Below are positions 1 through 64,000 of a stretch of 64,000 nucleotides of DNA, one piece after another (the first letter of the stretch is position 1; each line of letters starts with the position of its first letter). This DNA comes from Nitrospirota bacterium (GTDB lineage Bacteria; Nitrospirota; UBA9217): assembly GCA_963749655.1 (NCBI GenBank), contig CAVVOB010000012.1, positions 96,001 to 160,000 on the forward strand. The letters run 5' to 3'. The position numbers and the translations under genes are program-made. The notes under the pieces were generated by a model, which saw only the letters and a program-made list of their open reading frames with translations, made no database searches and had not been told where the DNA came from.

Positions 1-1
1 C

Positions 2-1801
2 ATCCTTCGGGCCACCTCGGGCCGGGCCGCCGACATCGGCCGCCGGGCGTCCATCAAGACGGGCATGGTCGCCACCACGATAACGCTCGCCGCCATGGTC
101 CTGCTTTTCCTTTCGGCCTACGGATATTCGAAGACCCGGGAAGCGCTGATCCATGACAAGGATGCCGCGGCAGAGGCCTTGCTCAATGCGGCCAGGCGAA
201 AGGCCGCGACGTTCAGGGACCTTTCCTCTTTGAAAAAGAACATGGCCCCGAAGTGGGCGCACGACGGCGTGTACCTGGTCGACGCCAGCGGCGATCCCAT
301 CCCCGGCCTGCACGATGCGGCCGCGCGACCGGCGATGACCTTTGAAAAGAGCGACTCCACCATGATGAAACTGCTTCCTCTGGCTGCGCCCTTCAAGAAC
401 CTTTCCCTGGTGACTTACTACCGGATCGAACCGCAGGAGCAGGCCGTCATGCGCAGTACGACCGTCTTTTTTTCCGTGGCGGGCCTTTTCTTCCTGATTT
501 TCTCCGGCATCATCAGTTATTCGGTGGCCAGCGAGGCCTCGTCCTCGGTAAGCGACATCGCCGACAGGATGAGGCGGATATCGGAAAACAAAGAGACCCT
601 CTACAGCGAGTTCGAGGTCGTGTCCCTCGACGAGGTCGGCGACCTCACCCGGTCCTTCAACAGCCTGCAGCGCGCCATTCATCGTCAGGCCCTGCACATC
701 AAGGACCTGGAGGAGAAAAGGCACCATTTCGAGAAGGGGCAGCTGCGCCTGGCGGTGGACAAGGCAACGGCATCGCTCCAGGAGAGCGAGATGAAGTTCC
801 GGACCCTGGCGGAAACGACCACGGCAGGCATCTTCATCCACCGCGACGGGAAGATGATCTACGCGAATCCCGCCGGCGAGATCCTTTCCGGCTATACGTT
901 CAATGAGTTTCTGTGCATGGATTTCCGCGACCTGTTTCATCCCGACGACCGCGGCCTGGCGCGGCAGCTGGGCCGGGTGACGTTGACCGGCAAGCGGCTG
1001 CCCGCGGGGCGCGAGTGCAGGATCATCACCAAGGGGGGCACGACGCGATGGGTCAACATCGCGGCCGGCGTCATGGATTACGAGGGGAGGTCTGCGGTGA
1101 TCGCCACGATCTTCGACATTACGGACCGCAAGCGCGCGGAGGAGGAAAAAGTAGAGCTCTACGAGGAGCGGATCGCCGAGGAAAAGAGACACGTCATGGA
1201 AAAGGAGAACATTCTTATGGACCTGCATGACGGCATCGGCGGCATAACGACCAACATCAGCATCCTCTCCGAACTGGCCCAGAACGCGCCGGACCTGAAC
1301 AGCACGAAAGAGACGCTCTCGACGATCTCGCGCTTGTCCCGGGAAGGCCTGGCCGAGATCCGCAGCTTCATGCAGAGCCTCGACACGAAGGAACTCCATT
1401 GGCGCACCCTGGCCGCGGAGCTCAGGAACCAGGGCGCAAAAATGATGGAGCCCCACGGCATAGCCTTTTCCGTCGATCTTGCCCTGGACGATCTGCAGGA
1501 CCAGCCCAAGAGCCTTCTCTGGATCAACCTGCTCAAGATTTACCGGGAAGCGCTGACGAACATCATAAAGCATTCGAAAGCGACATCGGTCGTCGTTACG
1601 CTCCTGCTGAAGGCGGACGTGCTTCGGCTCACGGTCCAGGACGACGGGATCGGCTGCGCACAGGGCAATTGCAGCGGCAGAGGGTTGTCCAATATGAAGA
1701 AGCGGGCCGACGAGATTTGCGGCACGGTAACGGTCTCCGCGGAAAAGGGCACCCGGGTGCACCTGGAGATTCCCCTCCCCGTGATGTTCCCTCCCGCTTA
1801 G
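2..1801 (+). CDS. Membrane-bound HAMP-PAS sensor histidine kinase (HisKA_3/NarX-like); probably 5'-truncated by the window edge
   Basis: Frame is open from position 2. TM segments, HAMP (DEVGDLTRSFN), PAS (YANPA...HPDDR...DITDRK), H-box DLHDGIGG, N-box REALTNIIKHS, G-boxes DDGIG and GRGLSNM. Confidence 0.9.
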   Translation: MLRATSGRAADIGRRASIKTGMVATTITLAAMVLLFLSAYGYSKTREALIHDKDAAAEALLNAARRKAATFRDLSSLKKNMAPKWAHDGVYLVDASGDPIPGLHDAAARPAMTFEKSDSTMMKLLPLAAPFKNLSLVTYYRIEPQEQAVMRSTTVFFSVAGLFFLIFSGIISYSVASEASSSVSDIADRMRRISENKETLYSEFEVVSLDEVGDLTRSFNSLQRAIHRQALHIKDLEEKRHHFEKGQLRLAVDKATASLQESEMKFRTLAETTTAGIFIHRDGKMIYANPAGEILSGYTFNEFLCMDFRDLFHPDDRGLARQLGRVTLTGKRLPAGRECRIITKGGTTRWVNIAAGVMDYEGRSAVIATIFDITDRKRAEEEKVELYEERIAEEKRHVMEKENILMDLHDGIGGITTNISILSELAQNAPDLNSTKETLSTISRLSREGLAEIRSFMQSLDTKELHWRTLAAELRNQGAKMMEPHGIAFSVDLALDDLQDQPKSLLWINLLKIYREALTNIIKHSKATSVVVTLLLKADVLRLTVQDDGIGCAQGNCSGRGLSNMKKRADEICGTVTVSAEKGTRVHLEIPLPVMFPPA

Positions 1802-1979
1802 GGGAACGTAAAGAGGGTTCCCGTATACGGTCTCCATCCCGCCCTTCTCCGCTCCGTAGGCCCGATTGACATCGGAGTTTCCTGCGCTACAATCAGAGTA
1901 GCAGTCTGCCCGTTTCCCCGCGGTGCGTCTGAATGCATAAAACTGCCGTTCCATCGATCTGCAGGAGGAGGATAGTGTT

Positions 1980-4643
1980 ATGATCCGCAGCCGGATGAGG
2001 CTGTTTTTTACAGCCGTACTGTTCATTGTTCTTGCGTCCGCTCAGGCCTTTGCAGCGGAAAAGGATGTGCTGCGCGCGACGCTCGCGAACGGGCTCCGCG
2101 TCGTGATCGTGAAGAACACGCTCGCTCCCGTCGTGGCCACGGAGCTGAACTATCTCGCCGGGTCGAATGAAGCGCCCGAGGGCTTCCCCGGCATGGCCCA
2201 TGCGCAGGAACACATGATGTTCCGCGGCAGCCCCGGTCTCTCGGCGGACCAGCTTTCCAACATCATCGCGTTCATGGGCGGCGACTTCAACGCCGACACC
2301 CAGCAGACCGTGACCCAGTATTTCTTCACCGTGCCGAAGGAGGACCTCGACGTTGCCTTGAACCTGGAAGCGGTCCGCATGCGGGGCGTGCTCGACTCGC
2401 AGGAACTGTGGGAACAGGAGCGGGGGGCCATCGACCAGGAGGTTGCCCAGGACCTGTCGAGCCCCGATTATCTCTTTTCCATGCGCCTTCTCGCCGCGAT
2501 GTTCCCCGGCACTCCCTACGCCCACGACGCCCTGGGAACGCGGGAGTCCTTTCAGAAGACCACCGGCGCCGCGCTGAAGTCCTTTTACGATTCCTGGTAC
2601 GCGCCGAACAACGCCATCCTCGTCATTGTCGGCGATGTGGATCCGCAGAAGACGCTCGCCCGGGTGCGGGAGCTGTTCGAGCCCCTCCCGAGGAGGAGCC
2701 TTCCCGCGCGGCCAGCCGTGAATTTGCAGCCGCTCAAGCCGGCGTCCATCGAGATCGAAACCGACCAGCCCAACGGTCTTGCCGTTGCGGCCTTCCGCCT
2801 GCCCGGATATGAAAGCGCGGACTTCGCAGCAGGCATGATCCTGGCCGACGTGCTGGAGAGCAGGAGAGGCGACCTTTACGCTCTGGTGCCGGCAGGCAAG
2901 GCGCTCTTTACGGGATTCGACGGCGACGCGCTTCCGAAGGCCGGCTTCGGATACGCCCTCGCGGGGTTTCCGCGCGGCGCCGACGGCCGGGCTCTCGTGG
3001 ACCAGATCAAGAACGTCATCGCCGGCTATGTGAAGAACGGCATGCCCGCCGAGCTCGTGGAAGCGGCCAAGAGGCATGAGATCACCGATGCCGAGTTCCA
3101 GAGAAATTCGGTGTCCGGACTGGCCTCGGTATGGTCCCAGGCCCTGGCAGTCGAAGGCCGGGCGTCGCCTGACGACGACATCGACGCGATCAGAAAGGTG
3201 ACCGTCGCCGACGTGAACCGCGTGGCCCGGGAATACCTCAGGCTGGAAACCGCGGTCACGGCCGTTCTGACGCCGCAGCCCTCGGGAAAGGCCGTATCAG
3301 GCAAGGGGTTCGGCGGCAAGGAGTCCTTTTCCCCGGCCGAGACCACGGCGGTCGAGCTTCCTGCCTGGGCAAAGAACGCGGAGACGCTGCCGCCGGTGCC
3401 CGTCTCGAGAGTCACACCGGCCGTCTACACCCTGACCAACGGAATACGGCTGATCGTCCAGACCGAGAATATCAGCCCGACGGTCAGCGTCGCGGGCCAG
3501 GTGAAGAACAACAGCGACCTCGAAGAGCCGATCGGAAAGGAGGGCGTGTCGGACCTGCTGGGAGGGCTTTTTTCCTACGGCACGACCTCCCTGGACCGGC
3601 TTGCCTTCCAGAAGGCGCAGGACGACATCGGCGCTGAGATCTCCGCGGGAACGAGCTTCTCGCTCCGTGTCCTTTCGGACCGATTCGAGCGCGGCATGGA
3701 GTTGCTCGCCGACAACCTTTTCCACCCGGCGCTTCCTGAAAGCGCTTTTTCCGTGCTGCAGCACCAGACCGTGGGCTCGCTGCGGGGAGAGATCCAGAGC
3801 CCGGCGTATCTTACGCGCCAGACCCTGCGCGAGTCTCTCTATCCCAAGAACGATCCCGAGCTGCGCGATCCGACGCCCGAGTCCGTGAATACGCTCACGC
3901 TGGAGGACGTCAAAGCCTATTATGCAAAGGCGTTCCGGCCCGACATGACGACGATCGTGGTCGCGGGACAGGTGACGCCCGAGCGGGCGCGGAGCGTGGT
4001 CGAGAAATATTTCGGCTCATGGAAAGCCTCGGGACCGAAGCCGGATACTGACCCTCCTGCAGTGCCGCCCAACAAGCCCTCGTCGTCAATCGTTCCTGAC
4101 ACGAGCAGGGTCCAGGACGAGGTCACGCTGGCCCAGACCATCGGCCTGAACCGCTCCCATCCCGACTACTACAAGCTGCAGCTCGGCAACCACGTGCTGT
4201 CCGGGGCGTTCTACGCGAGCCGGCTGTACCGCGACTTGCGCGAGAAGGGCGGACTGGTCTACACGGTGGAGTCGTTCATCGACGCCGGGAAGACCCGTGC
4301 GCTCTTCGGGGTGTTCTACGCCTGCGATCCGCCCAACGTGACCCGGGCCCGAACGCTGGTGGAGAACAACCTTCGGATGATGCAGACGACGCCGGTGTCG
4401 CAGAACGAGCTGAAGCTTGCCAAGATGCTCCTTCTCCACCGGATACCGCTCTCCGAAGCGAGCGTTGACGAAGTTGCCGGCGGGCTGCTCTCGCGATCGC
4501 TCGAGGACCTGCCCCTCGACGAACCGGTCCGCGCCGCCAATATATACCTGCAGACAACGGCGGAGCAGGTGCGCGAGGCCTTTGCAAAATGGATCCGGCC
4601 TGCCGATTTCGTGCAGGTGACCACGGGGCCGCAGCCGGAGTGA
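1980..4643 (+). CDS. Secreted M16-family zinc peptidase (pitrilysin/PqqL-like)
   Basis: Signal peptide ending AQAFA; inverted zinc motif HAQEH; two M16 halves (LANGLRV, LTNGIRL; SRLYRDLREKGGLVY). Confidence 0.92.
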   Translation: MIRSRMRLFFTAVLFIVLASAQAFAAEKDVLRATLANGLRVVIVKNTLAPVVATELNYLAGSNEAPEGFPGMAHAQEHMMFRGSPGLSADQLSNIIAFMGGDFNADTQQTVTQYFFTVPKEDLDVALNLEAVRMRGVLDSQELWEQERGAIDQEVAQDLSSPDYLFSMRLLAAMFPGTPYAHDALGTRESFQKTTGAALKSFYDSWYAPNNAILVIVGDVDPQKTLARVRELFEPLPRRSLPARPAVNLQPLKPASIEIETDQPNGLAVAAFRLPGYESADFAAGMILADVLESRRGDLYALVPAGKALFTGFDGDALPKAGFGYALAGFPRGADGRALVDQIKNVIAGYVKNGMPAELVEAAKRHEITDAEFQRNSVSGLASVWSQALAVEGRASPDDDIDAIRKVTVADVNRVAREYLRLETAVTAVLTPQPSGKAVSGKGFGGKESFSPAETTAVELPAWAKNAETLPPVPVSRVTPAVYTLTNGIRLIVQTENISPTVSVAGQVKNNSDLEEPIGKEGVSDLLGGLFSYGTTSLDRLAFQKAQDDIGAEISAGTSFSLRVLSDRFERGMELLADNLFHPALPESAFSVLQHQTVGSLRGEIQSPAYLTRQTLRESLYPKNDPELRDPTPESVNTLTLEDVKAYYAKAFRPDMTTIVVAGQVTPERARSVVEKYFGSWKASGPKPDTDPPAVPPNKPSSSIVPDTSRVQDEVTLAQTIGLNRSHPDYYKLQLGNHVLSGAFYASRLYRDLREKGGLVYTVESFIDAGKTRALFGVFYACDPPNVTRARTLVENNLRMMQTTPVSQNELKLAKMLLLHRIPLSEASVDEVAGGLLSRSLEDLPLDEPVRAANIYLQTTAEQVREAFAKWIRPADFVQVTTGPQPE

Positions 4644-4671
4644 CGCCGGAAACAGGACTTGAACAAAGAGT

Positions 4672-4980
4672 AACCACAGATGAACACGGATGGACAGGGA
4701 TAAAGTCGAAGAGGATGGTCTCGAGAAAAGTCAGAAGATGTCATCCCGACCCCCTCGTGTCATTCCGAAGGAGCGGGGTGACTGCGGAATCTTGCCAGGG
4801 GGCAGTAGCAGCGACGGATTTTTAACTGACGGTGAGACCGAGTGAACGAATCAGGATTTCTCCTTCGCTCGAGATGACAGCCAGGGCCAGTATGACGAAT
4901 GGGCGATTCCCTCTTTTTCCGCCTGCATCAATGATACCTGCTCTTGATCTGTGTCAATCCGTGCTCATCTGTGGTTAATA
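4672..4980. repeat. Nested palindromic intergenic repeat: ACCACAGATGAACAC-type outer arms around a GTCATTCCG...GAGATGAC REP-like pair
   Basis: Outer arms taaccacagatgaacacggat and atccgtgctcatctgtggtta; inner arms gtcattccgaaggagc...gaatct and gatttctccttcgctcgagatgac. Confidence 0.7.
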
Positions 4981-5174
4981 GGGTTTCTTCGCCCCCTGTT
5001 ATAGATTGCCTCGAATTCCATTGTATTCCTTCAGTCGCATGACAGGAGTGCTAAAATAAAGAATGGAAGCGGCAAAAAGAGGCGGCGAGGATGCCTCTGC
5101 GCAGGTGCTTGAAAAATCGGACAATCCGAATCCCGATTGAACCCGCTCCTGCATCGGAAGGATCAGGGAAACCC

Positions 5175-7117
5175 ATGAAAAAGAACCTGACGCGAAAGAT
5201 CCTGGAAGCCCACCTGATGGAAGGCGAGCTGGTCCCGGGCCGTGAGATCGGCATCCGCATCGACCATACCCTGCTGCAGGACGCAACGGGAACGGTCGCC
5301 ATGCTCGAGTTCGAGGCCCTGGGCCTCGACCGGGTCAAGGTGGAGCTCGCGGCCCAGTACGTGGACCACAACCTGCTGCAGACCGACAACAAGAACGCCG
5401 ACGACCACAAGTTCCTGCAGACTGCGGCCGCCCGATACGGCATCCATTTCAGCAAGCCGGGAAACGGCGTTTCCCACCAGGTGCATATGGAGCGCTTCGG
5501 CGTCCCGGGCAAGACCTTCTCGGCGCGGACAGCCATACGCCGGGCGCAGCGGGCGTGTCCATGCTCGGCATCGGCGCCGGCGGGCTCGACGTGGCGCTGG
5601 CCATGGCGGGATATCCCTATCATCTCCCCTGCCCGAAGGTGCTCGGCGTGAAGCTCCTGGACAAGCTGCCGGACTGGGTGAGCGCGAAGGACGTGATCCT
5701 CGAGATGCTCCGCCGGTACGACGTCAAGGGCTGCGTCGGCAGGATCATCGAGTACTACGGGCCGGGCGTGCAACGCTTTCCGCGACGGACCGGGAGACCA
5801 TCGGCAACATGGGCACCGAGACCGGCGCGACGACGTCGATCTTCCCCTCCGACGAACGGACGCGGGAATATCTGATCGCCCAGGGGCGGGGAGATGCATG
5901 GGTACCCGCTTGCCGCTGATGAGGGCGCGGAATACGACGAATACGAGGAGATCGACCTTGCGAAGCTCGAACCGCTGATCGCAAAACCGACATCGCCGGG
6001 CAACGTGGTGCCGGTGCGGGAAGTTGCGGGAACAAAGGTGGATCAGGCCATTGTGGGAAGCAGCGTGAACTCCTCCTTCCGCGACCTGATGATCGCTGCG
6101 CGGATGCTCGAAAACAGGCGCGTCCATCCGAATACCTCTTTCCACGTGAATCCCGGAAGCAGGCAGGTGCTCGAGAACGTGTACAAGGCAGGCGGCATGC
6201 TGGCGTTCCTCACCTCCGGTGCGCGGGTGCACGAGCCGGGCTGCCAGGGCTGCATCGGCATGGGGCAGGCGCCGGGCACCGGCGAGGTGAGCCTGCGCAC
6301 CTTCCCGCGCAATTTTCCCGGCAGGTCAGGGACCAAGGACGACAAGGTCTACCTCTGCTCCCCGGAGACCGCCACGGCTGCCGCGCTCAAAGGGGTGATC
6401 ACCGATCCCCGCGATCTTGCCAAGGAGATGGCCTACCCCCGTATCGAAGACCCGAAAGAATACCTGATCGATGAGCGGTCGATCGTGTTTCCCTCCGACA
6501 ACCTCCGAAAGACGGAGATCGTCCGCGGCCCCAACATCAAACCGCTGCCGGAATTCGGCCCGCTGCCGGAGACGCTCAAGGCGCAGGTTGTGCTGAAGGT
6601 CGGCGACAACATCTCAACGGACGGCATCATGCCCGCGGGCAACCGGGTGCTGCCGTTCCGCTCGAATATCGAGGCGCTTTCGGAGTTCGTGTTCTCGCAG
6701 ATCGATCCCGACTTCGCGAAGGAATGCCGGGCGCTCGGCACTGTCGTGGTGGTCGGCGGCGAGAACTACGGCCAGGGATCGAGCCGCGAGCACGCGGCGC
6801 TGGCGCCGCGCCATCTCGGCGTGCGCGCCAAGATCGTGAAGAGCTTCGCCCGGATCCACAAGTCGAACCTCTGCAATTTCGGCATTCTCCCGCTCACCTT
6901 CAAGGACCCTGCGGACTACGAGAAGCTCCGGAAAGGGAGCGCGCTCCTGTTCCCGGAAATCAGAAAACGGATTGAACGGGGGGACCGGGAGATCCCGGTC
7001 GAGGTTGACGGCAGTACGATCACGACGATCCTGGATGTGTCCGGGCGCCAGCGGCGGCATCTGCTGGCAGGGAGTACGCTGAATGCAGTGAAGGAAGAAT
7101 TGATGGAGAAGGTATAA
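5175..7117 (+). CDS. acn: Aconitate hydratase, split by three single-base indels (likely sequencing errors)
   Basis: MKKNLTRKIL start; QDATG, DHN, (GA)DSHT, GCIGMGQAP, RTFPRNF, NYGQGSSREHA motifs. Frames join after 1-nt indels near 5517, 5771 and 5905. Confidence 0.9.
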
Positions 7118-7193
7118 TAATACAGAATACAGAAGACAGGAGACAGAAGTGAGAAGATAAGAGTAAAAGAGCAGAAGGAAAGAAGGCGTTAAT

Positions 7194-8417
7194 ATGGGTA
7201 CGGTAACGACAATAAAGCAGCCCGTAGGGACGGAAAAAGAGAGGTCGCAGATGACAAAGAACATCGGCCTGCGGGGCGTGACCGTGGCGGACACGCGGAT
7301 CTCGGACGTGGACGGCGAGAACGGGATCCTTATCTACCGGGGCTACCGGATCGAGGACCTTGCAAAATACTCGACCTTCGAGGAAACGGCCTATCTGCTC
7401 CTGAACGACGCGATGCCGAACGAGGAGCAGCTTGCGGATTTCAAAACAATGCTGGTCGAGGCGCGGGAGATGCCGTCGTTCGTCTACGAGAACATAAAAA
7501 AGCTGCCGAAGGCCGCTTCGCCGATGGACGTGCTCCAGGCGGCCGTCCCGCTCCTTGCCATGGCAGACCCGGAGCTTGCCGACGAATCGCGCAAGGCGAA
7601 CATCGCCAAGGCGGTGCGGCTCATCGCGCGCATCCCCATGATCGTGGCGGGATGGGACCGGATCAGAAGGGGCCATGATCCGCTGCCGGCCGATGAAACG
7701 CTGTCCCATGCAGGCAATTTTCTATGGCTTCTCAAGGGAACGGCGCCCGATGACGAGATGGCGCGTTATCTCGATACGGCGCTCGTGCTCCACGCCGACC
7801 ATTCGTTCAATGCGTCGACCTTCGCCTGCCGCGAAGTGGTATCGACGCGTGCGCACATGTATGCCGGCGTCGCCGCAGGCGTGGGCGCGCTGTCGGGCAG
7901 CCTGCACGGCGGGGCCAATGCGCAGGTAATGAAGATGCTGATCGCGCTCGAGGACGAGAAGGACGTGGCGGCATGGGTCCGCAGTCAGCTCGACAGCGGC
8001 AACAAGATCATGGGCATGGGGCATGCAGTGTACAAGACGACCGATCCCCGCGCAAAATATCTGAAGGACATGGGGAAGCGGCTGGGCGAGAAACTGGGTC
8101 AGGAACAGTGGCACCGCCTCTCGACGCAGATCGAGGAGACGGCCGTGGCCGAGTTCGCGAAAAGGGGCAAGACCACGATTAAGCCCAACGTCGATTTCTA
8201 CAGCGCCGCGGTCTATCACCTGATGGGCATTCCCCACGACCTGATGACCCCGGTGTTCGCGATCGCCCGGATCACGGGCTGGACCGCCCATATCATCGAA
8301 GAGAAGTTCGGCGACGCCCAGGGAAAGCCCGCGCTCTACCGGCCGTCGTCGGACTATGCAGGAAACTATTGCGGCAAGACCGGCTGCACCTACGAGCCGG
8401 TGGAGAAGAGGAAATAA
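7194..8417 (+). CDS. gltA: Citrate synthase / 2-methylcitrate synthase
   Basis: GLRGV, LIYRGY, HADHSFNASTF, GSLHGGAN, MGMGHAVYK, PNVDFYS motifs. Confidence 0.9.
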   Translation: MGTVTTIKQPVGTEKERSQMTKNIGLRGVTVADTRISDVDGENGILIYRGYRIEDLAKYSTFEETAYLLLNDAMPNEEQLADFKTMLVEAREMPSFVYENIKKLPKAASPMDVLQAAVPLLAMADPELADESRKANIAKAVRLIARIPMIVAGWDRIRRGHDPLPADETLSHAGNFLWLLKGTAPDDEMARYLDTALVLHADHSFNASTFACREVVSTRAHMYAGVAAGVGALSGSLHGGANAQVMKMLIALEDEKDVAAWVRSQLDSGNKIMGMGHAVYKTTDPRAKYLKDMGKRLGEKLGQEQWHRLSTQIEETAVAEFAKRGKTTIKPNVDFYSAAVYHLMGIPHDLMTPVFAIARITGWTAHIIEEKFGDAQGKPALYRPSSDYAGNYCGKTGCTYEPVEKRK

Positions 8418-8567
8418 CAAAATTGCGAATTGCGAATTTCGGATTTATTTTATTTAGAAGGGACTTGATCCCGGCTTAGCAGTAATGACAACAGGTCTGG
8501 TAAGACGTGCAGAATATTGAATTTTTATTCCGCAATTCCGCAATTCTTAATTGAAAGAGGAGGACGC

Positions 8568-10076
8568 ATGGCGCTCAGGAAGACGAAGAAGGCAGAGAGG
8601 AAAGTCACGAAGAAAACATCAGTCCGCGCAACGAGCAAACGGGCGTCCTCTGCGAAGAAGCAGGGGGTGAAGACCATGAAATCCAGCACAGTGAAAAAAA
8701 CACTAAAACCGGCGATGATCCGGTCCATCAATCCCTATACCGAAGAGGTTATGAAAGAATACGCGCCGATGCGGAGCCAGGAGGTCGACTGGCAGGTGGC
8801 CGCATCGCGCACGGCATTCGAGTCGTGGCGCGACGTGCCGGTGACGAACCGGACGGCGCTCCTGAAGAACCTGGCGAATGTGCTGCGGACGGAAAAGCGC
8901 AATTATGCAGAGCTCATCACGAAGGAGATGGGGAAACCCATCAAGGAGTCGCTTGCGGAGGTCGAGAAATGCGCCTGGCTGTCGGACTATTACGCCGAGA
9001 ACGCAGCCTCCTTCCTGAAGCCCGAGGACATCAAGACCGAGGCGAAAAAGAGCTATGTCATGTTCCAGCCGCTCGGCATCGTTCTCGCCATCATGCCCTG
9101 GAACTTCCCCTTCTGGCAGGCCTTCCGTTTCGGCGTGCCGTCCGTGGCCGCGGGAAATGTGGTTCTCCTGAAGCACGCTTCCAACGTGCCGATGACGGCC
9201 CTGGCCATAGAAGAGTCGTTCCGCAAGGCGGGGTTCCCGGACAACGTGTTCAGGACCCTGCTCATCGACTCGAAAGAGGCGCTCCGGCTTATCGATGAGG
9301 ATCGGGTGGACGCGGTCTCGCTCACCGGCAGCAACCAGGCCGGTGAAGAGGTCGGCGCTCATGCGGGAAGGAAAATCAAGAGGGTCGTGCTCGAACTGGG
9401 CGGCTCGGACCCCTACGTCGTGCTTGACGACGCGGACGTGCCCAAGGCGGCCCGGACGGCTGCGAATGCGCGCATGCTCAACGCGGGGCAGAGCTGCATC
9501 GCGGCAAAGCGGTTCATCGTCATGGAGGGCGCGGTCGAGGAGTTCACGAAGCACTTCATGGCTCGGCTCAAGGAGCTCAAGATAGGCGATCCGATGAACG
9601 AGAGCACCGACGTGGGCCCGGTCTCGAAAGGCGAGATCCTGCAGTCGCTCAAAGACCAGCTCCGCGACGCCCAGGCCAAGGGCGCCAAGGTGCTGTCCGT
9701 GGACAAGACCTTCACCAAGGGGCTCTTCTTCGCGCCCTGCGCGGTGGTGAATCCCAAGGAGAACATGAAGATCATGACCGAGGAGGTCTTCGGCCCCATT
9801 GCGCCGATCATCACGGTGAAGAGCGAGAATGAGGCGATCAGGGTCGCGAACAACACCGAGTTCGGACTCGGGGCGTCGGTCTGGAGCAGGAATATCGACC
9901 GCGCCGAGCGCGTTGCCGGCCGGATCGAGAGCGGGACCGTCGCGATCAACGACATGGTGAAGTCCGATCCGCGGCTGCCCTTCGGCGGCATCAAGAAGTC
10001 CGGCATCGGCAGGGAGCTGTCCCACTTCGGCCTCAGGGAGTTCGTGAACGTTAAGACCATTGTGGTGAGAGAGTAA
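8568..10076 (+). CDS. NAD(P)-dependent succinate-semialdehyde dehydrogenase-type aldehyde dehydrogenase with a basic N-terminal extension
   Basis: IMPWNFPFWQ, LKHASN, LELGGSDP, NAGQSC, EEVFGP, PFGGIKKSG motifs; RBS GAGGAGG before ATG 8568. Confidence 0.9.
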   Translation: MALRKTKKAERKVTKKTSVRATSKRASSAKKQGVKTMKSSTVKKTLKPAMIRSINPYTEEVMKEYAPMRSQEVDWQVAASRTAFESWRDVPVTNRTALLKNLANVLRTEKRNYAELITKEMGKPIKESLAEVEKCAWLSDYYAENAASFLKPEDIKTEAKKSYVMFQPLGIVLAIMPWNFPFWQAFRFGVPSVAAGNVVLLKHASNVPMTALAIEESFRKAGFPDNVFRTLLIDSKEALRLIDEDRVDAVSLTGSNQAGEEVGAHAGRKIKRVVLELGGSDPYVVLDDADVPKAARTAANARMLNAGQSCIAAKRFIVMEGAVEEFTKHFMARLKELKIGDPMNESTDVGPVSKGEILQSLKDQLRDAQAKGAKVLSVDKTFTKGLFFAPCAVVNPKENMKIMTEEVFGPIAPIITVKSENEAIRVANNTEFGLGASVWSRNIDRAERVAGRIESGTVAINDMVKSDPRLPFGGIKKSGIGRELSHFGLREFVNVKTIVVRE

Positions 10077-10415
10077 CAATCAAAATCATTCGCAACCACG
10101 GATCGGAACACAGATGAACACGGATAGAATGCCGGTTACATACAGAAGGCGGATTCTGATATGATAGGGCAGGCATCGGGTCCGCTTTGACATTGTGCAT
10201 GAGGACAGGAAAGACAGTAATGCGGAACTGCGAAGCCTTCAGAAGGTACGCAAGATTTGAAGGCATACTCCAAGCATCAAGTAGCAAATAGTTCCGAGTC
10301 TTAATGTTCAATCGTGGAACCTTGCGTCATTAGCGGTTCGGTTGCTTGATTTGATATTTGATGCTTGTGTCTCTGACATTTGCCGTTAATGGTTTTCCCG
10401 GAAAGGCTATCGTCC

Positions 10416-12050
10416 ATGAAAGCATCCGACCTGTTTGTGCGACAGCTTGAGGAAGAAGGGGTGGAATATATCTTCGGCCTGCCGGGCGAGGAGAACCTCG
10501 ACTTTCTCGAATCGCTGCGCACATCGAAGATCAAGCTCGTCGTCACGCGCCACGAACAGACAGCAGCGTTCATGGCCGCCACCTACGGCCGCCTGACCGG
10601 CAAGGCGGGGGTGTGCTTTTCCACTCTCGGCCCGGGGGCGACGAACCTCGTGACGGGCGTTGCCCACGCGCAGCTTATCGGCGCGCCGTTCGTGTCCATC
10701 TCCGGCCAGAAAGCGGTGCGCGAGAACCGCCAGGCAAGGTTCCAGCTCATCGATGTCGTGAGCATGATGCGGCCCCTGACCAAGGATGCGGTTTCGATCA
10801 TCGATCCCGGCATGATCCCGACGGTCCTGCGGAACGCCTTCAAGCTCGCCCAGGCCGAGCGGCCCGGCGCCGTGCATGTCGAGCTGCCCGAGGATGTGGC
10901 AGCCAGCGAAACCGACGCTGTCGTGCAGAGACGCGGTCTGGTGCGGCGGCCGGTCCCTGACGGCAAGGCGCTCATGCGGGCCGCGGACCTGATCAACAAG
11001 GCGCGGCAGCCCCTGATCATCCTGTCGTCGGGCGCAAACCGGAACCTGATCACGCGGGAGCTCATGCAGTTTATCGATAAGACCGGCCTGTACGCCGTGC
11101 ATACCCAGATGGGAAAGGGCGTATTGTCCGACGCTTCCGCATACAGCCTCTTTGCTACAGGCATCCACAAGAAGGACTACGTCAACTGCGGCATCGACAA
11201 GGCCGACATGATCATCACGATCGGCTACAACATCGTCGAATACCCGCCCTATGTCTGGAACCGGAACCTCGACAAGAAGATCATCAATATCGATTTTTCC
11301 GAAGCAGAAGCGGACAAATACTATAACCCGGACATCGAGGTGATCGGCGACATCGCCTGCACGCTCCGTCAGCTCGGCGAACTCGTCAAGGACAGAAAAG
11401 GCGACCCCACGTTCAAGGCGGTTCGGGAGTTTCTGGACCGCAAACTCTCGCTTGATTTCCCGAAACAGTATCCGCCCACGCCCCAAGCGGTCGTTTCGTC
11501 CGTGCGCGAAGTCCTGGCGCACGAGGACATTCTCACACTCGACAACGGCATCTACAAGCTGTGGTTCTCCCGTCTCTACCGCACCTATCGCCCCAACACG
11601 TTCCTGCTGGACAACGCGCTGGCCACCATGGGCGCGGGGTTTCCGGCAGGCCTCATGGCCAAGATGCTCAGGCCCGACCGGAAGGTGCTGGCCGTGGTCG
11701 GCGACGGCGGCTTCATGATGAATTCCCGCGAGCTCGAGACGGCGATGCGGTACAACGTCCCCCTCGTGGTGCTGGTGCTGAACGACAACGCTTTCGGGTT
11801 CATCAAATGGGAACAGCAGGCAAAGGGCTTCCCGAGCTTCGGGCTCGATTACAGGAATCCGGATTTCGTGAAGTACGCCGAGAGCTTCGGAGCAGCAGGG
11901 CTGCGGGTCGGGAAGGGGGACGATCTCGCGGCAGTGCTCAAACAGGCTTTCTCCCTGAAGCGTGTGGCCCTGGTGGAATGCCCCATTGATTATTCCACCA
12001 ATTTTGAAACCTTCTCCAGGGAACTTGTCGGACCGCTCTGCGAGAGTTGA
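10416..12050 (+). CDS. Acetolactate synthase large subunit-like ThDP enzyme
   Basis: FGLPGEEN, RHEQTAAFMA, TLGPGATN, GDGGFMMN...NDN motifs. Confidence 0.9.
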   Translation: MKASDLFVRQLEEEGVEYIFGLPGEENLDFLESLRTSKIKLVVTRHEQTAAFMAATYGRLTGKAGVCFSTLGPGATNLVTGVAHAQLIGAPFVSISGQKAVRENRQARFQLIDVVSMMRPLTKDAVSIIDPGMIPTVLRNAFKLAQAERPGAVHVELPEDVAASETDAVVQRRGLVRRPVPDGKALMRAADLINKARQPLIILSSGANRNLITRELMQFIDKTGLYAVHTQMGKGVLSDASAYSLFATGIHKKDYVNCGIDKADMIITIGYNIVEYPPYVWNRNLDKKIINIDFSEAEADKYYNPDIEVIGDIACTLRQLGELVKDRKGDPTFKAVREFLDRKLSLDFPKQYPPTPQAVVSSVREVLAHEDILTLDNGIYKLWFSRLYRTYRPNTFLLDNALATMGAGFPAGLMAKMLRPDRKVLAVVGDGGFMMNSRELETAMRYNVPLVVLVLNDNAFGFIKWEQQAKGFPSFGLDYRNPDFVKYAESFGAAGLRVGKGDDLAAVLKQAFSLKRVALVECPIDYSTNFETFSRELVGPLCES

Positions 12051-12117
12051 GCAGCATAACAACAACCCCTCAAGCTCGTTGCATCCTTACGCTCTATATA
12101 AGGAACATTCCATACAG

Positions 12118-12564
12118 TCACGACAAATATTCAGGGACAATCGCTTCGCCCCGCTTTACCTGCTCCCGCACTTTCTGACTGATTTTGCGATTATCTTTTC
12201 TGATGAGTTCGACCAGACGAATGATACGTTTGGCCTCTGATCGGTCGTCGTACTTAGAGCTCCATAATACCATTTCAAAGATCAAAGGAATAAGGTCTAG
12301 ACCCTTTTCAGTCAGGGAATAGGTGTCTTTCCTTCCATCTTCATGCGTCTCACGCTGAAGAATACCTTCCTCAACAAGGTGCTCCAAACGTGAAGTCAGA
12401 ATGTTGGTCGCAAATCCCTCTTCTGATTTGAGGAACTCTCCAAAAGTCCGTTTCCCTCGAAAAACAATGTCTCGAAGGATCAGCAGCGCCCAACGGTCGC
12501 CAAAAGCCTCAAGACCAAAGTTGACAGGGCAGTGTGATCGAAGCTTTTTCTTTTCCTTTTTCAT
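12118..12564 (-). CDS. HxlR-family winged-helix transcriptional regulator
   Basis: RSHCPV...GDRWALLILRD...TNILTSRL...YSLTEKG. Confidence 0.9.
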   Translation of the reverse strand: MKKEKKKLRSHCPVNFGLEAFGDRWALLILRDIVFRGKRTFGEFLKSEEGFATNILTSRLEHLVEEGILQRETHEDGRKDTYSLTEKGLDLIPLIFEMVLWSSKYDDRSEAKRIIRLVELIRKDNRKISQKVREQVKRGEAIVPEYLS

Positions 12565-12715
12565 AGGCTGATTATAGTATAACAGAGTCACTTGCAATTT
12601 GCAAGTAAAAGTGCTAGGCTATTTTATAGCTGATACAAACAAAAAGTCCGGTTACGCCGTCATTGCGGACGCCGCTTCATCGCCCTACTCCCCGCAGTGA
12701 CGCAAGGAGGTTACC

Positions 12716-13179
12716 ATGGTAGACATTATTCATCGTATCGGGATCAAGTCCCCTGCAGCTCAAGTCTATAAAGCCTTAACATCCCTGGAAGGTCTGGCCC
12801 ACTGGTGGACCGAGGAAGTTCAAGGTGATGGACAGGATCGGAGGAAAGATCGAATTCCGCTTTCGATTGACGAAGACAGGCGAACTCATAGGCAAAATGG
12901 TTATGGAAGTGCAGGAGCTCAACACTCACAAAGAGGTTCGATGGCGCTGCATAGACGGGCCTGCTGAATGGATTGGAACCGACATCACCTTCCAGACTGT
13001 CACAGAAGGACGGCCAAACTATTGTCCTCTTCGGCCACAGAAACTGGCGTGAGGCAGTTGAGTTCACCTATCACTGCAGTATGAAGTGGGCAACATTCCT
13101 TTTAAGCCTTCGTGAGTATGTAGAAACAGGAAAAGGGAAGCCCTCACCGGGTGATCTGAAAATCGATAACTGGAATTAA
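12716..13179 (+). CDS. SRPBCC/AHSA1-like domain protein, split by two indels (likely sequencing errors)
   Basis: MVDIIHRIGIKS...VYKALT...LAHWWT, VRWRCIDGPAEWIGT and HCSMKWATFLLSL pieces lie in three frames; divergent from hxlR. Confidence 0.85.
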
Positions 13180-13232
13180 GATTTGCTGTTTCTTCTGCGG
13201 TCTTGCACCAAAGAAGGGATAAGGAGGCTGCT

Positions 13233-13994
13233 ATGAAAAACATTCAAACCATCATTGTAGCTGTAATTGTGGGTCTGATGTTTACGGTTATCGCCGGCGC
13301 GGTGACGAATAAAATCGAACCGTTGCCGCGGGACCTGGAAATTCAGCTGGCCTTGAGCGCGCTGCCGGCGCACCTCAGGGACAATGCAACCGTGTATGTT
13401 CTAAACCCCGACAAGGGTTTTGAAGTAGCGCGCAAGGGGACGAATGGATTCCACGCCCTTGTCGCCCGGACCGGCGATGACACGTTCAGGGGATCCTGGC
13501 CTTTGACGGAATATAGAGATGACATCCTGTACCCGGTTTCCTTTGACGCAGCAGGCGCCAAGGAACAGATGCGCGTTTTCTTTGACGCGGCGGAAATGCA
13601 GGCCGAGGGGACTCCCCCCGGCGAACTGAAGAAAATCATCCAGGAGCGTTTCAAAACAGGATACTACAAAGCGCCGGAACGAGCCGGTATCTCGTATATG
13701 CTGTCTCCTGTGCTCAGAACGTACTGGAACCCGGAAGAAAGCGACAGTGTCATGACCGCAAACATTCCGCATGTCATGTACTACGCCCCCAATATAACCA
13801 ATGAAGATATAGGCGGCGGAAAACCCGGAAGCATGAATCCTTTTGTTATAATGCCCGGTCACCATGGATACATGATCCAGCTTCTCGGCCAAACGGAAAA
13901 AGCAGCAATTAACAAAGAGTACGCAGACATGCTTGCAAAACTCTGCAAAATCAAAGATGTGTGGTGTTTGCCAAAAGAGAAGGGTCGACAGTGA
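13233..13994 (+). CDS. Hypothetical exported protein
   Basis: RBS AAGGAGG, signal peptide, LALSALP...VYVL...GTNGF and GISYMLSP...PHVMYYAP motifs. Confidence 0.75.
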   Translation: MKNIQTIIVAVIVGLMFTVIAGAVTNKIEPLPRDLEIQLALSALPAHLRDNATVYVLNPDKGFEVARKGTNGFHALVARTGDDTFRGSWPLTEYRDDILYPVSFDAAGAKEQMRVFFDAAEMQAEGTPPGELKKIIQERFKTGYYKAPERAGISYMLSPVLRTYWNPEESDSVMTANIPHVMYYAPNITNEDIGGGKPGSMNPFVIMPGHHGYMIQLLGQTEKAAINKEYADMLAKLCKIKDVWCLPKEKGRQ

Positions 13995-14190
13995 GCAGGG
14001 ACTATGGCAAATGCGGCAGGGCATGAGCTGTGAAGCCAAGACAAAAAAGAAGTGATCCAGTAAGTAAGAGAGAGAGCAGGACCGATAGCTGATCCTGCTC
14101 TCTCTCTATTATGATCTATCTGTTCGTTACTGTAATCCGAGAGACATCTTGCTGAACACCTTGACGTAGTAATCGCTATCGGGCTGGCCC

Positions 14191-14385
14191 GCAATCCCGC
14201 GCCTTGGCATCCCCCGGCCGGGGGTGGAAAGCGCTCACTCGCGCGTGACACGAACGTGTCACGCATGCGCGAGTTCGCAGTTCCACCTGGCACTCCGTGC
14301 ATCCGCACTCGTAAACGCCGGGTGCAGGCGGGAGGTCGCGTCAATTTTAGTCCCGACAGGTCGGGATGCCGGAGGGGGCTCCACT
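14191..14385 (+). repeat. Structured dispersed repeat R1, copy 1 (longest; carries an extra ~45 bp insert)
   Basis: gcaatcccgcgccttggcatccccc...gtcgggatgccggagggggctccact also occurs at 20490, 35675 and 61780. Confidence 0.9.
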
Positions 14386-14559
14386 TGCGTCGGCCGTCCG
14401 AAAGATATGTCCGGGTCCATTTGCGGACTCAAAATTTATGCGCCTGTCGGTTGACACAGCTCAAAGACCGACTATATTTGTATATATGAGATGAAACTCA
14501 CCTCTATGTGGTCAACGCGCACTCGAAACTTTTTTGACCTTTCACCCGGGGAGGACAAC

Positions 14560-15813
14560 ATGAACGATCTGGTTAAAACAAAAGACGTGAGCAGCATGTT
14601 CGGATTTGAAAGTCTGTTCGAATTCGAGAAGCGGCTGATCTGCAAGTCCATGGCCCGGTTGGGCAATCCTCCCATTACCATGGTCATAGGAAACAACGGC
14701 GCGGCCTACTCACCAAGGGAGAAGTCAATCGGCACGATTGTTATCCGCGATCAAAAGACGCTGCTGCGGTTCGTCGTCCATCCGGAGCTTTACTTCGGCG
14801 ACGCATACAGCGAAGGGAAGATCGAGGTGGAGGGGGACCTGATCGAGGTCCTGAAGTGCACGTACAGAAGCATGTCGAAGACGCCCCCGGGAGGCCTGCT
14901 CGACGCATCGAGAAAAAAGATCATCAACCGGCCCCGTTTGAACACGCTGAGCGGATCGAGGAAGAACATCCACGATCACTACGATATCGGCAACGATTTC
15001 TACCGGCTCTGGCTCGACGACAGGATGCAGTATACCTGCGCGTATTTTCCGGAGCCCTCGACCACCCTGGAAGAGGCCCAGATCGCCAAGATGGAACATG
15101 TGTGCAGAAAGCTGATGCTCAAGCCCGGGGAGACGGTGGCGGAAGCGGGGTGCGGCTGGGGGACCCTGGCCTTGCACATGGCAAAGCATTACGGCGTCAA
15201 GGTCAAGGCCTACAATATTTCCCATGAGCAGATCAAGAGCGCCCGTGAACGGGCAAAGGCTGAAGGCCTGGACCACGCGGTGGAATACATCGAGGACGAT
15301 TACCGGAATATGTCGGGGACCTTCGACGCCTTCGTCTCCATCGGGATGCTGGAACACGTGGGCGCCCGGTATTACCAGGAGCTCGGCCAGGTCATAGGAC
15401 GCTCGCTCAAGGAAGAGGGCAGGGGGCTTATCCATTCCATCGGACGCAACAGGGCCGAACCCATCAACGCCTGGATAGAACAGCGCATCTTTCCCGGCTC
15501 CTATCCGCCCACCCTGCGGGAGATGATGGAAGTATTCGAGCCGTCGGGGTTCTCCATCCTCGATGTCGAGAACCTGCGGCTCCATTATGCGAGAACGCTG
15601 GAGCACTGGCTGGAGCGGTTCGAACAATCGAAGGACCGGATAGGGACGATGTTCGACGAGAAGTTCATACGGATGTGGCGGCTCTATCTCTCCGGCTCCA
15701 TTGCCGGCTTTGCAGCCGGGACCCTTCAGCTCTTCCAGGTGGTCTTTGCCCGTCCGCAGATGAACGACGTGCCCTGGACGCGGGCCCATCTTTATTCCGA
15801 AATCGGCAAGTGA
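14560..15813 (+). CDS. cfa: Cyclopropane-fatty-acyl-phospholipid synthase family methyltransferase
   Basis: NIHDHYDIGNDFY, MQYTCAYF, EAGCGWG, SIGMLEHVG, IFPG, HYARTL motifs. Confidence 0.9.
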   Translation: MNDLVKTKDVSSMFGFESLFEFEKRLICKSMARLGNPPITMVIGNNGAAYSPREKSIGTIVIRDQKTLLRFVVHPELYFGDAYSEGKIEVEGDLIEVLKCTYRSMSKTPPGGLLDASRKKIINRPRLNTLSGSRKNIHDHYDIGNDFYRLWLDDRMQYTCAYFPEPSTTLEEAQIAKMEHVCRKLMLKPGETVAEAGCGWGTLALHMAKHYGVKVKAYNISHEQIKSARERAKAEGLDHAVEYIEDDYRNMSGTFDAFVSIGMLEHVGARYYQELGQVIGRSLKEEGRGLIHSIGRNRAEPINAWIEQRIFPGSYPPTLREMMEVFEPSGFSILDVENLRLHYARTLEHWLERFEQSKDRIGTMFDEKFIRMWRLYLSGSIAGFAAGTLQLFQVVFARPQMNDVPWTRAHLYSEIGK

Positions 15814-16113
15814 AGGTGGAACGTTTATCCGGAAATAAGTTATAAAGGCCACTGCTGACGTCTGTCTCGCGCAAAGCCGCAAAAGCGCAAAGTAGGACAA
15901 CAACATGGACTGGATAAAGCCATTCGAGTTTCCGCTATTGTTCTGATTTACCATTACTTGTCCGCGTTGAGGTTTATGCTTTCTTTGCGCCTTTGCGGCT
16001 TTGCGCGAGATCAATTTTTTTCAGGTTTCCACCGGCGAAAAGACTGCTATCGGTGGTTTATCAGCAAGAAGATGTTGTCCGTTTGTCCAGACACTGTATA
16101 GTCAGGAGGAACT

Positions 16114-17265
16114 ATGGAATCCTGCGACGTCCTCATCGTCGGCGGCGGGCCCGCGGGCTCCACGCTTGCCCGGCAGCTGCGAAAACGCGGCCTGGACGTA
16201 TTGATCCTCGATAAAAGCCCCTTTCCGCGGGACAAAGTCTGCGCAGGCTGGATCACGCCTGCAGCCGCGGAGCTCCTGCAGCTGGACAGGTCGGACTATT
16301 CCCGCGGACGGGTGCTGCAGCATATCAGCGGATTCAGGACCGGCATGATCGGAGGGGCCGAGGTCGTCACCCGGTACGGCGGCACGGTCAGCTACGGCAT
16401 CCGCCGTTCCGAGTTCGATCACTACCTCCTGCAGCGCAGCGGCGCGCGACTGCGCCTCGGCGAGCCCCTCAAGACCATGGAGCGCAAAAACGGCGCCTGG
16501 ATCATCAATGACGAGATAAAGACCCCTTTGGTGATCGGCGCGGGCGGCCATTTCTGCCCTGTTTCAAGGTTCCTCAGGGGAAATCGGGCGCGAAGCGAAC
16601 CAGCGGTGATCGCCCAGGAAGTGGAATTCGAACTGAATGAATCGCAAAAGCGCGGGTGCGCGGTGGCGGGAGATACTCCGGAGCTCTATTTTTGCGAAGA
16701 CCTGAAGGGATATGGATGGTGCGTGCGAAAAGGGGACTTCCTCAATATCGGGCTCGGCCGGGAGGACAACCATAACGTCGCGGACCAGGTGAGGTCATTC
16801 GTCGGTTATCTGAAAGCACGGAAAAGGATCACGGCGAATGTCCCCGCTGATTTCAAGGGCCACGCCTACATGCTGTACCAGGGCGCATCCCGGTCCCTGG
16901 TCGGGGACGGTGTGATGCTCATCGGAGATGCAGCCGGACTGGCCTATCCAAAGAGCGGGGAGGGGATCCGGCCGGCAGTAGAGTCCGCCATGATGGCGTC
17001 AGCGGTCATCCTTTCCGCGGCAGGCGATTATCGACAGAGCAGGCTTTCGCACTATCCGTCCCTGCTGGCAAGTCGCTTCAGGAAAGACAGACCGGCTTCC
17101 ACCATGTTGCCGCAGTCTCTTCGACGTTTCGTGGGCCGCCGGCTCATGGAAAGCCGATGGTTTTCACGGCATGTAGTGCTCGATCAATGGTTTCTGAATG
17201 TTCACCAGACTGCGTTAAGGCTTCAGGACGGGGAAGATCCCTCTTCGGAGAACCAACGGTGCTGA
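16114..17265 (+). CDS. Geranylgeranyl-reductase-family FAD oxidoreductase
   Basis: IVGGGPAGS, FPRDKVCAG, IRRSEFD, GYGW, LIGDAAG...SGEGIRPA motifs. Confidence 0.88.
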   Translation: MESCDVLIVGGGPAGSTLARQLRKRGLDVLILDKSPFPRDKVCAGWITPAAAELLQLDRSDYSRGRVLQHISGFRTGMIGGAEVVTRYGGTVSYGIRRSEFDHYLLQRSGARLRLGEPLKTMERKNGAWIINDEIKTPLVIGAGGHFCPVSRFLRGNRARSEPAVIAQEVEFELNESQKRGCAVAGDTPELYFCEDLKGYGWCVRKGDFLNIGLGREDNHNVADQVRSFVGYLKARKRITANVPADFKGHAYMLYQGASRSLVGDGVMLIGDAAGLAYPKSGEGIRPAVESAMMASAVILSAAGDYRQSRLSHYPSLLASRFRKDRPASTMLPQSLRRFVGRRLMESRWFSRHVVLDQWFLNVHQTALRLQDGEDPSSENQRC

Positions 17266-17602
17266 ATGTGAATCAAGATTAGCCGCAAAAAGCACAAAAA
17301 GAGTCTTTGACATCGATGATATATTTTCAAATTTTGTGACTTCAGTGGCTAAAGACTTTTTACGAGATCATCAAGGTGCATTCGTCCTGGTACGCCCACC
17401 TTTCAATGCAGGAGCGGACGCCTTGTTTACGAACAGCCCGAAACTCCAGCCGTAAAAATACGCTGCTCCCTGAACTATGCAGCTACGATTCCCTCTTGAA
17501 AAGTGTATAATCTAAGCAGAGCCCGTTCACGTCAATTTGCTCTCTTGGCTGACGAGAGCCGGCCATGAATTTTCTCCAAAAAATACGACCAACCGAGGAA
17601 GC

Positions 17603-18217
17603 ATGCCTATACAAACATATACGATACGCCTGTTTGATACGTTGTTGAATTCAATATCGAAGATGGCCAGGACCCCGTTGAATTACTGGGCTGAATTCGT
17701 TGTCGATATCCCGGTCGGTGCGGGGCTGATCGGGGCGGGTCTTCGGGGCAATGAACTCAATCACGTCGCGGTTTTTTTGACCATCCTGCTGGGCCTGTTT
17801 CTCTTCAGTCTTATCGAATACTCTTTTCACCGCTGGTTGTTTCACGGATCCGTGCAGATCCTGGCGCAGGGTCACCGCGCGCATCACGAGAATCCTCTGG
17901 GCTACGATTCTTTACCGTTCTTTTTGCCTGCTCTGGTACTGCTGACAACGGCCGGCGTACTTGTTTTGTTTATGCCCGCGAACCTTACTTTTTTGCTGAT
18001 CGGAACCATTTCGTTAGGTTACGTTACCTACGGGCTGAGTCATTTCACCATCCACCATCACCGTTTTCAGTATGCTCTTGCGCGAAACTGGGCGGCCAAG
18101 CATCACATCCATCACTACCACCCCGACGCCAACTTCGGCGTTACCACGCCGCTGTGGGACATAGTTCTCGGCACCCTCTTTGTATACGATCACAAATCAA
18201 ACAGGCGCGGAAAATGA
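17603..18217 (+). CDS. Sterol desaturase / fatty acid hydroxylase family membrane di-iron enzyme
   Basis: His boxes EYSFHRWLFH, HRAHH, HFTIHH, HHIHH and NFGVTTPLWD. Confidence 0.88.
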   Translation: MPIQTYTIRLFDTLLNSISKMARTPLNYWAEFVVDIPVGAGLIGAGLRGNELNHVAVFLTILLGLFLFSLIEYSFHRWLFHGSVQILAQGHRAHHENPLGYDSLPFFLPALVLLTTAGVLVLFMPANLTFLLIGTISLGYVTYGLSHFTIHHHRFQYALARNWAAKHHIHHYHPDANFGVTTPLWDIVLGTLFVYDHKSNRRGK

Positions 18218-18344
18218 CGAGATCGGGCGCCCGTCGACTGCAATGTGGTGGCCGAAAGGAATGGGGCACAGATCCGTCCTGAAGCTCGTTAAGGTGCAGC
18301 TCTTCGAAATACGCCACGTTCCATCCGGTATTCGCTAAATACCC

Positions 18345-18491
18345 TTAACAGGTTGTTGAAAAAGCTCAAGCGCGACAAATTTCGTCATGCCAGCGAAGGC
18401 TGGCATCCAGAATCATATTATAAACACTAGATTCCTGCCTGCGCAGGAATGACGGCTAAGGTCTTCAAGACGTTTTTCAACGGCCTGTTAA
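18345..18491. mobile_element. MITE-like element with 19-bp terminal inverted repeats and an internal REP pair
   Basis: TTAACAGGTTGTTGAAAAA ... TTTTTCAACGGCCTGTTAA; AATACCC lies on both flanks; internal gtcatgccagcgaaggctggcatcc and gattcctgcctgcgcaggaatgac. Confidence 0.7.
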
Positions 18492-18560
18492 AATACCCAT
18501 TCGCTGTCGTTGACATCGTTTTGAATCAGGCATATATTCGTTTTGAAGCTGGCGCGGCGT
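18490..18560 (+). promoter_or_regulatory. Repeated left-boundary promoter element P, copy 1
   Basis: aaaataccc...TTGACA (18510) - 17 nt - TATATT (18533); homologous to the copies at 28813 and 45841. Confidence 0.75.
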
Positions 18561-18683
18561 AAATTATTGCTGAACCGGACGCCAGCGGAATCCGGCATTG
18601 TCCGGGGGGCTGTTCAATAACGGATTGTTCGGCATTAACGAGGGGGTCCTCGTGATCCCCTTGTGAGATTCCCGGGAGATTTC

Positions 18684-19121
18684 ATGGCATCTCTTGAACG
18701 CGCAATCGCGATCGCTGCAAAGGCGCATGAGGGGCAGGTAGACAAGGCCGGCGCTCCTTACATCCTTCATCCGCTGCGAGTGATGTTCCGCGTAAACACA
18801 GTGGAAGAGCGCATGGCGGCTGTTCTGCATGACGTTGTTGAAGATACAAATGTCACGATCGGGATGCTGAGAGCGGAAGGTTTCCCTGAAGGAGTGTTAA
18901 GTGCGATAGAGTCCCTTACCAGGCGTCCGGGAGAAACCTACGAGACATTTGTTCTGCGGGCTGTTGCTGATCCGATCGGCCGTACCGTAAAGCTTGCTGA
19001 TCTTGCAGAGAACAGCGATCTCTCAAGGATCCCGATGCTCACGGCAAAGGACAATGAGAGAGCGGCAAAATATCGTCGTGCAATCGATCAGATTAACAGG
19101 TTGTTCAAGGAAAAAGCCTGA
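18684..19121 (+). CDS. Small HD-domain phosphohydrolase (Mesh1/small alarmone hydrolase-like)
   Basis: AHEGQVDKAGAPYILHP, AAVLHDVVEDT and VKLADLAEN motifs. Confidence 0.88.
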   Translation: MASLERAIAIAAKAHEGQVDKAGAPYILHPLRVMFRVNTVEERMAAVLHDVVEDTNVTIGMLRAEGFPEGVLSAIESLTRRPGETYETFVLRAVADPIGRTVKLADLAENSDLSRIPMLTAKDNERAAKYRRAIDQINRLFKEKA

Positions 19122-19282
19122 CCCGCTCCGCGCAACCGGACACACCTAAGGGGAAATGCGGAATTCCCGATACGATCGGGACAGGTCTCCATGCGGAATG
19201 CGGAATTGGGAAATTTCAAACAGCCTTTGAAAAAGAGTTTCCAAACCAAAAAGGCAATAGAGCCGTAAACTCCGGAGGAACT

Positions 19283-20476
19283 ATGCATCTGTCTTTGTTC
19301 AAAAGATCATCTTTTCCGCAGACCACGATACGGGCCTGTTCCTTGCTCATCGTGGTATTCATGGTCTTTGCCGCCGTTGCACAGGCAGAGGAGCGGCTCT
19401 GGGTCGAAGCCTCCATCAACAACAAGCCCGCGCGCCTCTTCTTCGACACCGGCACGAGCGACCTGGTGCTCTTCCCCAAAGGGGCCGCGCGGCTGGGTGT
19501 TTCGGTCGTTGAAGCGCCGAAAGAGACGCAACTGGACCGCGGAATAGTCTTGATCGGAAAAACGGAAGAATGCGAACTGCGGGTCAACGGGAGCATGGTC
19601 AAAACTCCTTTCCTGGTTGTAGAGATCCCGCCCATGCTGCGAACGGACGCCGATGGGTTGGTGGGATGGTATTCGCTCTCGGGAAACATCCTGATGATCG
19701 ACGCGTCCCGGGGAAGCGTGACCTCCCTTGCAGGCGTTCCCCGCGAGGCGCGTGACTGGGTAAAATTCAAGCTCCGCAGCGGGTCCCCCGTCCTGCAGCT
19801 CGAAGTGCCTCATGCCGCAGGCGGTCCTTCCGTGGTGCTGCTGGATACGGGTTCCGAGCGCGGGGTCGAACTTTCGCCTCGGCTGTGGCAGGACTGGAGA
19901 TCAGCCCACAGGAAAGCTCCTGTCACGCTTGATGCCTCGTACAGTCCTGCGACGGGCCTGATTGTTGCGGAAGAGGCGTGGGCGGATAAATTTGCCATAG
20001 GCCCGCTGTTGATGACCGAAGTGCCGCTCCAGGAGGCTCATCCAGACGCCTCATCCGGTTCATTGGGCGGCGATTTCGTGCTCGGACTTGCCGCGCTCAA
20101 GCGTTTGGATATGATAATTGACGCTGCGAACGGGATTGCGTATGTTGGCGCGAAAAACACGGCGCCGGCTCCCTATGAACACAACCGCCTCGGCGCCGTG
20201 TTTACTCCGCGAGATATGCAAAGCGAGGACCTGATCGCGAGCGCTGTTGAAGGAAGCCCTGCGTGGAAGGCCGGTATCCGCAACGGCGATGTCCTCACGC
20301 GTATCGATGATCTGGATGTAACGAAGTGGCGTACGGACCCGGCGGTACTGCCGCTCAGCCGGTTCTGGAGCCGTCCCGCCGGGACCAAGCTCCAACTTGC
20401 GCTGAAGCGCGGATCAAAGACGCTTACTGCGAATGTTGTTCTGCGTGAAATCCTGGCCGCGGGAAAATCCCATTAA
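19283..20476 (+). CDS. Exported aspartyl protease (two retropepsin-like domains) with a C-terminal PDZ domain
   Basis: Signal peptide; FFDTGTS and LLDTGS motifs; GSPAWKAGIRNGDVL PDZ signature. Confidence 0.85.
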   Translation: MHLSLFKRSSFPQTTIRACSLLIVVFMVFAAVAQAEERLWVEASINNKPARLFFDTGTSDLVLFPKGAARLGVSVVEAPKETQLDRGIVLIGKTEECELRVNGSMVKTPFLVVEIPPMLRTDADGLVGWYSLSGNILMIDASRGSVTSLAGVPREARDWVKFKLRSGSPVLQLEVPHAAGGPSVVLLDTGSERGVELSPRLWQDWRSAHRKAPVTLDASYSPATGLIVAEEAWADKFAIGPLLMTEVPLQEAHPDASSGSLGGDFVLGLAALKRLDMIIDAANGIAYVGAKNTAPAPYEHNRLGAVFTPRDMQSEDLIASAVEGSPAWKAGIRNGDVLTRIDDLDVTKWRTDPAVLPLSRFWSRPAGTKLQLALKRGSKTLTANVVLREILAAGKSH

Positions 20477-20489
20477 TCAATGGGGCAGG

Positions 20490-20644
20490 GCAATCCCGCG
20501 CCTTGGCATCCCCCGGCTCTGCCGGGGGTGGAAAGCGCTCACTCGCGCGTGATACGAACGTGTCACGCGTGCGCGAGTTCGCAGTTCCGGGAGGTCGCGT
20601 CAATCTTAGTCCCGACAAGTCGGGATGCCGGAGGGGACTCCACT
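20490..20644 (+). repeat. Repeat R1, copy 2
   Basis: Near-identical to 14191-14385 without the insert. Confidence 0.9.
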
Positions 20645-20739
20645 CAGCCGCCTTTTGACCGGACCGGCATCAGGCTCCTGAGCGGGCGAAAATGAAACTG
20701 GGCATCCGTTTCAAAAGCGGGCACAGACGGTAAAAAATT

Positions 20740-20940
20740 TCAACAACACCCTTCAAGAGGAGCAATAGGGGCCGTTTTTCTCTCCATGCGTTTCTCTTGC
20801 AACCGTTGCTGCATGTAAGGGCACCTGTCATGTTGAGAGGGCATGCAGTATTTTTCCAGTTCACATAGTGTCGGGATATAGACGAATCTATTCGCCGTAC
20901 AGGATAGGATACGGGATCCCGATAGTTGATGGCACTTCAT
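20740..20940 (-). CDS. Small Cys-rich hypothetical protein
   Basis: RBS GAAGGGAG; MKC...C...YIPT..E...YC......CP pattern. Confidence 0.55.
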   Translation of the reverse strand: MKCHQLSGSRILSCTANRFVYIPTLCELEKYCMPSQHDRCPYMQQRLQEKRMERKTAPIAPLEGCC

Positions 20941-21002
20941 GATAGGCTCCCTTCACAATCCTTTGATCATCAAAAGTGAAAAAAGGAGATTGGCAGGAGA
21001 AA

Positions 21003-21326
21003 TTACCGTACGTTGATTACACAGTTTTTTGTGCCGAATGGGTTAGGGGTTGTTTCAGCGTTCGAAAGGTCCTGGACCCATGAACCGTCTACCAGATACT
21101 TATATTCATATCTTCCCTGAGGCAGCTTCATTTTGATTTTCCATGCTCCGTCCTTGCCTTTTTTCATGGACATGGACTTGGGATCCCAATCGTTGAATTG
21201 ACCTGCCAGGCAAACCTTTTTTGCAGCGGGAGCGACGATCGAGAATTCTATCTCCTGCGTGCTGGCGGCGAAACGTGACTTGGTGATTGTTTCTCCCAGT
21301 TGTTTTATCGTTTCCATCGTGGACAT
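21003..21326 (-). CDS. Isoamylase early-set / CBM48 glycogen-binding domain protein
   Basis: AKKVCLAGQFNDW, GRYEYKYLVDGSW and NPFG motifs. Confidence 0.88.
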   Translation of the reverse strand: MSTMETIKQLGETITKSRFAASTQEIEFSIVAPAAKKVCLAGQFNDWDPKSMSMKKGKDGAWKIKMKLPQGRYEYKYLVDGSWVQDLSNAETTPNPFGTKNCVINVR

Positions 21327-21565
21327 AGTTCCTCCTCTGAGTACAAGCTTAAGTAAGGGCCCTTATTTCCATGCACGATTCGGTTTATTCTCAAAATGAC
21401 ATATATATATTGATTCACTCATTTTCCGGCCGGCTGGTCCGGAAACTCCGAGGCGTGGCAATAAGGAAGGCAGCGCCAAGCCAGAGAGCGACACAAGATT
21501 TCGGCAGGAGAGAATCCTCCTGCCGAATTTTTAATGCCGGGGGAGTTTATCCTGTACTTGAATAA

Positions 21566-22132
21566 TTACGGGGCCGCCGGCTTCCATCCCTCGTCGGTCG
21601 AGTAGGGCAGCGCCTTGCCGTCGAAAATGATGCGAATGCGGCGCTCGCCATGCGAGCCCTTGGTCTCCTGGACGATTATGTCGAAGTCGATAGCCGACAT
21701 GATCATGTCGCCAAACCGCTCATTCATCCAGCGCTGGATTGCCGGCCCATACACCTCTACCGCCTCGTGCATGCGATAAATAGCGCCGGTTTGCCAGCGT
21801 ACCGGGGGAGGGGCCAGGGGGGCCAGCGAGCCGGCTTTCAAGTCAAGTTCCTTTTCGAGGCATTCCTGAGTACTTTTCTCTAAAGGAGCCTGGCCGGTGA
21901 GGATCGCTCCGATCCGGACAGGCAGGAGCTTGCAGGCACTGCCCAGGGCTTCCAGGGTCAGGCCTTTTTTGATAGCCGCCTTATTGGCCAGATCCAATGT
22001 CGGCTTGCGCTGCTCGTAACTGTCGAGTGCAAGCGAATCTACTACGCTGGTCCGGTCAGTAGCTTGTGCCGGCGAAATCCAGCAAAGTCCTGCAACGATA
22101 ACTGCCGATACTTTCAGTAACGTCTTGTTCAT
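21566..22132 (-). CDS. cynS: Cyanate hydratase (cyanase) homolog with an N-terminal Sec signal peptide
   Basis: C-terminal IYRMHEAVEVYG...ERFGDMIMSAIDF...IIFDGKALPY matches the cyanase signature and retains the catalytic R/E/S; N-terminus MNKTLLKVSAVIVAGLCWISPAQA. Confidence 0.85.
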   Translation of the reverse strand: MNKTLLKVSAVIVAGLCWISPAQATDRTSVVDSLALDSYEQRKPTLDLANKAAIKKGLTLEALGSACKLLPVRIGAILTGQAPLEKSTQECLEKELDLKAGSLAPLAPPPVRWQTGAIYRMHEAVEVYGPAIQRWMNERFGDMIMSAIDFDIIVQETKGSHGERRIRIIFDGKALPYSTDEGWKPAAP

Positions 22133-22269
22133 AACCCCTCCTTAGTATTGTAATGAGCATCATTTATAATAACGTGTCATTTACAGAGCGCTGTGATCAC
22201 CACCTCCTCTCTGTCTGGAATGCCCATCGGAAAATAACAGCCGACTGATGCTGTTTTCCGCCGGCTTTT

Positions 22270-23967
22270 TTAATATTTCGTAAATTCGCGATCGTAGCGT
22301 TCAGCCTTGCCTTTGCCGTCATGCCCCCCATTGACGGCCGCGGCCGAACGAATAACCGGCGCCGCAAGCTTCGGTTTGGAGAAAGGCACGATATTGCTTT
22401 TCTGCGGAGCCTGAGCTGCCCCGTCGCTTACCTTGAAGAATGCTACCGTGCTCTGAAGCTGCCCGGCCTGCGAAGCCAGTTCCTCGGCAGTGGACGACAT
22501 CTCCTCGGCGGCCCCCGCGTTCTGCTGGATCACGTGATTGAGTTGCTGTATGGAAGCGTTTATCTGGCCGGCCCCGGAGGCCTGCTCCTTGCTCGCGGCG
22601 CTGATCTCCTGCACCAGCTCGGCGGTCTTCTGGATGTCCGGCACGAGCTTTGAGAGCAGCTGGCCGGCACGCTCGGCGACGTCCAGGCTTGACGCCGAGA
22701 GCTTGCTTATTTCGGAGGCTGCTGTCTGGCTCCGTTCCGCGAGCTTCCGGACTTCTGAAGCGACCACCGCGAAGCCCTTGCCGTGCTCGCCCGCCCGGGC
22801 CGCTTCGATGGCGGCGTTCAGCGCAAGCAGGTTTGTCTGCCGGGCGATCTCCCCGATGATCGAGATCCGAGTGGCGATGTCCTTCATGGCGTCTACCGCC
22901 TCGGTTACCGCCTTTCCGCTCTCCTGCGCGTCAGCCGCCGATTTCAGGGCGATCTTCTCGGTCTGTGAGGCGTTGTCCGCATTCTGCCTGATAGTGGCGT
23001 TCATCTCCTCTATGGAGGACGATGCTTCCTCGGCCGACGCCGCCTGCTCGGTAGTGCCCTGGGACATCTGCTCCGTGCCTCCGCTGAGCTGCTTGCTTCC
23101 CGAAGCCACGTTGTCCGCCGCGTTCTTGACGTCGACGACGACCTGGCGAAGCTTCTCGGCCATTGTTTTCATGGCGGAGTAGATGCCCGTTTCATTTTTC
23201 CCATTCGCCTCGAACTCTACGGTCAGGTCTCCGTCGGAGATCTTCCAGGCGATCGCCGCTATATGCGCGGGCTCCCCTCCGATCGGCACGATTATCGAGC
23301 GGCTGATCATGATCCCCCCGACGATGACGGAGGCCCCCAGCAGCAGCGTCAAAAGGAGGATCCAGACTACGGCATTTCTCTTTGCAGCGGTCGACCGCTC
23401 GACGGCCTGGTTCATGCTCGCCTGATGGAACAACCCGATTTCATGAAGAGCTCCCAGCATCCTGTCATAGGAGTCCCTCCCCTGCGTCGTCAGGATCTTA
23501 AGGGACTCTTCTTTTGCAAAGGCGCTGCTCAACCTCAGGACTTCCGTCTTGAGCATGCCGAAGGAGGCCCACTCGTTCTTGAACGTCGCCATGTGCCCCG
23601 CAACCGCCGAGGCCCCGCTCTTGCGGGTCATTTCTTCATAATCCGCTATTTCCTTGCCGAGCTTATCCGTCATATCGTTGATGCTCTGTTCCACCTTCTT
23701 GAGCCCATCGGGGTCGGTCATGGCGGAATGTATGATCAGATACCGCAGAACTTCCGAAAGGGTCTTCTCGATCTCATCGACCTTGACCAGGGGAATGGCT
23801 TCGGCTTTCACGATCGACAGCGAGATGTTTGCAACGCTGTTCGTGAAAAAAAAGCCTATCCCGCCCGCGAAAAGCAGGCAGGCTATCGATATCACGGCAT
23901 TCAACAGCAATTTGGATTTTATTTTCATAATGGAGAATCCTTTCATGACAGCTCTTGATTGCTCCAC
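22270..23967 (-). CDS. Methyl-accepting chemotaxis protein (periplasmic four-helix-type sensor, HAMP, MA domain); true start may be 23946 or 23928
   Basis: Two TM segments; [30 protein letters not shown]; C-terminal EFTKY pentapeptide-like tail. Confidence 0.93.
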
Positions 23968-24082
23968 AGCCCCGAAGCGAAGACCTCTGGCCCGGGAAAC
24001 ATTCGTCTTCAGATTGCGCAGTGTAAAGCCCGTGAGTCAGGTCAGGTTTGCTGCCCGAATCTGCGGCGTTTGAGCAGGCGCC

Positions 24083-25087
24083 TCAGCTCTTGCTGAAGCT
24101 CGCATCCACGAAAGTCTTCAGGTCTGTTTTCTGGATCAAACCGGCGGACACCGACATGTCGTGGATCGTCTGGTAATCCGCAAGTTTGGGCGCGAGGTCG
24201 CTGTATATAATGCGGTTCGAGGGGTGCTGCATTACATTCACGATTACGCGTTCGTCTATCTGCACGTACTTCCGCGCAAGGGTTGCGACTTCCTTCGAAC
24301 CTTTATCCTTGTCCTCATCGATGAACTTGCCGCTCCTCTGGATGCTATGCACCCATTCCCGGATCCCTTCCGGGTTGGACGATAATTGCTGTTTATGTAC
24401 GACCGCGACGCAGCAAATGTGGTTGGGGAGTATGTCTTTGGAAAGCTTCAGTATCCGTCCGGTTCCCGCCTGTACCGCCCTCTCACCTGCAGGCTCAGGA
24501 CCGAGATAAGCGTCGATGCTGCCGCTCTTGAGCGAATCGGGCATATTCGGGGGCGGGACCGGCATGATGTTCACGTCTTTCAGGGACAGCCCCGCGGTTT
24601 TGAGATATTTATCGAGAATGACCGCATGGGTGGATACCCGGTAGGGAACCGCCACGGTCTTTCCCTTGAGGTCTGCCGCCGATTTTATCGAAGAGTCCGC
24701 TCTGATGGTCAGGCCGGATCCGTGCCGGTGGCCTATTGCGACCGTCCTGATATCCATGCCGTTGTTGAACAGATCCATTGCAAAGTTCGACAGGATCATG
24801 GCCCCGCCGACCACGTTCGCCTTGAGCGCGCCGGCAAGTGCGTCCCACGATTTGAACTGCATCGGCTCGATATCGATGTTCTTGAATGAGCCATTGTCCC
24901 GTGCATGGGACATCAGCATGGCAAAATGATCGAGAATCGGGATATAGGCGATCTTCATGGTGGTTTTTGAAACGGCTATTGAAGGAAATCCAAGGGAGCT
25001 CAGGCCGAGAGCGGCGCAGCCGACCGCGGTCGTTTTCAGGAATTGACGGCGGCCCATTTTTTTGGAAGATCTTTTCTCGTTTCCCAT
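24083..25087 (-). CDS. Tat-exported CmpA/NrtA (NMT1-like) substrate-binding protein
   Basis: GRRQFLK Tat motif; IAYIPILDH, FKSW..L, HRHGS, DLKGKTVAVP, PPPNM, HICC motifs. Confidence 0.85.
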   Translation of the reverse strand: MGNEKRSSKKMGRRQFLKTTAVGCAALGLSSLGFPSIAVSKTTMKIAYIPILDHFAMLMSHARDNGSFKNIDIEPMQFKSWDALAGALKANVVGGAMILSNFAMDLFNNGMDIRTVAIGHRHGSGLTIRADSSIKSAADLKGKTVAVPYRVSTHAVILDKYLKTAGLSLKDVNIMPVPPPNMPDSLKSGSIDAYLGPEPAGERAVQAGTGRILKLSKDILPNHICCVAVVHKQQLSSNPEGIREWVHSIQRSGKFIDEDKDKGSKEVATLARKYVQIDERVIVNVMQHPSNRIIYSDLAPKLADYQTIHDMSVSAGLIQKTDLKTFVDASFSKS

Positions 25088-25512
25088 TTTGTGTGTCTCC
25101 TTTTTGTTGAATTACTTCAACTCTGACGAATTGAAGTTGTTTCTTTTTCTTTAGTCCTACTCACGGCCAGGCAATATGATCATTTATTGATGCTCATGTT
25201 CTTGAACAAGTAAACCCTCTTCTTGTCCGCCCGCAGCAGACTGCGGGGATTGAACTCACTCCGGAATTCATTTACGAAAACTCCCTCGCCGTTCTGTGCC
25301 GTGAGGCAGCAAGACATGCAGAACGCAATAAAAACGCAGATTTGCCGCACTGTTCAGTAAGTATTATGTACGTGACAGGATTTACTCGCCAAAAACTACA
25401 GCGAGGACAGGATGGACAGATACGTAATCAAATCAAAAGTATTGTCGCGGACAGCAGTCTTCGGAAGTGGTTATCGGAATAAATTCTGCTATCTGGTTAT
25501 GGCGTTGATAAA

Positions 25513-25529
25513 AGCAAATATAAGGCCAG
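25513..25529 (-). promoter_or_regulatory. Putative sigma54 (-24/-12) promoter
   Basis: Minus strand reads CTGGCCTTATATTTGCT (TGGC-N7-TTGC), upstream of the SBP-MCP-cyanase genes. Confidence 0.55.
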
Positions 25530-25893
25530 AACTTGGGATTTTGGACATTAGATTATTCTGCTGAGAAATTTCGGTCCCGAAAATCACCTATATTCGTATT
25601 TTTATGAAGGAATCTGCGGCAATAGAGACCCCAATTGCAATGGACTGCAAACTGTTGGTCGTCTAGAATGTGCTCTCGTGGCTGAATGAATCAGGGCTGG
25701 TGAGGGAAAAAGAAATGGATTTCTGTAGTGTTTACGACCCCGCGATAATAGCTTTACAGCCTTCAGATGGCTAACTTTTCAATAAATTGTGCTAAATTCG
25801 TATTATAATACTGTCCGTTTTCCGACCCGTGATCACATATCGCGTCACAGTGGCATCAAGGTCATTTTTCTGCAACATTCCGTCGCAGACGTT

Positions 25894-26033
25894 GCTCCCC
25901 GAGGACGGGAACCCCGTCGGGAACGTCCCTGGCGACGTGGTCGCCCCGCGCCATTCCCGAATGAACGTCGTCACCGCGTCCATCGACCGCATCGATTTCC
26001 ACCATCCCATTTTCGTCGGCGACCTTCTTGTCG
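25894..26033 (+). pseudogene. Degenerate internal fragment of the acyl-CoA thioesterase gene (copy of ~28220-28390)
   Basis: Encodes HSRMNVVTASIDRIDFHHPIFVGDLL, identical to the 28169 ORF, with a deletion between two GTGGTCG repeats. Confidence 0.85.
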
Positions 26034-26089
26034 TTATTCGTCCGTTTCACATTTGCCCTTGCCCCCTTCGCTTAAAAATAGTATCCTCA

Positions 26090-26226
26090 CGCCGAAAGAG
26101 ATGCACCTGGACCGTGTGATAGTCCGATCGGAAAAACAGAAGAATGCGAACTGCGAATCGGCGGGAGCATGGTCAAGACCCCTTTCCTGGTTGTAGAGAT
26201 CCCGCCATACTGCGAACGGACGCTGA
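26090..26226 (+). pseudogene. Degenerate fragment of the aspartyl protease gene (copy of ~19515-19652)
   Basis: cgccgaaagag...gatcggaaaaac.gaagaatgcgaactgcg...cctttcctggttgtagagatcccgcc...gcgaacggacgc is shared. Confidence 0.85.
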
Positions 26227-26277
26227 ATCCCGAATTCACGCACGTCAGACATGGTCGGCCCTGTACGAGACAATCCG

Positions 26278-28053
26278 ATGAATAAAGAAGTAATAGACGT
26301 AGTCGTCGATCTCGCTGAGGTGCTCGCGCGTAAACACCTGACCATTTTCTGCGGGGCAGGCATCTCGCGCAATTCAGGAGTCCCGCCTGTTAAGCCGCTC
26401 CTGGCCCATCTTCTCGGGAAATTAAGCATTCCCGAATCCATCCATCGTAAGTTTTGGGATATTCCCTTTGAGATGGTTATGCAAACACTAATAGAACACA
26501 GCAGAGGCGTGGAAGACGGCATTTTCGACATTTACGGTTTGGGCCGGCCAAATACGAGCCATCTCTTTCTCGCCGCATTAATGCATTCGGACAAAGTGCG
26601 GACGATTGTTACTACGAATTTCGATCATCTGATAGAGCATGCGCTACACGTAGATCCCCCGGCCATGGTCACGTCTTCCAGGGGCCCAACTCCGGGGGGG
26701 CTCGATATGGCGGAATATCGGTTACTCTATCGGGATGATCATTTTGAAGCTTGCCGGCTCGATGACGGTCAAAAAAGGCTGGTCAAGATTCACGGAAGTT
26801 ATCAAGACAAAGCGAGCATGATCATCACGATCAAGCAAATCGCACAACGGGACCTGTCCGCAAACCGGCGCAACCTCGTCAAACGGGTGTTTGCAAACAC
26901 GATGGCCGAGGAGCATGCCGTGCTCGTCCTGGGATATAGTTGTTCCGACTTGTTCGACATCAATGAGTGTATCGCATCGGTGACGGGAGACAAAAAGAGA
27001 ATCTACTTTGTTCAATACTCTACGACCGAGGAACGCGTGGAGGACATCAGTATCCTCAAAGACAAAAATCCTTTCTCGCACTATCCGGGGAAACGGATCT
27101 ATTGCGACACGGACGCGTTTATCGAAGAACTTTGGAAAAAAGCCGTTCTCCTTCCGTATCGAAGGGTTTGCTGCGCCGGGGATGAGCATTGGAAAACCAT
27201 GATCGATCGTTGGGCCGGTTGGAACTCGGACTACAATAAGGATGATATCCTCGGCAAACTCTACTTTGACGTCCGTGAATATCAAAGGTCGATTCAGCAT
27301 TACCAGGCAGTGCTTACGTCCTGCCGGCTGAAGAATGACCGGTTGAACGTTGCGGAATGTCTTCACAACATCGGCCTGGCGTACCATGGTAACGAAGACA
27401 GCAGTACCGCCATCGAGTATTACGAGCAGGCGCTTCGGGCGGCAAAACAACACAGGGACAAAGAATTGGCCATGGTGCTATACGGCAGTTTGGCCGCAGC
27501 AGGGATGAAATTGTATTTTCTGGGTGACAAGGAGTGCGAGCGGTCGCTTCGCTACTACAAAAAGGCTTTGCGCACGGCTAAACGACTCAAGGACAAACGC
27601 CATGAAGGGCATTGGCGCAACGGCATCGCCTCCGTCTATATGCACAGGAAGTTGGACTCGCTGGCAATTTCACACTTGCAACGGGCCTTGGACATTGCCC
27701 GTGAGCTGGGAGATAAAAGGAGCGAGTGCAGTCGGCTCGTTAGTATGGGCACGTTACATTATCATTTGGGCAACTATGAAGAGGCCATCGGCTTTTACGA
27801 ACAAGCGCTCTATATAGCAAAGGGCTTGGGGGATATTCCCACCGAAGTACAACTTCTAGACGACATCGAAAGATCAAACAAGATGAAGGATGCGCCGGAC
27901 AGATTCGAAAAATCCATGCAGCGCATGGGGATAGAAATCCTCGATGAGTCGCAGATTAGTGTCAGCGATGCCTTCTGGTCGCAGATCATCGGCTTCATCG
28001 GTGTCATCATCACCTTTTTTATCGTGTGGATGCTTCTTCAGCGCTTCTGTTGA
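26278..28053 (+). CDS. SIR2-like domain + TPR repeats + C-terminal TM protein
   Basis: IFCGAGIS, IVTTNFD, KIHGS and VLGYS SIR2 motifs; TPRs (LHNIGLAY, AIEYYEQAL, GNYEEAIGFYEQAL); hydrophobic C-terminus. Confidence 0.88.
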   Translation: MNKEVIDVVVDLAEVLARKHLTIFCGAGISRNSGVPPVKPLLAHLLGKLSIPESIHRKFWDIPFEMVMQTLIEHSRGVEDGIFDIYGLGRPNTSHLFLAALMHSDKVRTIVTTNFDHLIEHALHVDPPAMVTSSRGPTPGGLDMAEYRLLYRDDHFEACRLDDGQKRLVKIHGSYQDKASMIITIKQIAQRDLSANRRNLVKRVFANTMAEEHAVLVLGYSCSDLFDINECIASVTGDKKRIYFVQYSTTEERVEDISILKDKNPFSHYPGKRIYCDTDAFIEELWKKAVLLPYRRVCCAGDEHWKTMIDRWAGWNSDYNKDDILGKLYFDVREYQRSIQHYQAVLTSCRLKNDRLNVAECLHNIGLAYHGNEDSSTAIEYYEQALRAAKQHRDKELAMVLYGSLAAAGMKLYFLGDKECERSLRYYKKALRTAKRLKDKRHEGHWRNGIASVYMHRKLDSLAISHLQRALDIARELGDKRSECSRLVSMGTLHYHLGNYEEAIGFYEQALYIAKGLGDIPTEVQLLDDIERSNKMKDAPDRFEKSMQRMGIEILDESQISVSDAFWSQIIGFIGVIITFFIVWMLLQRFC

Positions 28054-28168
28054 TTGGAGCCTGCCCCAAGCCCGTAAATGAACTTCATAACAGTTCAGCA
28101 CTTTTGTCCATGATATAATTGATCGCAAGAGGACGTAGAAGGTCAGCCTCAGACAATAAGGAGCTTGC

Positions 28169-28675
28169 ATGGAAGGCAAACGAGTAGCGGACAGCAGCGT
28201 TATCACAGCGCAGATGATGATCCCCCAGGACGCGAATCCCGCAGGCAACGTCCACGGCGGTGTGGTCGTGAAGATCATCGACGAGGCGGCCGGCGTGGTC
28301 GCCGCGCGCCATTCCCGCATGAACGTCGTCACCGCGTCCATCGACCGCATCGATTTTCACCATCCTATTTTCGTCGGCGATCTTCTCTTCTTCAAGGCAA
28401 GTCTGAATTCCGTGGGCAGGACGTCCATGGAGATCGGCGTGCGCGTGGAGGCGGAGAACCTGCGGACCGGCGACGTGCAGCACGCAGCCTCTGCGTATCT
28501 CACCTATGTGGCCATCGACCAGCAGGGCAAGCCCGTGCCCGTGCCGCCGCTTGTCCTCGAGACCGATGAGGAGCGGCGCAGGAACAACGACGCGCTCTCG
28601 CGCAGGGCCATGCGGCTGGCCGAGCGGAACAGGCAGGCGCAGTGCAAGCAGGACCCGGGGGCGTGTTCACAGTGA
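28169..28675 (+). CDS. Acyl-CoA thioesterase (hotdog fold, YciA-like)
   Basis: DANPAGNVHGG, VTASID, VGRTSME and AYLTYVAID motifs. Confidence 0.92.
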   Translation: MEGKRVADSSVITAQMMIPQDANPAGNVHGGVVVKIIDEAAGVVAARHSRMNVVTASIDRIDFHHPIFVGDLLFFKASLNSVGRTSMEIGVRVEAENLRTGDVQHAASAYLTYVAIDQQGKPVPVPPLVLETDEERRRNNDALSRRAMRLAERNRQAQCKQDPGACSQ

Positions 28676-28812
28676 AGTCATCATGAACCCCGGAATGGCG
28701 CAGCAGATCGAGACCGCGTTCAACAACATCATCTGAACTTCTTCCTGTACCCTTTGTAGTTACCATTCTTTGAAACTCATAATATTTCAACCCGTATTTT
28801 TCTCCACAATAT

Positions 28813-28901
28813 CCCCTCAAAATACCCTATCGCTGTCGTTGACATCTGCTTTGATCAGGAATATATTCGTCTGGAATTTGAAATATCGAAACTGGCGCGG
28901 C
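28813..28901 (+). promoter_or_regulatory. Promoter element P, copy 2
   Basis: aaaataccct...TTGACA (28839) - 17 nt - TATATT (28862); also shares ctggcgcggc with copy 1. Confidence 0.75.
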
Positions 28902-29081
28902 ACAGAGGGCTACTTAATAACGGATTTGCCTGAACCGGCTGATAAAATTTGGTGCAATCCGCAAGATTGAACCATCGTAGAAGATCAAAGGAACCGATTG
29001 GAAAGTTTATCATATCATAAACCCGCGGACATACCGAAGGTTTATGATACAATAACTCGTTAAAGCAAAACGGAGATAAAT

Positions 29082-29384
29082 ATGCCCATCACAGAAGCAA
29101 ACAATGTTATTTTCGTTGCTTATGCGATACCATTTGCAGCGGTCAGCCTTTGTCTTTATAGGGTAACGAGAAAGGAAAAATTACAAAAAATCGATTATCT
29201 ACTTGCACTTTTTGTTTCCATTACAGGCGTTGTCATATTCCTATTCAATTCAGTATGGCTGGAACATCACACTACAATCAAATCTGGCTCATCAAGATAC
29301 ATGAAAGGCGTTTATTTCTTTTCTTTATTTTTCATTACTGGTCTTCTCACCAGTGCATTCATGAGAAACTTTTCGAGGAAATGA
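29082..29384 (+). CDS. Small AT-rich membrane protein (cassette-like)
   Basis: RBS GGAGA; three hydrophobic segments. Confidence 0.65.
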   Translation: MPITEANNVIFVAYAIPFAAVSLCLYRVTRKEKLQKIDYLLALFVSITGVVIFLFNSVWLEHHTTIKSGSSRYMKGVYFFSLFFITGLLTSAFMRNFSRK

Positions 29385-29807
29385 ATCTAGTACACCGTCA
29401 ACTTAATTGCTGATGGTTTCGCACTGTTATTCCGGCTAAAATCATGCCGGGAAAAAGTGCGAAAAAGGCGCAACCCACTACCAAGAACTATTTTTACCGT
29501 GTACTAGCCTGTCGTTCCGCGCCGATTGCTTCGCGGCATGTGAGCCCATCGTTGTCTAGAAATGAGGGCAAAAAATGATAGGGTTGTTGCACGCGTTGTG
29601 TGACCAGTTTTGTAGATCGGGTAGAGCAATATTGCGAAACCCGACGCTTTAAGACATGCCTGATTACCGAGGGGAATGCACCGCCGATTCATGCGATGCA
29701 GTAATCTACATTAAGAAACGAAATGGATGGAAAGATGTCGGGTTTCGCTACGCTCTATCCGACCTACCGACTGTTCGCCCGAGTTCATCCAATCCGCTGA
29801 GTAGAAA

Positions 29808-29856
29808 GGCCAACATCGCGGTACCAGAAGGCGGCGCGTGACCACGTCCGTTAGGT
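29808..29856 (+). other. Degenerate attC-like site
   Basis: GGCCAAC...GTTAGGT directly before the next ATG; short and imperfect. Confidence 0.4.
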
Positions 29857-29863
29857 TTCTACG

Positions 29864-30388
29864 ATGACAAATCTATTACAATGGCTTAATAATCTCATCT
29901 TGTTGATAGTGTGCATCGGCTTTATATCGACTTTATTGATCATATTTTCGGTTAAAATGAGCAGCCGTGATCGCTTTTCCAAAGTTCTAAAAGGTTTGGT
30001 TATTGGCAGCATAGTTTTTGTTTTGCTCCAGTCTTTCGTAATAAGCAGAATTTTATTGTATTCATTTTACAACCAGCTAAAAAACAAAGCGTCTATTGAT
30101 CTAAGGTATACCGGTAATGTGATAACGATCAATTCTCGCGGGGAACTGACCACATTCCTAAATATAATCAAACGATCAGAAAGAATTTCGGCTCATCATA
30201 GTCATCCTATCAATGAGATTCAACTTACTCTTCCCGACGATGAATCTGTTTATACAATTAGTAGAGACTCTTCGAACGAAAACGAATACTGGCTTGTTGT
30301 TCAAACTGGCGGTGTTGAAAGAATATTATTGCAATTCAAAACAAGTGAGCTGAATAAATGGCTGGACCGAAATGGAATTAGATATTGA
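29864..30388 (+). CDS. Hypothetical membrane protein (cassette-like)
   Basis: AT-rich ORF with two N-terminal TM segments, bounded by attC-like sites. Confidence 0.7.
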   Translation: MTNLLQWLNNLILLIVCIGFISTLLIIFSVKMSSRDRFSKVLKGLVIGSIVFVLLQSFVISRILLYSFYNQLKNKASIDLRYTGNVITINSRGELTTFLNIIKRSERISAHHSHPINEIQLTLPDDESVYTISRDSSNENEYWLVVQTGGVERILLQFKTSELNKWLDRNGIRY

Positions 30389-30390
30389 GC

Positions 30391-30446
30391 GTATAACTTG
30401 TAGATCCACGCCAATCGCTGCGCGGCGTGTGAGCTCTGGGTTAACT
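30391..30446 (+). other. attC-like integron recombination site
   Basis: GTATAAC-ttgtaga-TCCACGCC-aatcgctgcgc-GGCGTGTGA-gctctgg-GTTAACT: hairpin with extrahelical base, placed between a stop codon and the next start. Confidence 0.65.
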
Positions 30447-30450
30447 TTAT

Positions 30451-31480
30451 ATGTTTATCTATATCGATGAGTCAGGCAGCTTTTCCTATCCAAAAGAAAG
30501 AAAACATTCTTATGCCTGCGCAGGCGCTCTGACTATACCCGAACGACGACATGGCACGGTTTTGAAGAGTTTTAAAACACTCCGGCGTAAATGGGGCATG
30601 TTGGGACGTGAGGTCAAAGGTCGTGACCTTGATGAATACCAAGTCAATCAGATAATCAATCTTTTAATTAATAATGAGGCTAAGTTCCACGCTTGTGTAG
30701 TAGATTTGCTTCATCATCCTCCAGAGTCTATTGCATGGTTTAAAGATGAGCAGTCGAGAAGACTTCTAGCAAACGTCACTGATAAACACCACCCAAATCT
30801 CGTTCAAGAATTGAAAGACGCTGGCCATAAAATGCGATCTTTATCCGACCAGCTTTTTCTTCAGTTTTGCGTCATGACTGAAGTCGTTAACGCGCAGCTT
30901 CATGATAGCATGATATATTTTGCCTTTAACTCGCCAACCGAATTGGGGAAATTTCGTTGGATTGTTGATCGTAAAGAAAAAGAAAGAACAACGTACGAAG
31001 ATCTTTGGCTGAAACTTCTGACTCCTTTCATTCATGGAAGACAATTTGCAAATGAGTTTGAAAATAAAATTGTGTGCGTCGAAGGTGGTAATTATGAATA
31101 TTGCAAGAGGTTTTTTGGAACTATAGAAAAATGGCCTGAGCACTTGCCAGAGCAATCACCTGGCCTTCGCGAAAAGACGAATATCCCAACGACTGATCTT
31201 AGGCTTATTCTTAAAGAGTCATTTACATTGAAAGACTCGGCAGATGTGGATGGACTTCAGCTTGCAGATATCGTAACCAATTCTCTCCGACGTGCCATAG
31301 TTGGCAATCTTCAAGAACATGGTTGGAAGGATCTTCGGGAAACTCTTGTTTAGATGGAAAAACAGGTCTGTTCGCCTTGTACGATTTGCACCTGAATCAG
31401 AAGGCTCTTTAAAAATTGAAGACGATTTAGTTGCCAACGTAATTAATTCGCTGACTCGCAAAGCTGGCACGGTAATTTAA
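30451..31480 (+). CDS. DUF3800-family protein; 1-nt frameshift near 31337, corrected end 31480
   Basis: N-terminal IYIDESG, EVKG and C-terminal DS....LQLADIV motifs. Removing one base gives GWKDLGKLLFRW...GTVI*. Confidence 0.8.
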
Positions 31481-31490
31481 ACTTTAATAA

Positions 31491-32672
31491 ATGAATCGCA
31501 ACCCTACATATAGGCGGCCAAAATGGCTTGAGAAGCTCGATCCCAAATTTAACACGCTATCATTCCATCTTCAGCATCCCGAAATAGATCCGGATATCTA
31601 TATACGATCGCAGCATGTCGCCCTAGGAGATATGGTGCTAAAGAAGCGGAGAATTTATCTCGACCAGAAATACTGGATATATTGCCGAGATGTAATACGA
31701 GGAAAACCGCAGCATCCACTTCACCCTGAAATCTATAAGCTTCTGAGTAACGCAGTCAAGGCAGGCGAGGCTGTATGCCCTGCAAGTCACTTAGTCTTGG
31801 AAGAAACGCTAAAACAGGAGGATTCTGAATCGCGTTACTTAACAGCAACAGTTGTTCAGGAATTAAGTACTGGAATATCTCTACAAGCATATCCTGTGCT
31901 GTCTCAGGCGGAAATCCTTCATTTTTTAATAACAACACGTCCCTATCCAGTAAATGCGTATCCTTGTGAGCAGCTGGCATGGACACATATTGGCAATGTA
32001 TTCGGACACATCTCGCCCATCTCTACCGGCTTTGATGCAAATACAGAGAAGGCAATTCGCAAGTCGTGGTTCGATTTAATGGGCGGTATTCAACTGCCCA
32101 CATTAACGGAATCGCTGTATCCTCTACCACCTGAAATTTCAGGATTATATTCGAACCGCTATTATGATGAGCAGAATCAGCAATGTCGAAAACATGCCAA
32201 TGATTTTTCTTCTTTCACTGACGTCTTTCTCGTAGAAATTTCCGGTGCTTTAGATGTTTTTCAAGATGAACTCGCCGAGGCTCAAAAATACTTATTCCAA
32301 AAGCACCTTGGCCAAAAAGATATTATCGTTCCTGAGGCTCAGTTGGCCGAGGGGACAAGGCAACTCTCCAACCTCATCTATCATGCCTTTAGGCTCGACA
32401 AGATCAGAGGTCAGCTTCCTGGCCTACGAATCATGGCTGGTCTCCATGCTGCGATTCGTTACAAGCATCAAAAACACGGGAAAGGGGATCGACATGACCA
32501 TCTCCATGCAAGAGTCGCATTACCCTACTGCAATCTTTTTCTGACTGAAAAAACACTTGGTCATCTTTTATGTGATAGACCACTTGAATATGATAAGCTC
32601 TACGGATGTCGCGTTGTATGGGATCCCGTACAAGTACTTGATGCCCTTACCGATATACTCAAACCAATTTAG
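31491..32672 (+). CDS. Hypothetical protein with PIN-like acidic motifs
   Basis: RIYLDQKYWI, HLVLEE and GDRHDHLH...LPYCNLFLTE motifs; starts 10 nt after the corrected DUF3800 stop. Confidence 0.7.
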   Translation: MNRNPTYRRPKWLEKLDPKFNTLSFHLQHPEIDPDIYIRSQHVALGDMVLKKRRIYLDQKYWIYCRDVIRGKPQHPLHPEIYKLLSNAVKAGEAVCPASHLVLEETLKQEDSESRYLTATVVQELSTGISLQAYPVLSQAEILHFLITTRPYPVNAYPCEQLAWTHIGNVFGHISPISTGFDANTEKAIRKSWFDLMGGIQLPTLTESLYPLPPEISGLYSNRYYDEQNQQCRKHANDFSSFTDVFLVEISGALDVFQDELAEAQKYLFQKHLGQKDIIVPEAQLAEGTRQLSNLIYHAFRLDKIRGQLPGLRIMAGLHAAIRYKHQKHGKGDRHDHLHARVALPYCNLFLTEKTLGHLLCDRPLEYDKLYGCRVVWDPVQVLDALTDILKPI

Positions 32673-32682
32673 AAGGCACATA

Positions 32683-32730
32683 TTTTAACCAGCGCGTACA
32701 GCCGCCACGCGGCTCACACGCGCGTTCATG
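32683..32730 (+). other. attC-like site
   Basis: TTTTAAC-cagcgcgt-acagccg-ccacg-cggct-cacacgcgc-GTT hairpin just after the stop codon. Confidence 0.5.
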
Positions 32731-32759
32731 TGCATGTTACAACCCCATTTTTGATAATT

Positions 32760-34558
32760 GTTTCAGCATGCCGCAATTGCACAGTTGTTATATATGGATA
32801 GAGCATGAGGTTATATTTCCCCATTAAAGTATAGAGAAAATTTTCTTCAAGACTATCCAAAATAGAAACCTCCTGCTAAGAATTAGTTTATGACGGAACT
32901 AAATTCAAGAGACAGGAGGCTTCTATGAACTGTATAGATGATATCAGACTTGAGCAGTTTCGGCAACTGAAGAAAGAAATTCGTGGTTCGGAAGAGTATT
33001 TGATTGTTGGGATTGATGTGGCGAAAGAAAAGCACAGTGCTTTTTTTGGTACTGCGCAAGGCAAGACGCTTTTAAAGAATGTGGTCTTTGACAACACGAT
33101 TGAAGGATTCGAAAAGCTGATGCGTATGTCGAGCGCGATCAAGGTTCAATACAGCCTGCCGGAAGTCGTTTTCGGGATCGAGCCGACGGCAGACTACCAC
33201 AAGCCCCTGGCGGAGCATCTGCTCAAATGCGGTCTGATGGTCGTTTTTGTTGGCGGCACAGCAGTAAAGAACAACCGGCAGCTTCTGAACGGCCGGTGGG
33301 ATAAAAACGACGACAAGGATTCGGCCAATATCGCAGATCTCATCGCACAGGGGAAATGCATGTTTTACGAATATCCCCTGATGACACTGCGGAACGTGCG
33401 CATACTTAACGCACTCAAACGGCGACTGAAGAAACGGGAACACGGCATAAGCGCGTATATTCGCAATCATATCCTTGCACAGTATTTCCCGGAGCTGGAT
33501 AAGTACTATGGATCGTCGGAGACCCTGGCGGTGGTGCGGGAATGTCTCGATCCTTCCGCTATCGCCGGCATGGAATACGATGACTTCTGCCGTACCGTAG
33601 CACCAGGCAAAATGACGCTGGCTCGGGAACGCAGGGTGGGAACGATCTGGAGGACCGCGGTCGATTCCGTCGGCTGCACCATGGGAGAAGCGGCTCTTCC
33701 ATGAAGCTCAGATTCATGGTGGACAGTCTGAAGCAGATTAGGCAGGACGATCAAAGCGGTGGAGGAAAAACTTGAAGATGCCTGTCATGGAGTTTCCGGA
33801 GTACACGTACCTGCTGAGCATTCCGGGGTTCGGACCGGATGTCTCCTCCAAGGTCCTCGGGGCCATCGGCGATCCCCACCGATTTACAAGCGGCAAACAG
33901 GTTTTGAAAATGGCGGGCCTCGACCTGTGCGCGGATCGAAGCGGAAAGACGTCAAACAGCGCAACACCGATCATCTCCAAGCAAGGCAAGGCCGATCTGC
34001 GGTACGGCGTTATACCAGGCAGCGTTTATCGCCTCGCTTAAGAACAAGGACTTTATCGCCTACTTTACGAACAAGCTCAACGGACGGGCGAAGGAGAAAG
34101 GGATTGGCACAAAGATGCGGGTCAAGCTGGCCGCGAAGCTCTTGGTTATCGCCTGGACGCTGATGAAAAAGAAAGAATGCTTTGATCCAAAATACCTCAA
34201 GCAGGAAAAGCGGGTAGAACAAAAGAGCGGCATGATCCGTGAAGCAAAAAATTATTTCGGCGAGAGAGCCCGGGCTCACAACGTTGAGGGCAGTTGACCT
34301 CGTCACCTACAATACAGGGCCTCTCGTTTGAACGATAGAATCTGGATAAGGTATTCTTGGCGGCCATACGGCACGCCGAATAGGTGCATAACGATTAGAG
34401 ATATCGTTCGTCTGGATGCGAGAGACTCGTCGATAAAAGCGATGACGGCGTGAATGCCGAAAGAGAGAGGTGTGTTTTTTAATATACTGATCAAGTTATC
34501 CTGTTGAATAAAAACAAATTGAATCTTATTCTTGACAGGAACGTTATAGTATGTAGGT
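32760..34558 (+). mobile_element. IS110-family element (boundaries approximate); transposase at 32925-34297 is frameshifted
   Basis: IVGIDVAK, GIEPT and KNDDKDSANIAD (DEDD RuvC-like domain); SIPGFGP, AGLDL...SGK and ISKQG (Transposase_20); long non-coding ends. Confidence 0.88.
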
Positions 34559-34702
34559 GTAACCCTCTTAGGGGACATCTTAGTGCCTGGTCTTTAATGT
34601 TTGTCTGACCTTTTTTTCTGCATTTCACAGCATCCCGACTGGAACAACTTCATTCAGCTGATGATCTTGCCGGAAACACTGAACGCGTCGTCTCCGGTGT
34701 AG
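34559..34702 (+). repeat. Right-boundary repeat R2, copy a
   Basis: gtaaccctcttaggg-acatcttagtgcc-ggtctttaatg...tgcatttcac...gctgatgatcttgccggaaac...gtctccgg also occurs at 35643, 47036 and 49274. Confidence 0.88.
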
Positions 34703-34940
34703 CCGGCAGGTTGGGCAAAACGCCTCATCTTGCCCAACAGAATTCAAAAGATGTTGGGCTGTGATGCGTAGCCTAACCTACAAACTACAATATACGTCAC
34801 CAGTTACCTGGTCAAGGTAATACGAAATCGGCAACACGGCATATCGAATAGATAATAAAATATTTATGATACAGTCGCACCGTTTTTCGCATACACGTTT
34901 TCGTGTTTCTGATGTATAATGCAGCATAAAGGACGAAAAA

Positions 34941-35213
34941 ATGGAATTCGAGTGGGACCCCAAAAAATCGGAGTTGAATCGAAAGAAGCACGGTATCTCT
35001 TTTCACGACGCGGCAAGGGTATTCTCTGATCCACTCGCGATAACATTTCCCGATCCGGATCATTCGCAGAGCGAACATAGGTTCCTAACTTTCGGCCATT
35101 CCAAGGGGAACCTTTTGCTCGTCGTCGTACACACTGACCGGAATGGTAAAACCAGAATAATCAGCGCGAGGCGAGCTACGCGATATGAAAGGACAATATA
35201 TGAAAACGGCTAA
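34941..35213 (+). CDS. brnT: BrnT-family toxin
   Basis: MEFEWDPKK...N..KHGISF, HSQSEHRF and RIISARRAT motifs. Confidence 0.92.
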   Translation: MEFEWDPKKSELNRKKHGISFHDAARVFSDPLAITFPDPDHSQSEHRFLTFGHSKGNLLLVVVHTDRNGKTRIISARRATRYERTIYENG

Positions 35214-35454
35214 AAAAGAGGACATGCGGAAAGAATACCGAAGGGAAGACCTCGGAGTCGGTGTCCGTGGTAAATACTATAAAGAATATAGTAAAGGTAC
35301 AAATCTCGTTCTCCTGAGCCCAGATGTGGCCGCAGCCTTTCCTGATGAAGATTCTGTAAATACTGCATTACGGAATCTTGTGAAGCTGGCGAAACTATCC
35401 GTTGTCCCAACCCGACGTTCTGTACGTCCTCTCAAAAAACAGGCTGCCAGATAG
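35200..35454 (+). CDS. Cognate antitoxin (BrnA-like)
   Basis: Overlaps the toxin stop; MRKEY...GVRGKY...VLLSPDVAAAFPD..SVN.ALR. Confidence 0.85.
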   Translation: MKTAKKEDMRKEYRREDLGVGVRGKYYKEYSKGTNLVLLSPDVAAAFPDEDSVNTALRNLVKLAKLSVVPTRRSVRPLKKQAAR

Positions 35455-35503
35455 CTTCGGATAACAATATTCTTTTAGCCCCACGGTGCACGAATCTCAC
35501 TGA

Positions 35504-35572
35504 TCCCAACTAACGGCTCGACACCCTCCGGGCGATAAACCCGCCCGGGCGGGTCAGCCGTGCTTCACGTGC
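35504..35572 (+). other. Degenerate attC-like hairpin downstream of the TA module
   Basis: CCCAAC-taacggctcgacacc...gggcgataaacccgcccg...gggtcagccg. Confidence 0.4.
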
Positions 35573-35642
35573 ATATTTGTACGGGCACGCCACATCTTTT
35601 AATGGCAGATCACCAGTGCGATGTAGTTGGTTTAGCCTCGTA

Positions 35643-36067
35643 GGGGTCATCTTAGTGCCCGGTCTTTAATGGTTATCCCGCGCCTTGGCATCCCCCGGCT
35701 CCTGCCGGGGGTGGAAAGCGCTCACTCGCGCGTGACACGAACGTGTCACGCATGCGCGAGTTCGCAGTTCCGGGAGGTCGCGTCAATTTTAGTCCAGACA
35801 GGTCGGGATGCCGGAGGGGGCTCCACTCTTTCCTTTTTCTTTTGCATTTCACATCACCCCGGCTGGAACAGCTTCGTTCTGCTGATGATCTTGTCGGAAA
35901 TGATGAACACGCCGTCTCCGGTGTAGTGCCTTGTCTCAGGGTGTCCGCGTTGTGTCTTAAGTCATCAAAAACACTTCAAACGCTCTCCGCTTTATACCTT
36001 CATAACTACAATAGTTTTGAGAAAATCTATTAGCTCCCCTATTAATGAAATACAATTCCTTGGCAAA
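35643..36067 (+). repeat. Repeat R2, copy b (extended), with R1 copy 3 inserted at 35675-35827
   Basis: R2 sequence is interrupted by R1; the distal part matches 49420-49557. Confidence 0.88.
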
Positions 36068-36379
36068 GGCTCAAGAGTACAACCTTCAGAAAAATCGCAA
36101 AGAAGCGTATTGGGCAGACCGGTATCATGCCACAGCGATCGCCGACCCCGGGATGACAGAATGGTGATTGAAAAAAGCCGCACAGCATGTCATAATGGCG
36201 AATAATAAAATCGTAACTGCTCAGTTCAAGACATTATCCGCTGATTACGACGTATTCACGGGTTGAATCGGAGCTCTCTATGCTTTATAATCTGCGCTTG
36301 TCGGCGAAATCTGCGGACAAAAGGTTTCCCTTCAGGGTTCAGATATTCTGAATAGTTACAAAAAATCGAGGTCAACCAT

Positions 36380-37573
36380 ATGCCCCAGTATCGCATCAGA
36401 AAGATGAACAGCATCGCCCAGGAAGGGCTTTCACTGCTGGGCCCCGAATATTCAGTTCGCGACGATGAGCAGGACCCAGAAGGCATCCTGGTCCGGAGCG
36501 CGCAGATCGACACGGACCGCTACGCATCGCTTTTGGCCGTGGCCCGGGCCGGCGCAGGGGTCAATACGATTACCGTGGACAAAGCCACTGCGAAGGGAAT
36601 CTGTGTTTTCAACACTCCCGGGGCCAATGCCAATGCCGTGGCGGAGCTCGTCTTCGTCATGCTGGGAATCAGCGCGCGCAACATCCACCTTGCGATAAAC
36701 TTCTGCAGCGACCTTGCCGGGATGAGCGATACGAAGATCACCGAGCAGATCGAGGCGAAAAAGTCGGCCTTTCGCGGCTTCGAGCTTGCGGGCAAGACCC
36801 TGGGTGTGCTGGGACTCGGCAAGATCGGCGTGCGCGTGGCGAACGGAGGGATACAGCGGCAGATGCGGGTCATCGGCTTTGATCCTTCGCCGGCCCTGGA
36901 GAACATACATCAGCTTTCGCCTGAAGTAATTCTTGCAAAGAACTGGAAGGACGTCGTGAAACAGGTAAGTGTCCTTTCCCTGCACATGCCGTTCAGCGAG
37001 AAGCTGCGGCATTTTATCGACGCCGACGTGTTGAAACTGCTGCCCCCGGGCGCCATCCTGGTCAATTATGCGAGGGGATCGCTGGTCGATCTGGCCGCCG
37101 TGCTCCAGGCCCTGGACAGCGGACGGCTTGCCGCGTACGTCACCGACTTTCCCGCGGCCGCGTTGCTGAGCAATCCCAAGGTCATCGTCTCGCCCCATCT
37201 CGGCGCCAGCACCGAAGAATCCGAGGAGCTCTGCGCGACCATGGCCGTGCAGGAACTCAAGGACTACCTCGAATACGGCACGGTCACGAACAGCGTAAAT
37301 TTTCCGATTGTCGAGTCTGTCCCGTCCGACGAAGTCCATACGCGCCTGATCATGATCAATCGCGACGTGCCCGGCATGATAGGCTTCGCTTCCCAGACGA
37401 TCGGCGCCCGAGGCATCAACATCTCCAGCTACCTGAATGCGAGCAATGGATCCGTCGGATATAACATCATCGATCTGGAGGCGCCGATCCCCGACAGCGT
37501 GGTCCGGGAGATAGCTGCCCATGAAGGCGTTATCCGCACCCGCACGATCCTCTTTGCAAAGAGAAACAAATAA
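36380..37573 (+). CDS. serA: D-3-phosphoglycerate dehydrogenase-like D-2-hydroxyacid dehydrogenase with ACT domain
   Basis: RAGAGVN, NTPGANANAVAE, GLGKIG, NYARG, SPHLGAST and C-terminal ACT (NRDVPGM). Confidence 0.85.
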   Translation: MPQYRIRKMNSIAQEGLSLLGPEYSVRDDEQDPEGILVRSAQIDTDRYASLLAVARAGAGVNTITVDKATAKGICVFNTPGANANAVAELVFVMLGISARNIHLAINFCSDLAGMSDTKITEQIEAKKSAFRGFELAGKTLGVLGLGKIGVRVANGGIQRQMRVIGFDPSPALENIHQLSPEVILAKNWKDVVKQVSVLSLHMPFSEKLRHFIDADVLKLLPPGAILVNYARGSLVDLAAVLQALDSGRLAAYVTDFPAAALLSNPKVIVSPHLGASTEESEELCATMAVQELKDYLEYGTVTNSVNFPIVESVPSDEVHTRLIMINRDVPGMIGFASQTIGARGINISSYLNASNGSVGYNIIDLEAPIPDSVVREIAAHEGVIRTRTILFAKRNK

Positions 37574-37897
37574 ACGCAGAATTATGGCCTTGTGATGTTT
37601 GCCTTTTTTGTGTCTTCCGTGACTTTTGCGGCTGAGCTTTTTCCGGCTGGTCCGGGTTAGTTACTAAGGAGTCAAAATCTAGGCAAAATGGCAAGAATAT
37701 TTTCGCGCAAAGCCGCAAAGGCGCCAAGAAAGACGCAAAGAAAGGCTCAGGCTTCTGGTTTTAAACCATAGACTTAAAGGTTTTCTTTGCGCGCTTTCTC
37801 CGTCCCGCATCAGATGAACACAGATATGAAACGGAGCGGGGGCGGCTTTGCGCGAGACGCCTTTTTGTTTCCGGCTTGTCCGGGTTAGGAAATAATT

Positions 37898-38995
37898 ATG
37901 ACTGATGCCAACTTTATCGGAATGCCCCTGCAGGAACTCGATACGCCCGCGCTGGTGATTGATCTGGCAATCATGGAGAAAAATATATCCACGATGGCCG
38001 GGTACTTCGCGGGGGTAGGTGCGAACCTGCGGCCGCATGTAAAAACGCACAAATGCCCGATCATCGCGCATAAACAGCTGCAGGCAGGGGCCAAAGGCAT
38101 TACGTGCTCGAAGCTCGGAGAGGCCGACATCATGGTCCAGGCCGGCATCAGGGACATATTGATCGCGAACGAGATCGTGGGAACGCACAAGATCAAAAGG
38201 CTGGTGGAGCTTGCCCGACAAGCGGAAATCATCGTTGCCGTGGATGACGAAAAGAACATCAGAGACCTCGCCGAAGCCTCCCGCGCCGCAGGGACCAGTC
38301 TTGGCGTGCTGGTCGATGTGAACGTGGGCATGAACCGGTGCGGCGTGGAGCCGGGACAGCAGGCGCTCGATCTTGCCCGGACAGTACAGGGGGAACGCGG
38401 ACTCGTCTTCAAAGGCATCATGGGATACGAGGGCCACGTGGTCGGTCTGACGGACACCGGGGAGCGGACCCGAAAGGGCCGTGAATCCATGAAGCTGCTG
38501 GTTGAGACAAAGGGCCTGATCGAGAAATCCGGTCTTGCCGTGCAAGTCGTGAGCAGCGGAGGAACGGGAACGTACAACATCTCCGGCCCCTATCCCGGCG
38601 TGACCGAGATCCAGGCAGGTTCGTATATCTTCATGGACGCACACTACCGGGAAACGGGTATCGATTTCGGATGCGCCCTCACTCTGCTTGCCACGGTGGT
38701 AAGCCTCCACCTTCCGGACAGGATCATAACGGACGCAGGCATAAAAACGATCACCGCGGAGTTCGGCCTGCCGAAGGTAAAAGGCCTGGAGGAGCTTGAG
38801 GTGATCGGTCTGAATGAGGAACACGGGAAGCTCCGCACCAAAACCGGGATAAGCCCGGTGAAGATCGGCGACAAGATCGAGCTTATACCGGGGCATGGGT
38901 GCACGACCATAAATCTGCATGACCGGTACTACGCTGTCCGAAACGGAAAGGTTGAAGCAGTGTTCCCGATACTGGCGCGCGGCAAGAGCGCGTGA
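37898..38995 (+). CDS. DSD1-family PLP enzyme (D-threonine aldolase / D-serine dehydratase / hydroxyaspartate aldolase-like)
   Basis: LDTPAL, LRPHVKTHK, GYEGH, GGTGT, EIQAGSY, NEEHG and PGHGCTT motifs. Confidence 0.9.
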   Translation: MTDANFIGMPLQELDTPALVIDLAIMEKNISTMAGYFAGVGANLRPHVKTHKCPIIAHKQLQAGAKGITCSKLGEADIMVQAGIRDILIANEIVGTHKIKRLVELARQAEIIVAVDDEKNIRDLAEASRAAGTSLGVLVDVNVGMNRCGVEPGQQALDLARTVQGERGLVFKGIMGYEGHVVGLTDTGERTRKGRESMKLLVETKGLIEKSGLAVQVVSSGGTGTYNISGPYPGVTEIQAGSYIFMDAHYRETGIDFGCALTLLATVVSLHLPDRIITDAGIKTITAEFGLPKVKGLEELEVIGLNEEHGKLRTKTGISPVKIGDKIELIPGHGCTTINLHDRYYAVRNGKVEAVFPILARGKSA

Positions 38996-39114
38996 CGTGT
39001 GAGTGCGGATACCGCTGAGGCAAACTGGCCCCACTCCTTATACGAGACAGGAGAACGGGCTCTGCCGGACAAGCTCCTGCGTAGAGGCTTGTCCGGGTTA
39101 GGAGATACAATCAT

Positions 39115-40281
39115 ATGATCCGACGACAGTATTTACAGGTGCCCGGACCCACGAATATCCCCGACCGCATTCTCCGTTGCATGTCCCAGCCTTTGATTAA
39201 TCACCGCGGGCCCGAGTTCGAGCAACTGCTCGCGGGGAACCTCCAGGGCCTGAAGAAGGTCTTCCGCACGCAGAACGACATCCTCATGTTTCCCGGCTCG
39301 GGAAGCGGAATGATGGAATCGGCCGTCGTTAACCTGTTCTCCCCCGGCGATACGGTACTAGCCGGCTCCATGGGGCTTTTCGGCGAACGCATGGCAACGA
39401 TCGCGGAGAGTCACGGCGTCAAGGTCATACGGATCAGCAAGGAATGGGGCCGGGCCGTTCACGCTGACGACGTCGGGAAAGTTCTCGAAAACGACAGAGA
39501 AAAGAAGATCAAGGCCGTCTGCATGCCCCACAATGAAACATCCACCGGCATCTCGCAGGACCTCGAAAGCATATCACGGATGATCAAAACCCTCGGGCAT
39601 CCGGCCGTCTTCGTTGTCGACGCCATCAGCAGTCTGGCATGCACGCCGCTTGAGACCGACCAATGGGGCATTGATGTCGTGATTTCCGCGACTCAAAAAG
39701 GTCTGATGTTGCCGCCGGGACTCGGCTTCGTGTCCGTCAGTCCACGGGCATGGGAGCTCTGCGGACGATCCACCATGCCGAAATGGTACTGGGACTACAA
39801 AGCGGTAAAGGAAAAAAACAAGGGGCATCAGTTTCCCTACACTCCGCCGACCACGCTGTTCTTCGGCCTCAGGGAATCTCTTGCTATCATCTTGAACGAG
39901 GAAGGACTGGAACAGGTCTGGCGGAGACATGCAGACATCGCTGTCGCTGTCCGCAGCGCCGTTACAGCCATGGGTCTTAGCCTGCTCGCCGAGCAGGGAC
40001 ATGAATCCGATACGGTGACGGCGATCGCCATGCCGGACGGAATTGCCTACCAGGCCCTGGCGGAACTGCTGCGCACCCGCTATCAAGTCGTCATTGGAGA
40101 AGGACTCCAGAAACTCCAGGGAAAGATATTCCGCATCGGGCACATGGGTGCGATCCACGTCCCCGAGATCTTTGCCATCATGTGCGCTGTTGAACTGGCG
40201 CTGATCGAGAAGGGGTGGAAAATTCAACCCGGCACGGCTGCGCGGGCAATAGCAGAAATCCATCTCAGCCGGTCCTCGTGA
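39115..40281 (+). CDS. Class V aminotransferase (alanine/serine-glyoxylate type)
   Basis: PGPT, HRGPEF, HNETSTG, VDAISS, ATQKGLMLPPGL and FRIGHMG motifs. Confidence 0.9.
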   Translation: MIRRQYLQVPGPTNIPDRILRCMSQPLINHRGPEFEQLLAGNLQGLKKVFRTQNDILMFPGSGSGMMESAVVNLFSPGDTVLAGSMGLFGERMATIAESHGVKVIRISKEWGRAVHADDVGKVLENDREKKIKAVCMPHNETSTGISQDLESISRMIKTLGHPAVFVVDAISSLACTPLETDQWGIDVVISATQKGLMLPPGLGFVSVSPRAWELCGRSTMPKWYWDYKAVKEKNKGHQFPYTPPTTLFFGLRESLAIILNEEGLEQVWRRHADIAVAVRSAVTAMGLSLLAEQGHESDTVTAIAMPDGIAYQALAELLRTRYQVVIGEGLQKLQGKIFRIGHMGAIHVPEIFAIMCAVELALIEKGWKIQPGTAARAIAEIHLSRSS

Positions 40282-40450
40282 CCGGTGCCGCAATCAGGGT
40301 GTTTTCGCGGAGTGTTCGATGTCAGTCGTAGTGAAGATTTAACTTTCTGTTTCATCCGTGTTTATCCGTGTTCATCTGTGGTTAACTGCTTTTTTCAGGA
40401 TGAATGCTCCGGCAACCGCACCGTGAACCGCCGTATCAGAGGAAGGGCCC

Positions 40451-41269
40451 GTGCGAATAGACCATACAAAGTGCGTGGCATGCGCCAACTGCGTCCCCGT
40501 CTGTCCCATGGGCGCCATCTCAATAGATATCGGGAAGAACCGCGCTGTCGTCAATGAGGAGGAGTGCGTCGAGTGCTACGCGTGCCATCGGGGAATGAGC
40601 AAGGAGCGCTTGAACCCGACTCTCGTCCGCGCTTTCCGGGGGTTCATGAAACTCCTGCGTCTCCGGTTCGAACCCGAACCCGATGTCTGTCCCACGGACG
40701 CCATCGTTCCGCAGGAGCTTGTCTGGCCCCGCATTGTCCGGCGCGCTTTCAGTGATCCGCAGGTGCCCCATGAGTCCACCGGGGTCCACGGACGCGGCAC
40801 GGAGGAGGTCAAGACCAATGATGTGACCGGCCGGGTGAAGGAAGGCGAGGTTGGTTTCACCATCGAGTTCGGCCGGCCCGGTGTCGGGGTCCGTTTTCGG
40901 GATATCCAAACCCTGACGAGGGCCATTGCTGTGCTGCCGATTTCCTTCGAAAGAAAGAACCCGATATATTCCCTCATGAGCGATCCGGCCGGCGGCGCAA
41001 TCCGCGAGGACATCCTGGACGAAAAGGTTTTATCCGCCATCCTGGAACTCAAGACCACACTTGAGCATGCGCCGCTCGTCCTGCGGGTCGTGGAGAAGAC
41101 AGCGCCGGAGCTGAACACCATCGTGAGCGTCGGCGCGGCAACGCGCTGTGACGACGTCGGCGATGATCAACTGGAACCCCTGCTCAAACGCGAGGGGTAC
41201 GCGGTCTATCGCGGCAAAACCAACCTGGGGCTCGGACGGCGGACCCGAAAAGGAGACGGTAATTTATGA
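40451..41269 (+). CDS. 4Fe-4S dicluster-containing uncharacterized protein
   Basis: CVACANCVPVCP and CVECYAC...VCPTDA motifs; GRGTEEVKTNDVTGR; GTG start. Confidence 0.85.
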   Translation: MRIDHTKCVACANCVPVCPMGAISIDIGKNRAVVNEEECVECYACHRGMSKERLNPTLVRAFRGFMKLLRLRFEPEPDVCPTDAIVPQELVWPRIVRRAFSDPQVPHESTGVHGRGTEEVKTNDVTGRVKEGEVGFTIEFGRPGVGVRFRDIQTLTRAIAVLPISFERKNPIYSLMSDPAGGAIREDILDEKVLSAILELKTTLEHAPLVLRVVEKTAPELNTIVSVGAATRCDDVGDDQLEPLLKREGYAVYRGKTNLGLGRRTRKGDGNL

Positions 41270-41940
41270 CCAATACCCTGCACAGATTCGGCGCTCCGGA
41301 AACCCTCAAGGGTGATTATGTCGTTTTTGCCATGGCGGCCCGGGGAATCAACGACGAGGGCGCACCCGCCAAGCTCCGGGACTTTTTGCGACTGGCGCTG
41401 GAGCATGGCCCCATCAACGTGGGCAACGCGGTCAAGGGAGGGATTTACCGGCCCTCTCACCGACTCAGCCCTCTGGTCCACTGGCATCGCAGCGACGCAA
41501 TGGATCCGGAGGATGTCGTGAAGGGCATCGACTCATGCACCACGGTTGCGGCGGTGTTCGACCGACAGGACAGGCTTGTGGCCTTTCTCACGGAATTGCG
41601 GAAGGCCGATCTGGGGGTCTCAATCAATATCAGCGCCCTCACCGACGAGACGCGCGCCTGCTGCAAACAGGCCGGCATTACGCGCCACAGCGTGGGATAC
41701 TCCCTGGGGTTTTTTGGCGATCTGAATCTTCTGCCGGACCGCCATGTGCTTGAGCTCTCTACCATGTGCGGTCACGGGATGGTTTCACACAATTTCGCGG
41801 GAAAGATGATCGCTTTGGTGAAGGAAGGACGGCGTGATGCAAAAGAGGCTTCGGCATGCCTCGCGCGGTTCTGCACCTGCGGGGTGTTCAATCCGGCCCG
41901 GGCAGAGCGCATTATCGAGGAGGCGCGGGAGGGGAGATGA
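41266..41940 (+). CDS. Cys-rich hypothetical protein, translationally coupled to the Fe-S gene
   Basis: ATGA overlap; STMCGHGMVS and CTCGVFNP motifs. Confidence 0.8.
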   Translation: MTNTLHRFGAPETLKGDYVVFAMAARGINDEGAPAKLRDFLRLALEHGPINVGNAVKGGIYRPSHRLSPLVHWHRSDAMDPEDVVKGIDSCTTVAAVFDRQDRLVAFLTELRKADLGVSINISALTDETRACCKQAGITRHSVGYSLGFFGDLNLLPDRHVLELSTMCGHGMVSHNFAGKMIALVKEGRRDAKEASACLARFCTCGVFNPARAERIIEEAREGR

Positions 41941-42165
41941 GGAAACCTATTGTCCTGGAAAAAGCAGTTAACCACAGATGAACACTGATAAACACAGGTA
42001 AATCAGAAAATTAAATCAAAATTCTGAATCACCTATCAGGTGCGGCGCCGAAATGATGCATGTTCCTGATTTTGCTTTTCATCCGTGTTCATCTGTGGTT
42101 CTAACTGCCGTTTTCAGGATTATCTTCCCGCCTTCAATTCGGACTTGAACCAAAAAAGCCCCATG

Positions 42166-43683
42166 CTAATCCGTCTGCCTGCCCTCGTGCGGCCTGGTCC
42201 CGCGAACTTTTCTCCACCCAAGATCGATTGCCGGCCAGAACAGCATGAGGAGTCCGGAGATCATGATCCCGCTGACAAGCATGTTCGAAAAGAAAACGCT
42301 CATTGCGCCCTGGGACCCCAGTATGGCCTGACGGAACGAGACTTCGGCCCGGTCTCCAAGCACCAGGGCCAGCACCAGGGGCGCAAGGGGATAATCCAGC
42401 TTCTTAAAGACATAACCGACAACGCCGAATATCAGCATTGCCCAGATGTTGAACATGGCATTGTTCACGGAGTAGGCGCCGATCGCGCATACCACGACAA
42501 TCACCGGGGCAATAATGGAAAAGGGGATGCGAAGGATCGCCGCGAACAGCGGCACGGTCGTCAAAACGATAATAAGACCGACGACGTTCGACAGGTACAT
42601 GCTGGCGATCAGGCCCCAGACAAAGTCCTTTTGCTCGATGAACAGCAGCGGCCCCGGCTGCAGGCCCCAGATCATGAGGCCGCCCAGCAGCACCGCCGCG
42701 GTGGCCGAGCCGGGGATGCCCAGCGCCATCATCGGCAGCAGCGCCGCGCAGCCGGACCCGTGGGCGGCGGTCTCGGGCGCAAGCACGCCCTCCAGTTCCC
42801 CGGTGCCGAACTTGTCGCCGTTCTTTGAGAAACGCTTCGCAATGCCGTAACCCATGAAGGACGCGGCCGTGGCTCCGCCGGGCGTGATCCCCATCCATGC
42901 GCCGATGGCCGAGCTGCGGAGCAGCGTCAGCCAGTATGTCGGCAGTTTTTTCCATGTTTCCCAAACAACCTTCACGTTGATCCTGGCCTCTTTGCCTTCA
43001 AACCGGAGGCCCTCTTCCATGCTGAGCAAAATTTCCCCGAGACCGAAGAGTCCGATGACCGCGACCAGGAAGTCGACGCCCCGCAGCAGTTCGGACCAGC
43101 CGAACGTCAGGCGCAGCTGGCCGCTTACGCTGTCCATGCCGATCTGGGCCAGACCAAAGCCGATCATCAGGGATATCGTGGTTTTGAACGGGTCCTTGCC
43201 CGTGCCGATGAAACTGGCGAACGTGAGAAAATAGACGGCAAAAAATTCAGGCGGGCCGAATTTCAACGCGAACTTCGCCACCAGCGGCGCCAGAAAGGTG
43301 ATCAGCGCAATGGAGAAAAAGGCGCCGAAGAACGATCCGGTGAAGGACGCGGTGAGCGCTTCACCGGCCATGCCTTGCTGGGCGAGGGGGTAGCCGTCGA
43401 ACGTGGTGGCCACCGAATGCGACTCGCCGGGAATATTGAACAGGATCGAGGTGATGGCCCCCGCGAACAACGAGCCCCAGTAGATGCACGACAGCATGAC
43501 GATCGCGGACGTGGGATTCATCGTAAAGGTGAGCGGCAGGAGAATGGCGACGCCGTTCGGCCCACCCAGCCCCGGCAGCACGCCGACGATGATTCCCAAG
43601 GTAAGCCCGATCGCCATCATGCCGAGGTTATACCAGCTGAAGATGACCGCAAAGCCATGGAACAGATTAAACAGGTCCTCCAC
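42166..43683 (-). CDS. tctA: Tripartite tricarboxylate transporter permease TctA
   Basis: GVLPGLG, ILFNIPG, DGYPLA, APETAAH, LGIPGS and PGPLLF motifs. Confidence 0.92.
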   Translation of the reverse strand: MEDLFNLFHGFAVIFSWYNLGMMAIGLTLGIIVGVLPGLGGPNGVAILLPLTFTMNPTSAIVMLSCIYWGSLFAGAITSILFNIPGESHSVATTFDGYPLAQQGMAGEALTASFTGSFFGAFFSIALITFLAPLVAKFALKFGPPEFFAVYFLTFASFIGTGKDPFKTTISLMIGFGLAQIGMDSVSGQLRLTFGWSELLRGVDFLVAVIGLFGLGEILLSMEEGLRFEGKEARINVKVVWETWKKLPTYWLTLLRSSAIGAWMGITPGGATAASFMGYGIAKRFSKNGDKFGTGELEGVLAPETAAHGSGCAALLPMMALGIPGSATAAVLLGGLMIWGLQPGPLLFIEQKDFVWGLIASMYLSNVVGLIIVLTTVPLFAAILRIPFSIIAPVIVVVCAIGAYSVNNAMFNIWAMLIFGVVGYVFKKLDYPLAPLVLALVLGDRAEVSFRQAILGSQGAMSVFFSNMLVSGIMISGLLMLFWPAIDLGWRKVRGTRPHEGRQTD

Positions 43684-43724
43684 GCGACAATCCTCCAAAG
43701 CGGCGATGATTCAGTTTATACGGA

Positions 43725-44240
43725 TCAGCGGCCCAGCAGGGATTCCAGGGGCCCTTTGGGCAGCGAAACCCTGAACTGAATCTCAAACATCCAGAAAAGC
43801 GCCGCGCTTATGCCGACGCTGGTCAGGGTGATTTTAAGCCAGCTGAACTTGCCCATCGCCCGCATGAAACCGCCGATGAACACGGCGGAGGCGACATAAA
43901 TGCCGATGATTTGGGTGGCTCCGACATAGAGCGCGGTGGGTATCAGCACATAGAGCACCGTCTTGAAGCGGTCCCACGGCACGAAGAGCTTATCATTGCG
44001 GTGTTTGCCGAACAGCGTCCTGAGAAAAACAACGGCGCTCGAAATGCAGAGGATGGCCCCGGTGCGGAAAGGGAAATATCCCGACTCGGGCCCGTCAAAG
44101 GCCCAACCCATCCCGATTCTATAACCGTCTATCATCATCACCACGCCGGCGAGAAAAATGACGACCGCGGTGATCGCCTCAAGCGCGTGATACGTCACGC
44201 AGACGGAATGGGACCGGTCCGACGTTTGTTTTTGTTCCAT
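43725..44240 (-). CDS. tctB: TctB small membrane subunit
   Basis: GPESGYFP and FEIQFRVSLPKG motifs; lies between tctC and tctA. Confidence 0.88.
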   Translation of the reverse strand: MEQKQTSDRSHSVCVTYHALEAITAVVIFLAGVVMMIDGYRIGMGWAFDGPESGYFPFRTGAILCISSAVVFLRTLFGKHRNDKLFVPWDRFKTVLYVLIPTALYVGATQIIGIYVASAVFIGGFMRAMGKFSWLKITLTSVGISAALFWMFEIQFRVSLPKGPLESLLGR

Positions 44241-44535
44241 GCGCTCCCTCCCCTCCGTATTAACGAGGAAATGCCTCAGACCGATGAATCAAGACAAAGC
44301 GCAAAAGCAACTCGCGCAAAGCCGCAAAGGCGCGAAGTAAAGCTTCGCATCCAGGCTAAGTGATTTGCCTTTCTTTGCGTCTTGGCGACTTTGCGCGAAA
44401 ATTGGTTTTTGACCTGGCATTAAAAAACCTGACTTACAATTCAATCTCTCGGTTTGTAAAGCGTTTTAACAAAGCGCCGGTCCGGAAAACCGGGCCGCGG
44501 CGCCCGGATCTTCCGTGACCGGCGGTGATGCTGAA

Positions 44536-45552
44536 CTATTTCTTGGCTGCGAACCCGGCTTCGGTCATCAGCTTTACGTGTTTTGCCATGTCTTTTTTCA
44601 GAAAGTCCACGAACTCGTCTCCGGTGGCATAGTGACTTGTGAGCGCATTGTTCTCGGTGTATTCCGCCCACTCCGGTTTGGAAACCACCTGTTTCAGCAG
44701 GTTGGCATAGAACGCGGCCTGCTCGCTGGTGGTCCCGAGCGGCAGAAAGAAAGCGCGCAGCATCTGGTATTGCACGTCGATGCCCTGCGACTTGCAGGTA
44801 GGGATGTCGGACCATGCCAGGTCGGTGATCTTCTTCTTATAGTCCATGGTTTTATCGGAGAAAACGCACAGGGCGCGCGCCTGGCCGGCCCGCCACTGGG
44901 CGACGTTCTCGCTGGGGTTGTTGACATTGGAATCGATGTGCTTGCCGGCCAGCTGGGTGGACGCCTCTCCTCCGCTCTTGTAGGGGATGTAGATTATTTT
45001 CTTCCCGGCGATCTTTTCGAATGCGGCGGAGATAATCTGGTCTTCCCGTTTCGAGCCCGTGCCGCCCATCTTGAAGGCCCCGTCCGGCGCCGCCTTTATG
45101 GCGTTCATATAGTCCTTTGCGGTCTTATACGGCGTATCCGAGTGGACCCAAAGAATAAAATCATCCAAAGCGATCATTGCCACCGGGTTGTAGTTCTCCC
45201 AGCTAAGCGGCAGATTCTGCGCGATAGGCAGAGTGTAGATGAGCGAGAACGCCACCATGAGTTTGTGGGGATCGCCCTTTGCCTCTTTGACATCCATGGC
45301 GCCCTCGGCGCCGCTCGCGCCGCTCTTGTTCAGGACCAGAACGGGCTGTTTCATCAAATTGTACTTCATGATGATGCCCTGGATCGTGCGCGCCATCTGG
45401 TCAGACGCGCCGCCCGCGCCGGCGGGAACAATGAACTCGACGGGCTTGGCGGGCTCCCAGGCGGCGTAGGCGGGCGTTGCCGCCGCGCTGACTATTGCTG
45501 CTGCAGTGAGAAGCAGTAATGCATGCGATACTTTCTGTATCTGTTTCATCAT
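44536..45552 (-). CDS. tctC: TctC/Bug substrate-binding protein
   Basis: Signal peptide; PVEFIVPAGAGGASD, NKSGASG and YIPYKSGGE motifs. Confidence 0.92.
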   Translation of the reverse strand: MMKQIQKVSHALLLLTAAAIVSAAATPAYAAWEPAKPVEFIVPAGAGGASDQMARTIQGIIMKYNLMKQPVLVLNKSGASGAEGAMDVKEAKGDPHKLMVAFSLIYTLPIAQNLPLSWENYNPVAMIALDDFILWVHSDTPYKTAKDYMNAIKAAPDGAFKMGGTGSKREDQIISAAFEKIAGKKIIYIPYKSGGEASTQLAGKHIDSNVNNPSENVAQWRAGQARALCVFSDKTMDYKKKITDLAWSDIPTCKSQGIDVQYQMLRAFFLPLGTTSEQAAFYANLLKQVVSKPEWAEYTENNALTSHYATGDEFVDFLKKDMAKHVKLMTEAGFAAKK

Positions 45553-45840
45553 ACTTGCCTCCTTCGATTGGATTTGCGGCACTATCGTTTTTTCGCTCAG
45601 TTCAGCGACTATACAGCAAGCCAAATTCAAACTCAAGGATTTTTGCATTTATTAAAAAGGAACATCTTATGCAATACTTGAATTAAACGAAACTACTATT
45701 GGGGTCACTTCTCGATTCTTGATAAATGGCATATTTCATCAATAATTGCTACAGCTACTCATGCATGAAAACTGTTTAGGAGTAGGTGTGCAGCTCAAAA
45801 TAACTCTTTGCCCTCTGTTCTATGCTGCCTAACCCGCCTA

Positions 45841-45900
45841 CCTCAAAAATACCCTTCGTCGCCGTTGACATCATTGTAGATCAGGACTATATTCGTCTGG
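45841..45900 (+). promoter_or_regulatory. Promoter element P, copy 3
   Basis: aaaataccct...TTGACA (45865) - 17 nt - TATATT (45888) cgtctgg. Confidence 0.75.
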
Positions 45901-46097
45901 GACATTAGATCGGCATGACATAATCATTTCTAAACCAGATCATGAGTTTATGAAATCAGGTTTCTGTTTTATTGGCGTCATTGCAACCGCAGACATTGCA
46001 GAGGCATCTCTCAACGACCTTTTGAAAAGCCTTATGCAGCAGGGCTAAAAAATCGCATTTACTACGAATGATCGAGATTCTGCTCCAAAGGTGAAAT

Positions 46098-47033
46098 ATG
46101 AACACATACTGTGATTTTCATCTCCATTTGGGAGGAAGCATCTCTCGGGAGTTGGTGAGGCGGTTTGCCCAATCAGATAATGACCAGCACGCGCTTGATG
46201 CGCTGGCTGAGGCCGATGTGCTGAAGTTATTTAAGATCGTTCACCGTCTTGTGCAATCACCGGAGCGGATTGAAATCGCGACAGAAGATGTGATCGCCGC
46301 AAGTACAGCTGATTATTTGGAAATTCGGACCACTCCCCGGGAATTTTCTTCGGCGCGATCGTTTCGTCCCTATGGAGAAGCATTTGTATCGGCCTTACGA
46401 CGATATCCTGACAAGGCCAAGGGAATACTCAGCATTGATCGCTACAAACACGATCTCACCAGTGCGCGGAACATCATCACGCTTGCGCTGGAGTATCCCG
46501 ATTGTATTGTCGGTATTGATATTTCCGGTGTTAATCCCCCGGGGATTCGCACCTTGCAGGGAGACGACCTGGGCGTCTGCATTGAAACCATCCTGGACAG
46601 CCCGTTGGGATTGGCCATCCACGTGGGGGAATTGGAGAGTGAAAAGGATCAGCGCGACAACACCGCCGCGTTAACGGCGATTGATCGCTGGTTGCAGCGA
46701 CATCCCCTGACGACAGCTGCGGGAAAAATTCGACTTGGACACGCGATTTTTTTGTCAGAGGAGCATACCCGCATCATTCGCAAGCATCACCTGCCTATAG
46801 AAATATGCCCCACCTGTCACCGGTATCTTGGATGTTGGAGTAATGGTCAGGAGCATCCCGTTCAGGCAGTGTATCCTGAACACACTTCGCCTGTCGTACT
46901 CGGAACCGATAATGCGCTGAATTTTCCAACGAGTTTCCAGCGCGAGAAGGCGTTGTTTCTTGACGCCTTCCCCTATAATCCGGCAAAGGGATGGGGCTAT
47001 CGGTTTGGACAATCTCACTGCATTGTAGGCTAA
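46098..47033 (+). CDS. Adenosine deaminase-family amidohydrolase (ADAL/MAPDA-like motifs)
   Basis: HLHLGGSI, YLEIRTTPR, LSIDR, VGIDISG, IHVGE, RLGHA, EICPT and GTDN motifs. Confidence 0.85.
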   Translation: MNTYCDFHLHLGGSISRELVRRFAQSDNDQHALDALAEADVLKLFKIVHRLVQSPERIEIATEDVIAASTADYLEIRTTPREFSSARSFRPYGEAFVSALRRYPDKAKGILSIDRYKHDLTSARNIITLALEYPDCIVGIDISGVNPPGIRTLQGDDLGVCIETILDSPLGLAIHVGELESEKDQRDNTAALTAIDRWLQRHPLTTAAGKIRLGHAIFLSEEHTRIIRKHHLPIEICPTCHRYLGCWSNGQEHPVQAVYPEHTSPVVLGTDNALNFPTSFQREKALFLDAFPYNPAKGWGYRFGQSHCIVG

Positions 47034-47035
47034 AA

Positions 47036-47161
47036 GACATCTTAGTGCCCGGTCTTTAATGTTTGTCTTTCCTTTTTCTTCTGCATTTCACACCATCCCC
47101 GGCAGCAACAATTTTATTCTGCTGACGATCTTGCCGGAAACCATGAACATGTCGTCTCCGG
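47036..47161 (+). repeat. Repeat R2, copy c
   Basis: Begins 2 nt after the deaminase stop codon. Confidence 0.88.
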
Positions 47162-47245
47162 GCGACAACATCGGTCAGCACTGCGGGCGGCAGGTTGATG
47201 ATGCAGTACTGCCCCCTCCGGTCGCCCTTGTTCCCTTCCTCGTTG

Positions 47246-47299
47246 GCGGAACTTTTTGGAAACCGTTGTCAATTTTGTCACATACCCTAAAAATACCCC
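47246..47299. repeat. Short repeat H (tgtcaattttg..acataccctaaaaatacccc); second copy at 59951-60005
   Basis: Direct sequence match; the 59951 copy forms an imperfect hairpin. Confidence 0.75.
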
Positions 47300-47422
47300 T
47301 ACAGTATTTGGTTTTTTGTGCTTAAATGACGATAAGGGCATTTTGAATATGCGTATAGATTCGTAAATGCATTTTTGATCAGGCTGTATATGTATCTTGC
47401 ACTATATTTCTTGTTGAGACTC

Positions 47423-47503
47423 TTTCGATAAAGCCAAGCCCTTCGTGAGAAGGGGACGGAAAGCTACGGATCTTGAAAACTTGAGATTGCCGAGCTGCCG
47501 AAG
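47423..47503 (+). ncRNA. c-di-GMP-I (GEMM-I) riboswitch
   Basis: cgataaagccaagcccttc-gtga-gaaggg-GACGGAAAGC-tacggatct...agattgccgagctgccgaa fits the GEMM P1/P2(GNRA)/P3 layout. Confidence 0.85.
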
Positions 47504-47626
47504 GAAATCTGCAAGTATGTCCGGTCTTTTTTTGATAAAGTCAAGGCAACGGCATATATCCTGAAGTATTCTATCTTATTGTGAGATCGTACTACCCATT
47601 TTAAAAGGTCATAGAACAATGAAAGC

Positions 47627-48238
47627 GTGATCAGCACGCAATCGTGTATTACTGGTCAAGCTGTTCAGAAGGTGGTTGCTATGCTAGGCCAGAATAAGAA
47701 ACACGTTCTTGCAGGGGAAGTAAATGAAATCCTCAGCAGAAAGGGATATTCCGGGGTTTGCCATCCGCTGATTAATTTCGCCGATACCATCGAGAAAAAC
47801 GCCCATTTCGCAAACAACAAAGTGGTTGTCTACAAATGGCTTGCTTTTGTACTTCTATTGTTGATTCCACTATTGTCCACGTACGTGTCTGTCGTGGTCA
47901 ATATGAAAGACGACGATTTATTCAAGGATTCACTGCCTTACACAACAGGGCTCCTGACGATCATGACCGTGGTTAATTCAATCTACCGGCCCCGTACGAG
48001 GTTCACGAAGTCATGCATTCTGGGAATGACCATCGATAGTCTGGTGCAGAAGATACCAGCACCTCAAAGATCAAGGAAATTGGTTGGTTTCACCGATAAG
48101 GCCGGTCGTCGGCAGAGGGTAGAAGAAAACGGCCGGAATTTATACTATGACCAGGTTCACGAAGGAAGTACTCCGGAATGCACGACTCTCTATCTGTTCA
48201 ATGATCGGCAGCGAGTTACGGGAGCCTTAAGGAGGTAA
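47627..48238 (+). CDS. Two-TM SLATT/DUF4231-like membrane protein (start and C-terminus uncertain)
   Basis: A..N...YKWL, then TM1, TM2, then SIYRPRTRF; this arrangement is reminiscent of DUF4231/SLATT. Confidence 0.5.
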   Translation: MISTQSCITGQAVQKVVAMLGQNKKHVLAGEVNEILSRKGYSGVCHPLINFADTIEKNAHFANNKVVVYKWLAFVLLLLIPLLSTYVSVVVNMKDDDLFKDSLPYTTGLLTIMTVVNSIYRPRTRFTKSCILGMTIDSLVQKIPAPQRSRKLVGFTDKAGRRQRVEENGRNLYYDQVHEGSTPECTTLYLFNDRQRVTGALRR

Positions 48239-48243
48239 CGGAT

Positions 48244-49104
48244 ATGAAGATTATTGAAATCATTAAATCGACAGTCTTGGTAGTGTTTCTGATCGTGTTC
48301 CCGGTGCTAACGAGAACCGCAGTGGCCGATTCAGCACAAGATTGGGAGAAAGCTTTAAAAATCATAGGTGATTTTGCGGACCGCTTATGCAAGGATATCC
48401 CTTTGGAGGGCCAAGGCAACACTTTCGAATTAACTGGAGGTGCTAAAGCAGAATTGAGCGGAATCATAAGACAATTAGTAAATTTGGGAATAGAAGGAAC
48501 TGCCAAATACCAAAACACCGGATACACTAATGTGCTTCAAAAAGACCTAGCAAATACACTGAAAACCAGTACGGATTGCAGGTTGCAGGTATGGAAAGAT
48601 CTGAAAGGCAAGTTCGAACCTCCGAAACCTATAAAAACAGTGATCTTTGATCGTGAAACAGCACGTTTCGGAATAACACTTGGATGGCAACTGGCTCGTT
48701 ATGAGTTCACTTATGATTCTCCGTTTCCTGAGGTTCTTAACATAAGCCCTTCGATTAAGCAGGAAATAGAGCGGTTGCTGAAACAGGACCAGTTCCCTCA
48801 CACCGTCGAAGGATTGAGCTCGCAACAATTGATAGACACAGTGCTCCTGTATTATGGAACTTCCAACTTAAAAAAACATGCATCAGTTTTACTGGGCATT
48901 GCCGCAATGCGCGCATCACTTGTTGGAGCATCTAGCAATCAGCAACACAACGATGAGATGAAACAGCTTGCATATAGCGCTATTGAGGATATCGACGGAA
49001 GTTTACTCCGACGGAAAAAGGAACTATTTAACGAACTGATAAATACAAAACCAGGTAGTGTTGCTGCGGTCATGGATTTATTAAGCAAAATGAAGTTAAT
49101 ATAG
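48244..49104 (+). CDS. Hypothetical exported protein
   Basis: RBS AAGGAGG, signal peptide ending AVA, AT-rich. Confidence 0.75.
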   Translation: MKIIEIIKSTVLVVFLIVFPVLTRTAVADSAQDWEKALKIIGDFADRLCKDIPLEGQGNTFELTGGAKAELSGIIRQLVNLGIEGTAKYQNTGYTNVLQKDLANTLKTSTDCRLQVWKDLKGKFEPPKPIKTVIFDRETARFGITLGWQLARYEFTYDSPFPEVLNISPSIKQEIERLLKQDQFPHTVEGLSSQQLIDTVLLYYGTSNLKKHASVLLGIAAMRASLVGASSNQQHNDEMKQLAYSAIEDIDGSLLRRKKELFNELINTKPGSVAAVMDLLSKMKLI

Positions 49105-49273
49105 AGCAACTACTTGCAGTAAAATCGGTAGGTGCAGCGCAAAACTTGACACATCATGTAAAGCTACTGAATATGGAGAAGAGGCTGCGGCCTATTTACG
49201 TTCATCTGCAAGTTACAGCTTGATCTTCATCTCCCGGCTATCTGACTCTGAGAAAAGTCTGAGAAAAGTTGCA

Positions 49274-49557
49274 GGGGTAACCCTCTTAGGGAACATCTTA
49301 GTGCCCGTTAATGTTTGTCTCTCCTTTTTCTTCTGCATTTCACATCATCCCCGGCTGGAACAATTTCATTCCGCTGATGATCTTGCCGGAAACCATGAAC
49401 ACTCCGGTTGTATTGCTCGGTCTCAGGGTGTCCCCCGTTGTGCCTTAAGACATCAAAAACATTTCAGAACGCCCTCCGCTTTATGCCTACATAACTACGC
49501 GATTTTTTGAATAAAATATATTAGCTCCCTATTAATGAAATAAACTCCTTGACAAAA
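49274..49557 (+). repeat. Repeat R2, copy d (extended); ends in TTGACA upstream of tetR
   Basis: Homologous to 34559-34702 and 35828-36067. Confidence 0.88.
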
Positions 49558-49624
49558 GTACTATCCAGCGGTATTTTTACTTTACGGTGTTAACTAAAAT
49601 TAACCACGTTCGAGGAAACTGACA

Positions 49625-50233
49625 ATGGGTGTTACAGAAAAAAGAGCCAAGCACAAAGAGGAGTTTCGGAAGGAGATCCTGGATTCCGCCCGGGAACTTT
49701 TCATCAATGACGGGTACGAAAAATTTTCTTTGCGAAAACTTGCCGAGAAAATCGACTATTCTCCGACTACCATTTACCTCTATTTCAAGAGCAAGGACGA
49801 TCTGCTCTTCGCCATCTGCGAAGAGTTCTTCGGCCAGTTCTTTGCGCAATTGAACCGCATACGATCGGTTTCGCGGGACCCCATAGAGACGCTTCGTCAG
49901 GCCTTTCTCTATCTCCTGGAATTCGGGCTTCGGAACCCCAATCAATATAAAGTGATTTTTTTCACGAAGAGCGTTTACGGAACCCCGGAAGAGTTCGTCG
50001 GAAAAGAGACGATGGCCCGCAGCACTTATTTTGCATTCAAGGAGATGGTGCGGGATTGCATCAACGCGGGCCTGCTGCGGGAGCTTGATGAGGACGTGAT
50101 AACGCCTGCCCTGGCAATAGCATCCCACGGATTAGTGACCATGGTTCTCTACCGTCCCGAGTCTTTGAATGAAAAAAGCGACGTCATCGCCCGTTCACTG
50201 GTCGATGCATTGCTGCGGGGGTACCAGAAGTAA
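49625..50233 (+). CDS. TetR/AcrR-family regulator
   Basis: ILDSARELF...SLRKLAEKIDYSPTTIYLYFKSK helix-turn-helix. Confidence 0.93.
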   Translation: MGVTEKRAKHKEEFRKEILDSARELFINDGYEKFSLRKLAEKIDYSPTTIYLYFKSKDDLLFAICEEFFGQFFAQLNRIRSVSRDPIETLRQAFLYLLEFGLRNPNQYKVIFFTKSVYGTPEEFVGKETMARSTYFAFKEMVRDCINAGLLRELDEDVITPALAIASHGLVTMVLYRPESLNEKSDVIARSLVDALLRGYQK

Positions 50234-50298
50234 ATACAATAAAATATCACGCTATTCAGCAGATTCGAACCTGCATTATAAGGAGAGAGGATCCAGAT

Positions 50299-51543
50299 AT
50301 GAAGTACGCTAAACCGTTTATTCGATTCAGCAGCAAAGCCAGTCTGTTCGCCATTTCAGGAATCACGATCATGACCCTGGCCATGGCCGGGTGCGGGAAT
50401 AAGAGCGGCGCAGGCGCGCAGAAACCGGGCACGCCTCAGGAAGTAGGGATCGTAGTGGTGGCGCCGCAGCGCGTGCAGATGACCACCGAACTGTCGGGCC
50501 GGACCTGTGCCTTTCTCATTGCCGAGGTGAGGCCGCAGGTCGGCGGCATCATCCAGAAGCGCCTTTTTGTCGAAGGCGGGGACGTCAACGCGGGCGACGT
50601 GCTCTACCAGATAGACCCGGCATCCTATCAGGCTGCTTACAGCAGCGCAAAGGCCGCACTATCCAAGGCCGAGGCCAATCTTTCCCCGGCCCAGCTGAAG
50701 GCAGAGCGCTTCGAGGAACTGGTCAAGATCCAGGCCGTCAGCAGGCAGGACCATGAGAACGCCGTTGCGGCGCTCAAGCAGGCCGAGGCTGATGTGGAAT
50801 CCGCCAAGGCCGCGGTCGAGACGGCCCGGATCAACCTTGCGTATACGCGCGTCGTCGCGCCGATCTCGGGGCGGATCGGAAGGTCCTCGGTCACCACCGG
50901 CGCCCTGGTGACGGCAAACCAGGCCACCGCGCTCTCCACCATCCAGCAGCTCGATCCCATGTACGTCGACGTAACCCAGTCGAGCTCGGAAATGCTGCGC
51001 CTGAAAGCGGCGCTGGCCAGCGGCCAGCTCAAAAAAGGCGGCGCGACAAGCCAGGCCAAAGTAAAGCTGCTGCTCGAGAACGGCGCTCCTTATCCGCAGG
51101 CAGGCGCCCTGAAGTTCTCCGAAGTAACGGTCGACCAGAGCACCGGTTCCATCACCCTGCGCACGGTCTTTCCCAACCCGAACCAGCTGCTCCTGCCCGG
51201 GATGTTCGTGCGCGCGGTCATCCAGGAGGGCATTGCTGAAAAGGGCATCCTCGTTCCTCAGCAGGGCGTGAGCCGCAATCCGAAAGGGGAGTCCGTCGCC
51301 CTTGTCGTGGACGACGCCGGCGTCGTCCAGCAGCGCACCCTCACCCTCGACCGCGCGATCGGCGACCAATGGCTCGTCGCCTCGGGCCTGTCCGCCGGGG
51401 ACCGGCTGATCGTCGAGGGCATGCAGAAAGCGCGGCCTGGCAGCACCGTGAAAGCCGTGCCGTTCAGCGACAACAAGACCGGGCCGGCGTCCGCGGCCGC
51501 TCCCCAGGCGCAGCCGCAAAAGCAGGCTGACGGAGGCAAATAA
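50299..51543 (+). CDS. acrA: RND efflux periplasmic adaptor (AcrA/MexA-like lipoprotein)
   Basis: Lipobox MAGC; AEVRPQVGGII, APISGRIG and LLPGMFV motifs. Confidence 0.92.
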   Translation: MKYAKPFIRFSSKASLFAISGITIMTLAMAGCGNKSGAGAQKPGTPQEVGIVVVAPQRVQMTTELSGRTCAFLIAEVRPQVGGIIQKRLFVEGGDVNAGDVLYQIDPASYQAAYSSAKAALSKAEANLSPAQLKAERFEELVKIQAVSRQDHENAVAALKQAEADVESAKAAVETARINLAYTRVVAPISGRIGRSSVTTGALVTANQATALSTIQQLDPMYVDVTQSSSEMLRLKAALASGQLKKGGATSQAKVKLLLENGAPYPQAGALKFSEVTVDQSTGSITLRTVFPNPNQLLLPGMFVRAVIQEGIAEKGILVPQQGVSRNPKGESVALVVDDAGVVQQRTLTLDRAIGDQWLVASGLSAGDRLIVEGMQKARPGSTVKAVPFSDNKTGPASAAAPQAQPQKQADGGK

Positions 51544-54500
51544 TGTTATCGAGATTTTTCCTGGACCGGCCGGTCTTCGCCTGGGTCATCGCCATCATCC
51601 TGATGGTGGCGGGCGTCCTGGGGATCCATAACCTGCCGGTATCGCAGTATCCTCCGATCGCGCCGCCGTCCATCGCCATCACCTCCGCGTACCCGGGGGC
51701 GTCGGCGGACACGGTCGAGAACAGCGTGACCCAGATCATCGAACAGAAGATGACGGGCTTCGACAAGCTGCTGTACCTTTCCGCGACCAGCGATTCGTCC
51801 GGCGCTTCCCGCATCGAGCTGACCTTTGCCCCGGGCACCGATCCGGACCTGGCCTGGGCCCAGGTGCAGAACAAGCTCCAGCTCGCGATGGCGAGCCTGC
51901 CGCAGGTGGTGCAGCTCGCGGGCGTCACGGTGGCCAAGTCCACCAGGAACTACCTGTTGATCGTGGGCCTGGTCTCGGACGACGGAAGCATGAGCGGCTA
52001 CGACCTGCGGGACTATGCCGCGTCCAACCTGGAAAAGGTGCTGTCGCGCGTGCCGGGCGTGGGCGAGGTGCAGATCTTCGGGAGCCAGTACGCCATGCGG
52101 GTCTGGCTCAACCCCGACAAGCTCGCCGGCTACCAGATGACGATCAGCGATGTCGTCAAGGCGCTCCAGGCCTACAACGTGGAGGTCTCGGCCGGCCAGT
52201 TCGGCGGGACGCCCGCAGTGAAGGGGCAGCGTCTGAATGCCCCCATTGTCGTTCAGAGCATGCTCAAGACGCCGGAGGAGTTTGCGGCGATCCCCCTCAG
52301 GACGAATCCGGACGGATCGGTCGTGCGCGTCAGGGACGTGGGCAGGACGGAGCTCGGAACGGAATCGTACGGGGCGAACATCACCCATAACGGCAGGCCC
52401 GCAGCGGGACTGGCCATCCGGCAGGCGGCCGGGGCCAATGCGCTGGAAACGGCCGACAACGTCCGGGCGAAAATGGCGGAGATGAGCAATTTTTTTCCCG
52501 CGGGCCTGAAGGTCGTTTATCCCTATGACACCACCCCCTTCGTGCGGGTGGCCATCAATGAGGTGGTCAAGACGCTCATCGAGGCGATCGTGCTGGTCTT
52601 CCTGGTCATGTACCTGTTCATGGGAAACATGCGGGCCACCCTGATCCCGACCATCGCCGTGCCGGTGGTGCTTCTGGGGACGTTCGCGGTGCTCGGACTG
52701 TTCGGGTTCTCGATCAACATGCTCACCATGTTCGCCATGGTGCTGGCCATCGGCCTCCTGGTGGACGACGCGATCGTGGTCGTGGAGAACGTGGAGCGGA
52801 TCATGAGCGAGGAAGGGCTTTCGCCCCGGGAGGCCACGCGCAAGTCCATGGACCAGATCACGAGCGCCCTGATCGGCATCGGCCTGGTGCTCTCGGCGGT
52901 CTTCGGCCCCATGGCGTTCTTCAGCGGTTCGACCGGCGTCATTTACCGCCAGTTTTCCGTGACCATCATCGCCTCCATGCTTCTCTCGGTCGTCGTGGCC
53001 CTGGTCCTGACGCCGGTGCTGTGCGCGACCTTTCTCAAGCCGGTGCCCAAGGGCCACGAGCCGGCGGAAGGCGGGATCTGGTTCATGCGGCCCTTCTTCC
53101 GCTGGTTCGACCAGGTCTTCTTCCGGGCCAGGGACAAGTATCTGCATTTCGTGGGACAGTCCCTCGCCAACAAGATGCGCTACGCGGTGATATTCCTGGT
53201 GATCGTCGCGGTCATGGGCCTTCTCTTCAAGCGGATGCCGACCGCCTATCTCCCGGACGAAGACCAGGGAATGATGATGGTGCAGGCCATGCTGCCGGCC
53301 AACTCGACCCTGGAGCAGACCGACAAGGTCATGGAGGGGGTCAGGAATTATTTTCTGGAGAATGAAAAGGAAGCGGTCGAGGCCGTGCTGGCGATTTCCG
53401 GCTCCAGTTTCGCGGGAACGGGACAGAACCAGGGCATGGCCTTCATCAAGCTCAGGGACTGGGAGCTCCGCGACCGCGGGGACCTGAAGGTCACTGCCGT
53501 GGCCGGAAGGGCCATGAAGGAGTTTTCCAAGGTCCGCAACGCGCTGGTCTTTGCCTTTGCGCCGCCTGCCGTGGTCGAACTCGGCACGGCAAAGGGATTC
53601 GATTTTCAGCTGCTCGACCGGGGCGGTCTGGGCCACACCAGGCTGATGGCGGCCCGCAACGAGCTCCTCGGCATGGCTGCAAAGGACCCGGCGCTGACCA
53701 AGGTACGGCCCAACGGACAGGAAGACGTGCCTGAGTACCGGATCGACGTGGACTGGGAACGGGCCGGCGCCCTGGGGCTGCCCATAACCTCCATCCACAA
53801 TACGATCTCGGCGGGTTTCGGCAGCTCCTTTGTGAACGATTTCATTCAGGCGGGACGGGTGAAGAAGGTCTTTGTCCAGGCCGATGCGCCCTTCCGCATG
53901 CTGCCTGACGACCTCAGGCGGTTCCATGTGCGCAACGACTCGGGCAGGATGGTCCCTTTTTCCTCCTTTGCGTCGGGCCACTGGGACACCGGCTCTCCCA
54001 AGCTGGAGCGCTTTAACGGTTTCCCGTCGGTCAACATCGTGGGCGAAGCGGCGCCGGGCAGGAGCTCCGGCGAGGCGATGCAGGCCATGGAGAACTTCGT
54101 AAAGAAACTGCCGCAGGGGGTCGGCTACGACTGGACCGGCCTCTCCTACCAGGAACGGCAGGCAGGCACCCAGACGGGACTGCTCTATGCTTTTTCCATC
54201 CTGGTGATCTTTCTCTGCCTGGCCGCCCTGTATGAGAGCTGGCCGATCCCGGTCTCGATTCTGCTGGCCCTGCCCCTGGGGGTCATCGGCGGCGTGATCG
54301 GCTCGTCGCTCCGGGGAATGCCGAATGACGTCTACTTCCAGATCGGGCTGCTCACGACGCTCGGACTGACCACCAAGAACGCGATCCTGATCGTCCAGTT
54401 CGCCAAGGCACGGGTGGATGAGGGCAAGGACCTGATCGAGGCCACGCTGGAGGCGGCAAAGCTGCGGCTGCGTCCCATTGTCATGACCTCGCTGGCCTTC

Positions 54501-54728
54501 GGCTTCGGCGTCCTGCCGCTGACCCTTGCAACCGGAGCGGGCGCGGGCGCGCAAAAGGCCATCGGCACCGCGGTGCTGGGCGGCGTGGTCACCTCCACAT
54601 TCCTGGTGACCGTTTTTGCCCCGCTCTTTTACGTAGTCATCGAAAAGAAGTTCGGCAGACACCGGAAAAATATGCCTGCCGATGCATCCGATATCATTTC
54701 ATCACGAGGGCAGAACAGCCATGAATAA
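51543..54728 (+). CDS. acrB: RND efflux permease (AcrB/MexB-like)
   Basis: [34 protein letters not shown] and RLRPIVMTS motifs. Confidence 0.95.
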
Positions 54729-56130
54729 AAAACTCATTCTTGTTCCGTTGATCGTACTGATCCTGGCCGGCTGCACCATGGCCCCGAAATACGTCCGACC
54801 CGAGGCCCCGGTCCCGGGCGACTGGCCCAAGGGCGAAGCGTATGAGAAGGCCGGGGGCGACGCGTCCGCCAGGGCGGCTGCCGAGGTGCCGTGGCAGGAG
54901 TTCATTATCGACCAGCAGCTCCGGAAGCTGATCACGCTCGCCCTGGCGAATAACCGCGACTTTCGGATCGCGGCGCTCACGATAGAAAAAATGCAGGCGC
55001 TCTATCAGATCCAGCGGGCCGATCTCTTTCCCACGATCGCCGCCGCAGGCAACGGGACCGAACAGCGGGTGCCCGAGAGCATTTCAGGGACCGGTTCGCC
55101 CGTGAACGTTCACCAATACAGCGTCGGCCTCGGTTTCAGCTCCTATGAACTCGATTTTTTCGGCCGGGTAAGAAGTCTCAAGGCCCAGGCATTGGAACAA
55201 TTTATTGCCACCGAAGAGGAGAAGCGCAGCGTCCAGATCAGCCTGGTGGCCGAGGTCGCAGGAGCATACCTGACCCTGGCCGCCGACCGCGAACATCTGA
55301 GGCTCGCCCGGGAAACGCTCGCAAACCAGGAATCCTTCTACGGGCTCACGAAGAGCCGCTTCGATGCGGGAATTTCCTCGGCGCTCGATCTCTATCAGGC
55401 GCAGACCAGCGTCGACACGGCGCGGGTGGACATCGCCCAGTACACCAGTCTGGCGGCACAGGACGAGAACGCGCTTGCGCTCGTGATCGGCTCGCCGGTG
55501 CCGGAGGAATTGCTGCCGGACGGGCTGAGTATGGTTACGGCGCTGAAGGAGTTCAACCAGGGCCTGCCGTCGGACCTGCTGCTGAACCGTCCCGACATCA
55601 TACAGGCGGAGCACCTGCTCAGGGGGGCGAATGCGAATATCGGCGCGGCGCGGGCGGCGTTCTTTCCCAGCATCACGCTCACCACGAATATCGGCACCTA
55701 CAGCACGGAGTTGTCAGGCCTCTTCAAGGGGGGGACCACGGGGTGGAGTTTTGCCCCCCAGATCAGTCTTCCGATTTTTACAGGCGGAAGGAACCGGGCC
55801 AATCTGAAAGCGGCTGAAGTCGACCGGGAGATCTTCGTCGCTCAATATGAGAAGGCGATCCAGGGCGCGTTCCGGGAAGTGGCCGACGCCCTGGCCCAGC
55901 GCGGCACCATTGACGACCAGATGACCGCGCAGCAGTCGCTGACCGAAGCGACCTCTCAGAGCTACCGCCTTTCGCAGGCCCGCTACGAAAAGGGGGTGGA
56001 CAGCTACCTGGTCGTGCTCGATTCCCAGCGCTCCTACTACGGCGCCCAGCAGAGTCTGATCGCGGTGCGGCTTGCGCGCCTCATCAACCAGGTGACGCTC
56101 TACAAGGTCCTCGGCGGAGGCGGCGTGTAG
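54721..56130 (+). CDS. Outer-membrane efflux lipoprotein (OprM/NodT-like)
   Basis: Lipobox LAGC; [22 protein letters not shown] and LYKVLGGG motifs. Confidence 0.93.
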
Positions 56131-56133
56131 CCT

Positions 56134-56547
56134 ATGACAGATATGGCGATGAAGACGATTCTTCTGATAGACGACGACAAAGACGTCCTGGCGTTCCTCG
56201 GAGACGCGCTGAGAGGGGCAGGACATCATATTATACCCAGAAGCGACGCGGGGTCCGCTCTCGGCGTTCTCCGCGAGGGAACCAGGGTCGACCTGGTGAT
56301 CACCGATTACCAGATGCCGGGACTCGACGCCCTGTCCTTCATGTCCCGTTTGAGGGAATCGGCGCCGAACGTCCCGGTTATCGTGCTGACCGGACATGGC
56401 AATGTGGAGCTGTATCTCAAGGTCATGAGTCTCGGCGCGTTCGAATACGTAAACAAGCCGGTCAGGACCGGCGAATTGAACCGGATCGTACAGTCTGCGC
56501 TTCAAGGGCCGGCGACAGGCCCGTTGGCATCAGGAGAGAACCTGTAA
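56134..56547 (+). CDS. Single-domain response regulator
   Basis: LIDDD, DYQMP, LTGHG and KP motifs. Confidence 0.9.
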   Translation: MTDMAMKTILLIDDDKDVLAFLGDALRGAGHHIIPRSDAGSALGVLREGTRVDLVITDYQMPGLDALSFMSRLRESAPNVPVIVLTGHGNVELYLKVMSLGAFEYVNKPVRTGELNRIVQSALQGPATGPLASGENL

Positions 56548-56562
56548 CGGGGAGGGCATGGC

Positions 56563-57237
56563 ATGATACATGCGGGGATTCTGGCCTGGCTTGCCTGGTC
56601 ATTCGTCATGCTGTTGATCCGGTCCGTCAGAGTGCGCTTCGTAAACAGAGATTCTGCGGAAGGGCCCCTTACCGGCAAGAAGAACGTCATCTATGCTTTT
56701 TTCCACGGAGATATGGTCCCGCTGCTTCATGTGTACCGGAATTCCGGCATCCTGATCCCTGCAAGCGAAAGCAGGGACGGAGAAATCATTGCGCGGGTGT
56801 TGAAGAATTTCGGTTTCGACGTCGTACGGGGGTCGAGTAAACGCAAGGGTCATAAAGCGCTTCGCGAGCTGATCACGGGGATGCGCAGTGGAAAGACGGT
56901 CGCGATCTCCGTTGACGGTCCCCGCGGGCCGCTGCATGAGGTGAAGCCGGGCGTCGTGTACCTCGGAGGTCTGCTGAAAATACCGATCGTCCCTGTGGCG
57001 GTTTCGGCAAAGCGGTTCCGGACCATCGGACAAAGCTGGGACCGGCTCATGATCCCCGCTCCCTTTACCGAGTGCGTGATCCTTTACGGCGATCCCGTCT
57101 TCGTGAGAGGAACCTCGGATGAGGAGATCGACGCGGCCCGGCGAACGCTCGAGGCGCGGCTTCGCGGATTAAAACAACAGGCGCAGTCCATATTCCCGAA
57201 CAACCGGACCGATTTGCGATCCACAGGGCCGGTCTGA
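56563..57237 (+). CDS. DUF374 / lysophospholipid acyltransferase family protein
   Basis: AFFHG, SESRDGE, VRGSS and VDGPRGP motifs. Confidence 0.88.
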   Translation: MIHAGILAWLAWSFVMLLIRSVRVRFVNRDSAEGPLTGKKNVIYAFFHGDMVPLLHVYRNSGILIPASESRDGEIIARVLKNFGFDVVRGSSKRKGHKALRELITGMRSGKTVAISVDGPRGPLHEVKPGVVYLGGLLKIPIVPVAVSAKRFRTIGQSWDRLMIPAPFTECVILYGDPVFVRGTSDEEIDAARRTLEARLRGLKQQAQSIFPNNRTDLRSTGPV

Positions 57238-57278
57238 GAGAACGGGTCTTCATCCTTTCCAACAAAGAGGAGAGTATT

Positions 57279-57398
57279 ATGCGGGTGATAAAAATAACGA
57301 GAGAAGTTTCCCCCCTGTTCCTTGCCAAAGGGGCCTGGCGCTTCTGGGCGGGCTTTATTGTTCTCTGCTTCGTCGTCTATCTCGTCATAAAGGGATGA
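57279..57398 (+). CDS. Putative 39-aa single-TM small protein (not in the ORF track)
   Basis: RBS GAGGAG; MRVIKITREVSPLFLAKGAWRFWAGFIVLCFVVYLVIKG*. Confidence 0.5.
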   Translation: MRVIKITREVSPLFLAKGAWRFWAGFIVLCFVVYLVIKG

Positions 57399-57476
57399 GA
57401 TACGCTCCCTTCGAGGAAATGAGGGAAACGGCCGGATGAGTATGCGGCCCTCCTGGAAGACCGCGCACGAACGATC

Positions 57477-58727
57477 ATGTTCAAGAAAATATCTCTTACA
57501 CTATGGTTTCTTGTATTCCTTCCGCAGATGACGCAGGGAGCGGTGAAGAATGCGTATCTCGGGGACGTGGGCGTGAGCGTCGAAGGAAATACCAGGAGCA
57601 AGCCGCAGCTGATCGAATCCCTCGTAGCCAAATGCCTTGAAAAGGGCGGGTTTAAAAGCTGGGACACCGTCGATGCCCCGTCAGTACGGCAGTGCATCAC
57701 CAATTCCCGGCTCTTCAGCGAGGTCGCCGTGGAGGTGAAACAACCGGAGATCCATGTCCTGCTAAAAGACCGGTGGACCCTGATCCCGATACCGAACGCA
57801 TACTCGAGCGACGGAAAGCAGTCGATCGGCGTTTTTGTCTTTGACTCGAATTTTCTCGGCTACGGTAAAACCGTGGGGGTCGGGGGGGCGCTCTCGACGG
57901 AAGGCAACACCGTTTCCCTGTTCTATTCCGACCCGTCCGTGAATTTCAGCGATTACACGTTCAGGATTTGGGCGGTGAGGTCTTCCTCGGAGTTCGACGC
58001 CTACGATCACACTGCGATTCTGTACGGCTTCAATAAGGTGGAGGAGGGGTTCTTTCTTTCTCCGGGGTATAAAATAACGCCGTCGCTGGAAGTGTCCCTG
58101 TCCCTCAATTATACAAACAAGCGTTATTCGACGCTGGATCAGTTCGCCGTGCCTGAAGACTACCGTGCGTGGGGCGCGGGCGCCAAGATTTCCTATACGG
58201 ACTCGGACTACAAGCTTTTTTACAACGACGGGCTGTCGGGACAGATCGCGTGGTCAGGCCAGATGGAGCGGTCCGACAGCGGCAGAAGGGTCTCGACCGC
58301 AGCGGCGAAAGTGGAGTGGGATATCCTGGTCTTCGATAAACATGCGCTGCAGCTCGCCCTCAATGCGGCCCGGCAGTCCGATGCGGCCGCGGGAGACGTC
58401 TCCATGTTCGGGAGAACACGGGGTTTTCGGGGCATCCAGCCGAACGGCCTCTGGACGCGCGCGATCGTTGCAGGTTCCGCAGATTACCAGATCCCTCTCG
58501 CAAAGATGAAGCACGGCACCGTTACCGTCGCGCCTTTTGCGGACTATGGAGCTTACCAACCGTTCTTCCCGGGAACGGGAAGCAACTATGCAGCGTACGG
58601 ACTCGGGGCTTATTACTTTATCAACACCATTAACCTGCCGGGTATCGGATTGCTGGCCGGAGTGAATGAAAAGTTTATGGGGAACTTTGTCGCCATTCAG
58701 ATCGGGCTGGCGTTCGGGTCGAGATGA
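57477..58727 (+). CDS. Omp85/BamA-TamA-like outer-membrane protein with one POTRA domain
   Basis: Signal peptide; VEGNTRSK, LFSEV, DRWTLIP, DSNFLGYG and FRG motifs; amphipathic beta strands. Confidence 0.72.
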   Translation: MFKKISLTLWFLVFLPQMTQGAVKNAYLGDVGVSVEGNTRSKPQLIESLVAKCLEKGGFKSWDTVDAPSVRQCITNSRLFSEVAVEVKQPEIHVLLKDRWTLIPIPNAYSSDGKQSIGVFVFDSNFLGYGKTVGVGGALSTEGNTVSLFYSDPSVNFSDYTFRIWAVRSSSEFDAYDHTAILYGFNKVEEGFFLSPGYKITPSLEVSLSLNYTNKRYSTLDQFAVPEDYRAWGAGAKISYTDSDYKLFYNDGLSGQIAWSGQMERSDSGRRVSTAAAKVEWDILVFDKHALQLALNAARQSDAAAGDVSMFGRTRGFRGIQPNGLWTRAIVAGSADYQIPLAKMKHGTVTVAPFADYGAYQPFFPGTGSNYAAYGLGAYYFINTINLPGIGLLAGVNEKFMGNFVAIQIGLAFGSR

Positions 58728-58972
58728 AAATTTTCAGGTCCCCGGCCGTAAGCGGTTCTTTCCGGCGACAGTTTTCCTGGACCTGATCCAGCGATAGCAC
58801 CTTCCCCGCACTTCCCACGCAGTCTTCCGCGCACGCAGTACCAAAAATCCACTCCTCATCGTGTGAACGTTCCGAACAAGCCGCATAAGATTGCAGGGCG
58901 ATTTGCTATAGTTGAACCAGTGAGGCGATCGGATAATCTCCCAGATCGGTACCTGCCGAGTAGGAGGGAATC

Positions 58973-59740
58973 GTGAAGAAGGTCACTGCGTTCGTCGGCA
59001 CGCCCCGCAAGCAGCACACCCAGTACGCGGTCCAAAAGTTCCTGAGGTCCCTCCAGTCGCTCGGCGGCGTCGAATGCGAGATCATCGCGCTCTCTGACTG
59101 CAAACTGGAGGTGTGCAGGGGTTGTAAGAACTGCTTTCGCAAGGGCGAGGAGTTCTGCCCGTTGAAGGATGACCGGGACGTGCTCATCGGGAAAATGACG
59201 GCGTCGGACGGAGTGGTCTTCGCAACTCCGAACTACTCGTACCAGGTCTCAGCGATCATGAAGATGTTCCTCGACAGGCTCGGCTTTGTGTTCCACCGTC
59301 CGCGCTTCTTCGGCAGGACCTTTACCAGCATCGTGGCCCAGGGTATATACGGCGGGTCGAAGATAGTGAAGTACCTGGACTTCGTGGGTATGGGCCTTGG
59401 TTTCAACGTGGTCCGGGGAAGTTGTACCACGGCCTTTGATCCGATGAGCGAGAAGGAGCGGGAAAAGATCGACAGCGTCGCAACAGAGCACAGTAAAAGG
59501 TTCCACGCCGGACTGTCGCAGCCGCAGTATCCCGTCCCGGCGCTCTTCAAGCTCTTTGCCTTCAGGGTGGCCCGGACGAGCATGCGGGTGATGCTCGACG
59601 AGACCTCCCGCGACTTTACGTACTACCGGGACAAGGGCTGGTTCGAATCCGACTACTTCTATCCTGTTCGTTTGAATATGGTCAAGAAGGCTGCCGGAAG
59701 CCTGGTCGACTTCATTACATCGAAAAGTGTAAAGAAATAA
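58973..59740 (+). CDS. Flavodoxin-family / iron-sulfur flavoprotein (FMN reductase-like)
   Basis: GTPRK, CRGCKNC...CPLKDD, ATPNY and KMFLDR motifs. Confidence 0.88.
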   Translation: MKKVTAFVGTPRKQHTQYAVQKFLRSLQSLGGVECEIIALSDCKLEVCRGCKNCFRKGEEFCPLKDDRDVLIGKMTASDGVVFATPNYSYQVSAIMKMFLDRLGFVFHRPRFFGRTFTSIVAQGIYGGSKIVKYLDFVGMGLGFNVVRGSCTTAFDPMSEKEREKIDSVATEHSKRFHAGLSQPQYPVPALFKLFAFRVARTSMRVMLDETSRDFTYYRDKGWFESDYFYPVRLNMVKKAAGSLVDFITSKSVKK

Positions 59741-60050
59741 GATGATAATATTTTTTACCGCAGAGATCGCAGAGGCCGCAGAGAAATGAAGGTCTTGGAA
59801 TACTATCGGAGTCGGTAAGAGAAGACCGGATAAATCCCGAAAATATTCAGGTTACATGAACTTCGGCTTATAGCTCTGACAAGACGTTCTCGGCGTCCTC
59901 TGCGGTGAAAGTTTTGAAGTCGACGATCATAATCGGTTCTTCCGGCTTCAGGGGGACTTTTTAGGAGGTTGCTGTCAATTTTGCAACATACCCTAAAAAT
60001 ACCCCATTTTTGTTCTTTATTTTTTTTTGAATAATCACTATATTTTGGTG

Positions 60051-60395
60051 ATGGAGAAGAGCATTCTGGTAATTGACGACAATGAACTGCTGCTCGATAC
60101 GGTTCAGGAACTCCTTCGCCTGGACGGATATCACGTCACCCGATGCAACCGGGGAGCCAAGGTCGTTGACCTCTTGACGAAAAAGTCATTTGATGCCGCT
60201 CTGGTCGATTATCAAATACCGGATATGACCGGCACAAAAATAACGAGAATTCTGCGCAAAGAGGCCCCGAATATACTGATCGTAGGCTTCAGCCTGTTTC
60301 ATAGAAAAAATGAGTTCATGGAGGCCGGCGCCGACTTTTTTTACCCTAAACCGTTCATAGACGAGGTAATGCAGAAGATCAATGAGCTGGTATAG
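60051..60395 (+). CDS. Single-domain response regulator
   Basis: ILVIDD, DYQIPDMTG and AGADFFYPKP motifs. Confidence 0.85.
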   Translation: MEKSILVIDDNELLLDTVQELLRLDGYHVTRCNRGAKVVDLLTKKSFDAALVDYQIPDMTGTKITRILRKEAPNILIVGFSLFHRKNEFMEAGADFFYPKPFIDEVMQKINELV

Positions 60396-60593
60396 CTTCC
60401 ACCCCGTTCCTGTGAATAACAGGGATCATCATATCTGCGCGCCTGCCTGAACTGCCGATCGTTTCCCCAAAGCTGCCGTCCATTCCCGTTTTCTTACCGT
60501 CCGTCGCATCTTTTTTGCGCCCCCCTGTTCCCTCCGGTATCCTCGAAGTATGAAGGCTTCCGTTGTTGCCTGTTCGGAAGAAGGTGATATCCT

Positions 60594-61679
60594 ATGAAAC
60601 AGCCTCCTGCGTTCTTCGCAAAATTGCTGGCGATTGTCCTGATGACGGCCTGCTCTTGCGCAGCCACTGCAGCGCACGATCCGGCACTGCAGGATCGCGG
60701 CGGCAATGAACCGGGCTCCATCGACCAAAAGCATCATACCGCCGGGGGATTCCGCAATTATCCGCCCGCGCCGGAAGCCGTGCCGATGGGGCCGATGTTC
60801 TATTTGCGCAGAGCATGGAATTCGGTTTTTCTCGACAAAGCCCCCGCCGGCCGCGTCTTGCCGCAGGACGAGGCCCTGCGGCTCCTGAAAGCGGCCCAGG
60901 GCGACGGAATAACGTGGCTGGGACACGCGACGTTCCTCATCAGAACAGCAGGAAAAACGATCCTCACGGACCCCTTCCTGACGGAACGAGCCAGCCCTTT
61001 TTCCTGGATCGGACCACGGCGCTATGTTCCTCCGGGGATCCCCCTGGAGAAGCTGCCGCCTCTCGACGGCATCGTCGTATCCCACAATCACTATGATCAC
61101 CTGGACGAGAAGACCGTTCGCGCCCTGCCGCATAAGAACAGCATTCATGTCGTCGTGCCCCTGGGTCTGAAGGGCTTTTTCTCGGAACGCGGATACGGCA
61201 ATGTGACCGAGCTCGACTGGGGAGAGGAAACGTCCCTTGACAAGGTGAAGGTGATTGCCCTGCCTGCAGCTCACGATTCCGCAAGAAATACCAGCGATCG
61301 GAACAGAACCCTGTGGGCGTCGTGGGCGATCATAAGCCCGGCGATCAGGATTTATTTTGTCGGCGACAGCGCCTACTCCGACTCGATTTTCAAGGAGATC
61401 GGCGGCCGCTGGGGACCCTTCGATTACGCGATACTGCCGATAGGCGCCTATGAACCGCGAAAACTGATGTCGATGCATCACGTCACTCCCGAGGAGGCGG
61501 TTTCGATCGGCAGGGACACGCGGGCAAAAACGCTGATCGCGTCGCACTGGGGCACCATCAACCTGTCCGATGAGCCGCAGGAGGAGCCGCCGGAGCGGTT
61601 CCTGAGGGCGGGTGAGCAGGCGGGAATGAGGGAAAAAGACATCTGGATCCTGAAGATCGGCGAAACGCGGGCCTTTTGA
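60594..61679 (+). CDS. MBL-fold metallo-hydrolase (NAPE-PLD/RomA-like)
   Basis: TWLGHA, TDP, SHNHYDHLD, GDSAY, PIGAYEPR and HWGT motifs. Confidence 0.9.
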   Translation: MKQPPAFFAKLLAIVLMTACSCAATAAHDPALQDRGGNEPGSIDQKHHTAGGFRNYPPAPEAVPMGPMFYLRRAWNSVFLDKAPAGRVLPQDEALRLLKAAQGDGITWLGHATFLIRTAGKTILTDPFLTERASPFSWIGPRRYVPPGIPLEKLPPLDGIVVSHNHYDHLDEKTVRALPHKNSIHVVVPLGLKGFFSERGYGNVTELDWGEETSLDKVKVIALPAAHDSARNTSDRNRTLWASWAIISPAIRIYFVGDSAYSDSIFKEIGGRWGPFDYAILPIGAYEPRKLMSMHHVTPEEAVSIGRDTRAKTLIASHWGTINLSDEPQEEPPERFLRAGEQAGMREKDIWILKIGETRAF

Positions 61680-61779
61680 CTCCGGAAGCGGAAGAGCTTT
61701 AATCGGTCCTGTTCGGAAATTCGGACAAACGACTGAGCCTGTCAGAATTTCCGTCGGGCTATACGATCCCTGTTCACAG

Positions 61780-61852
61780 GCAATCCCGCAGTTCCGGGAG
61801 GTCGTTATGATTTTGTGTCCCGATAGGTCGGGATGCCGGAGGGGGCTCCACT
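61780..61852 (+). repeat. Repeat R1, copy 4 (minimal form lacking the central palindrome)
   Basis: gcaatcccgc is joined directly to agttccgggaggtcg...ggagggggctccact. Confidence 0.85.
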
Positions 61853-62129
61853 GGATCAGTTCAGGATACAGGCAGCGTCTCTCTAGCGAAAAAACAGGGA
61901 CCTGCCATTCCCCTGATCAATTTCGCGCTATATTGAGATTAAAGGATTAGTTTTCAGATTCAGATAAATGATATTTGTCCGCAGATGATCTTCGATGAAT
62001 GATTTCGTGGGAAGGCTGCGATGGCAGCGGAAAATGCAGGGAGGTTAAGGTTTTATTTTTGCCGCCTTCAACTGCGTCCATCCGCGAAATCTGCGGTTGA
62101 ATTGTTTCTGCAGGCCGGGTATTACAACC

Positions 62130-62618
62130 ATGTTTAAGAGTCTTTTTTTTGCTGTTAGTATTCTCCTGTTCCCGGCCTTGCCCGCTTCGGCTGACAGTTT
62201 TTCCTATGAAACCGGGTTGGGCTTCTATGACTCCGAGGGAAGCAGGGTGAATCTTCTGCGCTACCGGCACGACGCCGGGCCGCTTTTCGGCCTGGATGGT
62301 TTTTACGAGGCCTCCTACGCTTCCTGGAACGGTCCATACCATGACGAGGCCTTCGCCCTGGCGCGGGGAATAGAGTGGCTGAAAACAGACGACCACTATA
62401 TGAGCTTCACCCTCGGCCTGAGCCGCATCACCAGGACAACGGGGAACCTGGGAGAGCCGTTCCAATTCTACATCCGCTTCGGGTACGAAAAAACAGTCGG
62501 CAGGGCGCTCTTCTCCCTCGGCTGGATACATTATTCCGACGGGAAGCTGATCTTCGGGTGGCCGGGCAACAATAACAGCGAGAATTTCGCAACCTTCTCC
62601 GTGGGAATACTCTTATAG
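62130..62618 (+). CDS. PagL-like acyloxyacyl hydrolase beta-barrel
   Basis: Signal peptide; LGEPFQF and HYSDG...NSENF resemble the PagL H-x-S motif. Confidence 0.72.
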   Translation: MFKSLFFAVSILLFPALPASADSFSYETGLGFYDSEGSRVNLLRYRHDAGPLFGLDGFYEASYASWNGPYHDEAFALARGIEWLKTDDHYMSFTLGLSRITRTTGNLGEPFQFYIRFGYEKTVGRALFSLGWIHYSDGKLIFGWPGNNNSENFATFSVGILL

Positions 62619-62677
62619 CAGTGGAATCCCGGAACGCAGTTGATACGACGAAACTGACTATCAGGCAGGGTGTTATC

Positions 62678-63154
62678 ATGAAAATGTCCGGCAACAGGGA
62701 GCGCTCAAAAGACATTATTCGCGTTGCTGCGGTATTCGAAGCGGCAAAAGGCCTGATCGTTCTCATTACGGGCTTCGGCTTGCTGATGTTCATCCATAAG
62801 GACCTCCACGCGGTTTTCGAGCAGATCGTCCGCCACCTTCATCTGAATCCGGCCAGGCATTATCCGAGGATCTTCCTCGATGTGATCAATCATATTACCG
62901 ATGTTCAGCTGCTGGGGCTTGCCCTGTCCGCCTTTGCCTATTCCCTTGTCCGGTTTGCGGAAGCTTACGGTCTGTGGTATGAGCGGCAGTGGGCCGAATG
63001 GTTCGGTTTTCTCTCGGGAGGCATGTATATTCCAGTCGAGCTTTTCGAACTATTTCACGGCGCAACTGTCATAAAAGCAGCCATCCTGGCTGTTAATCTG
63101 TTTATCGTGGCGTTGCTGGGAAAAGCATTGTATCGGTCGAGAGAGAAAGTCTGA
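62678..63154 (+). CDS. DUF2127-family membrane protein
   Basis: FEAAKG, HLNPA, EAYGLW and YIPVELFE motifs. Confidence 0.85.
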   Translation: MKMSGNRERSKDIIRVAAVFEAAKGLIVLITGFGLLMFIHKDLHAVFEQIVRHLHLNPARHYPRIFLDVINHITDVQLLGLALSAFAYSLVRFAEAYGLWYERQWAEWFGFLSGGMYIPVELFELFHGATVIKAAILAVNLFIVALLGKALYRSREKV

Positions 63155-63473
63155 CCGCGCCTCCTTTTCCTGACAAGGTCATCCGACCGATTGATTATTA
63201 TCCGTCGGCTGTGCTGCCTCCCGCTTTTGTGAGGCCCGGCAATTATCGTTGTTCCGAAGTGGTAGAATTATACTAATGGCTGATTCTTTATTATCAGGCA
63301 TTAATCTTCTTTAACAGCCGCGGAAAGGAGGGGGCGCGAATCAAAGAACAGCAAGGAGCTGGAACTGGCGGCCCCGCTCCGGAAAGCCGGCAGGAACGGG
63401 AGATCGGTTTTTTGAACGGCGGCACTATCATTATACTGCTGCCAGATATCAACACGGAAAAAAGGAGCTCACC

Positions 63474-63914
63474 ATGAATAAGAAAAGGACAAAGAGCATC
63501 ACCATAGCAGGCGCTTTGATAACCCTGTTGTTGCTCGTCGTGGCAGGCTGCGGCGGCGGAGGAGGCGGCGGCGGTGGAACGCCTGCAGCATCCACCGTGG
63601 AGGTTGTGAACTGTGCATCGGTGGTGTCGTCAGCGACGGTGACGGCCACGGGGGCTAATGCATTTAGCCCATCTAATGTAACCATTCCTGTGAACGGCGT
63701 GGTTGAATGGGAAAGCGAAAGCAGCACCAACCATACCGTAACCAGCGGAACAGACGGTTCACAAGCCGGAGACGGAACCTTTAACCAGCCGCTTAATGCA
63801 GTATCTGTGGGAGGCACGCCCGTGTGTCTCAAGTTTACGGCGGCAGGAACATTTAATTATTATTGCTATTTTCATTTTGCCATGGGTATGAAAGGGACCG
63901 TAACCGTGCATTAA
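63474..63914 (+). CDS. Plastocyanin/cupredoxin-family lipoprotein
   Basis: Lipobox VAGC plus Gly linker; type-1 Cu ligands NHTV and CYFHFAMGM. Confidence 0.9.
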   Translation: MNKKRTKSITIAGALITLLLLVVAGCGGGGGGGGGTPAASTVEVVNCASVVSSATVTATGANAFSPSNVTIPVNGVVEWESESSTNHTVTSGTDGSQAGDGTFNQPLNAVSVGGTPVCLKFTAAGTFNYYCYFHFAMGMKGTVTVH

Positions 63915-63945
63915 AAATCGCAAGCTTCTTCAGGATCATACTATT

Positions 63946-63985
63946 CAGCCCTCCCGTACGACTACGGTCCGGAGGGCTGACTTGT
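63946..63985 (+). terminator. Putative intrinsic terminator
   Basis: tcagccctcc...ggagggctga hairpin followed by cttgttt. Confidence 0.55.
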
Positions 63986-64000
63986 TTACGTCTGATACAG

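Follow-up and report, generated by a model that had tools for sequence, protein, structure and literature searches.

The repeat-rich part of the window (the whole 64,000-nucleotide stretch of the Nitrospirota contig that was analyzed) reads as an insertion hotspot in decay, where small non-autonomous DNAs of several known kinds have accumulated, an explanation to which we give an even chance of being correct. The hotspot would consist of a CALIN-like array behind a Pc-like promoter, units of the MITE and REP kind, and an IS110 element. A repeat termed R2 would form the left end of a MITE-like unit of ~285 bp built out of a defunct flavin reductase gene's tail; judging by the neutral drift of its copies, this unit would have been copied no fewer than four times once the gene was dead, with a transposase or recombinase supplied in trans as the probable agent. 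R2 would mark the junctions of foreign DNA because both favor the same AT-rich intergenic spots. The IS110 element appears to have been programmed against the left-edge motif of R2 and an attC-type motif, and may have inserted at the first R2 copy (R2a) and then decayed; it may also have fixed the common left edge of R2 through half-match recombination. The region would on this reading be a minor curiosity: a host enzyme gene's tail turned into a small mobile repeat, next to a natural IS110 whose guide loop seems to connect the R2 edge with an attC-type motif. An earlier note on this DNA had proposed a capture-and-expression platform or an accretion hotspot. Local accretion, a sigma70-type promoter before low-GC genes and the Pc-like placement of the second promoter copy are retained here, whereas the closing role of R2 and the complete pairing of the repeats are not.

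The promoter repeat P occurs in three + strand copies, at the places indicated by that note: upstream of an HD-domain gene (P1, 18490–18547), at the head of the cassette array (P2, 28815–28876), and upstream of a deaminase gene (P3, 45841–45902). The copies are 81–86% identical, open with AAAATACCC, and each contains a perfect TTGACA-N17-TATATT element; both boxes and the 17-bp spacer are kept, and the middle of the spacer is variable. In motif counts over the window, TTGACA-N16-18-TATAWT was found four times versus 0.01 expected, namely in the three P copies and a related promoter at 14451, and AAAATACCC five times, on the + strand only, versus 0.26 expected. A weak similarity between the leaders of P1 and P2 runs on downstream to ~18626 (p = 0.0055), and P2 matches the promoter consensus at 11 of 12 positions. 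As judged from its sequence, P is a sigma70 promoter that is repeated separately, conserved by selection and located before low-GC accessory genes. P2 is predicted to act like an integron Pc ahead of the CALIN-like array, and a single acquired gene is probably expressed from each of P1 and P3. Candidate roles of P as PintI, with H (a second repeat, described below) as attI, and of P as an IS circle junction were considered and were supported by no test; as an antisense gene fragment, P matched nothing in Pfam, PDB or plasmids.

The genes following P or H are lower in GC than random + strand slots (p = 0.016; 3689 of 237336 combinations), and for the P copies taken alone the comparison gives p = 0.055. 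This placement before low-GC genes beyond chance stands against the hotspot reading. Directly before P1 lies a MITE-like insertion (18349–18487) with inverted ends and a TTAA at either flank, and the HD-domain gene behind it (RelA/SpoT hydrolase-like; 18687–19121, + strand) has no R2 downstream. P3 is preceded by the remnant of a GTAG-type doublet (45782–45841) and followed by an adenosine-deaminase-family gene (46098–47033, + strand), the last codons of which overlap the left edge of R2c.

Downstream of P2, the CALIN-like array (29082–32733, + strand) contains four AT-rich ORFs, one of them DUF3800, together with REP-like doublets. Five attC-like candidates were called by eye; those of the array lie near 29503–29556, 29800–29860, 30394–30446 and 32688–32733, with weak folds (z +0.5 to −1.5), and an attC-like hairpin (~35510–35570, z −2.6) follows a bacterial type II TA module of a BrnT toxin and a putative antitoxin (34941–35454, + strand). 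A strong hairpin (29007–29055, z −4.25) occupies an attI-like position just before the first cassette-like ORF. Two home-made attC scanners gave no discrimination. No integrase family was detected in the 32 ORFs or the 128 intergenic frames of 33 or more residues in the window, which fits a CALIN and not a complete integron. The claim that the window holds no integrase is thus upheld for tyrosine and serine integrases, but a broken IS110 DEDD recombinase gene lies directly before R2a. The array shares several features with the CALIN and integron Pc-attI-cassette arrangements, as outlined in PMC4889954: several attC-like sites, AT-rich promoterless-looking ORFs, a TA module, a promoter upstream and no intI found nearby. 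By contrast with an integron, P also precedes genes without evident attC, no attI was identified, and the attC candidates were assigned by eye and not with a covariance model.

Four copies of R2, with pairwise identities of 87–93%, were found, and a profile search of the window revealed no further full copy. They comprise the minus-strand 3' end of a flavin reductase gene (PF01613, codons ~154–186) and ~65 nt downstream of it. R2a (34552–34702) holds the downstream flank and codons ~161–186, with an in-frame stop, and is cut on its right side by a GTAG-type REP doublet. R2b (35622–36065 with R3) includes codons 154–184 (35949–35857, 38 bits) and is split at 35675–35827 by a 153-nt repeat that has other copies at 14191 and 20490 and a partial one at 61787. 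In R2c (47024–47256), codons ~162–186 are joined by a deletion to codons ~58–89 (16.1 and 12.6 bits). R2d with R3 (49270–49554) is a 285-bp unit with TG...CA ends, AAAGT on both sides and gene codons ~142–186. The segment termed R3 is the continuation of R2b and R2d for ~150 nt more.

The assignment to flavin reductase is based on a profile of the minus-strand peptide, for which 37 of 38 library matches were C-termini of one family; all five members tested belong to PF01613, and those of the 3738 homologs that carry names are annotated as flavin reductase. When a profile of 103 full-length homologs was run against the six-frame window, the 12 best rows (5.9–38 bits) all fell within R2 copies, the best unrelated row reached 4.8 bits, and no intact flavin reductase gene was found. 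In the comparison with the family, the match starts at codon 154 in R2b and at ~161–164 in the other copies, and R2c is additionally matched at codons 68–89. A mid-gene fragment as sole query gave no match. The copies display a pN of 0.16 and a pS of 0.175 over a small sample of 18 codons, and their variable columns are distributed 6/5/5 over the codon positions; R2a contains a stop. By these sequence measures, R2 is a neutrally decaying flavin reductase pseudogene fragment that has lost coding constraint.

All four copies begin with TG(T/C)AG next to unrelated left flanks; the fixed edge being the left one, R2 looks like the left end of a MITE-like unit of ~285 bp. The proposal that R2 is a dedicated right-hand repeat closing units at four places is therefore reduced to the existence of four co-oriented copies, since R2 is a decaying gene fragment whose sharp conserved boundary lies on the left. 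An exact 5-bp flanking repeat, AAAGT, surrounds R2d–R3d (chance 0.0012), no duplication flanks R2b–R3b, and three of four positions agree around R2c–H1, so that a clean duplication exists in only one of three natural units (1 of 15 end pairs tested); the end-pair test found none around two-copy composites. R2-left and R3-right are not inverted repeats, and R2+R3 consequently lacks proper TIRs. The units resemble MITEs, among which a 288-bp integron mobilization unit (IMU) and MITE-flanked integrons are described in the sources consulted (PMC3575428; PMC10969869), in their length of ~285 bp, non-autonomy, repetition beside cassette arrays and single 5-bp duplication, and in ends that could supply promoter hexamers. 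They differ in the absence of a clear TIR pair, in a body made of a host-enzyme gene fragment and not a transposase remnant, in their 87–93% identity, and in the lack of duplications around two-copy composites.

Several further observations concern the same repeat. The terminal TTGACA of R2d–R3 sits 17 bp ahead of a TATTTT upstream of tetR, and the GC comparison for genes preceding R2 gives p = 0.056. The R2-left fold is no better than shuffles (hairpin after GTAG, z −1.1 and −0.3), and the GTAG end has no stable palindrome behind it, so R2-left was rejected as a GTAG REP or REPIN; when it was treated as a cut-off attC and supplied with the half predicted from the guide, folding did not improve. 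As a decayed gene, R3d is supported for its first ~30 nt only (reached by 0 of 100 shuffles), with no support for the remainder or for an N-terminus common to R3 and P0002. A scan of one-per-species genomes with the R2 pattern returned six loci in unrelated proteobacteria, chance matches without R2 homology, and the DNA of R2d–R3, P2, P3–H1 and IS110 had no meaningful match among plasmid and phage sequences.

The IS110-family gene (32925–34240, + strand) lies between the cassettes and R2a and is broken by a premature stop and frameshifts; its DEDD and Tnp_20 domains were both found, in pieces, and its protein matches are only ~30% identical. The 3' non-coding region (34240–34551, + strand) displays a bridge/seek RNA-like fold (z −4.03). 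The first internal loop of this RNA contains GGCTCACA, identical to the top strand at 32711–32718, and CACCTACA, the complement of 34552–34559 at the R2a left edge. These two 8-nt guide matches have the expected orientation; their joint chance is 1.5e-4, uncorrected for the ~4 choices of loop and order. For the donor loop, one 8-nt match was found in the right end and only 6–7-nt matches in the left. The left guide match is located within an apparently intact attC-like hairpin ~200 nt upstream of the gene, an observation that stands against the hotspot reading. The relic corresponds to the IS110/IS1111 bridge (seek) RNA recombinases, as characterized in PMC11208160 and PMC11187229, in its two domains and structured 3' non-coding region. 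Its loop agrees with these and with expanded IS110 loci (10.64898/2026.08.14.744561) in that the 5' guide equals the left-flank top strand and the 3' guide complements the right flank; relatives are described as targeting attC and REP sites. It departs from an intact IS110 in its broken gene and in the left match lying in a hairpin that far before the gene. Flavin reductase genes as habitual IS110 neighbors (one of five annotated plasmid contexts, a sixth being unannotated) were not counted as evidence.

H is a palindromic repeat of ~55 bp, of the REP/MITE type as far as its sequence tells, with a right arm that is the motif opening P; AAAATACCC is thus common to P and H. It occurs twice. H1 (47248–47303) is a decayed copy, and H2 (59953–60005) an intact palindrome (fold z −3.74), without an exact GTAG end, before a low-GC response-regulator gene. 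The earlier note had correctly placed a related motif before a riboswitch unit, but H1 is joined to the right end of R2c and does not open the next unit, and H2, beyond the span then considered (18490–49557), had been missed. At its right end, H1 matches the left ends of R2a and R2d imperfectly in inverted orientation, with a score of 23.5 that is reached by no more than 1 of 6000 random sites, although a few unrelated window sites equal it and H itself is palindromic. With the GTAG-family REPs and their head-head dimers, as presented in PMC3733652, the region shares the G(T/C)AG opening of R2-left, the complementary end of H1, the palindromic H and other GTAG doublets nearby; the weak hairpin after the R2 GTAG and a 280-bp spacer with gene fragments, versus the usual 20–100 bp, distinguish it. 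No RAYT was found among the window ORFs scanned. The H2 flank was ruled out as a gene N-terminus (3.9 bits with the flavin reductase profile).

The copies of P, H and R2 all point the same way and are clustered within 42 kb, with every P ahead of every H, an arrangement poorly explained by independent random insertion. The suggested left motif–cargo–R2 pairing applies in part: three of the five left motifs are paired with an R2, none follows P1 or H2, and R2b lacks a left motif. A corrected version of the proposed platform, which we consider unlikely, is a single ancestral integrative unit with P as left end and H as right end, a direct-repeat core of 9–18 bp in common, an inward-facing promoter and, beside the right end, a flavin reductase passenger in convergent orientation, cargo entering between P and the R2 left edge. 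P3–deaminase–R2c–H1 (45841–47303) would be the only complete, though decayed, copy. The core is present in all five P/H copies next to unrelated outer flanks and bounds the contiguous P3–H1 segment on both sides; the order P1<P2<P3<H1<H2 (1 in 10 by chance), the common orientation, the low-GC genes behind P and H and the R2 left edge, fixed in 4 of 4 copies, also agree with it. However, the window has no fused H–P junction, the DNA upstream of the P cores is unlike the H body (p 0.10–0.82, six comparisons), H is a self-contained palindrome, R3 and not H ends R2b and R2d, and no integrase remnant was found in the 128 intergenic frames.

Ranking next, and likewise improbable, is a local expansion driven by IS110, in which bridge-RNA half-match recombination, following insertion at the R2a left edge, repeatedly duplicated the flank from that crossover onwards while importing cargo, so that an R2-cargo-R2-cargo series arose downstream of the IS. 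Every R2 copy indeed lies downstream of the IS in the same orientation and starts at the guide-matched edge (8/8 in R2a, 7/8 in R2b, an overlapping 8-mer in R2c). Tandem non-coding repeat units with one-sided guide matches beside IS110 transposases (reported in 10.64898/2026.08.14.744561) and half-match recombination by IS621 (given as demonstrated in 10.64898/2026.08.31.748434) were counted in its favor. The reported repeat boundaries, however, keep donor-side matches, whereas the match here is to the presumed target loop; the 5-bp duplication at R2d points to DDE-type transposition; and P and H are left unexplained. The motif GTAGGTG also opens two other REP-like doublets, so the IS may merely target a REP motif.

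Doubtful to a greater degree is a reading in which P, R2 and H form one non-autonomous capture-and-expression unit, with a direct-repeat core common to its right end and its promoter-bearing left end. The dead flavin reductase tail would be a reusable docking site, its edge recognized by the bridge RNA of an IS110, which would read attC motifs as well, and an RNA-guided recombinase in trans, not IntI, would load cassettes and other genes behind a fixed promoter. If this held, bridge recombinases would be tied to gene loading of the integron kind, and CALINs and isolated cassettes would have an IntI-free route to promoters, a matter that integron biology has yet to settle.

Repeated co-oriented 3' gene fragments at junctions are a classic signature of genomic islands. 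The fragments found here fit that signature, and R2b and R2d have the same junction with R3, as expected if islands had accreted site-specifically in tandem at the flavin reductase 3' end, each event leaving a displaced 3' fragment. This explanation is nevertheless very improbable, as the fragment ends differ (codons ~58, ~142–154 and ~161), the window has neither a restored gene nor an integrase, the copies drifted neutrally, unlike functional replacements, database fragment junctions are scattered over codons 100–160, and a literature search for flavin reductase as such a target returned no full match. Assembly artefact, raised in the earlier note, or chance has hardly any probability, for although the source is probably a draft assembly, the copies are 81–93% identical with private indels and insertions, and the motif counts are far above those of shuffles.

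The unit downstream of H1 had been described as a riboswitch with a SLATT gene. Neither Pfam nor NCBIfam nor PADLOC bore out the SLATT label, but the riboswitch is a c-di-GMP-I-GGC element (47424–47503, + strand), the sole match of the Rfam scan, and lies ahead of two unassigned AT-rich ORFs (47627–48238 and 48244–49104).

The repeat R2, which occurs in four copies starting at 34552 (R2a), 35622 (R2b), 47024 (R2c) and 49270 (R2d) with pairwise identities of 87–93%, corresponds on its minus strand to the C-terminus of a protein. A profile built from three minus-strand R2 peptides matched 38 proteins in a library of 1.84 billion; 37 of these are C-termini of a single family, and the remaining one is an unrelated repeat protein. 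All five matches tested are flavin reductases (PF01613), and one of them retrieved 3738 homologs, mostly of ~186 aa among the matches listed. When the six-frame window was scored with a profile of 103 full-length homologs, the best 12 rows all fell inside the R2 copies or an extension of R2c, the top unrelated row reached 4.8 bits, and no intact flavin reductase gene was found. Codons 154–186 are recognized in the four copies (best scores 38, 18.8, 16.1 and 15.8 bits), and the R2c extension corresponds to codons 68–89 (12.6 bits), reaching approximately codon 58 by tblastn. R2b and R2d continue for a further ~150 nt, termed R3, whose first ~30 nt in R2d extend to approximately codon 142; no gene was assigned to the remainder. 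Over 18 codons the copies show a pN of 0.16 and a pS of 0.175, and R2a carries a stop codon within the flavin reductase frame, which suggests, for this small sample, that R2 multiplied as dead DNA. The reading of a protein-database fragment, P0001, continues into sequence resembling the downstream flank of R2, suggesting that the same arrangement of gene tail and flank is found elsewhere; junctions of flavin reductase fragments in databases are scattered between codons 100 and 160. No report of a flavin-reductase-derived repeat was found in the literature searched, which covers few subscription papers.

R2 had been described in an earlier note as closing units on the right. The fixed edge is instead the left one, where all four copies begin with TG(T/C)AG and the DNA further left is unrelated between copies. 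On the right the copies end variously in a REP-like doublet (R2a), R3 (R2b and R2d) or the palindrome H (R2c). R2d and its R3 constitute a 285-bp unit with TG...CA ends, flanked on both sides by AAAGT, a repeat with a chance probability of 0.0012 that was present at one of 15 end pairs tested and one of three natural units; no inverted repeat was found between R2-left and R3-right. The left edges of R2a and R2d display an imperfect inverted match to the right edge of H1 (at most 1/6000 random sites, although a few unrelated sites in the window score equally). Because H is itself palindromic, this match may represent a shared REP-like motif instead of true TIRs. H2 folds as a palindrome (z −3.74, p = 3e-4), a fold that is lost in H1. 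GTAG-tagged REP-like doublets lie at 29609–29770, 34698–34785, 45782–45841 and 49128–49200, several of them adjoining cargo junctions, and other doublet families at 4671–4977, 15865–16010, 40336–42112 and 44311–44402.

The presence of P, H and R2 at the proposed places was confirmed. P is found at 18490 (P1, before the HD gene), 28815 (P2, before the cassette array) and 45841 (P3, before the deaminase gene), with 81–86% identity across ~58 nt. The sequence AAAATACCC occurs five times in the window, on the plus strand only, versus 0.26 expected, three times in P and twice in H, the ~55-bp palindrome at 47248–47303 (H1, fused to R2c) and, beyond the span first considered, at 59953–60005 (H2). 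P begins with the right arm of the H palindrome; no resemblance to the H body was found in the DNA upstream of P. A profile search of the window yielded no additional full R2 copies, and six matches to an R2 pattern in the genome collection were all chance. The proposed bracketing of each unit by a left motif and R2 is incomplete, as R2 precedes the next left motif only for P2, P3 and H1; P1 and H2 reach no R2, and R2b lacks a left motif. Based on 51 hand-picked genes, those 3' of P or H have a lower GC (p = 0.016, or 0.055 for P alone) than genes in plus-strand slots drawn at random, and those 5' of R2 are marginally lower (p = 0.056); one ORF start in this set is off-frame, altering its GC3 and not the GC used. 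R2b is interrupted by a 153-nt repeat (35675–35827), one member of a ~155-nt palindrome-rich family that lies on a single strand throughout, with further copies at 14191–14385, 20490–20645 and 61787–61852; one copy bears a 45-nt internal insert.

The P copies keep both hexamers, the 17-bp spacing and the flanking blocks, with a variable mid-spacer, as expected of a predicted promoter under selection. TTGACA-N16-18-TATAWT occurs four times in the window versus 0.01 expected. Three of these are the P copies; the fourth, at 14451 (14440–14478), has a 16-bp spacer, is also P-like upstream of the −35 box and precedes a cyclopropane-fatty-acid synthase cluster; it may be the native promoter from which P derives, or share a regulon with P. 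P1 and P2 share further weak similarity downstream (p = 0.0055), and searches of low sensitivity gave no match for P as an antisense gene remnant like R2. A strong hairpin (z −4.25) separates P2 from AT-rich ORFs with attC-like sites between them. These candidate sites were picked by eye, their fold support is weak to moderate and two custom scanners did not discriminate, so the array is only likely a CALIN as defined in PMC4889954. At the end of R3 in R2d (49549–49577), TTGACA lies 17 bp before TATTTT, a possible hybrid promoter, by prediction, for the downstream tetR-RND efflux operon.

The claim that the window lacks an integrase holds for the 32 ORFs and 128 intergenic frames scanned, none of which matched an integrase family, but a broken IS110 recombinase gene is present at 32925–34240. 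Its 3' non-coding region folds much more strongly than shuffled sequences (z −4.03) around a large internal loop, whose 5' side includes GGCTCACA, equal to top strand 32711–32718, and whose 3' side includes CACCTACA, the complement of 34552–34559, the exact left edge of R2a. This is the LTG/RTG geometry of bridge RNAs, as described in PMC11208160. Both matches are expected by chance with a probability of 0.00015 in windows of those sizes, a post hoc value that becomes perhaps 1e-3 with loop and order choices allowed for. The 8-mer matched by R2a agrees with R2b at 7/8 positions, R2c matches an 8-mer that overlaps it and R2d departs from it at two positions; GTAGGTG also begins two other REP-like doublets. 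The left guide match falls within an attC-like hairpin that appears complete, and also fits the bottom strand of a second one (29547), so it may reflect an attC motif and not the insertion point of this IS110. Members of IS1111/IS110 targeting attC and REP sites are known (PMC11187229). No donor loop was assigned: the right end offered one 8-nt match and the left end matches of only 6–7 nt. On a Novosphingobium plasmid an IS110 gene lies directly after a flavin reductase of the same subfamily (2995–5101 of locus L009; one of five annotated contexts), probably by chance.

The origin and decay of R2, its constant left edge, the palindromic nature of H and the IS110 with its guide matches are direct results; mobility, the enzyme involved, expression and the order of events we infer. 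On the reading we favour, with about even confidence, this is a hotspot in which elements of known kinds piled up independently: cassettes, a promoter in several copies, palindromic repeats, a MITE-like unit carrying the tail of a dead gene, and an IS110 aimed at the edge of that unit. The closest comparisons include MITE/IMU-flanked integrons (PMC3575428, PMC10969869), CALINs and the cassette insertions near genomic promoters described in 10.1101/2022.09.11.507474, GTAG REP dimers (PMC3733652) and expanded IS110 loci. Co-orientation, clustering and the order of P before H weigh against independent elements. A single integrative unit with P and H as its ends we consider unlikely. Tandem expansion driven by IS110, as described for other loci (10.64898/2026.08.14.744561; 10.64898/2026.08.31.748434), is rather unlikely, and a unified RNA-guided platform is doubtful. 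Accretion of islands into a flavin reductase gene appears very improbable. An artefact is scarcely credible given the divergence and private indels of the R2 and P copies.

Within the accumulated cargo, a c-di-GMP-I-GGC riboswitch (47424–47503) is predicted to control two unassigned AT-rich genes. Two matches hint at defence cargo: a weak one between the DUF3800 ORF (30451–31353) and the PADLOC candidate PDC-M04A, and one between the deaminase gene (46098–47033) and a CARF-ADA model. The region 25884–26226 contains degenerate duplicates of parts of the nearby thioesterase (28209–28386, 94%) and aspartyl protease (19515–19653, 88%) genes directly preceding a SIR2-TPR defence-like gene (26278–28053), and is a second instance of local gene fragments adjoining foreign DNA.
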